A DNA stretch of 64,000 nt, taken from assembly GCA_963701075.1 (NCBI GenBank), contig OY969559.1, positions 1,120,001 through 1,184,000 on the forward strand, read 5' to 3'. Numbering within the stretch: the first letter of the stretch is position 1; each line of letters opens with the position of its first letter. The notes beneath the pieces are model-generated. The model did not search any database and had not been told where the DNA came from. It was given only the letters and a program-made list of their open reading frames with translations. The position numbers were made by a program, and so were the translations under genes. The DNA comes from an uncultured Nitrososphaerota archaeon. Its GTDB lineage: Archaea > Thermoproteota > Nitrososphaeria > Nitrososphaerales > Nitrosopumilaceae. Positions 1 to 64,000 of the stretch are shown piece after piece.

Positions 1-689
1 AGATTTATGATAACATACGCACTAGAGAAATATACAAAATGGTGTTAGATGCATTGGCCTCGGAAGAAAATGGTCGCATTGTCAAGCACAGGTATAGATT
101 AAAAGAATCTATAATGCGTATGGGACCTGCCGGCTTTCAGTTCGAGACATATGTTGCAAAAATACTTGAAAATTCTGGACACCAAATCAAATCCTTAAGG
201 TCAAAACTAACTGGCAGATGTGTGGAACATGAGATAGATGTTGTAACATATTCTGGGACCTCCAATAAAAGATACTTGATAGAATGCAAATATCATAATC
301 TGCCAGGAATATTCACAGGCATAAAAGAATCACTCTACACACATGCAAGATTTTTAGATCTTGTTTCATATTTTGATGCCGAGATGTTGGTAACCAATAC
401 CAAAGTTTCAAATGATGTTATTACCTACGCCAAATGTATTGGGCAAGAGATTTTGTCTTGGAGATATCCTCCTGATAATAGTCTTGAAAAATTGATTGAA
501 AAAAATGGATTATACCCATTAACGATTATGCCACTTTCTAGAAAAGAATTCGTAGCGTTATATGAAAATAACATTGTGGTTGCAAAAGACTTGCTATCAA
601 AAGATCCAAATCAACTGTCTCGCAATACTGGAATTTCATTAGTGCGCATAAGAAAATTACAAGACCTAGTAAAACAAATCATAGTCTAA
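1..689 (+). CDS. ATP-cone/Mrr-like PD-(D/E)xK restriction endonuclease family protein, 5'-truncated by the window edge
   Basis: Frame is open from base 3 (IYDNIRTREIY, ATP-cone-like); FETYVAKIL...EIDVV...IECKYH nuclease motif. Confidence 0.75.
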   Translation, partial: IYDNIRTREIYKMVLDALASEENGRIVKHRYRLKESIMRMGPAGFQFETYVAKILENSGHQIKSLRSKLTGRCVEHEIDVVTYSGTSNKRYLIECKYHNLPGIFTGIKESLYTHARFLDLVSYFDAEMLVTNTKVSNDVITYAKCIGQEILSWRYPPDNSLEKLIEKNGLYPLTIMPLSRKEFVALYENNIVVAKDLLSKDPNQLSRNTGISLVRIRKLQDLVKQIIV

Positions 690-1132
690 TGCACCAAAGT
701 TACAGGACATGGTGCATGTTCAGACACATGTCTTGCGGTACTGCCTAGGCGCTTGATTGATGATACTCCTGTCATCTTTCTGCTTCCCATAATTATCAAA
801 TCCGCTCTTGATCTCTTTGCTTCTTTTATGATTGCGTTTGTTACGTCGTCATTTACTATCTTGTATTGTATCTTCACGCCTTGTTCTCTACACTTCTCGA
901 CAACCTTGCCAACTTTCTTCTCGCCTTCTTGTTTTAGAGTTTTTAGAAAGTATTGATAATTTGCTGCAGCAGAACTAACAAGTACAGAATCTCCAATTGG
1001 ATAATAAATTGGAATTACCATGAACAGAGTGAGTTCTGCGTTAAAATTTCGAGCAATGTCTTTTGCAAGATCAAGAGCTTTTCTTGATAAGGGAGAACCA
1101 TCAAAGGGAAGAAGGATCTTTTTTATTATCAT
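686..1132 (-). CDS. Universal stress protein (UspA family)
   Basis: ILLPFDGS...DLIIMGSR...LGSTARHVSEHAPCPVTLVH. Confidence 0.93.
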   Translation of the reverse strand: MIIKKILLPFDGSPLSRKALDLAKDIARNFNAELTLFMVIPIYYPIGDSVLVSSAAANYQYFLKTLKQEGEKKVGKVVEKCREQGVKIQYKIVNDDVTNAIIKEAKRSRADLIIMGSRKMTGVSSIKRLGSTARHVSEHAPCPVTLVH

Positions 1133-1402
1133 TTAAAACATCTCTTTTACTTTTTGTCTATATTGTTCTACTAGTGCTCCAAACTCTGTAAAATCATTCT
1201 CGCCTAGATTCTGCATCCTTAATGCATATTGTGATAGAAACGTTGTCGGTGCGTTTCCTACCATGAGGTTATAGCACATTTCAGAGAGATCTCTGACTGC
1301 AGGAAAAGCAATTTTCAAGAATGGGAGGTAAGATTTGGTTTGTCTGAGCATCAGATCCATGTTTCTTTCAATGATCTCTTTGACTTCGGGTTGTAGTGTC
1401 AT
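1133..1402 (-). CDS. Hypothetical protein (89 aa)
   Basis: ORF packed with 0-1 bp gaps into a three-gene minus-strand operon. Confidence 0.7.
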   Translation of the reverse strand: MTLQPEVKEIIERNMDLMLRQTKSYLPFLKIAFPAVRDLSEMCYNLMVGNAPTTFLSQYALRMQNLGENDFTEFGALVEQYRQKVKEMF

Positions 1403-1403
1403 A

Positions 1404-1610
1404 TTAACTCACAGAGACTATTTGCTGTAGATTAGATTTAAGATGATGAGAGCACAGAAAGATCGTTTTTTCATTAATGATTTTAGCAGTAATTGATATT
1501 CCATTTAATTCCTTCTTGCATACGTAACAAGTCAATGGCTTGACCTCGGATCTTACCAATGTCTTGGCATGTGGTAAGAACAAGTCTTGAACAATGAATG
1601 TGTCAGCCAT
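1404..1610 (-). CDS. Small putative Zn-binding protein
   Basis: CYVC...CSHH motif; first gene of the operon; palindromic site at 1653-1670 upstream. Confidence 0.65.
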   Translation of the reverse strand: MADTFIVQDLFLPHAKTLVRSEVKPLTCYVCKKELNGISITAKIINEKTIFLCSHHLKSNLQQIVSVS

Positions 1611-1675
1611 TGCTCATATGTGTAATTATTAGGCTATTAAAGAATAGACCGCATTCTCAACTTTGGTTTCAACTC

Positions 1676-1693
1676 ATTATCATGTATGATAAT
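1676..1693. promoter_or_regulatory. Island regulon palindrome ATTATCA-tgta-TGATAAT
   Basis: Perfect palindrome ending 41 bp before ATG 1734, just upstream of a TATA-like box. Confidence 0.75.
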
Positions 1694-1733
1694 TTTGTCG
1701 GTATATTTTATACTAAATTTAGTAACATGCTAT

Positions 1734-2183
1734 ATGATTACAGCACGAGACATAATGTCAAAAAGAGTAATTACGATAGAATCCGATGTACCTGCATCCG
1801 ACATTGCTAAACTCATGGATAAAAATAAGGTCAGCAGCATAATTGTTACAAAGGATAACGCGCCTTACGGAATAATCTCTGAAAGAGACATGTTGTCCAA
1901 AGTTGTGGCTCAGAACAAGAGACCGTCAGAGATCAAAACAACAGAACTCATGTCATCACCACTTGTAGTTGTATCCCCCCTTACACCCGCTGAAGAAGTG
2001 GCAGAAAAGATGATCCTAAACAAACTCCGACGCATCGTGGTATCCGATGGCAAGCAAGCACTTGGGATAATAACCGTAACAGATTTCGTAAAACACCTTC
2101 ATGCAATGCTGTCTTCCTCAGAAGATTATAACAAGGATCTATACAAAGACATGATAGAAGACTGGGAATACTGGGTTTCGTAA
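1734..2183 (+). CDS. CBS-domain pair protein
   Basis: ARDIMSKRVITI...GIISERDM...GIITVTDF; start moved to ATG 1734. Confidence 0.9.
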   Translation: MITARDIMSKRVITIESDVPASDIAKLMDKNKVSSIIVTKDNAPYGIISERDMLSKVVAQNKRPSEIKTTELMSSPLVVVSPLTPAEEVAEKMILNKLRRIVVSDGKQALGIITVTDFVKHLHAMLSSSEDYNKDLYKDMIEDWEYWVS

Positions 2184-2255
2184 ACCCATGAGTAACGAGT
2201 TTATCTCAAGTCCATATCATGATAAAAAATTTCATTTGTTTTGTTAAATCTCACA

Positions 2256-3122
2256 TTATTGTAATGAGTTTTCAGACGCTATTGTTTTTACAATATCAGT
2301 CTTAGTTATGATGCCAACAAGTAACGAATTTTTTACAACTGGTAGACCGCTGATTCCGTTACGTATCATAAGGAGTGACGCTTCAGATACGTCTTCTGTG
2401 ACTTTAACTGTAACTGGATTTGGTGTCATTATGTCTGCTGCTATAAACGAGGCAAGATAATTCAATTGGTTTAATTTGAATTCTGATGGTTTTGCAGCCA
2501 TTCTGTATTTTTCTACTTCTTTTGGATCTCCCGCCTGTCTTAGCCATAGTGGAATCTTTGCAGGTATGAAATCGCGGTGTGTTATAATCCCAACAGGCTT
2601 TCGATTCCTTTCTACTACTACCCTAGATAACCTGTTTTTTACTAGAACGTTTTCAACATACAAAAGTGAATCGGCGGGTTTGACTGTAATCACATGTCTT
2701 GTCATTATCTTCGATACTTGAAGAGACGATGTAGCCTGTGTAAGAAATACTGATGTCAAATCGGTTTTTGTTATTATTCCTGCCATCTTGCCATCTTTTT
2801 TCAAAACAATAACTGAGCTTATCTTATTGTCTACCATTAGACGCGCGCAATCCTGTATTGTAGAATCTTCAGATGCGATTACAAGGTGCTTTATCATTAT
2901 CTCTGATACATGCGTTTTCTCAATTGGCTTATTGCCTAGATAGATCGATTTTATCAGATCTTTCTCAGTCACTATGCCTAACGGCTTCTCATTTTCAGAT
3001 ACTATAATTCTACTTATTCTGTATCGTAATAACATCGATCTTAGATCAAGAAGAGTTGTCTTTTGAGGTACGGTTATTGCCTTTTTTATTACCTGATTCA
3101 GATCGTAGTTTTTTAGTTTCAA
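2256..3122 (-). CDS. Four-CBS-domain protein
   Basis: Repeated GIVTEKD/GIITKTD/GIITHRD motifs. Confidence 0.9.
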   Translation of the reverse strand: MKLKNYDLNQVIKKAITVPQKTTLLDLRSMLLRYRISRIIVSENEKPLGIVTEKDLIKSIYLGNKPIEKTHVSEIMIKHLVIASEDSTIQDCARLMVDNKISSVIVLKKDGKMAGIITKTDLTSVFLTQATSSLQVSKIMTRHVITVKPADSLLYVENVLVKNRLSRVVVERNRKPVGIITHRDFIPAKIPLWLRQAGDPKEVEKYRMAAKPSEFKLNQLNYLASFIAADIMTPNPVTVKVTEDVSEASLLMIRNGISGLPVVKNSLLVGIITKTDIVKTIASENSLQ

Positions 3123-3203
3123 TGACTATTCTCTCATACGATTGCATAAGAAAGACTATTTCAAATTTCAAAGATGATAATCACTATCTCTTAACCTTGA
3201 CAG

Positions 3204-3851
3204 TTATTTTGAGTTGGACTTGTAGCCATAGCTGCCCAGAATTGCCATTACCTGATAATCCTCTACTTGTTCAAATACATTGTAAAATTCGCCAACAGCA
3301 CTGAAAAATACTGGGACATCTAGAACTACAACTTCGGCTATCTTCGATAGTCTCTCAATAGTATCTCTTGGTCCTATCGGTATTGCTACAATTACTCTTT
3401 TAGGATGCTGCTTTTTGACCCATTCTACTGCTGCAAACATTGTTGCTCCTGTGGCAATGCCGTCATCAACTAGTACTACAGTTTTGCCTTTCAAGTCGTA
3501 TTCCGTGTTTCCCCTAAATTTCATTACTCGGCGTTCTATCTCTTTTAGTTCTGATCTGATCTCCTTCTTGATATACTCACTTGGAACATTTAATGCCGCT
3601 ATGATATCGGCATTTGGAAAGAAACTTCCATCATGCATTACCGCCCCTATTGCAAGCTCAGGGTTGTATGGGGCACCTATCTTCCTTGATATGATTATGT
3701 CTAGTTTTGTGCCAAGTTTTTTCGCTATGACATCTCCTGTTACTACACCCCCGCGAGGTATGGCAAGTATCACAGGATTTTCGTTTCTTAAATTCTCTAG
3801 TTTCTTTGCAAGTTTTTGAGCAGCGTCTACTCTGTCTTTGAATAGTATCAT
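3204..3851 (-). CDS. Phosphoribosyltransferase family protein (Rv0571c/Rv2030c-like N-domain)
   Basis: FKDRVDAA, AIPRGG, RKIGAPYNPELAIGA, VLVDDGIATGATM. Confidence 0.9.
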   Translation of the reverse strand: MILFKDRVDAAQKLAKKLENLRNENPVILAIPRGGVVTGDVIAKKLGTKLDIIISRKIGAPYNPELAIGAVMHDGSFFPNADIIAALNVPSEYIKKEIRSELKEIERRVMKFRGNTEYDLKGKTVVLVDDGIATGATMFAAVEWVKKQHPKRVIVAIPIGPRDTIERLSKIAEVVVLDVPVFFSAVGEFYNVFEQVEDYQVMAILGSYGYKSNSK

Positions 3852-4528
3852 GTTTCTTTCTCCAAATATTTCAAAAACCAACCAGATGCATAATGTGCAA
3901 CCTCTTCAAGCTTTCCTTTCTCTTCAAATAGATGTGTCGCCCCTGGAATTATTACTAACTTCTTCTCTGATTGGAGGGAAGACAGAGCTTTCTTGTTTAA
4001 TTCAATAACAGGTTCGTCGTAACCTCCAACAATTAGAAGAGTAGGACACTTTACATCCGCTAATCTTTGTCCTGCTAAATCTGGTCTCCCCCCGCGAGAT
4101 ACAACAGCTTTTACAACTTTGGGCCTATCTGCTGCAGCAACAAGGGCAGCTCCACCGCCAGTACTTGCTCCAAAATATCCAATCTTTAATCTATTTAGCT
4201 TGGAATTTTTTAATACCCAGTCTGTAGTGTTTACAAGTCTTTTTGCAAGCAATGTTATATCAAACCTAAGATTAGCTGTCTGAAGATCTAAAGTCTCTTC
4301 CTCAGTAGTGAGTAGGTCAAACAAAAGTGTAGCAATCCCATTTTTGTTGAGTTCTTGTGCAACAAAACGGTTTCTTGGGCTCAGTCTACTGCTTCCGCTT
4401 CCGTGTGCAAAAAGGACTAAACCGCTAGCACCTTTTGGAACAGAAATGTTTCCTTCCAGTGTTACCTGACCTATTTTTATGGAAACAGTATCATTATACT
4501 GCTTCTCACTTTTTTCGAATATCTCCAT
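3848..4528 (-). CDS. Dienelactone-hydrolase-like alpha/beta hydrolase
   Basis: FAHGSGSSRLSPRN, GYFGASTG, VSRGGRPDLA, GATHLFEE; 4-bp overlap with the PRTase gene. Confidence 0.9.
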   Translation of the reverse strand: MEIFEKSEKQYNDTVSIKIGQVTLEGNISVPKGASGLVLFAHGSGSSRLSPRNRFVAQELNKNGIATLLFDLLTTEEETLDLQTANLRFDITLLAKRLVNTTDWVLKNSKLNRLKIGYFGASTGGGAALVAAADRPKVVKAVVSRGGRPDLAGQRLADVKCPTLLIVGGYDEPVIELNKKALSSLQSEKKLVIIPGATHLFEEKGKLEEVAHYASGWFLKYLEKET

Positions 4529-4676
4529 ACCCTATCATCCCATCCAGGATCATCGAATGATCGTCGTCTCCCTTACAACAAACACACCCTAGTTTGAGGC
4601 ATTCTCTTGCAAGTCCATGATTGCAGCTTCTACAAGTACATACTGTATCTCGAGATATTTTGCTATGTTTTGTCAG
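4506..4676 (-). CDS. Unannotated 56-aa Cys-rich protein (probable CTG start)
   Basis: Manual translation ...DTVCTCRSCNHGLARECLKLGCVCCKGDDDHSMILDG...; TATA box and regulon palindrome upstream. Confidence 0.55.
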   Translation of the reverse strand: MTKHSKISRDTVCTCRSCNHGLARECLKLGCVCCKGDDDHSMILDGMIGYGDIRKK

Positions 4677-4720
4677 CGTGCAATCAAGACAGTTTATAAA
4701 TTATTTTAATTGAAAAGTTG

Positions 4721-4781
4721 ATTATCAACAATGATAATTGTTAGATTTACAATCCAGGACCTAATTATCAACAATGAGATT
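4721..4781. promoter_or_regulatory. Two regulon palindromes serving divergent promoters
   Basis: ATTATCA-acaa-TGATAAT (4721-4738) and ATTATCA-acaa-TGAGATT (4764-4781, 42 bp before ATG 4823). Confidence 0.75.
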
Positions 4782-4822
4782 CATGGGATAACTTAATTGT
4801 GTTTTTTCATTAAATACAATTA

Positions 4823-5278
4823 ATGGCAAACAATTCCTATGCGAACATACTTGTTCCTTATGATGGCTCTAAATTCTCTCAAAAAGCGCTGGATGTAGCA
4901 AAAACATTTGCAAAGCGTTTTGACTCTACCCTTCATATTGCAACTGTTGTAGACCTAAGTGACGTCGCTTCTCCAGGCATGATACGTTCAAAGGGAATAA
5001 AGACAATCGAACAGATAAGAACTTCAATTAAACAATCTGCAAAGACCATCATTTTGCAAAAGGAAAATGAATGCACTACTGAAAAAATTAAAACAAAGGG
5101 GTGGATTCTTGAAGGTCCGACCACTAGTGAATTATTAAAATTAATCAAGGAAAACCGCACAGATCTAGTCATAATTGGAAGTAGGGGGCTCTCGGGATTC
5201 TCAAAAATGATGGCATTAGGCAGTGTTAGCAGAAAGATATCAGAGTTATCTGATTGTCCAGTAATGATTATACACTAA
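4823..5278 (+). CDS. Universal stress protein
   Basis: ILVPYDGS...VIIGSRG...LGSVSRKI...CPVMIIH. Confidence 0.93.
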   Translation: MANNSYANILVPYDGSKFSQKALDVAKTFAKRFDSTLHIATVVDLSDVASPGMIRSKGIKTIEQIRTSIKQSAKTIILQKENECTTEKIKTKGWILEGPTTSELLKLIKENRTDLVIIGSRGLSGFSKMMALGSVSRKISELSDCPVMIIH

Positions 5279-5296
5279 ACCGGACTTGAAGATTAT

Positions 5297-5755
5297 ATGA
5301 TTGATATTAGTTTCTCAGATATTCTAAGTATTGCACAAACAGCTGGCATTATCGGCTCTCTTGTTATTGCATTTTATTTCTCAAGACGAGAGATTCAACA
5401 TCTATCCAGGGAATTCCAAGCTCAGGTTCTCAACAATATTACTGAGAGAATGTATCGTATTAGTGATATAATAATTGAGCATCCTGATCTTTCAAAATTG
5501 ATAAACAAAACCGACCCTCCCGAACAAGTATTTGCAATTTACATATTGTCGGTATACAATCAAGCATTCAACATGCATAGGAGAAAGTTACTAAATGACG
5601 CAATCTGGTCTGGATGGACGCAGATGATACGAAGTAGCTTCAAAGATGGAACCCTTGTAGAATATTGGGAAAAAATCAAAGCAAATAACAGATTTAGTTC
5701 TGATTTTAGGCATTTCATAAACAACACCATATTAGCCAGACAAGAGAAGACATAA
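5297..5755 (+). CDS. Hypothetical membrane-anchored protein
   Basis: N-terminal hydrophobic helix; 152-aa ORF in operon. Confidence 0.7.
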   Translation: MIDISFSDILSIAQTAGIIGSLVIAFYFSRREIQHLSREFQAQVLNNITERMYRISDIIIEHPDLSKLINKTDPPEQVFAIYILSVYNQAFNMHRRKLLNDAIWSGWTQMIRSSFKDGTLVEYWEKIKANNRFSSDFRHFINNTILARQEKT

Positions 5756-5782
5756 TGCTTCTATGAAATTACGATCTGAGAG

Positions 5783-7117
5783 TTGTGGAATAATTTGGCC
5801 ACATTAAAAAGAAATGTAGGTGTTTTTGGCGCAGCCTCCATAGGAATCGCAAACATCATAGGTGCTGGCATCTTTGTTCTAAGCGGTGTTGCAGCAGGTC
5901 TTGCTGGTCCCTCTGCAATACTTTCTTTTTTGATTGCAGGATTTGTAGCACTTCTTGCTGCATTCTCATCTTCAGAGTTATCCTCTTTTATTACAGCGAC
6001 GGGTGCTTCATATTCGTATACGAAAAGGGCATTTGGAAGATTCTGGAGCTTTCTTGTAGGCTGGTTTTTATATTTTGATCAAATAGTAGGTGCTGCGGCA
6101 GTCTCTGTTGGGTTTGCAGCATATTTTTCCGTGTTGTTTGGCCTGCAGGGCACAACCACAATAATCTTGACAGCGCTAGGAATGCCCCTTGTAATGCTTG
6201 TCCTCAACTTGATTGGAATACGACAAGTCAGCGGCATAGCTTCTGCGATGGTTCTCATCAAGATCTTTGCTATTGTGCTGATCATTTTCCTTGGGATATT
6301 TTTTATAACAAACCACTTTGATCCAAGGCATTACACGCCATTTTTCGCAAACGGCCTTGGTGGAACTTTCAATGGGGCAGCAATAATCTTCTTTGCATTT
6401 GCTGGATTCAATACTGTTTCCATGCTTTCAGAAGAAGTCAAAAGTCCTGAAAAAACCATCCCAAAGGCATTGATGATTGCATTTACAGTTACTTTTGTCC
6501 TTTATGTAGGAATAGCATTTGTTGAGATTGGTGTTTTAGACTGGCACAAATTGGGCTCGGTGGCTTCTCCATTGAGTACTTTGGCTTCTGCCCTTTCAGA
6601 TAATCAGGTGATACTTGATTTTGTTTCATTTTCTGCTCTGATTGCTACAGGATCCGTAGCATTAAGTTCCATAACTGCAGGGGCACGAGGAAGTTTTGCA
6701 ATGAGTAGAGACAATCTTTTTCCAAGATTTTTTACTCGCATACACAAAAAATTTGGAACGCCGTATCTTTCAATAATAATATGTGGAATTGCAATATCTG
6801 TACTTGCTGGCGTCTTTTCTAATAATATAGGCATAATTGCCTCAATTTTTAATTTTGGGACACTCTTCACTTATCTCTTCATCCATCTCTCTGTGATTAA
6901 ATTGAGAAGAAAAGAGCCGGGAACTGCCAGGCCCTTCAAAGTTCCACTGTATCCCGCATTTCCTATAATGGGAGCTTCAAGTTGCATAGCCCTGATGTAC
7001 TATCTGAGTAATACTGCAAAGATAGCATCTTTTATCTGGCTTTTGATAGGATTGTTTCTCTATGCCCTCTTGATTAAGAAGATAAAATTCTCAAACAGCC
7101 TTCATTCTTCCAAATGA
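5783..7117 (+). CDS. APC-family amino acid permease
   Basis: IIGAGIF, FFAFAGF...SEEVKSP, RPFKVP; about 12 TM helices. Confidence 0.92.
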   Translation: MWNNLATLKRNVGVFGAASIGIANIIGAGIFVLSGVAAGLAGPSAILSFLIAGFVALLAAFSSSELSSFITATGASYSYTKRAFGRFWSFLVGWFLYFDQIVGAAAVSVGFAAYFSVLFGLQGTTTIILTALGMPLVMLVLNLIGIRQVSGIASAMVLIKIFAIVLIIFLGIFFITNHFDPRHYTPFFANGLGGTFNGAAIIFFAFAGFNTVSMLSEEVKSPEKTIPKALMIAFTVTFVLYVGIAFVEIGVLDWHKLGSVASPLSTLASALSDNQVILDFVSFSALIATGSVALSSITAGARGSFAMSRDNLFPRFFTRIHKKFGTPYLSIIICGIAISVLAGVFSNNIGIIASIFNFGTLFTYLFIHLSVIKLRRKEPGTARPFKVPLYPAFPIMGASSCIALMYYLSNTAKIASFIWLLIGLFLYALLIKKIKFSNSLHSSK

Positions 7118-7865
7118 GTAGGCCCCTATGGCACCAAGAGATATGGCATAAACTAGTACAATCGCAATATCAAATACAAAAGATTTACTGCCTACGCCCA
7201 GCACTGCAATTCTCATCGCATCAACTGCGTATGTAGCAGGATCAATAGAGGTTATGAACATCAACCATTGAGGTAGCTTGTCAAGTGGAAAGAGTGCCCC
7301 ACTTAAGAAAAATAATGGAAATACAACAAAGCTTGCTATCAGCTGGAAGCCTTCCAAGCTTTGCATGTCAGCTTCCTATGGCAAGACCAAGAGACGTTAA
7401 TGTAAAAGAGAGGAGTAATACAATAACAATCACCTCAATCATTCCTAGTGGGGAATACGTGATTCCAATTAATACTCCAATTGACAAGAGTATTGCAGCT
7501 TGGATGAGAGAGCTTGTCATGCCGCCAAGCGCCTTGCCAACAAAAATAGTTCCCCTGCTAACTGGAGCCACCATGACACTTTTTAGAAAATCAAATTTCC
7601 TGTCCCATATTACATAGGAGCCAAAAAATATGGAAGTAAAGATAATTGACATGCATATTATTCCAGGAAAGATGAATTTTTGATATCCCATAGAGCTTCC
7701 AGCAGGTAAGATTGCGACTGAGCCAAATCCTATGCCTATTACAAAGAGCCATAATAGTGGTGTAAATGTGGAAGCAACAAGTCTGCTTCTCTCCCGTAAG
7801 AATACCTTGAACTCTCGTAGCCATAGGGCATACAACTTTTCAAATACCGCAATCTTATTTTCCAT
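7091..7865 (-). CDS. ABC-2 type (DrrB-like) permease, split by one extra base at 7369 (probable sequencing artefact)
   Basis: Removing C7369 gives ...LAIGSYMQSLEGFQ...FFLSGALFP in a single 257-aa frame. Confidence 0.85.
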
Positions 7866-8808
7866 ACTGAGCATATCTTTCCATGTAGCCTCCTTCTACA
7901 CTCTCTTTGAGATTTTTTGAGGCAAGTTTTAGGAATACGTCATTTAGGTCTGGCGTTCTAAACTCGACATATTCTGCCTCTAAATGTCGTAAAATATCAG
8001 GTATGTTGGCTCGTGCATTATCAACATACATGATTATCTCTCCGTTGACGAATTCAATTTTTCTAATGTAAATTAGTTTTTTAAGATTTTCTAAATCTGG
8101 ATAAAATTTTGGCTTGATCTTAACGATATCACCTCCTATCAATTTTTTTAGGTTTACAGGAGTATCGAGTGCTATTATCTTTCCTTGATCTATGATGCCT
8201 ATCCTGTCACATAGATGATCTGCCTCTTCCATGTAGTGAGTCGTAAGGATAAACGTCATATCCTCTTCTTTGACAAGCTTTTGAACATACTTCCACATCA
8301 TCTCCCTACTGCTTGGGTCAAGGCCAAGCGTTGGCTCGTCAAGAAACATCATCTTTGGTTTGTGCAAGAGACCGCGAGCTATCTCAAGACGTCTTCTCAT
8401 GCCGCCAGAGTATTTCTTGACCTCATCGTTCTGTCTGTCTGCAAGCCCGACAAGCTCTAACACAGACTGTATTCTCTTTTCCCTCTCGTATGCTGGAACA
8501 CTATAAAGAAATGCATGTATCTTCAGATTTTCATAACCTGTTAGCATATCGTCGCTGCTGGGGGCCTGAAATACGATTCCTATGGATGATCGTACTTTTC
8601 CTGGTTCAGTAATTATGTCATAACCGTTTACGATGGCAGTTCCTGATGTTGGTTTTAGCAAGGTTGCCAACATGTGGATGACCGTGGTCTTGCCTGCACC
8701 GTTTGGACCCAATAGTCCAAAGACCTCGCCCTTGTTTATCTCAAGATTTATGTTATCTACTACCGTGAGATTCTCGTACCTTTTTGTTAGGTTGCGTATC
8801 TTAATCAA
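7855..8808 (-). CDS. ABC transporter ATP-binding protein (DrrA-like)
   Basis: GPNGAGKT, YSGGMRRR, FLDEPTLGLDP; TTG start at 8808 lies 42 bp from palindrome 8850-8867. Confidence 0.93.
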   Translation of the reverse strand: MIKIRNLTKRYENLTVVDNINLEINKGEVFGLLGPNGAGKTTVIHMLATLLKPTSGTAIVNGYDIITEPGKVRSSIGIVFQAPSSDDMLTGYENLKIHAFLYSVPAYEREKRIQSVLELVGLADRQNDEVKKYSGGMRRRLEIARGLLHKPKMMFLDEPTLGLDPSSREMMWKYVQKLVKEEDMTFILTTHYMEEADHLCDRIGIIDQGKIIALDTPVNLKKLIGGDIVKIKPKFYPDLENLKKLIYIRKIEFVNGEIIMYVDNARANIPDILRHLEAEYVEFRTPDLNDVFLKLASKNLKESVEGGYMERYAQYGK

Positions 8809-8896
8809 ATGACATTGTTGATACACAGAGTAATATATCTAGAAGCATGCTTATCAGAAGTGAAAATGATCTCTATTACAAAAAATAGATTGTGGG

Positions 8897-9409
8897 TTAT
8901 GCCGCTTTTGCTTGCGACGGTAACTCCTTTTTAGAAGATGTCTTTTTTGGTAGTTCTACCGTTAGAATGCCATTGTTTACGTTTGCTGTTATGGCTGACT
9001 CGACGATTTTTTCTGGGATTGTCAAGATGCGCTGGTATTTTAGAAAGGACCTCTCATTTCTGATGAATTCCTTTGACTTTTCTTCTTTTACATCCTTGTG
9101 TTCAGCTGATATCTCCACCTGTCTTCCTGACACATTTACCTTTACCTCATCGGTTGCAATTCCTGGCAAGTCTGCTGTGAGAACAAACTTGTCTCCCTTG
9201 TCAGCAATATCACAGCTTACGTCTCTTGGAAACTGACGCATGTAGCTTGGAAACATGTCATACATGTGGTCAAAATTCTCAAATGCCTGTGACCAGGTTG
9301 ATTCTATCTCTTTAAACCAAGGCATATCTGCCCATGGAGAATAGAGTGGTTCAAACCACGTATTGCGAACAGTTGCAGGAAGTCGTTTTTCGTTGGTGAC
9401 CTTTACCAT
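8897..9409 (-). CDS. Small heat-shock protein (Hsp20/alpha-crystallin)
   Basis: ADLPGI...ERSF...ANVNNGILTVELPK; start set to ATG 9409 because the ORF-track extension covers the promoter. Confidence 0.9.
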   Translation of the reverse strand: MVKVTNEKRLPATVRNTWFEPLYSPWADMPWFKEIESTWSQAFENFDHMYDMFPSYMRQFPRDVSCDIADKGDKFVLTADLPGIATDEVKVNVSGRQVEISAEHKDVKEEKSKEFIRNERSFLKYQRILTIPEKIVESAITANVNNGILTVELPKKTSSKKELPSQAKAA

Positions 9410-9448
9410 GTGATCAAATATGCGTAAGAGGTTAAAAGCAATTTCATG

Positions 9449-9487
9449 ATTCTCATCTGTGATAACTATGTTATCAAAAATGAGTTT
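9449..9487. promoter_or_regulatory. Two regulon palindromes between divergent hsp20 and phaC
   Basis: ATTCTCA-tctg-TGATAAC (9449-9466; 40 bp from hsp20 start) and GTTATCA-aaaa-TGAGTTT (9470-9487; 41 bp from phaC start). Confidence 0.65.
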
Positions 9488-9527
9488 TGTCATCTTGCTT
9501 AAATTATAGAATTGACTTAACCTCTAC

Positions 9528-10862
9528 ATGCTAACCATGACAGATCGAAAAGAAATGTTTTCTGATATGGTATCAAATCAGACAAACCCGTTTTTTGACT
9601 GCTATTTTAGATGGCTTGATCTTTCCGTCAGATATGGCATTGCAGTTTTTGAGGCTTCAACAAAAGCAGCAGAATCGTTTTTCAATTTTAACAAGCCAAG
9701 GACTGAAAAATCCATTGAAAATGATATACGTTTATCGTTTGATGCCACCTTACAAGAATCTCTAAAGGAAGAAAGTTTTGCTAAAAGCCTTTCAGAATAC
9801 GTTGATGCATTTATACACATACAAACTGTTTTAGGGAGAAATGAGGCTTTTAGATATAGAGCAGGTCTTATTACGTATTATAATGACAGACTTGAATTTC
9901 TTCGAACTACGCTGTATCGTACTCCCTCTGAAACAATCAAGCTAAACAGCAATTTTGAGCTACTTCATTATATCTCATCGGAAAAAAAATACAAAACTCC
10001 TATACTCATAGTGGGGTCTCTTATCAACAGGTACTACATACTTGATCTGCTTCCGAAATTTAGCGTTGTAAGAAATCTCCTAAAACAGGGATTTGACGTG
10101 TATGCAACAGAATGGAGAACACCTTCGAATCTAGAATACGATATGACACTTGAGAATTACGCACGTGATTTTCTGGAAACTGCAATCGAGAAAGTGAAAG
10201 AGATGAGCGGTTCTGATAAAATCTCTCTTTTGGGTTACTGTTGGGGTGGAATATTTGCTCTGATATACTCTACAATTTATCCCGAAAATGTAAAAAATCT
10301 GATTCTACATTCGACACCCATTGATTCTGCAGCAAATCCGACTCCAGTTGAGATCTGGACCTCTCACTTGAATGTAGATAGGGATCTGGATGTCATGAGA
10401 AACATGCCTGGTTCCTTTGTCAACTTTGCCTTCTTGATGCGAAATCCGCTTGAGCCCATTTTAAAGTGGCCAAGATTTTTCAGTGAACCAAGGAGCATTG
10501 ATGAAATAATGCAGTTCATTGCAGTGGAGACATGGCTACATGACGGCAGACCAATAATAGGCGGTGTCTACAAAAAGTTGGTAAAGGACATTTATCAGAA
10601 AAACTTGCTAATAAAAAACAAAATGGAGGTTGGTGGCAAACTAGTAGACCTTCGAAAGATAACAATGCCTGTTTTGAATATAATTGCAACACACGATGAT
10701 CTAGTCCCTCCAGAATCTAGCAAATCCGTAATGAATGTCATACCTAGTACTGACAAACAACTGATTGAATTCCCTTCAGGGCACACTGGAATATGCATGA
10801 GTACACGTGCCCATGAGCAATTATGGCCTCAGGTGGGAAAATGGCTCTCTGAGCGTTCCTGA
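9528..10862 (+). CDS. phaC: Class III-like polyhydroxyalkanoate synthase PhaC with N-terminal extension
   Basis: SLINRYYILDL, lipase box LGYCWGG, catalytic D (HDDLVPP) and H (SGHTG). Confidence 0.8.
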   Translation: MLTMTDRKEMFSDMVSNQTNPFFDCYFRWLDLSVRYGIAVFEASTKAAESFFNFNKPRTEKSIENDIRLSFDATLQESLKEESFAKSLSEYVDAFIHIQTVLGRNEAFRYRAGLITYYNDRLEFLRTTLYRTPSETIKLNSNFELLHYISSEKKYKTPILIVGSLINRYYILDLLPKFSVVRNLLKQGFDVYATEWRTPSNLEYDMTLENYARDFLETAIEKVKEMSGSDKISLLGYCWGGIFALIYSTIYPENVKNLILHSTPIDSAANPTPVEIWTSHLNVDRDLDVMRNMPGSFVNFAFLMRNPLEPILKWPRFFSEPRSIDEIMQFIAVETWLHDGRPIIGGVYKKLVKDIYQKNLLIKNKMEVGGKLVDLRKITMPVLNIIATHDDLVPPESSKSVMNVIPSTDKQLIEFPSGHTGICMSTRAHEQLWPQVGKWLSERS

Positions 10863-10921
10863 TTCATGCCATGATCTTATATTTGAAATTGCATTATAAA
10901 AAACAAGAAAAATCAGAAAGT

Positions 10922-11041
10922 TCAGTCTTTGTGTAGGTGTTTTCCCAGTCTGCAACTAGAACAAATGTATTTTCCATCTTTATCCTCTTTGAAAAGTTGA
11001 GATGGGCAATCACATTCCACGCATTGACATTTTTCAGCCAT
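10922..11041 (-). CDS. 39-aa metallothionein-like (SmtA/BmtA-type) Cys-rich protein
   Basis: MAEKCQCVECDCPSQLFKEDKDGKYICSSCRLGKHLHKD; missing from the ORF track. Confidence 0.6.
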   Translation of the reverse strand: MAEKCQCVECDCPSQLFKEDKDGKYICSSCRLGKHLHKD

Positions 11042-11042
11042 T

Positions 11043-11189
11043 TTAGTCCATTAATTCTTCGTCTTCTTCGTCAACTTCGTATTGACTTTTAAGCTCGAGT
11101 TGGTGAGCTTCTTCTTTCATCTCTTCTTGCTCAAATGCTTTCTTCTCTTTCTCTTCTTCTTTCTTCTCTTTCTTTTCTTTTTTAGCCAT
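11043..11189 (-). CDS. 48-aa highly charged (Lys/Glu-rich) micro-protein
   Basis: MAKKEKKEKKEEEKEKKAFEQEEMKEEAHQLELKSQYEVDEEDEELMD; 40 bp from palindrome 11229-11246; 1-bp gap to the next ORF. Confidence 0.6.
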   Translation of the reverse strand: MAKKEKKEKKEEEKEKKAFEQEEMKEEAHQLELKSQYEVDEEDEELMD

Positions 11190-11228
11190 AGTATGCAACT
11201 ACATACTTGAGATATTATATATGTGCAG

Positions 11229-11246
11229 ATTATCAAAATTGAGATT
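11229..11246. promoter_or_regulatory. Regulon palindrome shared by divergent promoters
   Basis: ATTATCA-aaat-TGAGATT; 40 bp from ATG 11189 (-) and 43 bp from ATG 11289 (+). Confidence 0.7.
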
Positions 11247-11288
11247 TTCGTCTATTCTTTATTATGGATGAAATCAATCGAATTTCGA

Positions 11289-11915
11289 ATGACAAGTCAA
11301 TATGTATGGATTGGGATTATTGTGGGCGTGTTTTTTGCTGGTTTAGGTATAGGATATGTAGTTTTTACAACGATAACGCCTAGCTATGTGATACAGAACC
11401 CTCAAGTACTCAACCAGATGATGTCTGCTAATCCTCAAGCAATGAACGACTGGATCAACACGATGATGAATAATCCTAATTTTATGAATACATTGATGAC
11501 TAGCATGATGAAAAATCCTCAATTTCAACAACAATACATGGGTCCTTGGATTACGGTACAAAGCCCATACTTTATGCAACATATGATGAACCAGTTATCA
11601 ATACCGCAGAACCAGAGCGCAAAATATGCTTATCCTATAGTTAAAACTGACCAGGTCTCAATAGTAAGTGGGGCATGGCAAATCAATACTACGCAGTCAT
11701 ATTCTCCTACCATAATCCAGACAAGCACTGGAACAACTGTTACTTGGACAAACAATGACAATGTGGTACACACTGTAACTGACGTTGGAGGAACCTTTGA
11801 TTCACATTTGATTCTGCCAAACACTACTTGGAAATATACTTTCAATGATGCGGGAAAATACAACTACTTTTGTACTCTACATCCTTGGATGAAAGGCATA
11901 GTCATAGTATCATAG
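11289..11915 (+). CDS. Membrane-anchored plastocyanin/cupredoxin with Met-rich linker
   Basis: N-terminal TM helix, MM-rich repeats, HTVT...YFCTLHPWMKG type-1 Cu ligands. Confidence 0.88.
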   Translation: MTSQYVWIGIIVGVFFAGLGIGYVVFTTITPSYVIQNPQVLNQMMSANPQAMNDWINTMMNNPNFMNTLMTSMMKNPQFQQQYMGPWITVQSPYFMQHMMNQLSIPQNQSAKYAYPIVKTDQVSIVSGAWQINTTQSYSPTIIQTSTGTTVTWTNNDNVVHTVTDVGGTFDSHLILPNTTWKYTFNDAGKYNYFCTLHPWMKGIVIVS

Positions 11916-11995
11916 TCTCAAAAATTACGTAGAATTTTTGTTACCAGTAATGATAATCTGGTTTTGAATTTAATACCGTTGCGAACTTATTTTTG

Positions 11996-12778
11996 ATGGT
12001 ATTGAAAACCATTGAGTCCAAAGTTGCAGATTACATGAGTCCAGGTCCTCTAACAATTCAACAAAGTGACAGTTTGATAAACGCCATTGATCTAATGGCC
12101 GATAAAGGAATAGGAAACCTCATAGTAAAAAACAAACATGCGATAGGCATTCTTACAGAAAGAGAGATTCTTGAACATCTAGTATCTAAAAAAAAGATTG
12201 GTGGTGCCAAAATATCTGATATTTCCTTGAGTGCATTTGCCATAGTGAGTCCAGAAACTAGTGTAATAGATGCTGCAAGGGTGATGATGAGAAAAAAGAC
12301 ACGGCTGCTAGTGTATGAAGACAAAAAATTGGTTGGAATCATTACTGCAACCGATATGGTTCGAGCTTTCAGACGCACTCGTAGTAATCCTAAACTTGGG
12401 AAAGTGGTTAGCAATGATCTCTATATGGTGAAAGATGCCGATGATATCTTCAAAGCTGTAAAAATGATGTATGATAAAAAAATTGGAAGTGTCATAGTTA
12501 CAAAGCACAATATTCCATATGGGATTTTTACCGAGAGGGACCTTCTAGTTAATGTCCTATCCTATGATGCAGATTTGAGAAATCCAGTGGTTGGTTACTG
12601 TTCATATCCACTTGTTACGACAGAACTTGGAATAGGAGGAAGTGATGCAGCGATGATAATGGCTAAAAATAAAATAAAGAGATTAGTTTTAACAAAAAAT
12701 GATAAGGTAACATCTATTGTAACTGCAAGAGATATTGTAGATGCATTTCAGTCTAGCTTCTCAGATGAGAATCTTTGA
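11996..12778 (+). CDS. Four-CBS-domain protein
   Basis: GILTERE, GIITATD, GIFTERD, IVTARD. Confidence 0.9.
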   Translation: MVLKTIESKVADYMSPGPLTIQQSDSLINAIDLMADKGIGNLIVKNKHAIGILTEREILEHLVSKKKIGGAKISDISLSAFAIVSPETSVIDAARVMMRKKTRLLVYEDKKLVGIITATDMVRAFRRTRSNPKLGKVVSNDLYMVKDADDIFKAVKMMYDKKIGSVIVTKHNIPYGIFTERDLLVNVLSYDADLRNPVVGYCSYPLVTTELGIGGSDAAMIMAKNKIKRLVLTKNDKVTSIVTARDIVDAFQSSFSDENL

Positions 12779-12787
12779 AAGTAGATA

Positions 12788-13960
12788 TCACGCTTCAAGA
12801 TGAGTGCTAGTTTTCCTTAAACTTTGAAAATATTTTTGCCTCTCACTTGCCAACTCTATAATGTCAGTTTTGCTTATGACTCCCAATAGTTTGCCGTCCT
12901 TAGTACACACAAAGACTTTGCCGACACCCTTTTTCACCATCTCCAGAAAAGCTTTCTCTACTTCTGCCTCTGGAAATACGACTGCTAGATAGTTTATTGA
13001 TAACATGATATTTGTCACCTTTGCAATTTCTCGCTGATTTTCCGGTACGGCTAGTATTCCCTTTAGTGTAATCATTCCTAAGAGATGGTCCTGTTCATCT
13101 GTTACAGGAAGCTCGCTTTTCATACTGGTCATAAAAAAATTCTTTAGAACAAAATCTACGGACGCGTTTTGCTTTACTGATATTATTCTAGTATTCATAA
13201 TGTTGTTTACTCTGATGCCCCTGAGTGCAGTTGTTAACTCAAATTGCGACATGTAAGACTGTGCCCCTGAATGTACGAACCAACCTATGAGAACAATCCA
13301 CAAGCCTCCGATAAAATCGCCTCCAAGAAGTGTAATGAACCCAAATCCCATGAAAATATACGATATCACCACTCCGATTGTTGTGGCAACCTTTGTTGCT
13401 TCATGATAATCCTTTTTCCATCTTACTAATGCTGCTCTTAACACCCTTCCTCCATCAAGAGGAAATGCTGGAATTAGATTGAATACTCCCAGCATGAGAT
13501 TGGCAATTGCGTCATAGAACAGTATTCCTTTTGCCTGAAGATAGAACGCATTACTTGAACCTGACATACTTGAATCCAACCAAAGGAAAATGGCAAAAAT
13601 TGCAGCAAGTCCAAAACTAGCAAGTGGCCCGGCAATGGACATCTTGAACTCTTGATGAAAGTCGCTTGGTTCCTTTGCAATGTCTGATACCCCTCCAAAA
13701 ATAAATAGCGTGATACTTTTGACTGGAATGTTGTATCTTGTAGCAATCATGGAATGCGCCAACTCGTGTAACAGGATTGAGAAAAACAAGAGTCCAGTCC
13801 CTATGGAACCCATGAGCCAGTAATCTGATGGTGTAAGACCCTTCACATAGTCTGGCATAAAATATGTCGAAAGAGTCCAGTCTATTAGAAAGAACGTGAT
13901 AATTAGCGTAAAGTGTAATCGAATGCGGATGCCTTTGATGTGGCCTAATTGAAGAGACAT
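12788..13960 (-). CDS. Site-2 protease (M50) with C-terminal CBS pair
   Basis: HELAH, IAGP, FNLIPAFPLDGGR, followed by CBS motifs. Confidence 0.93.
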   Translation of the reverse strand: MSLQLGHIKGIRIRLHFTLIITFFLIDWTLSTYFMPDYVKGLTPSDYWLMGSIGTGLLFFSILLHELAHSMIATRYNIPVKSITLFIFGGVSDIAKEPSDFHQEFKMSIAGPLASFGLAAIFAIFLWLDSSMSGSSNAFYLQAKGILFYDAIANLMLGVFNLIPAFPLDGGRVLRAALVRWKKDYHEATKVATTIGVVISYIFMGFGFITLLGGDFIGGLWIVLIGWFVHSGAQSYMSQFELTTALRGIRVNNIMNTRIISVKQNASVDFVLKNFFMTSMKSELPVTDEQDHLLGMITLKGILAVPENQREIAKVTNIMLSINYLAVVFPEAEVEKAFLEMVKKGVGKVFVCTKDGKLLGVISKTDIIELASERQKYFQSLRKTSTHLEA

Positions 13961-14005
13961 GAAATCATCTAGATATTATCATTGAGATTTTGAATTTGAG
14001 GGATA

Positions 14006-14782
14006 TCAAGTCGTCTCCATCTGATATGCATCTACGATATCTCTTGCGGTAACGATTCCAACAAGTGCGCCATTATCTGTCAATCCCAGTCTTTTAATGT
14101 TTTTAGATGCCATGATACTTGCAGCCTCGTTTGCCAAAATTCCACTCTTGGCTGTAACAAGTGGAAATGTGGAATAAGGTCCTACCTTGCTTTCCAAGTC
14201 AACTCCTTTTGCAAGGGTTCTTACAAGATCTCGCTGTGTAAATATTCCATATGACGAATTCCTTTCTACAAGTATGGCGCCAATGTGTTTTTCGTCGAGA
14301 AGCTTTGCGGCATCTAATATAGTAGTGTCATATGGACAGTGGTAGACCTTTGTGCTGATGACCTTGTCCAAGCTTGGGGCTTTGTCTGTTTCTCTAAATG
14401 CCCTGAGCATATCTGATGCCGTGATGGTTCCAACAAGTTTGTCCCCATCGGCAAATACGAGTACCCTTGACTTTTTGGATATCATTAATCTTGCAGCCTC
14501 CACGACTGTGGTATCTGGTGTGACAGAAACGAACGGCTTGATGAAAACTTCCTTTACCCTTTGGTCCATGCTCTTTTCTCCCGATACGACATGCCTAAGG
14601 ATCTCTCTTTCTGTTAATATGCCGCGAGGCATTGTACTTTTTTCATCCATCACAATTAATGTGGCAAAACCTTCGTCTGCCATAAAGTTAATCACAGTAT
14701 TGAAAGGAACATCAGATTTAACTGAGATTGGATACTCTGACATGTAATTGCCAACAAGAAGATCTTTTACGTTTAATCCCAT
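14006..14782 (-). CDS. Four-CBS-domain protein (paralog of 11996-12778)
   Basis: GILTERE, GTITASD, GIFTQRD, GIVTARD. Confidence 0.9.
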   Translation of the reverse strand: MGLNVKDLLVGNYMSEYPISVKSDVPFNTVINFMADEGFATLIVMDEKSTMPRGILTEREILRHVVSGEKSMDQRVKEVFIKPFVSVTPDTTVVEAARLMISKKSRVLVFADGDKLVGTITASDMLRAFRETDKAPSLDKVISTKVYHCPYDTTILDAAKLLDEKHIGAILVERNSSYGIFTQRDLVRTLAKGVDLESKVGPYSTFPLVTAKSGILANEAASIMASKNIKRLGLTDNGALVGIVTARDIVDAYQMETT

Positions 14783-15067
14783 GAATGTACTTTCCTCAGC
14801 TGGGTATATTTGATTTGAGTATTCTGATATCAGAGATGATAACTACCTGAGTCATTTTTATACTAAAAATACTGCATACATCTCAGATCTGATAATCTAA
14901 AACTGAGAGCCGAAGACATGTAACTTCTAACCCTTCTCTGTTAGTTGAGGTTTTATGGTCCAATTTCTTTTTGGAGTTATAGGGACACCAACAGCTTGGC
15001 AATATCTTTTCACGCCTGATAATCGGGGATCTAACTAATATCTTTACAAATACGATATTGATACTAG

Positions 15068-15463
15068 ATGCCCATATCGAAAAGCTTGGAATACCGTTTT
15101 GCCGCAGAGTTGTCGTTAATTTCAGGCATTATCATACTTGGTGCATCCATCTTGTACCTTCAACACGTTACATTTTTCCCTGATATGAGGTGGATGATGG
15201 GCCCTCAACTCCTAGGTCACGTTTTCATCACAAACGTAGTTGGCATTGTAAGTGGAACCATGGTAATTATTGCAGGAATTATGATCTATGTTCAACCTGT
15301 TCACATTAGAAAATGGGGAGTAATGGCATGGGTTTTTGCCAGCATAAGCTTCTTTGGAATAGGTGGTTTTTTCATAGGTGGAATATTAGGAATAATAGGA
15401 GGATTGCTAGCAGTGACTAAAGGTATTACATTCTTTGGTTTCAAGTCTAAAGGCAAAAAATAA
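15068..15463 (+). CDS. Small multi-pass membrane protein
   Basis: 3-4 hydrophobic Gly-rich helices (GGFFIGGILGIIGG). Confidence 0.7.
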   Translation: MPISKSLEYRFAAELSLISGIIILGASILYLQHVTFFPDMRWMMGPQLLGHVFITNVVGIVSGTMVIIAGIMIYVQPVHIRKWGVMAWVFASISFFGIGGFFIGGILGIIGGLLAVTKGITFFGFKSKGKK

Positions 15464-15654
15464 CCTCGTGCTAAAACGTAGCATGAAAAATTATAATTTC
15501 TAGTATCTCATGCCAAAAAACATTCTATGGATCTTCTAGTTATAGGCTAGTAAGTGATGATTGAATTTTAATTTTGATAATCAATAGGCACCTTCAATAC
15601 CAGATTTGATATTCAACAATTGCCTTTAATAAAATCAAACATCCATTGTCTGCT

Positions 15655-16101
15655 ATGACAAATGCAAAGATTTCAAACATTGTCGTTGCCATCGATGGTT
15701 CTGATCCATCTAGAAAGGCGGCAGATTATGCCGTATCTATGGCAAAGGAAAAAGATGCCAAGGTATCTGCAGTTGCTGTGGTGAAGATTCACCAGTCAGA
15801 CGCATTCAGAGGATCCTCTCAAACACTTCATAAGTTTGTTAACAAACAAGTTAGCATTGCAGATGGGTGGTTGGGTTCCATAAGAAAAGATGCCGATAAG
15901 AACAACGTCAAGTTTGAATCACGAGTAATCAAGACAACAACAAGCATTCCAGAAGAGATCATCAAGTACGCTAAAGACAAAAAATCTGATCTCATAGTTA
16001 TGGGAACTCGAGGTAGAACGGGATTTAAGAAGATGCTACTTGGCAGTGTAGCCTCGGCAGTAGTTACTCATGCTGGATGTACAGTAATGGTAGTAAGATA
16101 A
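15655..16101 (+). CDS. Universal stress protein
   Basis: IVVAIDGS...IVMGTRGRTG...LLGSVA; palindrome 15596-15613 ends 42 bp upstream. Confidence 0.93.
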   Translation: MTNAKISNIVVAIDGSDPSRKAADYAVSMAKEKDAKVSAVAVVKIHQSDAFRGSSQTLHKFVNKQVSIADGWLGSIRKDADKNNVKFESRVIKTTTSIPEEIIKYAKDKKSDLIVMGTRGRTGFKKMLLGSVASAVVTHAGCTVMVVR

Positions 16102-16187
16102 AGATCAAATGACAATATCTTATTACTATTTCATTTTTACTTTAGGATGAATTATAATGTAAAACAAACTCAAAACGGTGTACGTTC

Positions 16188-17495
16188 ATGCACATACTTG
16201 ATAATCTTGACAAGTCTCAAAAAGTAATAGTACTAGGTTCGTGGTTTGGCTGGGCCCTAGACGGTTATGACCTGGTCCTAATGCTATTTGTGATATCATC
16301 TGTGAGCCAACTTTTCTTTCCTGTAAACGATCAAAGACTTGGTCTTCTTGCAACCTTTGCCGCCTATGCTGTTACTCTTGTGATGAGACCTCTTGGGGGA
16401 GCACTGTTTGGAGCCTTTGGCGACAGGCTTGGTAGAAAGAGAGCCATGATAATAACAATCATAGGATTTTCATGTGCTACATTTGCGACAGGTCTGCTTC
16501 CTACCTGGCAAGCTGTTGGGGTAATCTCACCCTTGCTCTTGATAACATTGAGGATCATGCAGGGTCTTTTTGCAGGAGGGGAATGGGGTAGCGGTGCGGT
16601 CATATCTATGGAATCTGTATCCAAGAAGGCAAGAGGAATTACCTCTGGATTTATACAAAGTGGATTTCCATTTGGGTTTCTCATTGCATCATTGGCATAT
16701 TGGATTGTATCGTCTGTTTATCATGACCAATCGTTTCTAGAGATTGGATGGCGTATAATGTTCTTCACAGGCATGATTCCAAGCTTGTTGGCACTCGTAC
16801 TTCGTCTTAAAATGAACGAGTCTGACATTTGGAAGGAAAAACTCGAACAACAGGCAATAGAGAAGGCACCATTAAAGCAAGTAGCATCAGGTCCAAATGG
16901 GAAAAGATTCTTTTCAACACTTATCATAACAACAGGATTGATGTATTCCTATTATGCATCAATTGGATTTATGCCGACATTGCTCTCACAATATGTAAAT
17001 CTAAAAGAGCCAGAGACGGCAACAATAATGGCAGCTGCTACCTTTTCATCAATGATTGGATACATCTTTGCTGGTTGGCTCAGCCAAAAGATAGGCAGGA
17101 TACGTACGATAGGCATCTTTGCCTCTCTGGCAGTGATTCTTGCGATTCCGTTGCTTATCGGTCTGTATGACTCATCTAACCATTTAGAAAGAACTGTGTA
17201 TGCTTCACTTCTCATACTTGTGGCGACAAGTGGATTTGGGCCCATTCCGGCATTTTTGTCGGAGAGATTTCCAACTCAGATAAGAAATACTTCAGCTGGA
17301 TTTGTCTTCAATGCGGGACTGATCATTGGAGCTTGGGCTCCTCTAGTTGCAATTGAATTGGGTTCAGAACCTAGTTCGTTACAACCAATACTCTTTGGAG
17401 CAAATCTTATGATTGGTTGCATATTGGTATTGATAGGGTTAAAGTTTAATCCAGAGACTCGTGATGTAGATTTACGATCTACAAATTCTAGTTAG
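16188..17495 (+). CDS. MFS transporter (metabolite:H+ symporter-like)
   Basis: DGYD, RPLGG...GDRLGRK, GGEWG, SERFPTQIR, PETR. Confidence 0.92.
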   Translation: MHILDNLDKSQKVIVLGSWFGWALDGYDLVLMLFVISSVSQLFFPVNDQRLGLLATFAAYAVTLVMRPLGGALFGAFGDRLGRKRAMIITIIGFSCATFATGLLPTWQAVGVISPLLLITLRIMQGLFAGGEWGSGAVISMESVSKKARGITSGFIQSGFPFGFLIASLAYWIVSSVYHDQSFLEIGWRIMFFTGMIPSLLALVLRLKMNESDIWKEKLEQQAIEKAPLKQVASGPNGKRFFSTLIITTGLMYSYYASIGFMPTLLSQYVNLKEPETATIMAAATFSSMIGYIFAGWLSQKIGRIRTIGIFASLAVILAIPLLIGLYDSSNHLERTVYASLLILVATSGFGPIPAFLSERFPTQIRNTSAGFVFNAGLIIGAWAPLVAIELGSEPSSLQPILFGANLMIGCILVLIGLKFNPETRDVDLRSTNSS

Positions 17496-17584
17496 TTTAC
17501 GACTGCATATTGTATTCAATAATCTGTAGATTTATGATTTGGTTGTAGTTTATGGAGTGTATTTTTCGCCGGGCATAGAGCCCG

Positions 17585-17639
17585 TTTGTCATCTTTGAGA
17601 ATCATATTTAGACAGTCATGAATTATCAAGCGTGATAAT
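17585..17639. promoter_or_regulatory. Two regulon palindromes
   Basis: TTTGTCA-tctt-TGAGAAT (17585-17602) and ATTATCA-agcg-TGATAAT (17622-17639, 42 bp before ATG 17681). Confidence 0.7.
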
Positions 17640-17680
17640 CTAATTCCGTCTTTTTATCCCTGAAACAGTAACGAATCGTA

Positions 17681-18001
17681 ATGAAAACATCAAAGCTACA
17701 AGTCAAACCAATAGCAGCAGTGCTTAGCTTACTGGCTTTCGTTGCTGTTGTTGCCATGTCTCCACATGCTTTTGCGCAACAACCGTTTCAAGGTGGACAG
17801 GGACAACAAAACGGCATTGCCCTTGGATCATCATATAATGCACCAGCAGGTAGTACACAAAATCAGATTCCTGCACAAGTAGTGTATAGTGATTCCGACA
17901 ATCCTACTGGTCCGCTTCAAGGTATGGGATGGGGGATCGGAATGGCAATAGTGGGAGTCATGAGCGGCGTTGGAGTCTGGACAGCAGTACGAAGCAGATA
18001 A
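17681..18001 (+). CDS. Small secreted protein with C-terminal membrane anchor
   Basis: Signal peptide (AFA|QQ), Q/G-rich middle, C-terminal TM helix and RSR. Confidence 0.7.
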   Translation: MKTSKLQVKPIAAVLSLLAFVAVVAMSPHAFAQQPFQGGQGQQNGIALGSSYNAPAGSTQNQIPAQVVYSDSDNPTGPLQGMGWGIGMAIVGVMSGVGVWTAVRSR

Positions 18002-18005
18002 GATC

Positions 18006-18045
18006 AAACTAGAGGTTGAAACGCTCTAGTTTTCTCCATTTTTTG
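18006..18045 (+). terminator. Hairpin plus T-tract downstream of 17681-18001
   Basis: AAACTAGAG/CTCTAGTTT 9-bp stem followed by T-rich sequence. Confidence 0.45.
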
Positions 18046-18145
18046 TAATTTATGGTTTTTTTAGGTAGGTTACAACAAATTCAATTATTCTCAATAATGA
18101 AAATCAAAGTAAAACTTCTTAAACAAACTTTCTAGATATAACATA

Positions 18146-18568
18146 ATGCAGAAAATTAAGAAGATACTTGTTGCATTAGATGGCTCAGTGCAATCCTTCA
18201 AATCTCTTCAAGAAGCAATTTACCTTGCAAGACAATGCGGTGCAACTATCACCGGATTATGTGTTCTGCCACTATATACAATAAGCCTCGGAAAGTTTAC
18301 AACATCTCTTAGAAATCAAAGCATAAAAGAAGCCAAGAAATTCATGGCAAAAGCAAAGGTGTTCGCGGCACAGAATGGAGTTGTATTTACCGAGAGGATT
18401 GTTATAAGCGATCACACCTCCAAGATTTCAGAATATGCAAGTGACAAAAAGTTCGATCTAATAGTAATGGGATCGCGAGGCATGAACCCCGTCAAAGAAT
18501 TGTTTCTAGGTAGCGTTGCAAACTATACTGTCCATAAATCTAAGATCCCAGTTCTAGTTGTAAAATGA
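18146..18568 (+). CDS. Universal stress protein
   Basis: ILVALDGS...IVMGSRG...FLGSVANY; palindrome 18087-18104 is 42 bp upstream. Confidence 0.93.
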   Translation: MQKIKKILVALDGSVQSFKSLQEAIYLARQCGATITGLCVLPLYTISLGKFTTSLRNQSIKEAKKFMAKAKVFAAQNGVVFTERIVISDHTSKISEYASDKKFDLIVMGSRGMNPVKELFLGSVANYTVHKSKIPVLVVK

Positions 18569-18653
18569 GCATTTGACTAGTAATTGAGCTTTTAATTACC
18601 ACTATTGGTAATTAAATTTCATCTTTTTAAGCATCTAACTTGTAAGTAATACA

Positions 18654-19091
18654 ATGGATGAGTACTTTGCAAGAGATATAATGAAAGAACAGGTAGTCAC
18701 GGTTGATTTTGCGGCCACTGTAATGGATGCTGCTAAGAAGATGGATGAAAAAAACATTGGATGCGTAATTGTAATGGAGAAGGAAATGCCGATAGGCATA
18801 CTAACCGAGAGAGATTTTGTAAAAAAGATAGCAGTTAATGAAAAACCCATGTCAACTCCTGTAAGAAATGTAATGTCTTCGCCTTTGATCTCAATAGATC
18901 CTGATGCTACAGTCTGGGAGTTGGCTGAGCTCATGAAACTTAAACGAATTCATAAGGTGCCCGTGGTGCAAGAAAACAAACTGCTTGGAATTGTAACTAC
19001 TGCTGATATTACTAGTCTATGTAGCATAGGCTCTGATTCAGAGATGAGAAAAGTCTGCCAACAAATTCTTTTACGATTGCATCAATCCTAG
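18654..19091 (+). CDS. CBS-domain pair protein
   Basis: ARDIM, GILTERDF, GIVTTAD; variant palindrome ATTACCA-ctat-TGGTAAT at 18595-18612. Confidence 0.92.
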   Translation: MDEYFARDIMKEQVVTVDFAATVMDAAKKMDEKNIGCVIVMEKEMPIGILTERDFVKKIAVNEKPMSTPVRNVMSSPLISIDPDATVWELAELMKLKRIHKVPVVQENKLLGIVTTADITSLCSIGSDSEMRKVCQQILLRLHQS

Positions 19092-19126
19092 GCATTTGAG
19101 AAAAACTGTTCTATTATTGATACAGG

Positions 19127-19999
19127 TTATTTTTCATTATGACTCCAATTATATTCCGTAAGATTTTCCGAATCAAGACTCTTTATGACATCCCAAGGCG
19201 TCAGGACTCCTTCTTCATGTAGAAGATATGGAGATTGCATTTCGTATAGTATCTTGCTTGCTTCTTCAAGTAAAATCTTACCAGAAACCTCTTTTGCCTT
19301 GTCTAATCTGAATTCACTACATTTCATTTCAAGAAAATTATCTACATCATGTAAGCAATTCAGATCTTGTGATATTTTTTGAATAATTATTCTGTCGCTT
19401 ATGAACTGCGAAGTTCCTTCTAAGATCAGCTTGCGGGTTCTGTTTTCGAACATTGCTGAGATGACTTCTTTTACTGTTTGATCTTTTCTAAAAGTAAAGA
19501 TTTTCTTCTTTGAGATATCTTTTATCTCCATTTTTGTCTTGCATAGCATTCCTATCTCAAGCAACTTTCTTGCAGATATTGCAGAGTAACTGCGATACTG
19601 ATTTGGCATTATGGCAAATGCTCTGTTTGTCTTCATCCATTGCTTTAGAAGTTCGCCTAATGTTGCATCCTTATCCACTATGACCAGATTTTTGTGCATG
19701 ATCTCTTTGATTCTGGTCTTTTCAAAAAAGCCAGCATTTGGACTACGCAATACTCCTTCTAGGATGCCAGCTCCTCCCACCAGTCCTACTGGCTTGTTGT
19801 CTTGTACAACTATCAACGAGTCTGTAAAAGTCTCCAAGTTGTGAGAAAGGAGGTTAGTTGCTTCTGCTACTGGATCGTTCGTTCTTACACTGACCACTGG
19901 CGAAGACAGGAGAGAATCTGGCAATAGATCGAGCATAACATGCTGTGAAATTGGTGTCTTTTCCGGGTTTGAATGAGAGTGATTAGTAGGTCTTTTCAC
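19127..19999 (-). CDS. Divergent CBS-domain protein
   Basis: KPVGLVG, KEIMHKNLVIV, GVLTPWDV; palindrome 20041-20058 is 42 bp upstream. Confidence 0.72.
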   Translation of the reverse strand: MKRPTNHSHSNPEKTPISQHVMLDLLPDSLLSSPVVSVRTNDPVAEATNLLSHNLETFTDSLIVVQDNKPVGLVGGAGILEGVLRSPNAGFFEKTRIKEIMHKNLVIVDKDATLGELLKQWMKTNRAFAIMPNQYRSYSAISARKLLEIGMLCKTKMEIKDISKKKIFTFRKDQTVKEVISAMFENRTRKLILEGTSQFISDRIIIQKISQDLNCLHDVDNFLEMKCSEFRLDKAKEVSGKILLEEASKILYEMQSPYLLHEEGVLTPWDVIKSLDSENLTEYNWSHNEK

Positions 20000-20069
20000 T
20001 AACTAATCTTTTGAAAAGTGGTATATTTAGACACAAGATAATTATCAGGAGTGATTTTTGTCATGTACG

Positions 20070-21101
20070 CTATGGTATTAGAATGGCTCTTCCCTGGATC
20101 TTTCCAGCTTCCAAGTTTTCAATGGCTTTGCCTACATCATCTAGTTTGAATGGATTGACAACAGTCTTGAGCTTGTTTGCACGAGCCAGGCTAATTACTT
20201 CAGTGAGTTCATTGTAATTTCCCCAAAGAGAGCCGATTACGCTGTACTCGTTTATGACTGACTCTACTATAGGTATGTTAAATGAGTTGCCCATTAATCC
20301 AACTAGAACTAGCGCTCCCCTCTTTTTCAGGCATGCTATGCCAAGATCCAGTGTATCTTTTGATGCCACTATATCTAAAACAACATCCACGCCGTGATTT
20401 CCAGTTATCTTGTTAAGAGATGATATGACGTCCTCGTTTTGGGAATTGATGACATAGTCTGAACCCATCTCTCTTGCAAGTTTAGTCTTGGCCTCACTTC
20501 GTTCCACGGTAATTACATTTGTTGGAGATAATAGTTTTAGATATTGTATAGCATAACTGCCAAGACCCCCAGCTCCGAACAATAGTGTAAAGCTATTGGG
20601 ATTTAGCATGTGACGAACCCTCTTTACTGCCCTGTATGGTGTGAGTCCTGCATCAGTCAAGGGGGCAACATATTTTGGATCCAAGCCAGGTGCCTTTACA
20701 AGAAAACGATATGATGGAATGTACATGTATTCTGCGTATCCTCCGTCGGATTGTGAGAGTCCTGGCCATGTAGGCAAGTTACAAAGTTGCTCGTCGCCTC
20801 CTTTGCAAAATTGACAGACTCCGCATCCCCAACCGCCAAATACTGCTACTACATCCCCTTTTGCAAGTCCACGCACAGACTCGCCAACTTCCTCGACATA
20901 GCCAGCCGTCTCATGGCCTATTGTCACAGGAAGCTTTACTGGAATTGTTTTCTGCCACTCTCCATGAATGAAATGAATATCGCTATGACATATTCCAGCC
21001 GCCCCTACCCGTATCACAACACTCTCTCCTTTTGGTTTTGGAAGATCTACTTCGTCTAGTTGTAATGGTTCTCCATAATTGTGTAGTCTTGCGGCCTTCA
21101 A
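20070..21101 (-). CDS. Zn-dependent NAD(P) alcohol dehydrogenase (MDR family)
   Basis: GICHSD, GHETAG, CGVCQFC...C, GAGGLG. Confidence 0.93.
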   Translation of the reverse strand: MKAARLHNYGEPLQLDEVDLPKPKGESVVIRVGAAGICHSDIHFIHGEWQKTIPVKLPVTIGHETAGYVEEVGESVRGLAKGDVVAVFGGWGCGVCQFCKGGDEQLCNLPTWPGLSQSDGGYAEYMYIPSYRFLVKAPGLDPKYVAPLTDAGLTPYRAVKRVRHMLNPNSFTLLFGAGGLGSYAIQYLKLLSPTNVITVERSEAKTKLAREMGSDYVINSQNEDVISSLNKITGNHGVDVVLDIVASKDTLDLGIACLKKRGALVLVGLMGNSFNIPIVESVINEYSVIGSLWGNYNELTEVISLARANKLKTVVNPFKLDDVGKAIENLEAGKIQGRAILIP

Positions 21102-21206
21102 AGTATATCTACAAATATGATCAATCCTGCTGTATTAAATTCAGAACTACATTATCATTTGTGAAAATAAGCAATCTCATCTGCCGACTTTGGCTGGCAA
21201 GATGAT

Positions 21207-21677
21207 CTAATGCACTATCATTACTGCGCAAGGTGCAAGCTCTGAAACTTTTCTGCTCACGCTGCCCAAGACCTTTAGTTTATTCAAACCGCGTAACCCT
21301 TGGCTTCCTATTACTATGAGATCAATTTTTTTTCCTCTGGCATACTTTAGGATCATCTCAACTGGTTTTCCTGAAATTATATCATAGATTGCGTCGACAC
21401 CCTGTGATTTGCATATTGCTACTTCTGCAAGAACTTCTCTTCTGGCTTGGGTCTTTGCAGCTGCCATGAATTCAGATATTGATTCTTCAAGTCTCTTGTC
21501 CTTTTTTAACAAGCCAAGCAGCATTCCTGGAGGAAAATCTTCGGGATCAACTACTATGATAACGTGGATCTTAGAACCTAGCCTTTTAGCTATTTTTATT
21601 GCATGAGCAAGGGCTTTTCTTGCAAATTTTGAACCATCCGTTGGAACCAGTATTTTTTCAAATTTTGCCTCTGACAT
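21207..21677 (-). CDS. Universal stress protein
   Basis: ILVPTDGS...IVIGSQG...LGSVSRKV; start ATG 21677; palindrome 21719-21736. Confidence 0.92.
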   Translation of the reverse strand: MSEAKFEKILVPTDGSKFARKALAHAIKIAKRLGSKIHVIIVVDPEDFPPGMLLGLLKKDKRLEESISEFMAAAKTQARREVLAEVAICKSQGVDAIYDIISGKPVEMILKYARGKKIDLIVIGSQGLRGLNKLKVLGSVSRKVSELAPCAVMIVH

Positions 21678-22165
21678 TAATGCATTTGACCTATCACGAT
21701 ACTTAAAACCCATTCTTAAATTTCAGTATTGATATTAGAAAAATACCTCTTTCTTCCACTAAGGAAAAAGGTGCCGTGACTAGCGGTATGATGTAGTTCT
21801 GATTTGTCTGTAAGAATGCCGCATTGGCGGCATTCGATTTGTCTCCTCTGAATATTGTCAGAATCACATCTTATACAAATGGGATATACTTTCTTGAGTT
21901 TTGTATTCTATGGAAATTAAAAAGTTCAGTTCTATGACTTGATACTATTTTCTAATCAGTAGAAGATTAACTGTAATAGGATTTAACCAGTATGTATGCA
22001 TTGAATGGCACTGCAAACACTTTATCACAGATGGCATTTTACATGCATAAATTTTAAGATTGTATTTTTATTCAAATTCGAAAAAACCGACTCGATCAAA
22101 TTTATCATTCTCAAAGATGATAATGGTGTTTTCGTTTTAAATAATATTTTACAGATAAGAATAAC

Positions 22166-22498
22166 ATGTCACAAAATGTAGAGACGCAGTACGATGGTTT
22201 CTTGGATCAGATTACCAGCAAACTCGGAAAGATTGATCTCAAGTTGGCAACTGATGTGATGTATTATGAGAGAAAATTTACTGATGTAGAACCCAAAGTT
22301 GAACTAGATGTACACTATAGAAACGGAACCAACATGGACAAGAAAAAATATGAACTAGAAGCAAGTTACATGGTTGCCCGAGAGGGAGAAAACGGCATTC
22401 GAGCAGTTGGTTTGGCATCGTTGGCTGACATACTTAAACTAGCAAAAGATCCTGACATTGAAAAGATTGATGGATTTGCTACCTGTGCGTCTTACTAG
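22166..22498 (+). CDS. Hypothetical protein
   Basis: 110-aa ORF; palindrome ATTCTCA-aaga-TGATAAT (22107-22124) is 42 bp upstream. Confidence 0.75.
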   Translation: MSQNVETQYDGFLDQITSKLGKIDLKLATDVMYYERKFTDVEPKVELDVHYRNGTNMDKKKYELEASYMVAREGENGIRAVGLASLADILKLAKDPDIEKIDGFATCASY

Positions 22499-22518
22499 GC
22501 GCACATCTAAAATATTTT

Positions 22519-23097
22519 TTAGTAATCATGTTCGCTAAAATCCGATCCTAGGGCACTACTAACTATGGCCGTATTTGGGGTGGTACGTGATTTAACTGCA
22601 AGGTTTGGCATGAATTGATGGAAGATTTCTTTTAAAATCATCTCTGTAAAAAGAGACCATTTGATGCCAAGATTGTGTTGTACTATAAAATGATGAACCT
22701 CACCTTCTATTCTGTGATCTGATGTCATACCGGATGCCCTCATGTAATCCTCAAAAGCCTCGATTGCACGCTTCAGATCATAACTTCCCTTCATGAACAT
22801 TACCCAGTCCTTCACCAGAGGAACCATGACATTGATTATCTTGTTCATGGACTCTCCTTCCATCTCTTCGCCTAATGTCTTCAAGACATCCCTTGGAACG
22901 GGTATCATTCCAATATTTTCTGCAAACCTATCCCAGTTGACATATTTTTCTAAAATCTGCTTTACAAGTACATTTTGAGAGATTTTTCTCTGCATTGCCT
23001 CTGTTTCTAGCTCTTCTACTACGTGTACCGGTAGCCTATAGCTTATGCTTCTGGTATCCTCATGTTTTGTAGGATGGGGCTTTCTTGTAACGCTCAT
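22519..23097 (-). CDS. Putative ribbon-helix-helix transcription regulator with C-terminal ligand-type domain
   Basis: TRSISYRLPVHVVEELETEA...ISQNVLVKQILEKY fits the RHH pattern. Confidence 0.6.
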   Translation of the reverse strand: MSVTRKPHPTKHEDTRSISYRLPVHVVEELETEAMQRKISQNVLVKQILEKYVNWDRFAENIGMIPVPRDVLKTLGEEMEGESMNKIINVMVPLVKDWVMFMKGSYDLKRAIEAFEDYMRASGMTSDHRIEGEVHHFIVQHNLGIKWSLFTEMILKEIFHQFMPNLAVKSRTTPNTAIVSSALGSDFSEHDY

Positions 23098-23208
23098 CTA
23101 GATTCTATTGAACTATTTCTAACTTATATAACTAGTGAATATCTCTCAATTAGGCACACATCTTGATGTGTTTGCTACATCTGTACCGTTCCATCCTGTA
23201 GAATCTTT

Positions 23209-23718
23209 CTATTTTTTTATGTGATCTTTGTCTATGTGATTGCATACAGATTTTGTATCTTTGAATTGCTTTGAACAGTATGGACAATACGTTTTATCAG
23301 CTATCTCTAATTCTGGGAGTAGAAGATCATGTCTCTCAAGGTTCCCGCAGACCATTTTTTGTGTAATAAGACCAATTGGGCGTTTGTCCATCACTACCAA
23401 CCTACGTATATCGTGTTTTCTCATAATCTCTAATGCTTCTCTGACTAGAGATGTTTTTTGTATCGTTATCAAAGGACTCTTTGTGATCTGCTTCAATGTA
23501 GTTTTTGTTGGATCTAATCCTTTTGCTACTACATCATACAGGATATCTTTCTCAGTTACAATGCCTGTTATCTTGCTATTCTCAAATACCAGGATGCTAT
23601 CTATCTTAGACTCTGCCATGGCTTGGGCTGCATCTTGTATGGTAAGGTTACTCTCAACAGTAGTCATTTTGGGATTGGTGAATTTGGAAACTGGCTCGTT
23701 GAGAAGATCTAATGCCAT
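23209..23718 (-). CDS. CBS pair fused to a C-terminal C2H2 zinc finger
   Basis: GIVTEKD...; CPYCSKQFKDTKSVCNHIDKDH. Confidence 0.85.
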   Translation of the reverse strand: MALDLLNEPVSKFTNPKMTTVESNLTIQDAAQAMAESKIDSILVFENSKITGIVTEKDILYDVVAKGLDPTKTTLKQITKSPLITIQKTSLVREALEIMRKHDIRRLVVMDKRPIGLITQKMVCGNLERHDLLLPELEIADKTYCPYCSKQFKDTKSVCNHIDKDHIKK

Positions 23719-23892
23719 GTGATATGATGCTCCTGTATCTTGATTTAATTTTGGAGGTATTTATATGATTGATGACGAGAAACCTCTTTCTGTATGGGCT
23801 ACACGTTCAAGAATTGGACTTGTGTATGATTTGTATGCATTGCCGTGCAATGCGGTCCTACTGGTTATATCAAATATTATTGAATACGACAT

Positions 23893-24231
23893 ATGCAAGT
23901 ATTGCTACAAGGAAAACAGGTACAGGAAGAGACAACAAAAGATGTCTTGCTTGAGATCTTGGCAGACAAGTACTCTAGAACCATACTAGAATCCACAATA
24001 GATATGCCAAAATCAGCCATTGATATCACCCATGAGTGTGGCATACCAATCAGCACCGCTTATCGCAGAGTGCAAATGTTACACAGACACAAACTGCTTG
24101 GCATCTCTGGTTCAATCAGCCAAGATGGTAAAAAGTACTTTTTGTACAAATCCAAAGTCAAGTCAATCATGGCGTGTTTCAACAATGGTTCACTTGAAGT
24201 TGAGATTGTTCCTAATTCTGCATTAACTTAG
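23893..24231 (+). CDS. ArsR-like winged-helix transcription regulator
   Basis: ILADKYSRTIL...KSAIDITHECGIPISTAYRRVQML. Confidence 0.8.
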   Translation: MQVLLQGKQVQEETTKDVLLEILADKYSRTILESTIDMPKSAIDITHECGIPISTAYRRVQMLHRHKLLGISGSISQDGKKYFLYKSKVKSIMACFNNGSLEVEIVPNSALT

Positions 24232-24319
24232 AATTAGGAACTGCAAAAATTTTTCGAGATGAGAATCATGTATGAGAATAGAGCCGGCATTTTAAATGTG
24301 ATTAAAGTGGAGGTATGGT

Positions 24320-25180
24320 ATGATATCTAAGATACAGCAATTCACATCATCTGTTATAACATTACAACCCGAAGATACTATTAATGATGCATTATTTTTA
24401 ATGCAAAAAAACGATATAAAACGAATTGTTATTGTACAGAACAATTTTCCTATTGGAATAGTTACAGAGCGTGATATAGGAAGATTCTTGGAGTACGACA
24501 AGACAACAAAAGCACTTGACAAAATACCTGTTCAGAATATAATGAGTAGAAGCCTAGTTACAATATCTGCAGAAGATCATGATATTGCAATACAGTCAGC
24601 TATTAGAATGGATACATTTCAAATAAGCTCTGTTGTTGTAGTGGATAACGACGGAAATCTAGCTGGAATTATAACAAAGTCTGATTTGACAAGGATTTTT
24701 TCCAGTCTGTATAGCCGAGTCTACAAAGTTTCTGATTACATGTCAAAGAAGATAATCACCTGCCGCAAATCAGATTCGCTAACATTTGCTTTGGATATGT
24801 TAAACAAAAACAAGATCTCAAGATTGGTAGTTACTGATAACGAAGGAAAACCTATAGGTGTGATTACATATGATACGTTTCTAAGAAACAGCGGTTTTTT
24901 CAAGGCAAATAAAAGTACACGTAACTATCTTTTACCCAGTATCGATGCAAAGGAGATGAGGGTTGGAAATCTAATAAAAGATGAACTGCTTACAGTCACG
25001 ACCGAAGACGATTTGGCTATTGCTGCTAAATTAATGACAGATTTCAAGGTAAGTGGAATACCAGTCGTTGACCGTGAGGGATCTCTTGAGGGCGTCATAA
25101 GTTCTACCGATGTTGTAAATGCATACTCTGAGGTAGAGACACACTTTCGTTTGATAAAGAAAGATCCGCATTTTGATTAG
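24320..25180 (+). CDS. Four-CBS-domain protein
   Basis: GIVTERD, GIITKSD, GVITYD, GVISSTD. Confidence 0.9.
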   Translation: MISKIQQFTSSVITLQPEDTINDALFLMQKNDIKRIVIVQNNFPIGIVTERDIGRFLEYDKTTKALDKIPVQNIMSRSLVTISAEDHDIAIQSAIRMDTFQISSVVVVDNDGNLAGIITKSDLTRIFSSLYSRVYKVSDYMSKKIITCRKSDSLTFALDMLNKNKISRLVVTDNEGKPIGVITYDTFLRNSGFFKANKSTRNYLLPSIDAKEMRVGNLIKDELLTVTTEDDLAIAAKLMTDFKVSGIPVVDREGSLEGVISSTDVVNAYSEVETHFRLIKKDPHFD

Positions 25181-25263
25181 TAAAGTTATCGCAAAGAAGA
25201 TGTAATTCTTAGAACTGATAATCTGATCCCATCTTTTTAACTATGAAGTAACATAGATTTGTA

Positions 25264-25693
25264 ATGGAAACCCTAGTGAGTGATATTATGAAGAACCAAG
25301 TAATTTCGATTGATTCTTCAATGTCAGTCAAGGATGCAGCTGAAAATGATGTCCGATTCTGGAGTTGGCTGCTTGGTTGTTATCCGGGAAAATATTCCAG
25401 TAGGCATATTAACTGAAAGAGATTTTGTAACAAGAATTGTTTTTCTTGCAGAACCATCATCCATGCCAGTACGAGATGTAATGTCTTCACCTTTGATAGC
25501 AATCCGTCCAAAAGAAACAATTAGGAATTTAGCAGAGTTAATGAAAGAGAAAAAAATTCACAAGGTCCCTGTCGTAGACGGAAACAAGCTTGTAGGAATT
25601 GTGACTGCAACCGACTTGATAAGAAAATGTGTCATTGGATCTGATTTAGATATGAAACAAATTTGCAGCTCTTTTGCTCAGATGGCATTTTGA
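25264..25693 (+). CDS. CBS-domain pair protein, frameshifted by an extra G at 25342 (probable artefact)
   Basis: METLVSDIMKNQVISIDSSMSVKDAA|KMMSDSG...GILTERDF once one base is removed. Confidence 0.82.
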
Positions 25694-25730
25694 ATTGGTA
25701 ACTGCCATATCTGTAGAACACCTAATGCAG

Positions 25731-26285
25731 TCATTCTACAATCTTTAGCGTATCAGATGTTGTAATTATTCCAACAATCTTGCTTTGTTTTGAGACAAGG
25801 ACGCATTTTGAATATCGTATAAGTGAGACAAGTGTCTTGACTGGTGTGTCATAATCTACAATGGGTGGACGAGGATCCATTATCTCTGACAGTCTTATCT
25901 TCTTTCTTTGCGTCTCATCGTTGTCGATGAGATGTTTTACTATGCCATCCTCTGTTACTACGCCCACTACCTCATTTCCTTCAAAAACTGGAACCTGACT
26001 AATGGACAGGTCTTGCATTTTTTTTATTGCATCATTTAATGTATCGCCTGTCTTTAGTTTTACAATCTCTTTACTACAAATGTCACCTGCTTTCATTGAT
26101 GACTGGCTATCAAGTGACCATAAGACCTCAAATATTTTTCTTGCAGTGGCATAGCTTGGCTGACATCTTCCTGACTCTATTTGATTTATCATGGAGGTGC
26201 TAACCCCTGTAAGAGAGGCAAGCTTTTGCTGTGTTAATCCAATTTTTAGTCTGGCTTGTTTTATTGAATCAAGTCTAGGTAACAT
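25731..26285 (-). CDS. XRE-HTH + CBS transcription regulator
   Basis: IKQARLKIGLTQQKLASLTGVSTSMINQIESG followed by a CBS pair. Confidence 0.9.
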   Translation of the reverse strand: MLPRLDSIKQARLKIGLTQQKLASLTGVSTSMINQIESGRCQPSYATARKIFEVLWSLDSQSSMKAGDICSKEIVKLKTGDTLNDAIKKMQDLSISQVPVFEGNEVVGVVTEDGIVKHLIDNDETQRKKIRLSEIMDPRPPIVDYDTPVKTLVSLIRYSKCVLVSKQSKIVGIITTSDTLKIVE

Positions 26286-28964
26286 CTATCTGTCACGTAC
26301 CACTTTTTTTGAAGATTTCTTCGAGTTTTCAAGAGCTGCCTGTGCTGCTGCCAAGATTGCTATTGGAACCCTGTGTGCTGATGCACTCACGTATGTTAAT
26401 CTGGCCGTGTTGCAAAACTTGATTGAGCGAGGATCTCCGCCGTGTTCGCCGCAGACTCCTATCTCAAGATTAGGTTTTACCCCTCTGCCTCGTGATATTG
26501 CAATCTGCATGAGGTTTCCTACGCCATTGATATCTAGTGACTGGAATGGATTTTCTGACATTATGTCTTTCTCGAAATACTCTGGAAGGAATTTTCCCTC
26601 TGCATCTTCTCTACTAAAACTAAATACTGCCTGAGTAAGATCATTTGTTCCAAAACTAAAGAACTCGGCTGTTTGTGCAAGTTCATCTGCTGTAAGACAG
26701 GCCCTGACAACTTCCATCATTGTGCCAAAATTCATTCTTACCTTGACTCCAAACTTTGATTCTACATCTGATTTTATGGAATCGTATATTTTTTTGATAT
26801 ATTTTAATTCGTTTATACTTCCAACTTGAGGGACCATTATTTGTGGATGGACATCTATCTTTTCCATTTGAAGTTCTGCTGCAGCCTCGCAGATGGCTCT
26901 AATTTGCATCTCATAAATTTCAGGATAAGTGATGCCGACTCTGACTCCTCGATGGCCCATCATCGGGTTTACCTCTGCCAACTCCTTTACTCTATCCAAT
27001 ATTTTCTGAGTTGGAATGATCTGCTCTGGCGTACCTTGTCTTTCTAGAGAATGAATTTTGTTTATCAGTTCTTCAGTATTTGGCAGAAACTCGTGCAATG
27101 GTGGGTCTAAGAGCCTGATTGTTACATGGTATCCTTGCATTATTCTGAGAATTTCCTTAAAATCCTGTTTTTGTAATATGTGAAGCTTCTCCAAGACTGC
27201 TTTTCTTTCTTGTATGGTCTTTGTCATGATCATCTCTACAAAGACTCCAAGTCTGTCACGTGCATTGAACATTCTCTCTGTTCTGCACAATCCGATGCCT
27301 TTTGCACCATAAGTGCGGGCAAGTCTTGCAGCGTCAGGGGTATCAGCATTGGCTCGTATGCCAAGCGTTTTGAACTTCTCAGACCATTCTAGTATAGTTC
27401 TAAAATCATCAGTCAGTTTTGGCTCAACTGTAGGTATCTCACCTGTGTACACATTGCCAGTACTTCCGTCTACCGTTATCGTCTCACCCTCGCCAACAAC
27501 CTTGCCGTTAACAAGAAACCGCTTTGCAGAATAATCAATTTTGATATCAGAACATCCCACAATGCACGGTTTTCCCATGCCCCTTGCTACCACAGCTGCA
27601 TGAGACGTCTTCCCTCCTCTACTTGTAAGAATACCCACTGACGAAAAAAATGCTGGCACGTCTTCTGGCTTGGTTTCTTCTCTAACAAGAATAACTTTGG
27701 TTCCGCTTTCACCCACACTTGATGCTCTTTTTACATCAAAGATGACCATGCCAGACGCAGCACCAGGAGATGCCGGCATGCCTTTTGTTATGGGATTGAA
27801 TCTCTTGACTGCTTCTGTATCAATAGTTCTATGTAGAATTTGGTCTAGATCTTCAGGATGCAGACGGAGAATCGCTCTTTCTTTTGATATCATTTTTTCT
27901 TTTACCATTGAAACTGATGTTCTAATCATTCCCGCCGTATTCATTTTGGCAGAACGGGTTTGTAACAGGTAGAACTTTCCTTTCTCTACAGTAAACTCAA
28001 TATCTTGGGGCTCCTTGAAGTGTCTTTCAAGCTTGTTGCACGTGCTGAGCAATCGCTTATACGTTGAAGGCATTTCTTTTGACATGTGGTCTATTGGTTG
28101 TGGCGTCCTGATGCCAGCTACAACATCTTCTCCTTGGGCATTGACAAGATATTCTCCAAAGATCTTTTTTGAACCATCCGAAGGATCACGCGTAAAGACC
28201 ACTCCTGTTGCACTGTCGCTTCCCATATTGCCAAATACCATTGTGACAACGCTTACTGCGGTTCCACTTGCAGCATCTCTTGAAATTTTATATTTTTCTC
28301 TATACACTACTGCTCTTTCACCCATCCAGCTTTTGAAGACCGCCTCTATTGCAGACTCAAGTTGTTTGTATGGGTCATCTGGAAACTGTTTCCCTGTATG
28401 TTCTTGACAAATTGCCTTGTACTGTGACACTATTTTTTTCAATGACTCTTCATTTAACTCGTAATCCTGTTGTACATTTTGTTCCTTTTTTGTGTCATGC
28501 AAGACACTGTCAAATTTCTTGTCATCTACCCCGAAGACTACTTTTCCAAACAATTGAACAAATCTTCTATAGGAATCAAGTGCAAATCTTGGATTCTTAC
28601 TTGAATTGCCAAGTCCTAAAATTGTCTTATCGTTTAATCCTAAATTAAGAATCGTATCCATCATGCCTGGCATTGATACTGAGGCGCCTGACCTGACAGA
28701 TACTAGGAGAGGGTTTCCCTCTGAGCCAAATTTCTTACCTGTTCTTCTCTCAATTTTTTGAATATTTTTTTTTACTTCACGCATGAGATTCTTTGGCAAT
28801 TTCTTGTTGTTATTGTAGTATCTGGTACAAACCTCTGTTGTAATGGTAAACCCTGGAGGCACCACAAGCCCTAGCCTTGTCATCTCCATTAGGCCTGCAC
28901 CCTTGCCGCCAAACAATTTTTTGTTCTTACCGTCGCCTTCGTTAAAAAAATAGATCGACTTCAC
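26286..28964 (-). CDS. ppdK: Pyruvate, phosphate dikinase
   Basis: GGKGA, SVRSGA, GGKTSHAAVVAR (phospho-His), FSFGTNDLTQ, CGEHGG. Confidence 0.97.
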   Translation of the reverse strand: MKSIYFFNEGDGKNKKLFGGKGAGLMEMTRLGLVVPPGFTITTEVCTRYYNNNKKLPKNLMREVKKNIQKIERRTGKKFGSEGNPLLVSVRSGASVSMPGMMDTILNLGLNDKTILGLGNSSKNPRFALDSYRRFVQLFGKVVFGVDDKKFDSVLHDTKKEQNVQQDYELNEESLKKIVSQYKAICQEHTGKQFPDDPYKQLESAIEAVFKSWMGERAVVYREKYKISRDAASGTAVSVVTMVFGNMGSDSATGVVFTRDPSDGSKKIFGEYLVNAQGEDVVAGIRTPQPIDHMSKEMPSTYKRLLSTCNKLERHFKEPQDIEFTVEKGKFYLLQTRSAKMNTAGMIRTSVSMVKEKMISKERAILRLHPEDLDQILHRTIDTEAVKRFNPITKGMPASPGAASGMVIFDVKRASSVGESGTKVILVREETKPEDVPAFFSSVGILTSRGGKTSHAAVVARGMGKPCIVGCSDIKIDYSAKRFLVNGKVVGEGETITVDGSTGNVYTGEIPTVEPKLTDDFRTILEWSEKFKTLGIRANADTPDAARLARTYGAKGIGLCRTERMFNARDRLGVFVEMIMTKTIQERKAVLEKLHILQKQDFKEILRIMQGYHVTIRLLDPPLHEFLPNTEELINKIHSLERQGTPEQIIPTQKILDRVKELAEVNPMMGHRGVRVGITYPEIYEMQIRAICEAAAELQMEKIDVHPQIMVPQVGSINELKYIKKIYDSIKSDVESKFGVKVRMNFGTMMEVVRACLTADELAQTAEFFSFGTNDLTQAVFSFSREDAEGKFLPEYFEKDIMSENPFQSLDINGVGNLMQIAISRGRGVKPNLEIGVCGEHGGDPRSIKFCNTARLTYVSASAHRVPIAILAAAQAALENSKKSSKKVVRDR

Positions 28965-28990
28965 ATAGGAACTCTATTTATCGTGTAATA

Positions 28991-29662
28991 TCAAATTTTT
29001 CTACTTTTTGTGAAGGCCAGAGCAAATTCCTCTATTGTTTTTTCCCAATTTTTGGCCTTGACTATGCCACTTGCCACCAAGATGCCATCTGCTCCAAGAT
29101 GAAGTGCTTTTGCCACATCATCTCCTGTGACAATACCTGCGCCGCAGAGTAGCCTAGTGGAATTTTTTGCATCTTTGACTGCCTTGACAGAATTTGTTAT
29201 GATCTCAGGTCTCTCCTTTGATACTGCTTTGCCACTTCCTATCAGCTCAGGTGGCTCTATTGCGATATAATCAGGATTTAATTTTGCATATTTTTTTGCT
29301 TCACTCACATTTTTTACACATATCACAGATGTCATCTTCAAACTCTTCAGCCTTGAAACTATCTGCTCAATGTCATTACCTGTAATCCTGTGCTCGCTGT
29401 GATTGATTAGAGAGCCACTGACTCTGGATTTTTTTAAAAGCTCTGGAACAATAAACCCTGTCGTACTACCAGCTTTTGATGTATCGACATGTTGCGAAAA
29501 TACTGTGACTGGAATCTTGGCCACTTCTGAGATTAGGTGCTGTGGAGGGCACACAATGATTTTGATTTTATATTTTTTGGCAATCTTTGACGCTGCCTTT
29601 GCCAATCGTAATGAATTGCCTGCTGCAACCTCTTCATAATTTTTAAAGTTAATTATGAACAA
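28991..29662 (-). CDS. tpiA: Triosephosphate isomerase (archaeal type)
   Basis: INFKNY, NHSEHR, IEPPELIGSG, CGAGI, LVASG. Confidence 0.96.
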   Translation of the reverse strand: MFIINFKNYEEVAAGNSLRLAKAASKIAKKYKIKIIVCPPQHLISEVAKIPVTVFSQHVDTSKAGSTTGFIVPELLKKSRVSGSLINHSEHRITGNDIEQIVSRLKSLKMTSVICVKNVSEAKKYAKLNPDYIAIEPPELIGSGKAVSKERPEIITNSVKAVKDAKNSTRLLCGAGIVTGDDVAKALHLGADGILVASGIVKAKNWEKTIEEFALAFTKSRKI

Positions 29663-29787
29663 TATGCTTTCAGCTAAATTTATTGTTGCCTCTATATCAA
29701 GAGTTCCTTGTATGAATGCTAGGGAACATTAAACATGATTTCATTTTTTGAAAATTCTTATAGGATGGAAGAAAGAAAAGAAACTTC

Positions 29788-30087
29788 ATGAGATCTGAGT
29801 CGTTTTTACTCTTGGAGCAACTTCAAGGTTTGGTGTCAAATGCTAAATCTTTGGGATATCATGATGACGATCTTGTAAAGTTAACTTTCAAAAAAATACT
29901 TGAAAGCGGTGATACTTACAGTATAGCAGAATTAGAAAATTGGTTTGTCAGTAAAGTAAACGGTGTTGACCGATCCGTAATTGACAGAGTACTCAATATA
30001 GCGCATTACCAGAAATCAAAATTTGAGGCAAACAACAAGTTTAGGATAGTATCAGATGACCATGACTGTGGTTGCGGCAGTCATTGA
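29788..30087 (+). CDS. Hypothetical protein
   Basis: 99-aa ORF with HDCGCGSH tail. Confidence 0.7.
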   Translation: MRSESFLLLEQLQGLVSNAKSLGYHDDDLVKLTFKKILESGDTYSIAELENWFVSKVNGVDRSVIDRVLNIAHYQKSKFEANNKFRIVSDDHDCGCGSH

Positions 30088-30255
30088 TTACTTCTTTATG
30101 CCAAGTGTTCTGTTCTTTAATCTCAGGTAAGGATTGTGGCACTTGCGACATCTTGTAGCTGACATTGAATTTTTGGCACCACATGAGAAGCAGACCTTAA
30201 AGTAAAGCCTTGCCTTTTGGGCAATCTGTTTTTTTAACGGATCTGTAATTGGCAT
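30088..30255 (-). CDS. rpl40e: 50S ribosomal protein L40e
   Basis: Manual translation MPITDPLKKQIAQKARLYFKVCFSCGAKNSMSATRCRKCHNPYLRLKNRTLGIKK. Confidence 0.93.
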   Translation of the reverse strand: MPITDPLKKQIAQKARLYFKVCFSCGAKNSMSATRCRKCHNPYLRLKNRTLGIKK

Positions 30256-30280
30256 TTCTCTTTTCTATCCTATTTGTCTG

Positions 30281-31202
30281 CTATTTGTTTCTACCCTTTT
30301 CCAACTTTCCTGCAAGTAACATTGGTACTTCGGCTGGTCTCTTGGCAACAGGTACGTTTGCCTTGGCATACATGGATACTTTAGATTCTGCTGAACCGTA
30401 GGTTCCATAAATTATAGACTCCTGCATGTCCCATCTTCTTCTCTTTTGGAGCTGCACGTCCTGCAATATATGCTACAACAGGCTTGTCAAACTTGGTATC
30501 AATAATGTGCTGAGCTAGCATCTCTTCTGCATCGCCGCCTATCTCTCCTACTACAACTACACCATCTATGTTGGCACCACTTCTAATTGTGTCAAATGCG
30601 TCTATCAGGGGGGATCCATTAATGGGGTCTCCACCTATTCCAAAACAGATGCTTTGACCAAAGTTCGCAAGCGAGAGATTGTTAGATACTTCATACATGA
30701 GAGTGCCACTTCGTGAAAGCACAGCTATTCTTCCAGGCTTGAATGGAGATGCTGGCATGATCCCAATCTTGATAATTCCAGGTATTATCACTCCTGGGGT
30801 ATTTGGTCCCACCACGATCGCATCATTCTTTTTTGATAACTCTACTACTTTCAACGCGTCTTTTATCGGCACATGCTCTGGAATTGCAATTAACAGCTTG
30901 ATTCCAGACTCTAGGGCTTCAACTGCGGCACTAAGGAAAAACTTTGCTGGAACAAAGATTATTGAAATTTTTGCACCGGTTGCACCAACTGCATCTTTCA
31001 TGTTCTCGTAAATTGGAACTCCTTCAAACTTTTGTCCGCCTTTTCCAGGTGTGACTCCTGCAACTATGTTGGTGCCATATGCCAGCATCTGCTGCGTGTG
31101 CAATGATCCGAACTTTCCAGTAATTCCCTGAACAATCACTGGCTTTTTCTTGTAGTCCTTGTCTCCTTCCTTACCAATTAATAAATCAAAAAGATCAGCC
31201 AT
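30281..31202 (-). CDS. sucD: Succinyl-CoA synthetase alpha subunit, extra base at 30418 (probable artefact)
   Basis: VQGITG, GVTPGKGG, GPNTPG, SRSGTL, MGHAG|AIIYGTYGSAESK after correction. Confidence 0.93.
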
Positions 31203-32307
31203 TTTTACTTACCTCGATTACTGCTGCATTTATTGCTTCTTCAATGGTATCGAACATCTTTGTTCTGGAGCCCTTCAACATCTCTTTTGATTTATCTGCC
31301 TCCGCACCTGACATTCTTGCAAAGACTGGCACATCGACCAGCTTTGTATCATATGCTTTGATAAAGGCAGTAGCAACGATTGTTGTTTTGACAATGCCTC
31401 CGTAAAGATTTACAAGTATGCCTTTGACTTTTTTCATCTTACTAATCAGAGTAAGTGCTTCGTATACTGTATCAGTTGTTGCTCCTCCGCCCACATCCAG
31501 AAAACATGCTGGCTTTCCTCCATTGTCTGATAGCATGTCCAATGTAGACATGACAAGACCTGCTCCATTGCCTACTACGGCAATGTTGCCATCAAGCTCA
31601 ACTAGTGAAAAGCCACTTTTTTCAGCACGCTCCTCAAGTTCTGAGACTTCTTGGAATTTGCGTAACTCATCATGTCTGAACATAGAGTTATCATCAATTA
31701 TCATTTTACCGTCTAGTGCAACAAGCAAATCGTCCTTTAACACTGCAAGAGGGTTGATTTCGGCCAACTCTGCTTCCTTTTCTATTGTAACTTTGGATAA
31801 TTTTTGAAGTATGTCAACAAATTGTGTAAGTGCCTTGTCCTTTAGCCCCATTTCTTTACCGATTTCTTCTGCAACTTTTGCATCAACATTTCCCAATCCT
31901 ACTTCGTGTATTATTTGGTTCTTGACAGACTCTATCTCTACACCGCCTTCTGACGAAGATATGACTGTGTAGCATCTCTTACTTCTATTCAAAAACAATG
32001 AAAGGTAAAGTTCTTTTTTGATATCTGCCATTTTTTCAAGTAAGATTGCCTTTGTTTTTTCGCCCTTGACTACTTTCTGCATGATCTCTGGATACTTTAA
32101 TTCAAACTCGTCTGCATTGTGGCACTTTTGAATAGCTCCTGCTTTTCCTCTGCCACCTACTGCCATCTGGGCCTTGATCACAAATGGAAACCCAAGTTTT
32201 TCAGCATCTTTTCTACCTTGTTCGATGGTAGTAGATGTTAATCCTTGAGGAATTGGTATTCCATAATCTGCAAATAATGACTTGGCCTGATATTCCAGCA
32301 AACGCAT
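31195..32307 (-). CDS. sucC: Succinyl-CoA synthetase beta subunit
   Basis: LLEYQAK, KAQ..GGRGKAG, EINPL, GNGAGL, FLDVGGG. Confidence 0.96.
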   Translation of the reverse strand: MRLLEYQAKSLFADYGIPIPQGLTSTTIEQGRKDAEKLGFPFVIKAQMAVGGRGKAGAIQKCHNADEFELKYPEIMQKVVKGEKTKAILLEKMADIKKELYLSLFLNRSKRCYTVISSSEGGVEIESVKNQIIHEVGLGNVDAKVAEEIGKEMGLKDKALTQFVDILQKLSKVTIEKEAELAEINPLAVLKDDLLVALDGKMIIDDNSMFRHDELRKFQEVSELEERAEKSGFSLVELDGNIAVVGNGAGLVMSTLDMLSDNGGKPACFLDVGGGATTDTVYEALTLISKMKKVKGILVNLYGGIVKTTIVATAFIKAYDTKLVDVPVFARMSGAEADKSKEMLKGSRTKMFDTIEEAINAAVIEVSKNG

Positions 32308-32600
32308 GGAAAGATTTCATTTTTATGGTCTTTATAATCTGTATGTAAAGTCCTATCGATATTGTACACTGCAAATCCAATAATGTCGTATTCTGTCTCT
32401 TATGTTGATTCTGTTTTTGATAATCATTCTTTAGTTTCTTGATATTGTTTGGTATTGTAAAATATTTAGTTGACCGTCTTTTTGAGTTGGGGTTATTGTT
32501 TGTGTCTTGGGAGCGCTGCATCCATATCTATCGTAGTATATCATAAGACTGGGGTTTTATGATAAGGAGAGTTAAAAATATCATAATTTGATTTAGTGAT

Positions 32601-32663
32601 GTTTTGGAGTAAAAGACCAGGCAAGAGGGTGTCCTAACGGGCACTCGGTTCATACTCCAAAAC
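32601..32663. ncRNA. Candidate small structured RNA / inverted-repeat element
   Basis: 11-bp perfect IR GTTTTGGAGTA...TACTCCAAAAC enclosing hairpin GTGTCC-taac-GGGCAC. Confidence 0.35.
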
Positions 32664-32846
32664 GCTTACAATTCTTGGTTTTATGAGCCTTTAAAAATGA
32701 AATAAACATACTTGTGTGATTAGATTTTATTGTTTTTTACAATTTTATGGACCTTTTACAACATTTCTATAGTTTATCTCGTGCTCAATTCTAATAATCT
32801 AACACATTTGATATAAACCAAAAACCACATTGAATAGGTCCAATGT

Positions 32847-33215
32847 ATGAAAATACTGGAATTCTGTGATCTGGTACTTTCCGTGGATGGGAAAATTCGT
32901 TACGTTGGAGTGTATCATAACGAGAATGTATATCATAAATTACAAAAAAACGTGAAAAGCTATTTCACGGATGAAGAAAACATGATATCGGTAAAGACAG
33001 AGGTTGTAAGAGCATCGATGCGTAGATACATGGTAGAAAAATTAGGCGAACCCATCTTTTCAATGACCAAATATCCAAAGGTTACCATGGTAACTTTTCA
33101 CTGTATGATGACAAATCTCGTACTGATAAGTATTGAACCAAATGCAGATCCTAATGATATCGTAAACAAAGTATTGGGCATGATACAAACACATGGCGAG
33201 TCATTAGAACCCTAG
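32847..33215 (+). CDS. Thaumarchaeal roadblock/profilin-like hypothetical protein
   Basis: DGKIRYVGV...KLGEPIFSMTKYPKV...LVLISIEP pattern. Confidence 0.65.
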   Translation: MKILEFCDLVLSVDGKIRYVGVYHNENVYHKLQKNVKSYFTDEENMISVKTEVVRASMRRYMVEKLGEPIFSMTKYPKVTMVTFHCMMTNLVLISIEPNADPNDIVNKVLGMIQTHGESLEP

Positions 33216-33394
33216 TGCCTCATGTGGCACTCATTTGCAATTATGGAAAACACCGAGTGTTTCACAATGAACGAACGCAATCTTTTCAATAGGTGGTACG
33301 TAATAGTACTGTAAGTTGCAGATTCTTACCAAGGCGGTCTGTTCTTGGTGGAAGTCCTTCCAGAGCAGACCCCTTTGTTATTGTGATCTTTGCA

Positions 33395-33724
33395 TCAACT
33401 AAATTGCTCTTCAAGCAAGTCTACGCAAGAAAGCAAGAGGTCCCTGCTTTTTTTCACAAGCCATCCTGGGAACTCTTCTATTGTGAAAACTAGCTGCTGC
33501 TGGAAACTTGGGGGTATGCTTCCCCCTGATGTTACTACTTGTACAATTACATAGTCTTCAGTCAATGTGCAAACCGTTTCCTGATACGACTCTCCTTCCT
33601 CTTCCATGCTGTTTCTATACAGTATGATGGGCGTCTTTGTCCTTGCCACATGAGATGATCCTTTCTTTAACAATACTTGAAAGTGGGACAAAAGCCAACC
33701 ATCGAGAGTTATTTGCTTGGGCAT
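33395..33724 (-). CDS. Hypothetical protein
   Basis: 109-aa ORF downstream of ileS. Confidence 0.72.
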   Translation of the reverse strand: MPKQITLDGWLLSHFQVLLKKGSSHVARTKTPIILYRNSMEEEGESYQETVCTLTEDYVIVQVVTSGGSIPPSFQQQLVFTIEEFPGWLVKKSRDLLLSCVDLLEEQFS

Positions 33725-33768
33725 GAGAATTAATCTCTGTTTAATTATTTAATTGGCTAGATAAAACC

Positions 33769-36700
33769 TTACTCTATTGAGATTTGGATCTTTTGACCAT
33801 CAAGATCTTCGTCTTTGTAACTTTTGGCCTTGTCTGAAAATTCTACTCTTTTCACCCTTACAAGAAAGGCAAGTTCTGATTGTTTTTCGTTGACCATTGT
33901 AAGGGAATCATCATCAAGACCTAGTATGTATGCCGCATCGAGAACATCAGTTGGATTGTATCCGCGTTCCTTTCTGAGTACCTGTAATCGCCTTGCTATG
34001 TCTCGAACCAGACCACGTGCCATCATTTCGCGATTTCGTGATGTGCTGATAAACACTATGAGAGAATCTCGTCTTGCCATTGCATGGCCTTCTTGCTCTG
34101 TAAAATCTATAACAAAATCGTCTTTATCTAGCTCAATTTTGGTACTGCCAAGATCAAAGCTTAAACGTTCCATTTTTCAATAATCCTTCTACAATTACTT
34201 TGGGGTCAGTCTCTGAAAACTTTGCTACTAGATTTCCCATGTCTTGTTTTGCTTTTGGCCCTATCTTCTTTCGCTCAAGTTCAACTTTGGGGGTTATGGG
34301 CAGTCCTGTCTTCATTAGGTTTGATACAAGCTCGAGCCCTTCAGATTTTGGCAATTCAACTATTTTGTATTTTTCTACATTGAGTTGTGATAAAAGCAAC
34401 TCTGACAAAGATTCAAGTTTTTGTTTCTGTAATGGCTCAACGCAAATGATTGCTTCATTTAATGGCCATCTTCGTTTTAATTTCCCTTTCATTCTTGCAG
34501 CGGCTGAAACAGATACAGCTTCTTTCATCAAGTCAAATGATTCTTCAGTTTTTTCACTGATTAGAGACTGCTGAGGTGCAGGAAAGTCCTCCAAGAGTAT
34601 GCTCTTTTTTTCAGAAAACATTGTGGTGTGTAGATACTGTGTCGTAAATGGGCAAATTGGATGAATCAGAACATCGATTGTTCTTAAAATCTCATACAGC
34701 GTTGCATAGATTGCAAGTCTTCTTTCTCTTAATGACTCATCTTCTGTCCACAATTCCTCTCTAGTGATTGGAATGTAAACTTGGCTTACAGAATTTATGA
34801 TAAAATCGTCTATTGCTCTTGCTGATTCATGGAACCTGCATCTTTCTTGAGACTCTATTACTGATGAAATCAACTTTTGAAGCTTTGATAATATCCAAAT
34901 CTCTGGCTCTTTTAGGAGATTCTTGTCTTTTGCCCATTGTACTGTGAAAGTCTTGTCATACTTGTCATACTCGCTATTTTGTTTCAGGTAGATGTGTAAG
35001 TGGTACAGCGTGCTGAGAATCTGATAGGGTCTTGAAACAAGCTCGTCTGTGCTAAAGTTGAGAGGCTCGATTGGGCTTGATTTCCACATGAAATACAGCC
35101 GAATCAAATCTACCGAGTACTTGTTTAACAGCTCTATTGCGTCTAGTACATTGCCTTGGCTCTTGCTCATCTTGTTGCCGTTTTTGTCAAGCACGTGTCC
35201 TTGAAAGAGAAACGATTTGAATGGGGCAACCGGCGCATCATTGAATATTACATTTTCAATTAATAGGGTATATGCCCATCCTCTTGTCTGGTCTATGCCC
35301 TCGGTAAGAAATGCGGCAGGGATGTACTCTTGATAATCGCTGTTGGTAAGTGATGCATATGGCGCAGCTCCACTGTTGTGCCACGTATCCAAAACAAACT
35401 GCTCTCTTTCCATCTTTGAATTACACTTGTCACAGTTTATCACCACCTTGTCTATCCATGGCCTATGCATCTCAAAATTTGGCCCATCTGGAAGCTCTGA
35501 TGCAGCCTTTGTTATGTCCTCTCTTGAGAAGAACCATTTTTGGTTACCGCACTTTTTGCAGTTCCAAAGAGGTAATGGGCATCCCCAGATGCGTTCCCGT
35601 GAGATGCACCAAGGATGACGGTCCTTAATGATTTCAACAAATCTGTTTCTTGGCGGCTCGAAAAAGTATTCTACGCTTTCTGCTGCCTTTACTGCCTTGT
35701 CTCCAAGCCTGTCAAGAAAATAAAAGAACCCTCTTCTTGCAAGCCAGAGTAGTTTGTGCTGTGATCTCCAGCACAATGGATATTGATGCTTTATCTTTCC
35801 AATTCGTACAAGAGCGTTTTTTTCCTTGATTGCGCTAACTATCTTGTCGTCTGCGTCTCTTACAAAAAGGCCTGCAAAGACTCCGGCATCTTTTGTAAAT
35901 TTTGCCTCGTCATTTATTGGGTTAAAAATCGGTATTTTTCTTTTTGTTGCAATCTCAAAGTCTTCCTCACCGTTTGCAGGAGACAAGTGAACAAGACCAC
36001 TTCCTGTTTGTACATCTACAAAACCCTCTGATACTACAATGTGAAAATTGGGAAGAGCGGAGCGTTCTCTGAGTCCTGGAATCTCATCTAAAAGAGGATG
36101 AATGTACTTTTTTCCTTCAAGGGTTGAACCCTTTACCTCCTTGATGATTGTGTGCTCCTCAACTCGAGCTTCCTTCATGAATTCTTCTAGGCGGCTTTTG
36201 CCTACCAGCCATACCTCGTCTCCTACTTTGACATGTACATAGTCTTCATCTGGGTTTACTCCGACCATTGTATCAGTAACAAGTGTAAACGGCATTGTGG
36301 TCCAAACAATAAGATAAAGATCCTCGTCTTGCATCTTCACTTTGTAATAGAGAGACGGGTCCTGAACTGTATCGTATCCTTGGTTTACTTCGGCATGACT
36401 TAGCGATGTCTGACAGCTTGGGCAGTATGCCACTACCTTGTAGGCTTCAGAAAGAATTCCATTCTCATGAGCTTTCTTTAGATATTTCCATTCTCGTTCA
36501 ATGTATTCATCTTTGTATGTCCAGTATGCATTTTTTTGGTTAAATGACATTCCCAATAATTTATCAGACTCTACCCATTTCTCGTTGAATCTGTGTACGA
36601 TTTTTTTGCATTCTAAAACAATTTTTTCTATTCCGGCAGATTCTATTACTTGAGACTTGCTTCCTGAGATGCCAAGTTCTTTTTCTGCCTGCAGCTCAAC

Positions 36701-36967
36701 TGGGAGACCCTGTGTGTCCCAGCCCGCATTAAAAATAATCTTGTAGCCCCGCAGAGTAGTGTACCTATACCACAAATCCTTCATTACTCGACCACGAAGA
36801 TGTCCTGCATGGGGTGTTCCATTCATGGTGGGAGGGCCTTCTATGAAGACAGTCTTTTTTGTTTTATTTGAAGACTCGAAAATTAATTTCTCTAAATCGA
36901 TACCTGATAATTGTTGTTTTACTTCATCTTCTATCTTCTTTGGATTAAACTCACTTGAAATCTGCAT
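33769..36967 (-). CDS. ileS: Isoleucine--tRNA ligase, extra base at 34162 (probable artefact)
   Basis: EGPP, HAGH, GWDTQGLP, WCISR, EGIDQTRGW, KMSKS; removing one base joins the two ORFs (GTFSFDLG). Confidence 0.94.
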
Positions 36968-37078
36968 GATAATGGCTATAATTTTACTGATTTTATAAAG
37001 GTACGATAGAACTTGCTTGAACTGTACCATTAAAAAAGTAAATGTTGCTAAAAGATGCTTTCATTGGCCAGTTGTGTG

Positions 37079-37477
37079 CTATGCCCAGATTCTGACTGTG
37101 CCTTTTTTGCATTTCTCGTAAAGTCCAACCTTGTACAGTTTTTTCTCTAGCTCCTTTTTGAGCTCCTTTGGAACCGCTATGTGAAGAGGGATTTCCTTGC
37201 CGTTCATCTCTCTGCCTGTAAATGCCTTTAACTGTGCATTTATGTTCGGATCTCCTTTGATGCTTGTCTTGACTTCGCCTAGATGTCGTAACGCGCCCTT
37301 CATTCCTTCCAAATCCGGGACATGTCCGTCTCTTTCTTTTGGCTTTGGAAGCTTTCTGTATTTTTCATCAAAGTACTCTGGCATCTCTGCCATGTCAATG
37401 TGTGTTATTGTAATTCCTTGGGATTCCAATGTGGTTGCAAGCGAGTTTAGCATTTTTTGGTGCTCCGCAGACGTCAT
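37079..37477 (-). CDS. Hypothetical protein (PD-(D/E)xK-like signature)
   Basis: HVPDLEG...LGEVKT. Confidence 0.6.
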   Translation of the reverse strand: MTSAEHQKMLNSLATTLESQGITITHIDMAEMPEYFDEKYRKLPKPKERDGHVPDLEGMKGALRHLGEVKTSIKGDPNINAQLKAFTGREMNGKEIPLHIAVPKELKKELEKKLYKVGLYEKCKKGTVRIWA

Positions 37478-37680
37478 GCTAGTAATATCTGAAGATGATT
37501 AAATTTAGGTATTGTTTGCTTTTGGCTCTTGCAAAGGTTTTGGTTCTAAATACGAATGCATCCTTCATTATTGCCAAGCCAAAATCAGGAAGGGGGAAAG
37601 TCCAACGTCTTTCCCCGCGTTTTCTATGCGGCTCTAAAGATGAGCCCTGTGTAGCCTATCCAAACGTCTTGGAAGATTGT

Positions 37681-37962
37681 CTACCAGTTCCACATGGGAT
37701 TGACTCTAAAGATGAGTGCTACGTAGCCTATCACAACGCCTGCACAGATCAAACCTGCTGATTCGTAGAACGCAGCGGGGTTGTTTCCACCGCCGTATCC
37801 GCCAGCTTCTGGGTTGATGACAAAGATGGTCACAAATATACACGCCAACATTATCGCAACTGCTATTGGAATGTATCCGTCATGGCGTTTTGTTTGTTGG
37901 AATTTACTAGGTGCATCGCTTGTTGACATCGCCTTAGATACGTTGTACATAAATATAGGCAT
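37681..37962 (-). CDS. Small two-TM membrane protein (start uncertain)
   Basis: Two hydrophobic helices separated by a Gly-rich loop. Confidence 0.6.
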   Translation of the reverse strand: MPIFMYNVSKAMSTSDAPSKFQQTKRHDGYIPIAVAIMLACIFVTIFVINPEAGGYGGGNNPAAFYESAGLICAGVVIGYVALIFRVNPMWNW

Positions 37963-38027
37963 ATACCGAATTTTTAATACAAATGTACAGAAAAACGCTT
38001 AATTATTGAACAAACGTGCATAATTGC

Positions 38028-38474
38028 ATGGCAGTTGACGATCTGGATAAACGCATACTGGAAGAATTATTGAAGAACTCAAAGCGTTCCTATCGCCAAC
38101 TGGCAGACGAGCTGGAAATTGCGCCCGGAACTGTTCTTAAGAGAATAAAGGACCTAGAGTCAAAAGGAATAATCAAGGGCTATTCGATAATTGTGGATCA
38201 AGGAAAACTAGGCTCTCCAATTATTGCTTTGATTGAGATAATTTCATCAGGAGGCAAATTGGAAGAGATGGGAAAAAAACTCTCAAAGCTTCCAAACCTA
38301 TACGGTATCTACGAAACTACTGGCTCCCCTGACGCAATTATAATTGGAAAATTCAGGGACACTGATGAGCTTGGCAAGTTTGCAAGACATCTCTTAGGTC
38401 TTCCATCTGTTAGCAGAACAAATACTCATGTAGTACTGAACACTGTCAAAGAAGACTTTAGAATTTTGATATAA
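38028..38474 (+). CDS. Lrp/AsnC family transcription regulator
   Basis: DDLDKRILEEL...SYRQLA...RIKDLESKGIIKGY...TNTHVVL. Confidence 0.93.
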   Translation: MAVDDLDKRILEELLKNSKRSYRQLADELEIAPGTVLKRIKDLESKGIIKGYSIIVDQGKLGSPIIALIEIISSGGKLEEMGKKLSKLPNLYGIYETTGSPDAIIIGKFRDTDELGKFARHLLGLPSVSRTNTHVVLNTVKEDFRILI

Positions 38475-38513
38475 ATATAATAGATGAATTATTTCTAAAA
38501 TAAAAAACTTGTA

Positions 38514-39686
38514 CTAGGTCAATGCTATTTTGGAATCAACCTTGATGTGTATCTTCTCGCCAGTGTGCTGATGATCATTGTAAATCATTTTGGTTTTAAT
38601 TCCTTTTTTGTTCAGGTATCCTTCAAGCAAAAGTGCCCAGGGAATCGAATGACCGCTGTTCATCTTTGATTCTATTACAAAGTGATTGCCCTGTGACTCA
38701 TATCTGAGATGGCCTGAACATGTGATATCTAGGGTAGAGTCAACCAGGGAAATTATCTCGTCAAGTGTCTTTGATTGTAGGTCTAACCCGTTTTTCTCCA
38801 AGAATACTATGATGTCTATCCCTTTGCCTTTTGAGTTTAGCATTGAATTTAGGACAAATCCCAGGCCATTTTCATTTATCAATTGTACTACCTTGAGGGT
38901 CTCTTGCGCATCTGACTTTGTCATGTCTGATAAATTGTTAACCCTCATCCCGCTCTTCCAAGTCTGTTCAAAAGTCTTGACCTGGTTTGTGCCAAGCACA
39001 TCCGTGGATAGAAATATCGCACCCTTGCCGTTGCTGCTGTTAATCATAAGAATCTCGGAATCATCAAAAGTAATCATGTTTTGAGAAACCTCTGCAGTTT
39101 TGAGCCTTATTTCTGCTGGCAAGTTGTGACAAGCCTCTGTTCCTACCAAGTTTGACGGAATTATTATCTTGATATCAATATTTCTTCTCAGAGCTACCAA
39201 GAGCTCTTCTTTGCACTGCGAGATAAGGTTGAGTCCCCACGAATCAATTATTGCATGAACTGATGTCTTGGAACCATCTATCATTGACTGGAATTGTTTG
39301 AATACATAGTTCTGAGTAAGGTGAAAATATCTTTTCTCTTCTGAGCCTCTTGCCTTTTTGCTATCCTCGCTGAGCCGCTTTAGTTTGGTGGTCAGGCTGT
39401 TCATTGCATTTACGCGGTTTATCTGATCTTGTATGATTTCATCAAATGCATCTTCTGGAGCAATGGCAGTGCACATTATTGGTTTGCTTTTTGATATTAT
39501 CGCAATCTTCTTTTTTTCAAGTTTTAGTAGCGTTGGATACACCTTGGTTCTGGGCAAGTCGGAATAATATGCAAGCTCGCTTGCAGATATCGTGCCTTTT
39601 GTAATCAGTGTGACATAGGCTTGGGCTTCGTATTTGCTCAGACCAAATTCTTCCAAGCTTACTGCTAAATCTTGCCCCTTTACCAT
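38514..39686 (-). CDS. TrmB family transcription regulator
   Basis: LEEFGLSKYEAQAYVTL...PRTKVYPTLLKLEKK. Confidence 0.9.
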   Translation of the reverse strand: MVKGQDLAVSLEEFGLSKYEAQAYVTLITKGTISASELAYYSDLPRTKVYPTLLKLEKKKIAIISKSKPIMCTAIAPEDAFDEIIQDQINRVNAMNSLTTKLKRLSEDSKKARGSEEKRYFHLTQNYVFKQFQSMIDGSKTSVHAIIDSWGLNLISQCKEELLVALRRNIDIKIIIPSNLVGTEACHNLPAEIRLKTAEVSQNMITFDDSEILMINSSNGKGAIFLSTDVLGTNQVKTFEQTWKSGMRVNNLSDMTKSDAQETLKVVQLINENGLGFVLNSMLNSKGKGIDIIVFLEKNGLDLQSKTLDEIISLVDSTLDITCSGHLRYESQGNHFVIESKMNSGHSIPWALLLEGYLNKKGIKTKMIYNDHQHTGEKIHIKVDSKIALT

Positions 39687-39959
39687 GGCAGAAATTATTT
39701 ATTTGTAAGGTAAGCTTAATCAGCTAAATTCATTGAACAAAGGCTAGAAAAAATACTAAGCTGGAACTGTTATCTTTAGATTACCAGCAAATTTTTTATT
39801 AAATAATAGGTTTTACCAAATACTCGATGATTGCATATACGTTACACCAAATCATGGTAATGATAACATAACCTGAGCCTTTTTTACTGTCATCTCATCT
39901 TTCAATTTAGAACTTGATCACCACAGAACAATACGGGAGTCAAATGAATGCAAACAAAA

Positions 39960-40245
39960 TAAGCACCAGCAAGACCTGTCCGGTAGGCGGAGATAACTCT
40001 AAGGGGGCAGGCTATGACATCTATGAATCGTGGTGCAGTAAGCACGCCTTTTCGGCTGTGCGGTGTGGGCTAGGTTTACCCATACTGGAGGGCTTTCAGA
40101 GGAAGTGATGATAAGGAACATGGATAACATACAGCCACTAATCCTTGGAGTAGATGAAAGCAAGTTTACTTGTCAACCTACAAGTGGACAGAACCCTAAG
40201 CTGTATCTGAAGACTGTGTTACTGTGGTGACACAAGTTACCGTAA
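39960..40245 (+). ncRNA. Candidate structured non-coding RNA or leader (strand inferred from G-U pairs)
   Basis: At least 6 stems in a GC-enriched intergenic tract; box C-like GTGATGA 40105-40111 and box D CTGA 40207-40210. Confidence 0.4.
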
Positions 40246-40279
40246 CATGGGTTTGATATATCAAAACCCAATCTTGTAA

Positions 40280-40849
40280 TTGAAAATGGCAACTCAATCA
40301 AAATGGGTAATAGAAGATGAGAGCAAAAATCAGATTGTCCGTGCCAGTACCATCAAACCCCGGCTGGATTATGCAACCGAGACTGTGGATGGCATATTGG
40401 AAATCTTAGTACAAAAAAGACGCGATTTGAACGAGTCTAACTTGATGCTCTATAGAAGATCTGACGGCACTACAGAATCGCTCAAAGTACTTGAAAGAGA
40501 AGTACGACATGAGCTTGAAATCTCATACGCCGTAGAATCGTTAAGGCAGGTAAGGCGAAGCCTTGATTCCATTGCAGGCATGGGAAATGTCCCTACCGGT
40601 CTTGCTCCTACGATATCAATTGTAAGAATAGTCAGGTCAAGGATGCTCTCTTTGCTGCCTGTAATTGACCTTGATCTTGGCGAGCTATCTCTTCTCTTGT
40701 CTGGGGTGATAATAGATGCGGCACACCTTGCAAGCTCCACTCTTGACTTTGAAAGGGCAAATGAAGAGTCGCAAAGGCTATTGGATGAAGCTAAATTGAT
40801 TGCTGACTCTAAAATATACAAGCAGTTTCCTAATCTAGATTTCCTGTAA
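40280..40849 (+). CDS. Divergent ESCRT-III / CdvB-family (Snf7) protein
   Basis: IKPRL..., LAPTISIVR, ANEESQRLLDEAKLIA...QFPNL resemble thaumarchaeal CdvB paralogs; two genes from cdvC. Confidence 0.75.
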   Translation: MKMATQSKWVIEDESKNQIVRASTIKPRLDYATETVDGILEILVQKRRDLNESNLMLYRRSDGTTESLKVLEREVRHELEISYAVESLRQVRRSLDSIAGMGNVPTGLAPTISIVRIVRSRMLSLLPVIDLDLGELSLLLSGVIIDAAHLASSTLDFERANEESQRLLDEAKLIADSKIYKQFPNLDFL

Positions 40850-40857
40850 GGCATCAC

Positions 40858-41430
40858 ATGTTGAATTTCTCAAAGGATGATACTGGACAGGATCTATCTC
40901 ATCCTCTTTTTAGAATCAAGACTCTGTCATCGAAGATAGAGCAAAAAATTATACAAAAAGACAAGGGAGCAGAAGATGGTTTTATCGAGACACTCTCAGT
41001 TGAGGAATTGAAGGATTTGAGACAGGTGATTCTTGCATCTGAATACTTGCTTACAAAATATCAGGACAAAAAAGACCTCAAGGCATTCTTGGAGGAGTTT
41101 ATTGGCATAATCATGCATACTACAAACTCAGTCAACGTCCTAAGGGACGAACTGGAAGACTTGGTAATATCAGCAGAGGTTGCCTTACAGCAGATTCATA
41201 CATTGCATGATGATGTAACCAGGAACCTAACCTTTGGGCACGCGTCTCAGACAAGGCTAGATGACTTTAGGTTATCACGTGTACCTGCCGCGCCTGTACT
41301 GGCAGCGCCTGTCCATGTATCTCCTGCTGTAACACCTGCCGTAACGCAGCCAAGTTCAATTAATTTAACAAATCCTACTAGACGAGTTCACACCAGTGAT
41401 TACCTAACAAGAACCGAAGTGGAAATCTAG
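40858..41430 (+). CDS. Hypothetical coiled-coil protein in the cdv cluster
   Basis: Helical core plus Pro/Ala-rich tail; 8-11 bp gaps to neighbours. Confidence 0.7.
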   Translation: MLNFSKDDTGQDLSHPLFRIKTLSSKIEQKIIQKDKGAEDGFIETLSVEELKDLRQVILASEYLLTKYQDKKDLKAFLEEFIGIIMHTTNSVNVLRDELEDLVISAEVALQQIHTLHDDVTRNLTFGHASQTRLDDFRLSRVPAAPVLAAPVHVSPAVTPAVTQPSSINLTNPTRRVHTSDYLTRTEVEI

Positions 41431-41441
41431 TTGGTAATATT

Positions 41442-42626
41442 ATGAGCCTAGCACCGCAAGAGTTAGAAAATAGCGCAAGTAGATTTGCTGCGGAAGCCAT
41501 AAAGTCTTGACTCACAAGGCGCACGTGGTATGGCAATCTCTAACTACCAGAGGGCAGTAGAATCGCTCACAAAGCTAATTCACCTATATCCTGAAAACAA
41601 ACTAAATAGAGTATACCAAGAACGTGTCGCTGCATATCAGAATCGTATCAAAGCATTACAATTGACTAATGTGGATATAGAGCCAGCTGTTGATCCAAAA
41701 GCAACCCCTGAAGAGCAGAAACAGTCCCTGACAAAAAATGAACTTGATTCATTGATAATGAAGGAAAAGCCAAACGTCAGCTGGGCAGAAGTAATTGGTC
41801 TTGATGATGCAAAAAACGCACTCCGAGAATCTATTGTTTATCCTGCTAAACGTCCTGACCTATTTCCACTTGGATGGCCAAGAGGAATACTGCTTTATGG
41901 TCCTCCTGGATGTGGCAAGACAGTACTTGCAGCAGCTACTGCAAGCGAGATTGATGGATATTTCATTAATGTAGATGCTGCCTCTATGATGAGCAAGTGG
42001 TTGGGTGAGGCAGAGAAGAATGTTTCAAAGCTATTCACCATGGCAAGAGGAATGGCTGAAAAAGAAGGGTTACCAGTAATATTGTTTATCGATGAAGTGG
42101 ACTCACTTCTTGGAAACCGCAATAGTGAGATAGGAGGAGAGATTAGAGTCAAAAATCAGTTTTTGACCGAGATGGACGGCATCAACGGAAAAGGAAAAGA
42201 TCTCAACTCTATGTCATAGGGGCTACAAACAAACCATGGAGCCTTGACTGGCCGTTTCTTAGGAGATTTACAAAAAGAGTCTATGTGTCGCTTCCAACGC
42301 TAGAAGCAAGAGTTAGTCTTTTTGAGCTTTATACCGCACCACTTCAAAAGGATGAAAAATCAAAACCGTCCGAGCTTGCAAAACTGGCAGACGGATACAG
42401 CGCAAGTGACATCAAAGACATTTGCCAGTCTGCACAGTTAATGGTTGTAAATGACTTGTTCCACTCGCCGGCATTCCAAGACCCTGTAGTGGGAGAAGCG
42501 CCACCGCAACCACGCCAGATCACCATGTCTGACTTTAAGGAAATAATCACAAGACGAAAGCCAAGTGTAAGCATGGAAATGATTCGCGCCTATTACAAGT
42601 GGAGCGATCAATTCAAGGCCCTGTAG
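41442..42626 (+). CDS. cdvC: Vps4/CdvC AAA ATPase with MIT domain (two compensating 1-bp lesions at 41505 and 42206/7, probable artefacts)
   Basis: MSLAPQELE...MIT; GPPGCGKT; FIDEVD; YVIGATNKPW; corrected length 394 aa. Confidence 0.9.
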
Positions 42627-42716
42627 ATTCAAAAATCTACCAGTATTATCTTTGAAACTAGAACGCAAAAATAAAATTTAGATCGACATAAAACTTAAAT
42701 TCGTATTATTCTGCAG

Positions 42717-43889
42717 TTGCTGAGGGTCTCAGAAATTCCAACAAAGAAAGCCAAACATGTAAACAAGTTTGGTAAGCTTGTTTTGGAAGATGGCACTGTT
42801 TTTGATGGAATGGGTTTTGGTTATTCTACAACTGTTTCAGGCGAGGCTGTCTTCAATACAGGCATGTCAGGTTATACTGAAGCGCTAACTGACCCGTCAT
42901 ACAGTGGACAGATTCTGACTCTTACTTATCCATTGGTAGGAAATTATGGCATTCCAAATGTTTTGGAAAAAGATGAAGATGGCATCAAAAAATATATCGA
43001 ATCTGACAAGATACAGGTGCGGGCACTTGTGGTCCACGAATTATCCATTACTGCAAGCCACTGGAATCTTGCCATGACGCTAGATGAATGGCTATACAAC
43101 GAAAAGATACCTGGAATTTCAGGAATTGATACAAGGGCACTTACGACAAAACTTAGGACACAGGGCGTCATGATGGCAATACTTGCCGTATCTGAAAAAG
43201 AGATTGACGAACAAGCGCTCAAAGCACAACTTGCATCTGCCAAAAAATACAACGATGATGAATTCATGACTGTGGTATCCACCAAGGAACCCAAGACATA
43301 TGGTACCGGACGAGAGTCGATCGTGGTAGTAGACACGGGTGTAAAAAATGCAATACTGCGCAATGTCATAAAACTTGGATACAAAGTAATCTGCGTTCCG
43401 TGGAACTATTCTGTGGAAAAGATTCTCTCCTACGAACCAAAGGGCGTTGTGATAGCAAGCGGTCCTGGGGATCCAATAAAATGCGGTGAGACCATGGACA
43501 CTGCAAAAGCTTTGATTGAAAAAAATATTCCAACGCTTGGAATATGCCTTGGTGCGCAGATTCTAGGTCTTGCTGGCGGTGCAAGCACATACAAGCTAAA
43601 GTATGGCCATCGGGGACAGAACAAGTCATGCATTGACTTGGATACAAAACAAGTCTACGTGACAAGCCAGAACCATGGATATTGTCTTGACCCAGATTCT
43701 CTAAAGAACACTGATTTCAAATTATGGTTTACAAATACTGATGACAAAACGGTAGAGGGAATACGACACAAAGAAAAAAAGATTCTTGCAGTACAATTTC
43801 ATCCAGAAGCGTCACCTGGTCCTTTTGATTGTATGTTTATTTTTGAAGAGCTTAAACGACTCATAGGGGAGGACAATGCCAAAAGATGA
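42717..43889 (+). CDS. carA: Carbamoyl-phosphate synthase small subunit
   Basis: LTDPSY, YPLVGNYG, GICLG, SQNHG, QFHPE. Confidence 0.96.
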   Translation: MLRVSEIPTKKAKHVNKFGKLVLEDGTVFDGMGFGYSTTVSGEAVFNTGMSGYTEALTDPSYSGQILTLTYPLVGNYGIPNVLEKDEDGIKKYIESDKIQVRALVVHELSITASHWNLAMTLDEWLYNEKIPGISGIDTRALTTKLRTQGVMMAILAVSEKEIDEQALKAQLASAKKYNDDEFMTVVSTKEPKTYGTGRESIVVVDTGVKNAILRNVIKLGYKVICVPWNYSVEKILSYEPKGVVIASGPGDPIKCGETMDTAKALIEKNIPTLGICLGAQILGLAGGASTYKLKYGHRGQNKSCIDLDTKQVYVTSQNHGYCLDPDSLKNTDFKLWFTNTDDKTVEGIRHKEKKILAVQFHPEASPGPFDCMFIFEELKRLIGEDNAKR

Positions 43890-46800
43890 GTCGCTAAAAA
43901 AAATATTGGTTCTTGGCAGTGGGGCAATTAAAATCGGAGAAGCAGGCGAAAGTCACAAAATGACCGCCAGTTCGACTACTCCGGTAGCCAATGTCTCAAG
44001 GCCATAAAGGAAGAAGGGATACAAAGCATTCTTGTAAATCCAAACATTGCAACAATTCAAACTGACACAAGGTTTGCAGACAAGGTGTATTCAATTCCGG
44101 TAAACCCCCAGTACGTAGAGTCCATCATAGAATCTGAAAGGCCAGACGGCCTGATGCTTGGATTCGGTGGACAGACTGCTCTGAACTGTGGAGTAAAACT
44201 CGAAGAGATGGGCGTGCTAAAAAAATATGGGGTGCGGGTGCTGGGTACACAGGTGGCAGGGATTCGGGCAACCGAAGACAGGCAACTCTTCAAGGATGCC
44301 ATGATAGAGTGCGGCGTTCCAGTACTGAAAAGTAAGACAGTTTACAACTTTGAGCAGGCAAAAGAGATTGCAAATGAGCTTGGCTATCCTGTAATCATAC
44401 GTGTTGCATACACATTGGGCGGAAAGGGTGGAGGAGTGGCACACAATGAAATCGAGTGACACGAAATAGTGACAAGGGGCCTTAACGCAAGTCTTGTGGG
44501 GCAGGTACTAATTGAGGAGTATGTGGGGCACTGGAAGCAGATAGAGTATGAGGTCATGGCAGACTATGATGGTAACAATGTAATAATTTGTAACATGGAA
44601 AATGTTCTTTCAATGAGGGTGCATACTGGTGACAATATAGTTGTGGCACCATCGCAGACACTTGATAATTTAGAGTACCAGATGTTAAGGTCTGCAGCAC
44701 TAAAGGCAGCACGTCATGTTGGTATAGTTGGTGAGTGCAACATACAGTTTGCACTAGATGCAGATTCTGACAAGTATGTTGCAATAGAGATGAATCCAAG
44801 ACTCTCGCGCTCGTCTGCACTTGCAAGCAAGGCCACTGGATACCCAATAGCATACATGGCAGCAAAGATTGGGATGGGTCACACACTTCCTGAGCTTGTA
44901 AATCGTATAACAAAAACCACCACTGCGTGCTTTGAGCCCTCACTTGACTATATCGTATGCAAGCATCCGCGATGGGACTTTGGCAAGTTTGAGCTTGCAA
45001 ACCGCAGCCTTGGACCTACAATGAAATCAGTAGGCGAGGTAATGGCAGTGGGAACATGTTTTGAAGAATCATTTCAAAAAGCAATTAGGATGCTTGAGAT
45101 TGGAAACGACGGACTTGTTGCAAACCGAACCCCTGACAAGATTTACGATGTCGAGGATCTGGAAGACAAGCTGCAAAAGCCAGATGACCATATACTATAC
45201 CACGTAGCAGCAGCACTGCGGCAGGGAATCTCAGTTGAGAGAATCTACAAGCTTTCTGCAATAGACCCGTGGTTTGTAGAAAAAATTAAAAACATTGTAG
45301 AGACTGAGAAAAATCTCAAGGAATCAAATCTTGATAAAAATACATTGAGTGCTGCAAAAAAACTTGGATTCTCAGACAAGCAGATTGGAAGGCTGACAGG
45401 AAAAGACGACATGGAAGTTCGAAAGATGAGAAAAGAGTCTGGAATTGTACCTGTAGTAAAACGAATAGACACCCTTGCAGCAGAGTGGCCTGCCCAGACA
45501 AACTATCTATACCTTACATATGGTGGAAAAACAAATGACTTTGAGGTAAACTCTGATAATGAAAAGATAGCGGTGCTAGGCGCAGGGCCATACCGCATTG
45601 GGAGCAGCGTAGAGTTTGACTGGGGAACAGTAAACATGGTTTGGGGGCTCAAGGAAAATGGCGTAAAGGAGGTCTCTGTGATAAACTGCAACCCCGAAAC
45701 CGTATCGACTGACTATGATATCTGTGACAGGTTGTACTTTGAAGAGTTGACACTTGAAAGGGTTCTTGATATTGCAGAATTTGAAAAGTTGACAGGAATT
45801 GTGACTGCAGTAGGGGGCCAGACTGCAAACAACTTGACACCGAAACTTGCAAAACATGGAATTAAGATAATTGGAACGTCATACGAGGATATCGACAGGG
45901 CAGAAAACAGGTCTCACTTTAGCAAGGTGCTTGATAATCTTCACATAAGGCAGCCCCCATGGCAGGCGTTCTCAAGTTTGTCTGATGCTAAAAAGTTTGC
46001 ACTAAAGGTGGGCTATCCGGTTCTTGTAAGGCCATCTTATGTGCTAAGCGGCGCTGCAATGAAAGTTGTCTGGTCAGAAGAACAACTCAAAAAATATCTG
46101 GACGAAGCAGCCAATGTCTCGCCAGACTATCCTGTCGTTATTACAAAGTTCATGCTAAACTCACTTGAGGCCGAAGTGGATGGAGTCTCAGATGGAAAAA
46201 ATGTTGTAATCGGTGCAGTAATAGAACACATTGAAGGGGCAGGTGTGCATTCTGGAGATTCCATGATGTGCATCCCTCCATGGAGCCTTTCCAACAAGGT
46301 CATTGAGACAATACTTGATTATACGAAAAAAATTGCAAGTGCGTTTACAATAAAGGGTCCGTTTAATCTGCAATTTCTTATCAACTCTGATCAGGTCTTT
46401 GTAATTGAGCTTAACATCAGGGCATCGCGCTCCATGCCGTTTGTGTCAAAATTTGTCAGGATGAATCTTATCAGTCTTGCAGCACGGGCAGTACTTGGAA
46501 AACCTCTTCCGGCAATTCCACATGACAGGTGGCGCAAGATACACAACTATGGAATCAAGGTACCGCAGTTTTCATTTATGCAACTTGAAGGTGCTGATGT
46601 GATACTTGGAGTGGAGATGCAGTCAACAGGGGAAGCTGCATGCTTTGGCGAAAGCTTCTATGATGCACTAGCAAAGGGGTTAATCTCTGTAGGGTACTCT
46701 TTGCCAAAGGAAGGATCAGTATTGATAACAGCGGGAGGCTCTGAGAACAAGGAGAAACTCTTGCAGACTGCACTCTTGCTCAAAAGTCTTGGCTACAAGA

Positions 46801-47138
46801 TTTTAGCAACAGAGCACACTGCAGAATTTTTGTCAGACAAGAGGATAGGGGATGTGCAAATTGTATACAAGATTAGCGAGCCCCAGCGCAAGCCCAACAT
46901 TGCAGACATGCTGTACCAGCACAAGATTGATTTTATCATAAACGTGCCAAGCACATCGACACTTGAAAAATATGTCGGCATGTTGTACGACGAGTACCAG
47001 ATAAGAAGAAAGGCAGTAGAGCTTGGCATACCTGTGCTGATAACAACGGAACTGGCAGACTCTTTTGCAAAGACACTAGAGTGGTTGAGGCACAACGAGA
47101 CCACCAAAAAGCCACTAGAGCCGTACGAGACAATTTGA
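43876..47138 (+). CDS. carB: Carbamoyl-phosphate synthase large subunit; join(43876-43950,43971-47138), 1080 aa; internal TGA at 44457 is a probable artefact
   Basis: GGAGG RBS; MPKD...VLGSGAIKIGEAGE|FDYSGSQ; NPRLSRSSALASKATG; second ATP-grasp half; MGS domain. Confidence 0.93.
43951..43970 (+). other. Candidate 20-nt bulge-helix-bulge (BHB) mRNA intron in carB
   Basis: AGTCACAAAATGACCGCCAG; GGCG/CGCC 4-bp helix with 3-nt bulges AAA and AGT; canonical cuts restore the frame and the conserved motif. Confidence 0.88.
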
Positions 47139-47195
47139 TAGATATCTTCTACCGATACATTGAATGAAAAAATCTTGAAGTCTTTGAAAGAATCT

Positions 47196-48152
47196 TTATC
47201 TTTGGATTTCAATGCCAAGGCTTTTTCTTAATACCTTGGAAAGATTTCTTATTGTCACGCTGCTAATGCCTGATGCCCGTGCGAGTTTATCTTGAGTGAA
47301 CTTTTCCTCATTTAGTAATCCTGACATGTAGATGGCAGTTGCTGCAAGTGAGACGGGGTTCTTGCCATTGGTTATTCCCTTTTCTTTTGCCCTGTAAAGT
47401 ATGTCAAGTGCATCCCTTTTTGCCTTCTCGCTTGAACCAATAGCTGTTCCTATCTTTGATACAAATTCTGATGGATCAAAGGCATCTATTTGCAAGCCAA
47501 GCGTATTGACAAATATTCTATAGTTCCTTGAAAGATCCTTGACTGTTATGTTTCCTTCATGTGCAATATCGCTCAGGGTCCTTGGAACATTTGATTCCCT
47601 GCAGGCTATGCATAGTGCGGAAAGAATCATTCCTTTTATGGTTCTTCCCCTGACTATGTTTTTTGTAAGTGCCTTTCTGTATAGGTAGGCGGCTCGCTCA
47701 ATTACTGCATCAGAGATCTCAAGCTTTGACTGTATTGATGACATTACCGCAAACGCCGCACGCAGGTTTCGCTCAGCAGAGTTTGTCTTGCTTCTGCTAT
47801 CCCATGTTCTCAACCTGTTGAATGTATACTTCATGTAACCTGAGATGGAGTTTCCTGCCGCATCTCTGTTTGCGTTTCCAATTATTGTTGAGAGTCCCTT
47901 GTCATGGATGGAAAGCGTTGACGCCATTCCTGTCCTTGTATTATTGTTATAATCTTCTAGCGTAAACGATCTTTGTTCAGGCGTTGTATCCTCCACCTTG
48001 TCTACTAGTACAGCACCACAACTTGCGCACAAGATCTCACCGCGTACGGCATCCGTAATTAGAGGGCCGTGAGATTCTCTGCCCTGAACGCACGCGTCCT
48101 TGGCGCTTTTTTGAACTATACATTTCTGTCTGGATTTATTATTAACTACCAA
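47196..48152 (-). CDS. tfb: Transcription initiation factor B paralog
   Basis: GEILCASCGAVL Zn ribbon, HDKGLST, RLRTWD, ERNL, two cyclin repeats; TTG start inferred. Confidence 0.92.
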   Translation of the reverse strand: MVVNNKSRQKCIVQKSAKDACVQGRESHGPLITDAVRGEILCASCGAVLVDKVEDTTPEQRSFTLEDYNNNTRTGMASTLSIHDKGLSTIIGNANRDAAGNSISGYMKYTFNRLRTWDSRSKTNSAERNLRAAFAVMSSIQSKLEISDAVIERAAYLYRKALTKNIVRGRTIKGMILSALCIACRESNVPRTLSDIAHEGNITVKDLSRNYRIFVNTLGLQIDAFDPSEFVSKIGTAIGSSEKAKRDALDILYRAKEKGITNGKNPVSLAATAIYMSGLLNEEKFTQDKLARASGISSVTIRNLSKVLRKSLGIEIQR

Positions 48153-48231
48153 ATGTATATCTACTATAGTTATGAAAGTATTTAAACATACAAGTAAGGG
48201 ACTGGATATCAAGTAAAGGCGTGGTAAGTAT

Positions 48232-48852
48232 CTATTGGTACCACTGGTGTGTTATTGCCTGTATCTCTCCAAACGCCTTTGCCAAATTGTTTGACTTGGC
48301 ATCTTCTGCTCCATTCATTCCCTCTGCAAGTATTCCTTTTACCTCGCTGAACCCCATGAATTGAAACTCTGCATTTGAAAGGGAGACTGCATGCTCCCAT
48401 GCCTTCATGGGGCCAGTGCTGTACGAGCCTCCGCTAGAAACGATTGTCAGCGCTTTTTTTCCTTTCATTAATCCTGAATACTTTCCATCCTGTGCATTCC
48501 ATGTGTGACCCTTTAGCATGATGGAATCAAACCATGCCTTGACTACCGCAGGCATGGAAAAGTTGAACATTGGATATGCAAGAACTATGATATCAGATGA
48601 TTTTACCTGCTCTATCATTTTATCCATCTTGGACAGGAGACTCTTTTGTTCTGCTGATATGTCCTGCTTTAGGTAATCGCGCTGGATATAGGCCATGAGG
48701 TTGTCAGCCAAGAATAGGTCTGGAACGTCTTTGGCAAGATCAAGCTCTTCAATTGACGAGTTTTTTACCTTAGACTTGAACTCTGCTAAAACCTTTCTAG
48801 TGTTAGAGCGCTCTCCGCGAGGAATATATTTTACAACAAGTGTCTTGGTCAG
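48232..48852 (-). CDS. FMN-dependent NADH-azoreductase / flavodoxin-fold quinone reductase
   Basis: Frame open to CTG at 48852 after GGTGA RBS (TKTLVVKYIPRGERSNT); PMFNFSMPAVVKAWFD; SSGGSY. Confidence 0.88.
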   Translation of the reverse strand: MTKTLVVKYIPRGERSNTRKVLAEFKSKVKNSSIEELDLAKDVPDLFLADNLMAYIQRDYLKQDISAEQKSLLSKMDKMIEQVKSSDIIVLAYPMFNFSMPAVVKAWFDSIMLKGHTWNAQDGKYSGLMKGKKALTIVSSGGSYSTGPMKAWEHAVSLSNAEFQFMGFSEVKGILAEGMNGAEDAKSNNLAKAFGEIQAITHQWYQ

Positions 48853-48945
48853 CTGTTTTCACCTAAATTTTCTATACTAGATATAGAAAGGTAAGTATTT
48901 AAATCAGCGAGTAACTACCTGTAAATTAACTGAGGCTGTGGTAAG

Positions 48946-49356
48946 TTGAAAGAAGAAGAGTGTAGAATACTTGCAGATAGCATGAAAGCGTGTCCCATTG
49001 ATAATACATTTGCAATAATTGGTAAAAAGTTTACAGTACACATTTTAAGAAACATGACTAGACTGAATCAGACCAGGTTCAACGAGTTTCTTGATACCAT
49101 TGATGGCATAAACCCAAAGACCCTGTCGGCTAGACTTCGTGAGATGGGAAGAAACGGGCTCATTGAGAGAAAGATCTATCCTGGCACTCCTGTGCGAATA
49201 GAGTATTCCATGACTGACAAGGGCAAGGCACTAACCCCAATTTTGGAACAGATGGCGGCATTTTCTATGCAGTATTGTGCAAAAGACGTCTTCAAGGACG
49301 GCAAGCCTCGCGCATTCAAGCAAGTGTTTGAAAAATCTCCAAGTATTGTAAAATAA
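48946..49356 (+). CDS. HxlR family regulator, divergent from the azoreductase gene
   Basis: CPIDNTFAIIGKKF...RFNEF...INPKTLSARLRE...RIEYSMTDKG. Confidence 0.92.
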   Translation: MKEEECRILADSMKACPIDNTFAIIGKKFTVHILRNMTRLNQTRFNEFLDTIDGINPKTLSARLREMGRNGLIERKIYPGTPVRIEYSMTDKGKALTPILEQMAAFSMQYCAKDVFKDGKPRAFKQVFEKSPSIVK

Positions 49357-49520
49357 AACTCTAAAAATTTACTGTATTTGCCTTGATCTAGTCTGATTTT
49401 TCCAAAAGCCTGGGTCTATTTACCATGTTCGTGCTTTTTGCTTTGACTCTAAATCTTGTACATCAATTGATAAAAACAATTGATATCATTTTTTATAATT
49501 TCAAACCAAGACGAAAGAAA

Positions 49521-50102
49521 ATGCGGGCATTATTGTTATTGGCAATACTGGCATCGTGCGCCTTGCTAGTTCATACTGCATCTGCAACCGCCTCTACTGG
49601 AGGCATGGGGGATGCGGTAAAACAAGAAAAAATCTCTCTTGAATATTATACTCTTCCAGTATTTATTGGAGTTTTTACGTACCAGTCAAGTGATCCGACA
49701 GTTGATTCGCCGCCAAGCATCAGTACTTCCTATGGGACCTCGATGGTGCTCAACTCTACCTCTAATAATACAAACGATACTGTCGCCTGGCTTTCACAAT
49801 TCAGCCCATTTACGCCGCAAAATGCATACGCCACATTTGTCTCTCAGCTAAATCAAACCGTTCAGGCTATTTTCTTGGGCCAGTTCAATTATACAATGCA
49901 GAAAACAGATGATGGTCTTGCTGCCATGACCCAAGTTGAGCAAAATGGAGGAAATGCTAGCCAGGCAAGAGAAGCATTCATTGAAAATGCTACTGCCTCT
50001 AGAAGCGATATTACAACTGTCAACAACAACCTCAATGTACAGTATGCCCATGCAAACAGTACAGTACAAGCCGAGTTTGACAAATACGGAAACTTGCGCT
50101 GA
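49521..50102 (+). CDS. Hypothetical secreted protein
   Basis: Signal peptide MRALLLLAILASCALL; N/T/S-rich. Confidence 0.65.
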   Translation: MRALLLLAILASCALLVHTASATASTGGMGDAVKQEKISLEYYTLPVFIGVFTYQSSDPTVDSPPSISTSYGTSMVLNSTSNNTNDTVAWLSQFSPFTPQNAYATFVSQLNQTVQAIFLGQFNYTMQKTDDGLAAMTQVEQNGGNASQAREAFIENATASRSDITTVNNNLNVQYAHANSTVQAEFDKYGNLR

Positions 50103-50171
50103 TCCTACAAAATCAGGCTTGCTGACATTGGTTTGAAGAATCAGTACAGGCAATATTTTACAAGTCTTGCT

Positions 50172-50921
50172 CTAAAGAACACTTGATACCATTGATTCAT
50201 TGCCAATTATGGAACCGTCAAGTGTTACTATCTTTGCAGACTTGAATCTCTTGATTGCATTAATTAATGGCGAGATTGATTTTTTGTAGGATTTCTTAAA
50301 TGTCGCATAAAAATACTTGTTAAATGATGGTACAATAATAATTTCTATCTCTCCTGTTGTTGAAGGAAAGATTTGGCTCTTTTCTGCCTTGATTGAAACC
50401 CATACTCGCTGGCCGTCCAAGACCGACCCTTCATGAAAATATACTGGATGAAGATGGCCCATCACAATCTTGTTTATCTGGGACAAGTTCTCAGAAGGCA
50501 TCACGTGCCCATGGGTCAATAGCGTATCGTCAATCACAATGCCTGATGAGCTGGATACAGTTACCCAGTCTGGCACAAGTTTCTGTATATTTCCGTCGTG
50601 GTTGCCTGGAATCACAATGGTCTCAATCTTTTTTCCAATCTCAAAGAAGAGTGGCACCATGCTCCATTCTATCTTTGATATGGACTCTACGCTTGATTTT
50701 ACATCGCCTAACAATATCAGCGAATCTGGCTTTTCTGATTCGATGATTTTTTCCAAGATTTGTACAGTTTCTGCAATGATCTCTTTTGGGCCTATGTGGA
50801 TATCATTTGCCATGATCTTGCTCTCAAAGCCGATGTGCAAGTCTGTCACAACAAGATATCTCTTTGTGTCCTCTAAAATAAGGGCAGGCTGTGACTGGAC
50901 TAATCTTGTCAGGACCATCAA
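50172..50921 (-). CDS. Metallophosphoesterase (ICC/calcineurin-like)
   Basis: DLHIG, LGD, GNHD, HGH, GHLHP. Confidence 0.92.
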   Translation of the reverse strand: MMVLTRLVQSQPALILEDTKRYLVVTDLHIGFESKIMANDIHIGPKEIIAETVQILEKIIESEKPDSLILLGDVKSSVESISKIEWSMVPLFFEIGKKIETIVIPGNHDGNIQKLVPDWVTVSSSSGIVIDDTLLTHGHVMPSENLSQINKIVMGHLHPVYFHEGSVLDGQRVWVSIKAEKSQIFPSTTGEIEIIIVPSFNKYFYATFKKSYKKSISPLINAIKRFKSAKIVTLDGSIIGNESMVSSVL

Positions 50922-50953
50922 AGATAATACGATTAGTTTTGAATTAAATTCTT

Positions 50954-51256
50954 GTGAAAGGACGAGGAGATGCTGACTCTATTGTATCTGACAGGGGAGT
51001 AAAATTGCACCACTTTGAGCCAAGCGGGAGAAAGATCTGGACCGTAGTTGGAAAGGAAAACGAGCACTGGCTTGACCCTGAGTTGGGGTTTTGCTCATGT
51101 GCAGATTACTATTACAATGCGTTGAGTACGGGCGGTGAATGCTATCATCTAAAAGCAGTAAGAATTGCAAAGGAGCAGAAAAAAATAGAGACTGTAAAAT
51201 TTTCTGATTCAGAGTTTGAGAGTTTTATTTCTGCTCTTGTCAGAGAGTTACTGTGA
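50954..51256 (+). CDS. SWIM zinc-finger protein
   Basis: CSCADY...CYH. Confidence 0.82.
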   Translation: MKGRGDADSIVSDRGVKLHHFEPSGRKIWTVVGKENEHWLDPELGFCSCADYYYNALSTGGECYHLKAVRIAKEQKKIETVKFSDSEFESFISALVRELL

Positions 51257-51536
51257 ACAAGTCTTCTTTTGCAACGCCCTTCCAAAGACCAATCATGCCT
51301 TCTGGCTTTACTGGTTCGACCTTTGTTATCTTTTGAATCTTGATGTGGTCGGGGTTTGGTGGCATCCAAAGCATTGCCATGTAATCACCTATGATGCCTA
51401 CTGCATCAGGCTTTGCAGACACTATCTTGTCTTTTACAAATCCCTTTGATACTAATGCATCAATTGCCTTTTGCTCAAGGTCTCGTCTGCCGTGGGTGAA
51501 AAGATAGACTGATTTTTGCGAGTCTATTGTGCTCAT
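51240..51536 (-). CDS. Hypothetical protein (98 aa)
   Basis: Start ATG 51536; the ORF-track extension overlaps purD and was discarded. Confidence 0.72.
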   Translation of the reverse strand: MSTIDSQKSVYLFTHGRRDLEQKAIDALVSKGFVKDKIVSAKPDAVGIIGDYMAMLWMPPNPDHIKIQKITKVEPVKPEGMIGLWKGVAKEDLFTVTL

Positions 51537-51634
51537 GGTACCACAAGCTTTGCAATCGTTAATCAATATTTCGAAGTTGTGAGATTTTTGCCAAAACTGG
51601 TTGTTAGCTTTTATACGAGCCAGATGAAGAAAAA

Positions 51635-52903
51635 TTGTTGATTGACATTCTAGTTGTGGGCTCTGGCGGACGCGAGCATGCACTTGGGTGGAAACTAGCG
51701 CAGAGCCCAAAAGTTGGAACGATATATCACGCGCCAGGAAACGGTGGAACTTCAAATAATGTAGAAATCGAGGTGCACGAGATTGAAAAACTTGCACAAT
51801 TTGCATCTGAGAAGAAATGTCTTACAGTTGTAGGGCCTGAGGTTCCTTTAGCTGCTGGAATTGTGGATGCATTTGCAAAAAAAGGCCTTGCCATATTTGG
51901 TCCAACCAAGGATGCGGCAAGGCTAGAGTCAAGCAAGGTCTGGGCAAAAAATTTTATGAAAAGAAACGGCATCCCGACTGCACGCTTTGAGATATTCGAT
52001 GATGCAACAAAGGCAAAAGAGCATGTAAAATCAGTTGACTATTCCCTTGTAGTAAAGGCAGATGGACTGGCAGCTGGAAAAGGCGTGATTGTATGCAATG
52101 ACAAATCAGAGGCAATCTCTGCAATTGACAAAATTCTAGTTGAGAAGAGCTTTGGGGCATCAGGTGCCAGAATTATTTTGGAAGAGAGAATTGATGGTGT
52201 AGAAGCATCGTATATTGCAATCTCTGACGGAAATGTTGCATATCCGATGGCCACAAGCCAGGACCATAAGAGGATCTATGACGGTGACAAGGGACCAAAC
52301 ACCGGTGGCATGGGCGCATACTCTCCAACAGGTGTCATTGATGATTCCCTGGCAAAAGATATACAAAAAAATGTAATTGAAAGGACGGTATCCTCTATGA
52401 AAAAAGAAGGAACTCTGTTTTGTGGATTTTTGTATGCTGGAATAATGGTAAAAGACGGCAAGCCTTTTGTTTTAGAGTTTAATGCAAGGATGGGCGACCC
52501 AGAGTGCCAGCCAATAATGATGAGGATGGACTCTGACCTGCTTGATTACATTCAAGCAAGCATTGATGGTACCATGTCCAGCCTTCCTCCAATATCGTGG
52601 AAGCGCCAGAGCGCTGTATGCGTTGTCTTGGCATCCAAGGGATATCCGGAATCTTATCCAAAAAACGAGGAGATACTGGGTCTTGATATTCAAGACAAAA
52701 ACTCGTACGTCTTTCATGCCGGAACAAAGCGTGTAGATGGCAAGGTCTTGACTAATGGCGGACGTGTACTGGGCGTCACGGCAACAGGGGACACGTTACA
52801 GGGTGCAATATCATATGCTTATGACAGAATTGAAAAGATCAGCTGGCCAAGCAAGTACTGCAGAACTGATATTGGAAAAAAGGGCCTTGCACTGCACAAG
52901 TAA
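51635..52903 (+). CDS. purD: Phosphoribosylamine--glycine ligase
   Basis: GSGGREHA, KADGLAAGKGV, QDHKR, GPNTGGMG, EFNARMGDPE. Confidence 0.97.
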   Translation: MLIDILVVGSGGREHALGWKLAQSPKVGTIYHAPGNGGTSNNVEIEVHEIEKLAQFASEKKCLTVVGPEVPLAAGIVDAFAKKGLAIFGPTKDAARLESSKVWAKNFMKRNGIPTARFEIFDDATKAKEHVKSVDYSLVVKADGLAAGKGVIVCNDKSEAISAIDKILVEKSFGASGARIILEERIDGVEASYIAISDGNVAYPMATSQDHKRIYDGDKGPNTGGMGAYSPTGVIDDSLAKDIQKNVIERTVSSMKKEGTLFCGFLYAGIMVKDGKPFVLEFNARMGDPECQPIMMRMDSDLLDYIQASIDGTMSSLPPISWKRQSAVCVVLASKGYPESYPKNEEILGLDIQDKNSYVFHAGTKRVDGKVLTNGGRVLGVTATGDTLQGAISYAYDRIEKISWPSKYCRTDIGKKGLALHK

Positions 52904-52997
52904 AACTGCATTTTGACGCAAGAGATGACAATTTGGCAAAAATAATCTTTTGCCAAAAACGAAGGAAAAACTGTCTGCCGCAAACCCGTTTGAATTG

Positions 52998-53846
52998 TTA
53001 TCTGTTTGCCAAACTTGTTTCAAGCTGCAAGCAATTTTCAAAAACAAAATAACTGCTCTGCTTGCTTGCACAATAGTGGTATCCCATGGCGTTAGAATAA
53101 TCCTGGCTATTGCCGCTAGTTTGGTATGTCGGAATAGCGCTTAGGTCAACGGGCATTGGTTGGGAATTTACATACTTGTACCAATGGTCTCCGTCATAAG
53201 AATAAAAATCATACATAAAGTTTTGATAAAAGCAATACCGGGTTAGCTCGCCGTTTGGGGGATCGCAATATGCGTTCTGCGGGTTGTCAAGCATGTTCTG
53301 CCAGTCAAGGTTTTGGTCGTCTCTTGTATTGTTGAGCATGGCAGGAAGGTGATTTTGTTGTGTTGCAGGCATTACCAGACTAAAACCAATTGTTAAAACA
53401 ATTCCTGCAAGCGCATAAATCCAGATTCTCTTCCTTTTTGTCCCAAGGCTGCCCCTTTTCTTAAAATTTGCAACAGGTTCATTTTCCATTTCAATATCAT
53501 CGTACCACTTTTTCCTTGCATCTTCTGTTTTTATGCTCTCGTCACTTGATCTGACCTTGTCCCAAAAATTTTCATATTGGGTATCTCCTAAATCCTTTTT
53601 GGAATTGAGATATTCATCGTACTCTTTTCTTGTCTCTGGGTTTTTGAGAATCTCATACGATTCTTGAATCTCTTGGAAGCGTTTTTCCCATGCCTCTTTC
53701 TCAATTGGCGGATTTCTATCAGGATGTGTTGTTCTTGCCTTTGCTCTATAGGCTTTTTTTATTTCTGCCTGCCCTGCTGTCGGTAAAACCCCCAAAACAT
53801 CGTAAGCGTTTCTGATGTTTGAGAATCTGTCAATGTTAGAGGCCAT
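52998..53846 (-). CDS. Membrane-anchored J-domain protein
   Basis: YDVLGV...IKKAYR...HPD...YEILKNP; single TM helix; C-terminal Cys-containing domain. Confidence 0.85.
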   Translation of the reverse strand: MASNIDRFSNIRNAYDVLGVLPTAGQAEIKKAYRAKARTTHPDRNPPIEKEAWEKRFQEIQESYEILKNPETRKEYDEYLNSKKDLGDTQYENFWDKVRSSDESIKTEDARKKWYDDIEMENEPVANFKKRGSLGTKRKRIWIYALAGIVLTIGFSLVMPATQQNHLPAMLNNTRDDQNLDWQNMLDNPQNAYCDPPNGELTRYCFYQNFMYDFYSYDGDHWYKYVNSQPMPVDLSAIPTYQTSGNSQDYSNAMGYHYCASKQSSYFVFENCLQLETSLANR

Positions 53847-53942
53847 CTTTTAATTTTCTCCAAAAATTTGCAATTATTAGACTTTTTATGTTTTCCAATC
53901 CTCTCATACTGTATACCCTATACTTGTTATAAAAAAGTCAAG

Positions 53943-54437
53943 TTATTTCTTGACCATCAGTCCTGTCTCCCACCAATTAAACTCGTCAAAATATGGATAG
54001 GCTCCGGGATACTTGAACTGGTATGAATAACTCTCTCCTGGTTCCATTGCCTTGCTGTCAAAAAAATAACCTTGTGAAAGCTCACTCCACATGCTACCAT
54101 AAGTTACAGTGTGCTGTAAAGTATCATTATTTTGCCATGTTACTATGGTTCCAGATTTGACATACAATGTGGTGGGCTGGTAACAGGTATTGAAATAACT
54201 GCCATATCTTATGTCATTTGCAGCACAATTTGGTGTAATTATCACCTGGGGATTTCCATTGTGTGAAATGCTTGTAGTGGAGTTTGATTTTGCAATACTG
54301 ATTGGCTCAGAGATGCCTGCACAGATGGTAGCACCGCTTGGTCCTGTTACACATGTTGCATCTGCCTCGTGCGTATGACTTGAAATTATTACTACAATTG
54401 AAGCCATTGCAATTACTGAGATATGTGCAAAATTCAT
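53943..54437 (-). CDS. Secreted cupredoxin-fold protein with degenerate Cu site
   Basis: VTWQNND..HTVT...YPYFDEFNWWETG (C/H/M ligands replaced). Confidence 0.78.
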   Translation of the reverse strand: MNFAHISVIAMASIVVIISSHTHEADATCVTGPSGATICAGISEPISIAKSNSTTSISHNGNPQVIITPNCAANDIRYGSYFNTCYQPTTLYVKSGTIVTWQNNDTLQHTVTYGSMWSELSQGYFFDSKAMEPGESYSYQFKYPGAYPYFDEFNWWETGLMVKK

Positions 54438-54580
54438 ACTTGGAAATATAATGGGTTATCGCAGGTTATATTCTTACAAATATTTGTACAAAAAAATGTG
54501 ATCTTATCTGTCTGTGCAACAAAATCAAACTTGATAATCGTTCTATCTTCTTAAAAGTCAAAAAGACGTTATATCTATCA

Positions 54581-54976
54581 ATGATCAAGCAAACAGCCCT
54601 GGCCGCATCTGTAATAGCTGCCATAGTGGGTATCATGCATCTCTTTTTGGCCTCGCAGCTTCTCTCCATTTCGACTGCGCCAAAAATTATGGTCTTTTTT
54701 CTCATAGTGGGCATACTTCAGCTATTTTGGGTGATTCCTACCATAAAACAGTGGGGTAGTTTTTGGAACTATGTTGGAATTGGTGGCACATTGGCACTGA
54801 TAGGGATTTGGTCGCTCACACGATTTCCAAATCCGATTGTAGGCAGAGCGTTGCCTGTAAACGCGATGGGCGTTTTAGAAGAGACGCTACAGGTAGCATT
54901 TATTGTCATCTTGTTTATCATCTCGTACAAGGGAAGACAAGAGATCAGGCAGAATAAACTCGGCCAAGGAATATGA
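54581..54976 (+). CDS. Four-TM membrane protein
   Basis: Hydrophobic helices; GIMH, GILQLFW, WSLTR. Confidence 0.75.
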   Translation: MIKQTALAASVIAAIVGIMHLFLASQLLSISTAPKIMVFFLIVGILQLFWVIPTIKQWGSFWNYVGIGGTLALIGIWSLTRFPNPIVGRALPVNAMGVLEETLQVAFIVILFIISYKGRQEIRQNKLGQGI

Positions 54977-55131
54977 TGGTGTTTGATACCATTGGAGGAT
55001 CCTCAGTGTTATCTGGATGGAATTCAAAGGACTCTCAGCTCTGTCTTAATTGGTCTTTTTCATTCTCTGGAGCGTTTTTGCCCAGTTGATAAAACAGGAC
55101 CAAATTATCGGTTCTTCAATATTTTCTTTTT

Positions 55132-55929
55132 TCATGCCAGGTTTTTCCTAAAAAACGTCTTTGTCTTGCCAAACGCTTCCTTTGCAGCCTCCCTGTTGTA
55201 TGAAGGCCGCTGCTCATTGAAGAAAGCGTGAACAGTCCCCTTGTAGATCTTCATCTCAAACTCTTTGTGGTATTTTATCATGTTTTCCACAAGAGAGGGT
55301 ATTGCAGAGTTGATATGCGGATCCTCTTCTGCATAGTGGCAAAGCACCGGTCCCTTTATTTTTTCAATGGATTCAAGTGGTTTTGGATTTGAGCCGTAAA
55401 AGATTACGGTAACTCCAAGTGGAATGATTGTGGAGAGCTGAAATGCAAGTCCTCCGCCAAGGCAAAAGCCCATTGCCCCCAGCGGTTTTCTGCTCACTGC
55501 GTTTGAGTTTTCAAGATATTTGCAGCATGTTATGATGTCTTTGACCAAATCTTCTTCCATTTTTTGCCTTTCTTTGAATATTATCTGGACTACACTTTTT
55601 TCAGAGTCTGACATTTTTTTTGAGGCCTCTTCAATTGCGCCTGGGTCTGACATGCTCTTTACAGGCAGTGCCATGATCTTTTTCATTGCAGATTCTATGT
55701 TTTGTTCGTTGAGCGTGTCTTTGTATCTTGAGAATAGGTCAGGGGCAAGTGCTACGTAACCCTCTTTTGCAAACCTTTTTGCAACTTCTTCTATCTGGCT
55801 GTTAAGGCCCCATACCTCATGCAGTATGATGATTCCGGGCAGCTTTTTTGCTGTCTTTGGAAAAGCAATGTATGCTCCAATTTCTATGCCATCTTGTTGT
55901 ATAGTTATCCTCTTTTTTGTTATCTCCAA
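55132..55929 (-). CDS. Dienelactone hydrolase family protein
   Basis: HEVWGLN, APDL, GFCLGG, FYG, HAFFN. Confidence 0.92.
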   Translation of the reverse strand: MEITKKRITIQQDGIEIGAYIAFPKTAKKLPGIIILHEVWGLNSQIEEVAKRFAKEGYVALAPDLFSRYKDTLNEQNIESAMKKIMALPVKSMSDPGAIEEASKKMSDSEKSVVQIIFKERQKMEEDLVKDIITCCKYLENSNAVSRKPLGAMGFCLGGGLAFQLSTIIPLGVTVIFYGSNPKPLESIEKIKGPVLCHYAEEDPHINSAIPSLVENMIKYHKEFEMKIYKGTVHAFFNEQRPSYNREAAKEAFGKTKTFFRKNLA

Positions 55930-56044
55930 TATGGAACTAGTTTTCTTTATTGAATTTAAACAGTATAAAACAGACCAAATCTCATTATTGATACTAGGTG
56001 TCGTACAGAACTCTGGGTTTTGATTACAAAATGATGCTATATGT

Positions 56045-56527
56045 TCAAAGAGTAATTTCTTTCATGTCACATTTTGCAGCATTCCATAAATGATCACATA
56101 GGTTGAAGATGCCACTTGCAATATCGTGGTAAGTTGTATGAATGATGGAATCATTTGCGTCATCTATGTGAATTGGGTCTGCCATTGATGTTGAGATGAT
56201 TGCCTGCATGTTCTCTTGTACAAGTATTCTGCCTTTGAACGGAATATTTGTTACCATGATCTCGTCTGCGCCCAATTGTTTTGCTAATAATACCATGTCG
56301 TTATCACATGGTTCCATTAAGAGACGCACCCTCCCTCCTGCCCTTCTGTATGAATTTATCCTGTCTGGGATACCTGTCTCATACATTCTTGACATCTCTT
56401 CAACTGTACAGGAGATGTAGATTAGAGCTGTAGATTCAGTGAATATGTTTGCAATTCTTTCATATATGTTACCTCTTCCACGCGTTATGGAAAAAGATGG
56501 ATAGACGCTTTGGTTTATTTTTTGCAT
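56045..56527 (-). pseudogene. TrmB-like regulator C-terminal domain lacking an intact HTH (probable remnant)
   Basis: RGRGNIYERI...VRLLM...HLWNAA resembles TrmB effector domains; the upstream 150 bp has stops and no open HTH frame. Confidence 0.45.
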
Positions 56528-56764
56528 TTTGATATCTCACACTTTTGGCAGTCTACTGCGATATAGCTTGGACCAATTGTAGAGCCACCATAGGTTGTAG
56601 ACTGCCTTTGATCTAATCCCACGATTTTATCTAAGGCTTTGCTATGTCTTTTATGGTGAACTAGATCATAATCATAGTCTTACAATGAATGCGTAGTTTA
56701 CATAAATCTGAGTGCAATGATACTCATACTACAAATTCATAGCAAGGAAAAAAATCCTAAATAT

Positions 56765-57577
56765 TTAATGAAAATTTACTGCAGTGATTCCACCTATTAC
56801 AATAGCTATGATTCCAAGCACAAAGTTGACAAGGTATATCTTGTTGCTCTTTGCAAATTTTAGCAGATATGATATCACAACCAGTCCTACTAGAGCAGAT
56901 GATGCTATAGCTATTAGTATTCCAGTTGTATCTATGCTTGCAATTGCAGCGTGAACCTCTTTTTTGCTAAACAGTACGGTCATCATAAATGCGCCAATGG
57001 CTGCAGGAATGTACGCAAGAAATGATAGCCTAAAGGCAACATCGGGCTTGACACCCATTAGCAGCATTGTTGAAGTTGTCATGCCGGACCTGCTTACTCC
57101 TGGAAGTGCTGCAATTCCCTGTGCAATACCGATTGCAAGATAATGTTTTATTTTCATCTCCTCGAGGCTACCAATTTTTTGGCTTGTCCTTGAGCGCCTA
57201 ATGTAAGCACCGTTTACTATCAGTATTACACCGAGAATTAGCATTGGTATTCCAACATTGTACGAGCCTTCAAGAACATGCTCCACTACAAAATAGATGG
57301 GCACACCTATTATTGCAGTGACTACCGTTACCACAACAAGATATGCCAAAAGTTTTCTATCTTTGATAAGAGAGATGACATCTTTTCTAAAATAAATGAG
57401 TGCCGAGCCCACAGAGCCAATCTCCATGAACAGGCCAAAGGCATAAGCCACAACTAGGGGTAATCCAAAGAGCGCGTTTGAAACTATGAGAACCTGGGTC
57501 TTGCTACTTATGGGCAGCCATTCGGCAATTCCCTGCACCACGCCAACTATGATAGAATATAAAATGTTTACAGGCAC
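56765..57577 (-). CDS. uppP: Undecaprenyl-diphosphate phosphatase (BacA)
   Basis: QGIAEWLPISS, AQGIAALPGVSRSGMT, SFL. Confidence 0.93.
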   Translation of the reverse strand: MPVNILYSIIVGVVQGIAEWLPISSKTQVLIVSNALFGLPLVVAYAFGLFMEIGSVGSALIYFRKDVISLIKDRKLLAYLVVVTVVTAIIGVPIYFVVEHVLEGSYNVGIPMLILGVILIVNGAYIRRSRTSQKIGSLEEMKIKHYLAIGIAQGIAALPGVSRSGMTTSTMLLMGVKPDVAFRLSFLAYIPAAIGAFMMTVLFSKKEVHAAIASIDTTGILIAIASSALVGLVVISYLLKFAKSNKIYLVNFVLGIIAIVIGGITAVNFH

Positions 57578-57962
57578 TTTTTTTCAAGTCTGAATTGCCA
57601 TATTAGAACCTAAGCAAAAATATGCCTGCTCTTGGATGGTTTACAATTATTTGGCAGAAATTAGTAGGTGCTGTCCACAAGCACACAGATAATGTTGTAT
57701 TCTTGGAACTTGTGTCTTATGCTTGACAAATCTTTAGTGGTAGGGTCTTGGCAAATGAGTGCCAGTGGAAATGCAATAAAAATGTCACAAAAAAATCGCA
57801 TAATTTTGTAATATTTTGAACGATCCCCTGCTTAAATTTTTCGAGATTAATCGGCTAAATAATGTAAGATTTACATTGGTATCTGTCCAAATAGCTAAAT
57901 TTTATGTTAAAATTATTTGATGGTCTAACTCAAGTCATGTGCGCTGCCAGTGAACTGAAATA

Positions 57963-59336
57963 ATGCAACACGATGAAAATTTTTCTGCTGACAAGATTTT
58001 AGAGATTGCCGCAAAGATAGAACAGGAGAACGCAATCTTTTCAAAAAAATCTACGCTGGATTCCCTATCGCTGCCGTCGAAGATACTTGGAAGAGAAAAA
58101 CAGATCGAGCAAATCATCAGATTTCTTTTAGGATACAAATATGGCCATGTGGTACCGTTCATATCTGTATACGGCAGAAGTGGTTCTGGCAAAACAACGG
58201 TTGTACAGCATGTTTGCAAGGAGCTGGGGATTGACTATGTCATAGTGAACCTTCGACGGGCCAATACAGTATTTGGATCTTTGAACTTGATTTTGGGAGA
58301 GGTTGGCTTGGATGCAGTCAAGGGCTCACAAGGAACAGCTGTATCATTTGGCAAGATTGCAGAAGCAATCAAATCAAGGCTTGAAAAAAACTCCAAGAAA
58401 CTTTTTGTCATGATACTTGACGAATTTGATGTCATATTTGAGGACATGCGTGGGCATCCATCTGACTTTATCTACAAACTAATCGAGCTTGAAAAGGATC
58501 TGGCAAGGGATGGTATCTATCTTTGCATCATTGCAATATCAAACAATGTCCTTTCAGAATATGACATTGATGACAGGGTTAAATCAAGAATTGGAACATC
58601 AGAGATATTTTTTGAGCCATATTTCTATGGTCATGTAATATCGATTCTACGTGAGCGAGCAAAGGAGGCCTTTGCAACTCCAGTCGATGATGAAGTGCTA
58701 CAACATTGCGCCAAGCTTGTGTCAGAAGAGCATGGTGATGCAAGACGGGCAATTGACCTGCTGCGAGTGGCAGCGGAGCGTGCCAGTGCAGAAGGTGAGA
58801 TGCCCCTGACTAGACATCACATTAATGCAGCGTCAAAAGAGATGCAAAAGGACAGGGCTGAGAACATCATAAAGCAGTCATCATACCATTTTAGGAGAAT
58901 CCTTGCAGCAATTGCAAGAATCACTTTTCTAAGTGGCAAGGAATGGCACTATACCTCGATTATAGTTCAGCAGTATAGGAGAGTGTGGCAAGACGGCTCT
59001 AATCTGCTCAAATACAGGAGGGTATCTGAGATTATCCGAGAGATTGAGAACACTGGATTTTTGGTATCTCAAGTGAGCTCAAGGGGAAGTCATGGGTATG
59101 GAAGGCAATACAAGCTTGCAATGTCTCCTCACGAAGTGGGTAGATACATGGGGTCTGGTTGGTGGGAGGACATTATCAAAGTCAAAAAGATGCATGCTGA
59201 CCGGGTAGAATTTATGAGAAAAGAGCTTGCGACATCTGAAAAAGAGAAAAATAAAATCGAGAAAATGCAGGCATTTGAAAGAGTGGCAAAAGACTGGAAT
59301 GACTATGTCTGGCTGGATAGGTATGACATTGAATAG
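57963..59336 (+). CDS. Orc1/Cdc6 family AAA+ protein (divergent, element-type paralog)
   Basis: ILGREKQ, YGRSGSGKT, ILDEFD, DDRVKSR, GDARRAIDLLR, C-terminal wHTH. Confidence 0.9.
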   Translation: MQHDENFSADKILEIAAKIEQENAIFSKKSTLDSLSLPSKILGREKQIEQIIRFLLGYKYGHVVPFISVYGRSGSGKTTVVQHVCKELGIDYVIVNLRRANTVFGSLNLILGEVGLDAVKGSQGTAVSFGKIAEAIKSRLEKNSKKLFVMILDEFDVIFEDMRGHPSDFIYKLIELEKDLARDGIYLCIIAISNNVLSEYDIDDRVKSRIGTSEIFFEPYFYGHVISILRERAKEAFATPVDDEVLQHCAKLVSEEHGDARRAIDLLRVAAERASAEGEMPLTRHHINAASKEMQKDRAENIIKQSSYHFRRILAAIARITFLSGKEWHYTSIIVQQYRRVWQDGSNLLKYRRVSEIIREIENTGFLVSQVSSRGSHGYGRQYKLAMSPHEVGRYMGSGWWEDIIKVKKMHADRVEFMRKELATSEKEKNKIEKMQAFERVAKDWNDYVWLDRYDIE

Positions 59337-59346
59337 GGAGCGATAA

Positions 59347-60030
59347 GTGATGGATAATCTAGTACATAAGAATCGTGGAAACAAAAATGAGTTGCAGTCA
59401 ATTTATGAGCGCAGAATTGCAATTCGGCAGATACTTGCAAAATCAGGAGAAGATCATGTTATGGACAAGGGATTTGTCTTGCAAGAGCTTGCAAAGCAAG
59501 GGTTTCATCCAAGCAAGCGCACACTTGAGCGAGACCTTGTAGAAATACAAAGAAAGTATAGAATAAGAAAAAGGATCAGACTAGATTACAGGAAAAAAAT
59601 TGATCTTTGCTATGGATACATGAGAAAGATTGACCGTATGTGTGACAGGATATTTGTCGATTCAAAAAAGGCCATGACTGTTACATCTGTAGTAATTGGC
59701 CCAAAGGTAACAAAAATTATAGAAGAGACTAACGCAGAAAGGGTTGCCAACATTAAATCTGGTGTATTGGAGATCCAGACTCAGGTGTATGGGATGATGC
59801 TCAGGATGCTTGCAAGAGCCGCCAAGGGCCACAACATAAACATGTATCCTGCTGCATTTACACGAAAACATGTACAGGTCACACAAAAAGGAACAAAGCT
59901 GCAATCGACTATCAGAAATATCATGATAGAAAAAGTCAAGGCTGAGAGTTTGTTTAAAGGATCAGCCAAGAAAAAACCTCGTGAGCGCAGAAAAAAGAGA
60001 ATAATTCGTCTTGATATTACATGTGACTAA
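59347..60030 (+). CDS. Basic hypothetical protein with N-terminal wHTH-like segment
   Basis: RRIAIRQIL...LAKQGFHPSKRTLERDL; 10 bp after orc1/cdc6. Confidence 0.65.
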   Translation: MMDNLVHKNRGNKNELQSIYERRIAIRQILAKSGEDHVMDKGFVLQELAKQGFHPSKRTLERDLVEIQRKYRIRKRIRLDYRKKIDLCYGYMRKIDRMCDRIFVDSKKAMTVTSVVIGPKVTKIIEETNAERVANIKSGVLEIQTQVYGMMLRMLARAAKGHNINMYPAAFTRKHVQVTQKGTKLQSTIRNIMIEKVKAESLFKGSAKKKPRERRKKRIIRLDITCD

Positions 60031-60129
60031 ACCTTCAGTGGGTTCAGACATGTGAGAGTTTGAACCTTAACTCAAAGTCAGCTGTATTTCAATGAGATCC
60101 ATTAAATCAAAACTAGAGCAGATGATTCC

Positions 60130-60246
60130 ATGCCATATACCTGTAAGGAATGTGGATTATCTTTCTATACAAGTGATGGTCTCGAAGTTCATATTCTATA
60201 CAGGCATACAAAACCAATTCCTAAAGGATTGGATTATTTTAGATAA
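60130..60246 (+). CDS. 38-aa stand-alone C2H2 zinc-finger micro-protein
   Basis: MPYTCKECGLSFYTSDGLEVHILYRHTKPIPKGLDYFR; missing from the ORF track. Confidence 0.6.
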   Translation: MPYTCKECGLSFYTSDGLEVHILYRHTKPIPKGLDYFR

Positions 60247-60303
60247 TCATACCTAGATGCTATGAGATCTTTTTTATGTAGGAATCTTCTAGTTACCTCC
60301 TTC

Positions 60304-61359
60304 ATGTCTCAGGAGCTGATACGAGAAATTGAAAACCTTATTGAATTTGGCTATGGGGATACCCGTAGACTAGATTCTATAGTTAACGCACTAGAAAATG
60401 GACACTCGTTGTATCAATCAGACCAAACATATGTTGACATGTTAATTTCCAAATGTCTCTATCCTCATATGGAAGAAAATTGGAGCTTGAAAAAACGGGT
60501 AGGTTCCTTGGAACAGAAAATACAAAATGTGAAACGTGATTATAGAAACAAAACAGAGACTGAAATAAACGAAGAGATTCCTGTGAATTTCTGCAGTAAA
60601 TGCGGTTCTACAGTATCAAGAATGTATTCGTCGTGTAAAAAGTGTGGCACCCTTCATGACGAATATAATTTTGGTGAACTCCGTAAAGAAAAGCTAAAAC
60701 AAAAAAGACATGCAGAGCCAATTACTGAAGACAGAGGACCTTTCATTAATTATTGTAGAAAATGCGGTTTGGCTCTTTCAAAAACAACTGAATTTTGTCC
60801 AAACTGTGGAACATATCAAACTAGTTTTGGATACAGAGGAGCTACAACGTACAAAAGCGAGGGAACGTCTCTTGTATTATCATTACTCTTTGGCGCATTT
60901 GGGTTTCTTGGAATAGCTCATAGGTATATTGGCAATATTGGAAGAAGCCTAGCACTCTTGTATTCTGGATGGATTCTAATGTTTTTGTCACTAATCGGAC
61001 TATATCCACTCATTAGTGAATACATTGAAAAATCATTGTACCCACAGTATGCAAATTACTATGGATCTTTTGGAGCCATTGTGAATCCATGGGGCATGAA
61101 TTACCAGCAGTCTGAAGTGTTCTATATCGTATTTTTGATTGTAATTCCGATAGCATATTTTGCACTTTTTATATGGCAAATCTTTGACGCAAGAAACCAG
61201 ACAAGAAAGTTTAACGATTTCATGGACAAATCTGGCAGTCAACTCTATGAGATGACAATTGGAAAAAAGGTTGCTTATGTCTTGGCCTTTTTTGCTCCCG
61301 TCTTTGCATTAATCGCACTTGTGTTGGTAGGATACGCTCTACAAAACATAAAACATTGA
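60304..61359 (+). CDS. Zinc-ribbon + TM2-like membrane protein
   Basis: CSKCG..CKKCG, CRKCG..CPNCG; KSEGTSLVLSLLFG..GIAHRYIG. Confidence 0.75.
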   Translation: MSQELIREIENLIEFGYGDTRRLDSIVNALENGHSLYQSDQTYVDMLISKCLYPHMEENWSLKKRVGSLEQKIQNVKRDYRNKTETEINEEIPVNFCSKCGSTVSRMYSSCKKCGTLHDEYNFGELRKEKLKQKRHAEPITEDRGPFINYCRKCGLALSKTTEFCPNCGTYQTSFGYRGATTYKSEGTSLVLSLLFGAFGFLGIAHRYIGNIGRSLALLYSGWILMFLSLIGLYPLISEYIEKSLYPQYANYYGSFGAIVNPWGMNYQQSEVFYIVFLIVIPIAYFALFIWQIFDARNQTRKFNDFMDKSGSQLYEMTIGKKVAYVLAFFAPVFALIALVLVGYALQNIKH

Positions 61360-61466
61360 AATTTAGAGTCACATTTGCAGCAAAAAATCACACTTTAACA
61401 AAAATTTGACTTAGTTGCCTTGAAAATCTAAAGAGTGTTTATCTACTTGACTAAAAAACAACGTCT

Positions 61467-62526
61467 GTGAAAACAACAGTTGTTATAGCAATTATTGCTG
61501 TAGCAATTGTTGGGATCATACTTGGTCTTGTAGCTTATTCTTACACCCAGATTCAGATCAGCCTTGAGAGCGTGTCATATCAAGGCCTTGACTTTGCAAG
61601 TGCTTCTCCTGTAACACTTGCAAAAATCGCTATCAATGGAATCTTGGGAAATTGGCTTGGAGCATTACTTTCACTAGTTACAGGTGTCAAGCTTGGACTG
61701 GGATTTGCACTAAGCAATCATGGGTTTGTTCCCGTGTACATCCCCGATGTATCGTATGATCTCCTAGTAAACGATGTCAAAGTAGGGCAAGGTCACAGCA
61801 CAATTGATGCTACAATTAACCCTGAAGACGCAAAGAGTCTTTGATGATACTCAGGACATCCAATTTTCTAGCCTTGCGCCTGCTGTTTCTTCAATAATTG
61901 CCTCTGAGGGAAACATCAATTTCCAAGTAAGTGGCACAGCATATTTCCAGTTCCTTGGACTTTCTTTACCTGTACCATTCCAATATACAAAACAAGTCAA
62001 TGTTGTAAACGAGATAAAGAGTCGTTTTCTTGGAAGTTCACAAAATTCAGGGTATTCAAACAACTCTTACCAACCAACGCAAACATCAATTCAAAACCAA
62101 AATTCGTCTACATTACAGCAACAACTAGGACAAGCAGGACAAAAAATCCAGTCAGTACAGTCAAACCCAAATCCTTCCAATTCTCAAGTACCTACTTTTC
62201 CAATAGCAAATTCTGTATATCGAGTTGGCTCTGGTACCTATACTTCCATACCATTTAACATGCAGTGCTCTGGAACTGTAACTGGAGAGTTTTCAGCTCA
62301 AGCCGCACTTGGAGATAATATCATTATATACGTGATGGACTCGACTGGATTTTCCCAGTTCCAATCAGGCCATTCAGCGTCTACATATTACAATAGCGGC
62401 AAGGTAGCATCAGGGACATTAAACATTAGCCTATCAACTGGACAGTACTATCTTGTACTTTCAAATACCTACTCGACAATTTCTACAAAGAATGTGGCTC
62501 TTCAAGCATACTACAGTTGTGGTTAA
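61467..62526 (+). CDS. Membrane-anchored LEA_2-like protein with Q/S/N linker and C-terminal beta domain; extra T at 61838 (probable artefact)
   Basis: NHGFVPVYIPDVSYDLLVNDVKVGQG; the two ORFs join as EDAKSFDDTQD. Confidence 0.72.
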
Positions 62527-62574
62527 TGACATAATCCTTTTCTAATACTTGATCACTATCAATGCGATCTCGTA

Positions 62575-63102
62575 GTGAAAGAGTTCTTTACAGGAAAAGA
62601 AATTGAGATACCAGATGACGTACAACGATTATTGCAATTCAATGAAAAAGTCTTACTTTCTGCCCAAGTTGCACGTTCAACTGAGTTAATCAACCCTGCT
62701 ACAATATTTGTAACATCTCAAAGAGTACTTGTTAGAAAGCCTACTACTCTAGGATTGAGAAAAAATGTTGAAGATTATAGGTATACAGATATTGCAAATG
62801 TCAAGATGAAAAGAGGCATCATCAGATCTGGAATCATACTTAAAATGAGATTTCTCTCAGATGATGTAGAAGTAGACAATTTTCCAAAAGATGTAGGAGA
62901 AAAAATATTTAGACTAGTGCAAGACGGCGTGGCAGGAAGGTTAACGTCAGCACAACCCAAAGATCCTGAAGTTAAAACTCCTAGTCTTCTTCAACAAGAA
63001 ATAATTGAAAAAATAAAGGAATTGGCAAAATTAAAAGATCAAGGAATATTGTCAGATATAGAATTTCAAACCAAAAAATCTGAATTGCTAGCTAGGCTTT
63101 AA
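62575..63102 (+). CDS. Bacterial-type PH domain + SHOCT domain protein
   Basis: IFVTSQRVLV...YTDIANV; IKELAKLKDQGILSDIEFQTKKSELL. Confidence 0.85.
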   Translation: MKEFFTGKEIEIPDDVQRLLQFNEKVLLSAQVARSTELINPATIFVTSQRVLVRKPTTLGLRKNVEDYRYTDIANVKMKRGIIRSGIILKMRFLSDDVEVDNFPKDVGEKIFRLVQDGVAGRLTSAQPKDPEVKTPSLLQQEIIEKIKELAKLKDQGILSDIEFQTKKSELLARL

Positions 63103-63111
63103 TCCAAATAC

Positions 63112-63663
63112 ATGTCGTCTTCTAAAATCAAATCCAAGTTACCTTATCTTATTTTAATAATTTTTATGACTTTTCTTAGTGTTGATGTTTTCAATGCTTA
63201 TGCAGTAGTATTTACAGATCACTTGGGGTACATTCCATCTTGGGCTTCAACAATGGGACAGAATCAGGCTCTAAGTGTTTGTAGTACTAGTGTACAATTT
63301 GGTACAGCTGATTCCAAATGGTGTGGTGAGTTTTCTGGATATACGTTAGATCAGTTGAGTGGTAAAACTACAGTAACCTTTGTGGATCATACTGGCTATA
63401 TTCCATCTTGGGCTTCAACAATGGGACAGAATCAGGCTCTAAGTGTTTGTAGTACTAGTGTACAATTTGGTACAGCTGATTCCAAATGGTGTGGTGAGTT
63501 TTCTGGATATATTTTAGATCAATTAAGTAAAACAACTAGCAATACATCGTCCCAACAATCAACAGTGCCTGAATTTGGTCCAATTGCAGGAATAGTTATC
63601 ACACTGTCTTTAATTGGATCCATCGTCATATCAAAGAGATTTTCTGTCTTCAACCGACACTAA
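63112..63663 (+). CDS. PEFG-CTERM surface protein with a duplicated 56-aa Cys-containing module
   Basis: Signal peptide; VPEFG + TM helix + basic tail. Confidence 0.85.
   Translation: MSSSKIKSKLPYLILIIFMTFLSVDVFNAYAVVFTDHLGYIPSWASTMGQNQALSVCSTSVQFGTADSKWCGEFSGYTLDQLSGKTTVTFVDHTGYIPSWASTMGQNQALSVCSTSVQFGTADSKWCGEFSGYILDQLSKTTSNTSSQQSTVPEFGPIAGIVITLSLIGSIVISKRFSVFNRH
63232..63511 (+). repeat. 112-bp identical direct repeat (63232-63343, 63400-63511; period 168)
   Basis: Direct comparison of the two copies. Confidence 0.92.
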
Positions 63664-63676
63664 ATTCGAACCAAAA

Positions 63677-64000
63677 TTAATTCCGAGGATACAATTCTCT
63701 CATGACTGATTTTACCAGTGTTATTACACCATCAGGGTCTGGAACATCCCCAATCACCATGTAGGGTTTTCCGTGATGCATGAAAACCATATCACCTATT
63801 GTGTTACTATCCCCTGATGAATGTGATGGCATGATACCGCCAAAAGTATTATTTCCATATCCGCCAACTATGTAACTTGTACCTCGTGACTCTGAACGAG
63901 TATGTCTATTTACAACAACTACGTCATCAATATCTGAAAGAAAACTAGACTTTAACATAACATCATCTAGATTATCAAAAGCAAACACTCTGTAGTTTGT
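63677..64000 (-). CDS. PH-like hypothetical protein, 5'-truncated by the window edge
   Basis: Frame open to the edge (TNYRVFAFD...IDDVVVVN). Confidence 0.6.
   Translation of the reverse strand, partial: TNYRVFAFDNLDDVMLKSSFLSDIDDVVVVNRHTRSESRGTSYIVGGYGNNTFGGIMPSHSSGDSNTIGDMVFMHHGKPYMVIGDVPDPDGVITLVKSVMRELYPRN

Follow-up and report, generated by a model that had tools for sequence, protein, structure and literature searches.

A conserved palindromic box at stress and dormancy gene promoters of Nitrososphaerales, most likely marking a low-oxygen response

Box A sites and genes of the stress island

The window analysed here, 64,000 nucleotides long, contains part of a stress-gene island in a Nitrosotalea-genus genome. 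A preliminary description had reported 24 copies of an 18-bp palindrome, ATT(A/C)TCA-N4-TGA(T/G/A)AAT (box A), at start-codon distances of 39-45 bp in about 20 cases. All 24 copies were found, 20 of them with an ATG, GTG or TTG at 38-45 nt on one strand; the remaining four start at 21151, 4721, 14879 and 17585. Gaps are given below as nucleotides between the proximal box edge and the start codon, so that the spacing of "exactly 42" described for 11 starts equals 41 intervening bases, which is correct for all 11. Features are listed by window coordinates and strand.

1653..1670, minus: weak box A, 42 nt before a 68-aa ORF on the minus strand (start near 1610)
1676..1693, plus: box A, CBS gene (ATG 1734, gap 40 nt)
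3164..3181, minus: box A, 4-CBS gene 2256-3122 (gap 41 nt)
4721..4738, minus: box A, TATA at 11 nt on the minus strand, no ORF close by
4764..4781, plus: box A, USP gene 4823-5278 with amino-acid permease next (gap 41 nt)
8850..8867, minus: box A, ABC ATPase/permease operon (start 8808, gap 41 nt)
9449..9487: boxes A at 9449 and 9470, shared by divergent genes for Hsp20 (ATG 9409, gap 39) and a class III PhaC-like synthase (9528, gap 40)
11229..11246, plus: box A, cupredoxin gene (ATG 11289, gap 42 nt)
11940..11957, plus: box A, upstream of 4-CBS gene 11993-12778
14826..14843, minus: box A, 4-CBS gene 14006-14782 (gap 43 nt), M50 peptidase-CBS gene next
14879..14896: box A without clear target
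15006..15023, plus: box A, DUF6114 membrane protein (gap 44 nt)
15596..15613, plus: box A, USP (ATG 15655, gap 41 nt) with MFS transporter next
17585..17639, plus: box A pair, the weak 17585 without clear target, the strong 17622 41 nt before a 106-aa secreted ORF (17681)
18087..18104, plus: box A, USP 18146-18568 (gap 41 nt)
18595..18612, plus: box A in ATTACCA/TGGTAAT form, CBS gene 18654-19091 (gap 41 nt)
20041..20058, minus: box A, CBS gene 19127-19999 (gap 41 nt)
21151..21168, minus: box A, TATA at 11 nt, Zn alcohol dehydrogenase 20070-21101 (gap 49 nt)
21719..21736, minus: box A, USP (ATG 21677, gap 41 nt)
22107..22124, plus: box A, conserved 110-aa ORF 22166-22498 of no known family (gap 41 nt)
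22519..23097, minus: RHH (ribbon-helix-helix) protein with a possible H-NOX/V4R/BcsD-like C-terminal fold, candidate upstream sensor and box B reader
23836..23854, plus: box B, TGCATTGCCGTGCAATGCG, with the wHTH-gene TATA 10 nt past the box end
23893..24231, plus: ArsR/HTH_20-like winged-helix protein (wHTH), 112 aa, best candidate box A activator
24262..24279, plus: box A, 4-CBS gene 24320-25180 (gap 40 nt)
25205..25222, plus: box A, CBS gene (ATG 25264, gap 41 nt), frameshifted in the present assembly
54521..54538, plus: box A beyond the island, membrane-protein ORF 54581 (gap 42 nt)

The 68-aa ORF has an orthologue in Nitrosotalea devanaterra (L193) with a site at gap 40, and the 110-aa ORF type also adjoins the wHTH gene in two other genomes (G044 and G059). 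The 4721 site is probably the leadered promoter of the hydrolase and PRTase pair at 3204-4528.

Within the window, box A is as scarce before core genes as had been described, with one site among 41 ORFs at 26-64 kb (54581) versus 18 among 33 island ORFs. The proposed extent of an island-wide regulon of 25 kb needed revision: the island measures at least 40 kb, beginning at C1:1105926, ~14 kb left of the window, and the regulon is genome-wide. Of the genome's 2146 ORF calls, 42 have a site scoring >=12 with a gap of 38-45: 18 lie in the window island, seven in its leftward extension and 17 in other parts of the genome. Nor does each island gene have its own site; among the island ORFs scored, own boxes are absent here from the wHTH gene, the CBS-ZnF/RHH pair and HTH-CBS. 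Targets in this genome include USP, CBS, Hsp20, PhaC and Dps-like genes and an AMP-phosphorylase/RuBisCO III operon, with box A on 11 of the 17 USP genes versus 59 of 2146 ORFs. A receiver-domain-like ORF was noticed by eye at C1:1100669.

Position, promoter architecture and conservation of box A

Relative to other ORFs and shuffled DNA, a comparison proposed with the preliminary description, box A is enriched and fixed in position. Its occurrence and position are not due to chance, because three results agree: outside the island, held-out sites (matrix score >=13) gave 19 site-to-ATG gaps at 39-44 versus 1.5 per other 6-nt bin; a second matrix, made from 20 sites of non-Nitrosotalea loci and having the same consensus as the seed, found 16 intergenic island sites versus 0.18 (max 2) in 300 dinucleotide shuffles; and the combined box and TATA pattern had 42 matches with a 4-nt spacer and 2-5 with spacers of 2, 3, 5 or 6.

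The TATA box starts 11-12 nt past box A and 28-31 nt ahead of the ATG, and the mRNAs are therefore predicted to be leaderless. The BRE is weak, with a purine fraction of 0.43 (n = 28 regulon promoters) versus 0.55 (n = 110 others; p = 0.0026) and AA at -5..-3 in one of 28 regulon promoters versus 35% of the 110 others. Box A thus stops ~11 nt short of the TATA box, whose BRE is weak. This bears out its earlier placement just upstream of BRE/TATA and is the geometry of an activator site; we consider it highly probable that box A mediates activation. A comparable arrangement is reported for TFB-RF1 (PF1088) of Pyrococcus furiosus, a TFB-recruiting activator that protects -47 to -70 from the start codon (PMC5937170). 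The likeness lies in the promoter sites, a palindrome directly upstream of weak BRE and TATA in both, whereas the TFB-RF1 site is described as TCTG-N5-CAGA with two known targets and box A is a different 18-bp element with 40-60 targets, conserved order-wide. Box A is not a TFB-RF1 site, as its consensus is not TCTG-N5-CAGA.

The box and TATA pattern is widespread in the family and also found in basal, non-AOA-like relatives. With related genomes not independent and AT content inflating match counts, 35 of 36 genus genomes had more matches to the 4-nt-spacer pattern than to its 6-nt control (overlapping matches counted), 138 of 151 family genomes had a match, and 66 of 121 order genomes were positive for a stricter form (e.g. 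G231, 23 versus 0 control). Around 80 wHTH loci, gaps at 39-44 numbered 213 versus 19 per bin (54 loci) and 49 versus 6.5 (26 loci). Basal-relative targets comprise cytochrome bd, Mo-oxidoreductase, tatA/tatC, NiFe-hydrogenase small subunit, POR and Bat-like HTH_10 genes.

Candidate readers of box A and box B

Three island regulators had been put forward as binders, among which the wHTH protein (23893-24231) is the best candidate. It has an 82% identical paralogue at C1:1115786-1116127. Among 151 genomes, median pattern matches were 13 in the 89 with a wHTH orthologue (E<=1e-29, a cut-off set after the results were seen) versus 3 in the 62 without. Ten of the 11 mixed genera had more matches in genomes with wHTH (permutation within genera, p = 5e-5); in the remaining one, the genome without wHTH had more. 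Two seeming exceptions are assembly artefacts, wHTH being cut at contig ends (G009) or frameshifted (G093). Exactly one wHTH-family member, near box A sites and with no RHH-profile match in the genome, occurs in each of G044, G059, G052 (77% complete) and G060, and members lie on the same contigs as box A sites in G199, G231, G238 and G223. In the present genome (G000) and in G025, G003, G011, G009 and G034, a DUF7521-linked wHTH paralogue adjoins a box variant that shares the core of box A; to this putative reader we ascribe the above-control matches of G034, G011 and G003, which are without the island wHTH clade. Binding of box A by wHTH is, on this evidence, likely.

The wHTH model (pLDDT 88.5) has a winged-helix, ArsR-like fold. 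Its best Foldseek rows are Phr (top match, 2p4w, TM 0.69, E 1.9e-3), PH1932, NolR, SrnR and HlyU, none at E<=0.001, and the window protein stays below the curated Pfam thresholds for HTH_20 (15.6 bits, cut-off 27) and HTH_5. No invariant Cys or His of an ArsR/SmtB-type sensing site occurs in a 19-row alignment (A1), whose invariant columns are M1, P52, Y57, R58, G79 and S87. HTH-CBS is disfavoured as box A activator; its gene is present in five of five genomes with zero pattern matches.

Box B lies upstream of all 80 wHTH orthologues, with TATA 10 nt past its end in 75, and has only two strong copies in this genome. RHH (22519-23097) and wHTH occur together in 86 of the 96 family genomes with either, and the family data therefore cannot tell the two apart. 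The RHH profile was positive in five of five other genomes and had no match in five of five distant genomes with box A. Its C-terminus resembles H-NOX at no more than Z 6.0-6.3 (rmsd 3.5-3.9, 104-107 aligned), BcsD and VirS scoring higher at 6.9-7.2. We only tentatively assign the reading of box B to RHH, at slightly below even chances. By eye, an RHH-looking ORF adjoins the G060 wHTH (L040:2555-3148), missed by the profile; H141, invariant in RHH alignment A2, is at most a lead toward haem or ligand binding.

A dimeric activator encoded in the island, as originally suggested, remains the best reading of box A. Its regulon, however, is not confined to the island and probably has more than one tier, as the gene for the candidate activator bears a different palindrome. 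A dimer of wHTH or its near-identical paralogue would bind box A just upstream of the weak BRE and help TFB/TBP load onto the TATA box, switching on ~40-60 mostly leaderless promoters. Since wHTH is without a sensing domain, it is probably controlled in Nitrosopumilaceae by its amount; its own promoter bears box B where an activator would sit, and RHH, which is inherited together with wHTH and has an H-NOX/V4R-like domain, may be the protein that reads it.

Other assignments of the operator were weighed against this one. That RHH itself is the box A activator and a direct gas or ligand sensor, with wHTH merely autoregulating via box B, appears improbable: its co-inheritance with the motif is as good as that of wHTH and its sensor fold is plausible, but its profile is silent in the distant box A genomes, the variant box tracks the wHTH paralogue, and box B targets are essentially wHTH genes only, which would leave wHTH without a task. 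G009, with RHH and 29 pattern matches, does contain the truncated wHTH. It is very improbable that box A is read by some other protein, such as a universal factor, an HhpR-like activator made of CBS domains alone, or a specialised TFB paralogue with an extended promoter element as its target. The G074 island holds a TFB gene, residual matches persist in genomes without the wHTH clade, and a four-CBS protein is a transcription activator in Pyrococcus yayanosii, but the HhpR site is described as non-palindromic and AT-rich (PMC11705074). Two-fold symmetry would suit a dimer better than monomeric TFB, and HTH-CBS and distant wHTH paralogues persist in five of five zero-match genomes. Most of the solved ArsR-like neighbours of wHTH in the Foldseek list are repressors, which would fit a repressor operator relieved under stress; this is extremely improbable given that no part of box A reaches into BRE/TATA, that its distance from them is fixed and that the BRE is weak, as for TFB-RF1 (PMC5937170).

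The signal and related regulons

Building on the observed motif, spacing, weak BRE, conservation, target content and co-occurrence, we propose with moderate confidence that box A is the operator of a conserved Nitrososphaerales low-oxygen (hypoxia/dormancy) regulon with a wHTH dimer as activator. Most likely, box A marks a low-oxygen response in which a small, uncharacterised DNA-binding protein turns on genes for stress and dormancy. Of the two signals suggested earlier, ammonia starvation is disfavoured by N. maritimus data (PMC12974425), and low O2 is fairly likely to be the main one. Hypoxic sponge Thaumarchaeota raise UspA, HSP20, CBS, LDH/MDH, TPR, PII and Lrp/AsnC, and one sponge symbiont is described as having no differential expression between anoxia and normoxia (bioRxiv 10.1101/2023.02.27.530229). 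The hypoxia gene types also occur in box A islands of other family genera, a likeness of gene types. Counting against the regulon as proposed, only five of 30 USP loci in g33 genomes score >=12.

The same operator and activator might instead answer heat or general energy or proteotoxic stress, which we regard as rather unlikely. Adenylates are bound by CBS and USP proteins, the wHTH fold resembles that of Phr, a heat-shock regulator of Pyrococcus, and box A occurs on Thermosome, Cdc48 or Hsp20 genes in G107, G027 and G056. N. maritimus USP/CBS proteins rise at 32 °C, where UspA and CBS proteins of SCM1 appear, which its authors read as heat stress (PMC12974425), but growth at 32 °C could draw down O2 as well. 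Box A is absent at housekeeping Hsp20(-Cdc48) promoters in all seven g33 loci checked and in this genome, and cytochrome bd, hydrogenase, Mo-oxidoreductase and Tat targets are not heat-shock genes.

More speculatively, and unlikely as a whole, the low-oxygen regulon may be an order-wide archaeal counterpart of FNR/DosR whose components are unrelated to theirs. A wHTH activator would originally have controlled anaerobic/microaerobic respiration genes, first with a small DUF7521 membrane partner; ammonia oxidisers would have kept it and rewired it into a cascade of two tiers, in which RHH with its H-NOX-like gas sensor acts on box B and wHTH on box A, driving a dormancy programme that in Nitrosotalea also takes in an AMP-salvage form III RuBisCO. 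If so, ammonia-oxidising archaea would have their first defined regulon for oxygen sensing. These organisms depend on oxygen but do well in oxygen-minimum zones, sediments, aquifers and wet soils; we found no operator or regulon described for their oxygen response. The result names an operator and a candidate activator and adds a candidate sensor and a list of targets. An old anaerobic-respiration regulon would be shown to be reused for dormancy in aerobes, box A genes would offer an oxygen-stress marker for field transcriptomes, and the expanded USP/CBS families of these archaea, called largely unknown in PMC12974425, would gain a role.

The DosR regulon of Mycobacterium tuberculosis includes hypoxia-linked USPs, a CBS-pair protein, nitroreductases and a membrane zinc protease (PMC2442614); the island holds USP, CBS, Hsp20, M50-CBS, PNPOx and PhaC, and box A targets include the DosR-type set of USP, CBS, sHSP, nitroreductase and protease. 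Differently from DosR, promoters here are of the archaeal TBP/TFB type, box A is AT-rich and unrelated to the DosR operator, and no DosR-type two-component regulator, with its response regulator and haem kinases, was found among the scanned island proteins. Phr (2p4w) and ArsR/SmtB proteins share the winged-helix fold with wHTH at 13-20% identity, but wHTH has no invariant Cys/His, and, unlike for Phr, its site is in activator position and missing from the housekeeping Hsp20 promoter in this genome and the g33 loci checked. The basal-relative targets cytochrome bd, Mo-oxidoreductases, hydrogenase and POR recall the FNR and FixLJ-FixK responses to microoxia, as does the two-tier sensor-to-activator cascade likely here, whereas the regulator is a stand-alone ArsR-like wHTH without a CRP/FNR sensor domain. 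FNR-box half-sites are oriented opposite to those of box A.

Box A sites, promoter geometry and conservation

All 24 of the 18-bp palindromes listed in the preliminary description, ATT(A/C)TCA-N4-TGA(T/G/A)AAT (box A), are present in the sequence, and 20 of the 24 lie 38–45 nt from a start codon, bearing out the fixed distance claimed for them. A matrix derived from the island sites shows the same positional bias outside the island, with 19 gaps at 39–44 nt versus 1.5 per other bin (score at least 13), while a second matrix, built on 20 sites taken from other genera, recovers 16 intergenic island sites versus 0.18 in shuffled sequence. The 4-nt spacer is needed, with 42 matches versus 2–5 when it is altered. 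In 42 regulon promoters TATA begins 11–12 nt past box A and 28–31 nt ahead of the ATG, in agreement with the activator geometry proposed earlier, and the BRE contains fewer purines than that of 110 leaderless promoters outside this set (p = 0.0026). An Rfam scan of the window returned zero matches, so the repeats are not explained by a known RNA family.

In 35 of 36 genomes of the genus the combined box A and TATA pattern is more frequent than its wrong-spacer control, and it is present in 138 of 151 family genomes; a stricter pattern is found in 66 of 121 order genomes and is strong in family f7 (23 versus 0 in genome G231). Among 80 loci around orthologues of a winged helix gene of the island (wHTH, 23893–24231) the 39–44 nt gap prevails (213 versus 19 per bin; 49 versus 6.5 in other genera). 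In basal relatives, the distant, non-AOA-like members of the Nitrososphaerales, regions were chosen around pattern matches and not by gene function, yielding 58 site–ORF pairs. The start codons of these pairs lie 36–78 nt from the box (TATA spacing being the selection criterion), a spread consistent with leadered mRNAs. Judged from sequence, box A is a real, strong and deeply conserved putative operator, which very probably serves transcription activation. No description of the motif or its regulator was found in the literature searched, subscription papers and bioRxiv supplements being outside reach.

The island and the wider regulon

The genome is a single contig (C1) of 1.916 Mb with 38.6% GC, of which the window covers C1:1120001–1184000. 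The nearest records of the island wHTH are from Nitrosotalea (among them Ca. N. devanaterra and N. bavarica), so the source is an ammonia-oxidising archaeon of that genus. The region 700–25700 is densely filled with genes for USP, CBS-only, Hsp20, M50-CBS, PRTase, alpha/beta hydrolase, PhaC-like, cupredoxin, alcohol dehydrogenase and transporter proteins, and is followed by core genes (ppdK, tpi, sucCD, a valS-type synthetase, carAB, tfb, purD and cdc6). The island initially delineated as 25 kb is larger, reaching approximately 14 kb further left beyond the window. This extension carries further USPs, PPK2, a PNPOx-family gene, cupredoxin, AMP phosphorylase, an R15P-isomerase-like gene, form III RuBisCO, a second wHTH copy (82% identical), a PAC2-type chaperone and Hsp20. 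Four genes of the window are split by apparent frameshifts, probably assembly indels:

7091–7874, ABC-2 permease
25264–25693, CBS protein
41530–42626, AAA ATPase
44085–47138, carB

The regulon is not confined to the island as first supposed, 17 further box A promoters occurring elsewhere in the genome. Their genes include USPs, a Dps/ferritin-like gene, nitroreductase, cupredoxins, DUF302 and a third wHTH paralogue. Between 925 and 948 kb of the contig a single promoter carries box A. Box A precedes 11 of 17 USP genes versus 59 of 2146 ORF calls; ORFs were called mechanically with a minimum of 80 aa, a procedure that misses short or frameshifted genes. The same island recurs in other genera of the family with USP-MDH, CBS, Hsp20, TPR, PII, Cdc48, thermosome, PNPOx, Lrp/AsnC and TFB genes.

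The AMP phosphorylase, R15P-isomerase-like and form III RuBisCO genes form an operon just left of the window (L011:11299–14963; C1:1111299–1114963). Its AMP phosphorylase and RuBisCO score above the NCBIfam cut-off with KDDE retained, and RuBisCO III matches occur in seven of 151 family genomes, all of the Nitrosotalea-type genus of the source genome. Box A lies 41–45 nt upstream of the operon in five of five relatives (scores 9.6–15.0) and is weak in the source genome (8.6); the operon of one relative has an internal deletion. Nearby, L011:17112–18278 encodes a 388-aa CBS protein that is kept in other islands and is a box A target in genome G062; from its likeness by eye, its C-terminus presumably resembles a ribosome-hibernation (HPF-type) domain. 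Transposase-like pairs are inserted between two divergent USP promoters, each promoter retaining its box A (L017:5159–5994, C1:1443159–1443994; L012:17214–18049), and a further transposase-like copy lies downstream of a wHTH paralogue at C1:490365.

Candidate regulators

The wHTH protein is a stand-alone ArsR-like winged helix whose sequence clusters are archaeal, mostly Nitrososphaerota; it scores under Pfam thresholds, and its alignment contains no invariant Cys or His. Genomes with a wHTH orthologue have a median of 13 box A and TATA hits versus 3 in those without, and 10 of 11 mixed genera show the difference in this direction (p = 5e-5, kin not being independent). The ribbon-helix-helix candidate (RHH, 22519–23097) is co-inherited with wHTH, both being present in 86 of 96 genomes having either, so family co-occurrence cannot separate the two. 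Distant genomes do allow a separation: a single wHTH family member occurs near box A sites in each of G044, G059, G052 and G060, and G040 has two; as these distant sequences were already in the alignment, only their number is informative. An RHH profile search matched none of the five, a result weakened by an RHH-looking ORF adjoining the wHTH of G060. On balance, wHTH is the likely binder of box A. Orthology claims were not based on the wHTH tree, a quick, poorly resolved version of 114 columns from which approximately three quarters of the full-flank island-clade rows (L142–221) were thinned out. The universal paralogue C1:1389949 is disfavoured as binder, only distant family members being left in five zero-hit genomes. 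HTH-CBS (25731–26285), previously named among the island regulators, does not fit that role: it adjoins ppdK, carries no box A of its own and persists in all five zero-hit genomes, which have 0–2 USP matches. A 110-aa protein without known family (22166–22498), a strong box A target that adjoins wHTH also in G044 and G059, is a possible feedback partner.

The wHTH gene itself lacks box A; a second palindrome, box B (TGCATTGCA-N-TGCAATGCA), lies upstream in 80 of 80 orthologues and ends 10 nt ahead of TATA in 75 of them. The source genome has only two strong copies, and none was seen before the wHTH genes of RHH-lacking distant genomes. The structure model of RHH combines an RHH N-terminus (Z 7.2 to PutA52) with a C-domain resembling BcsD, VirS-N and H-NOX (Z 6.0–7.2), and His141 is invariant in the family alignment. 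Co-inheritance and the tandem TGCA repeats lead us to infer that RHH may read box B upstream of the wHTH gene. In G074, RHH is the final gene of a box A operon (wHTH-CBS-CBS-RHH), which would give positive feedback. The third-best box B match of the source genome (21997–22015) lies 91 nt upstream of box A at 22107; neither a TATA nor an ORF is obvious there.

Approximately 14 paralogues of the RHH and H-NOX/V4R-like protein (e.g., C1 829857, 941317 and 1506432) and 10 of wHTH occur in the source genome, both families lacking Pfam models. One paralogous RHH and wHTH pair lies within a haem-related cluster (chlorite-dismutase family, NirDL/Ahb-like; L063:6273–7199, C1:849273–850199), and the promoter of its wHTH gene bears a TGCA-N6-TGCA palindrome further upstream. 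Such a box before all wHTH paralogues showed no genome-wide positional excess and is a lead only.

Another paralogue, at C1:1694151, is in an operon with DUF7521, in a cluster carrying the variant box CTACC-ATT(C/T)(C/T)C(A/G)T..A(C/T)G(A/G)GAAT-GGTAG. Five other genomes (G025, G003, G011, G009 and G034) have this pair too, so wHTH paralogue and motif change together. Members neighbouring DUF7521 have a C-terminal helix absent from the island clade, which suggests an older membrane-coupled control. The cluster (L013:4400–11400; C1:1690400–1697400) comprises small membrane, secreted and cupredoxin genes, an HTH_45 gene and the DUF7521-wHTH operon, which in N. devanaterra (L193) adjoins the island wHTH.

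Known systems and the inducing signal

The output of the box A regulon is comparable to that of FNR. It is also like that of DosR (PMC2442614), and TFB-RF1 has the same promoter arrangement (PMC5937170); by their membership tests the box A system belongs to none of the three. HhpR illustrates that CBS proteins can activate transcription, with a binding site of another kind than box A (PMC11705074).

Low oxygen is the favoured signal because of the target content in basal lineages, and we regard it as reasonably likely. Pfam scans of 26 of the 58 basal pairs identified cytochrome bd subunit I, two Mo-oxidoreductases, TatA, TatC, a NiFe-hydrogenase small subunit, an FAD oxidoreductase, POR, a ferredoxin subunit and genes of the radical-SAM and HTH_10 families, among others; five returned no family, and aminotransferase, Nramp and glutamate dehydrogenase are among those not oxygen-specific. 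A study of sponge-associated Thaumarchaeota reports that seasonal hypoxia raises UspA, HSP20, CBS, LDH/MDH, TPR, PII, Lrp/AsnC and transcription regulators with amo unchanged, and that one sponge symbiont does not change between anoxia and normoxia (bioRxiv 10.1101/2023.02.27.530229). Heat or energy stress may instead be the signal. In N. maritimus SCM1, UspA and CBS proteins are up at 32 °C and are not present under H2O2, and neither ammonia starvation nor copper regulates three uspA transcripts (PMC12974425); for N. brevis, an Hsp20 is recorded as up under ammonia limitation (bioRxiv 10.1101/175141). Box A is missing from the housekeeping Hsp20 promoter in seven of seven loci of genus g33 and in the source genome, and is present there in three other genomes. 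Activation through box A by wHTH under low oxygen is the best combined reading, and a somewhat probable one.

The housekeeping Hsp20 promoters (L269, L272–L275 and C1:378480–378640) share a different element around and after TATA, TAATGTCA...TTACATA, a candidate heat-shock operator.
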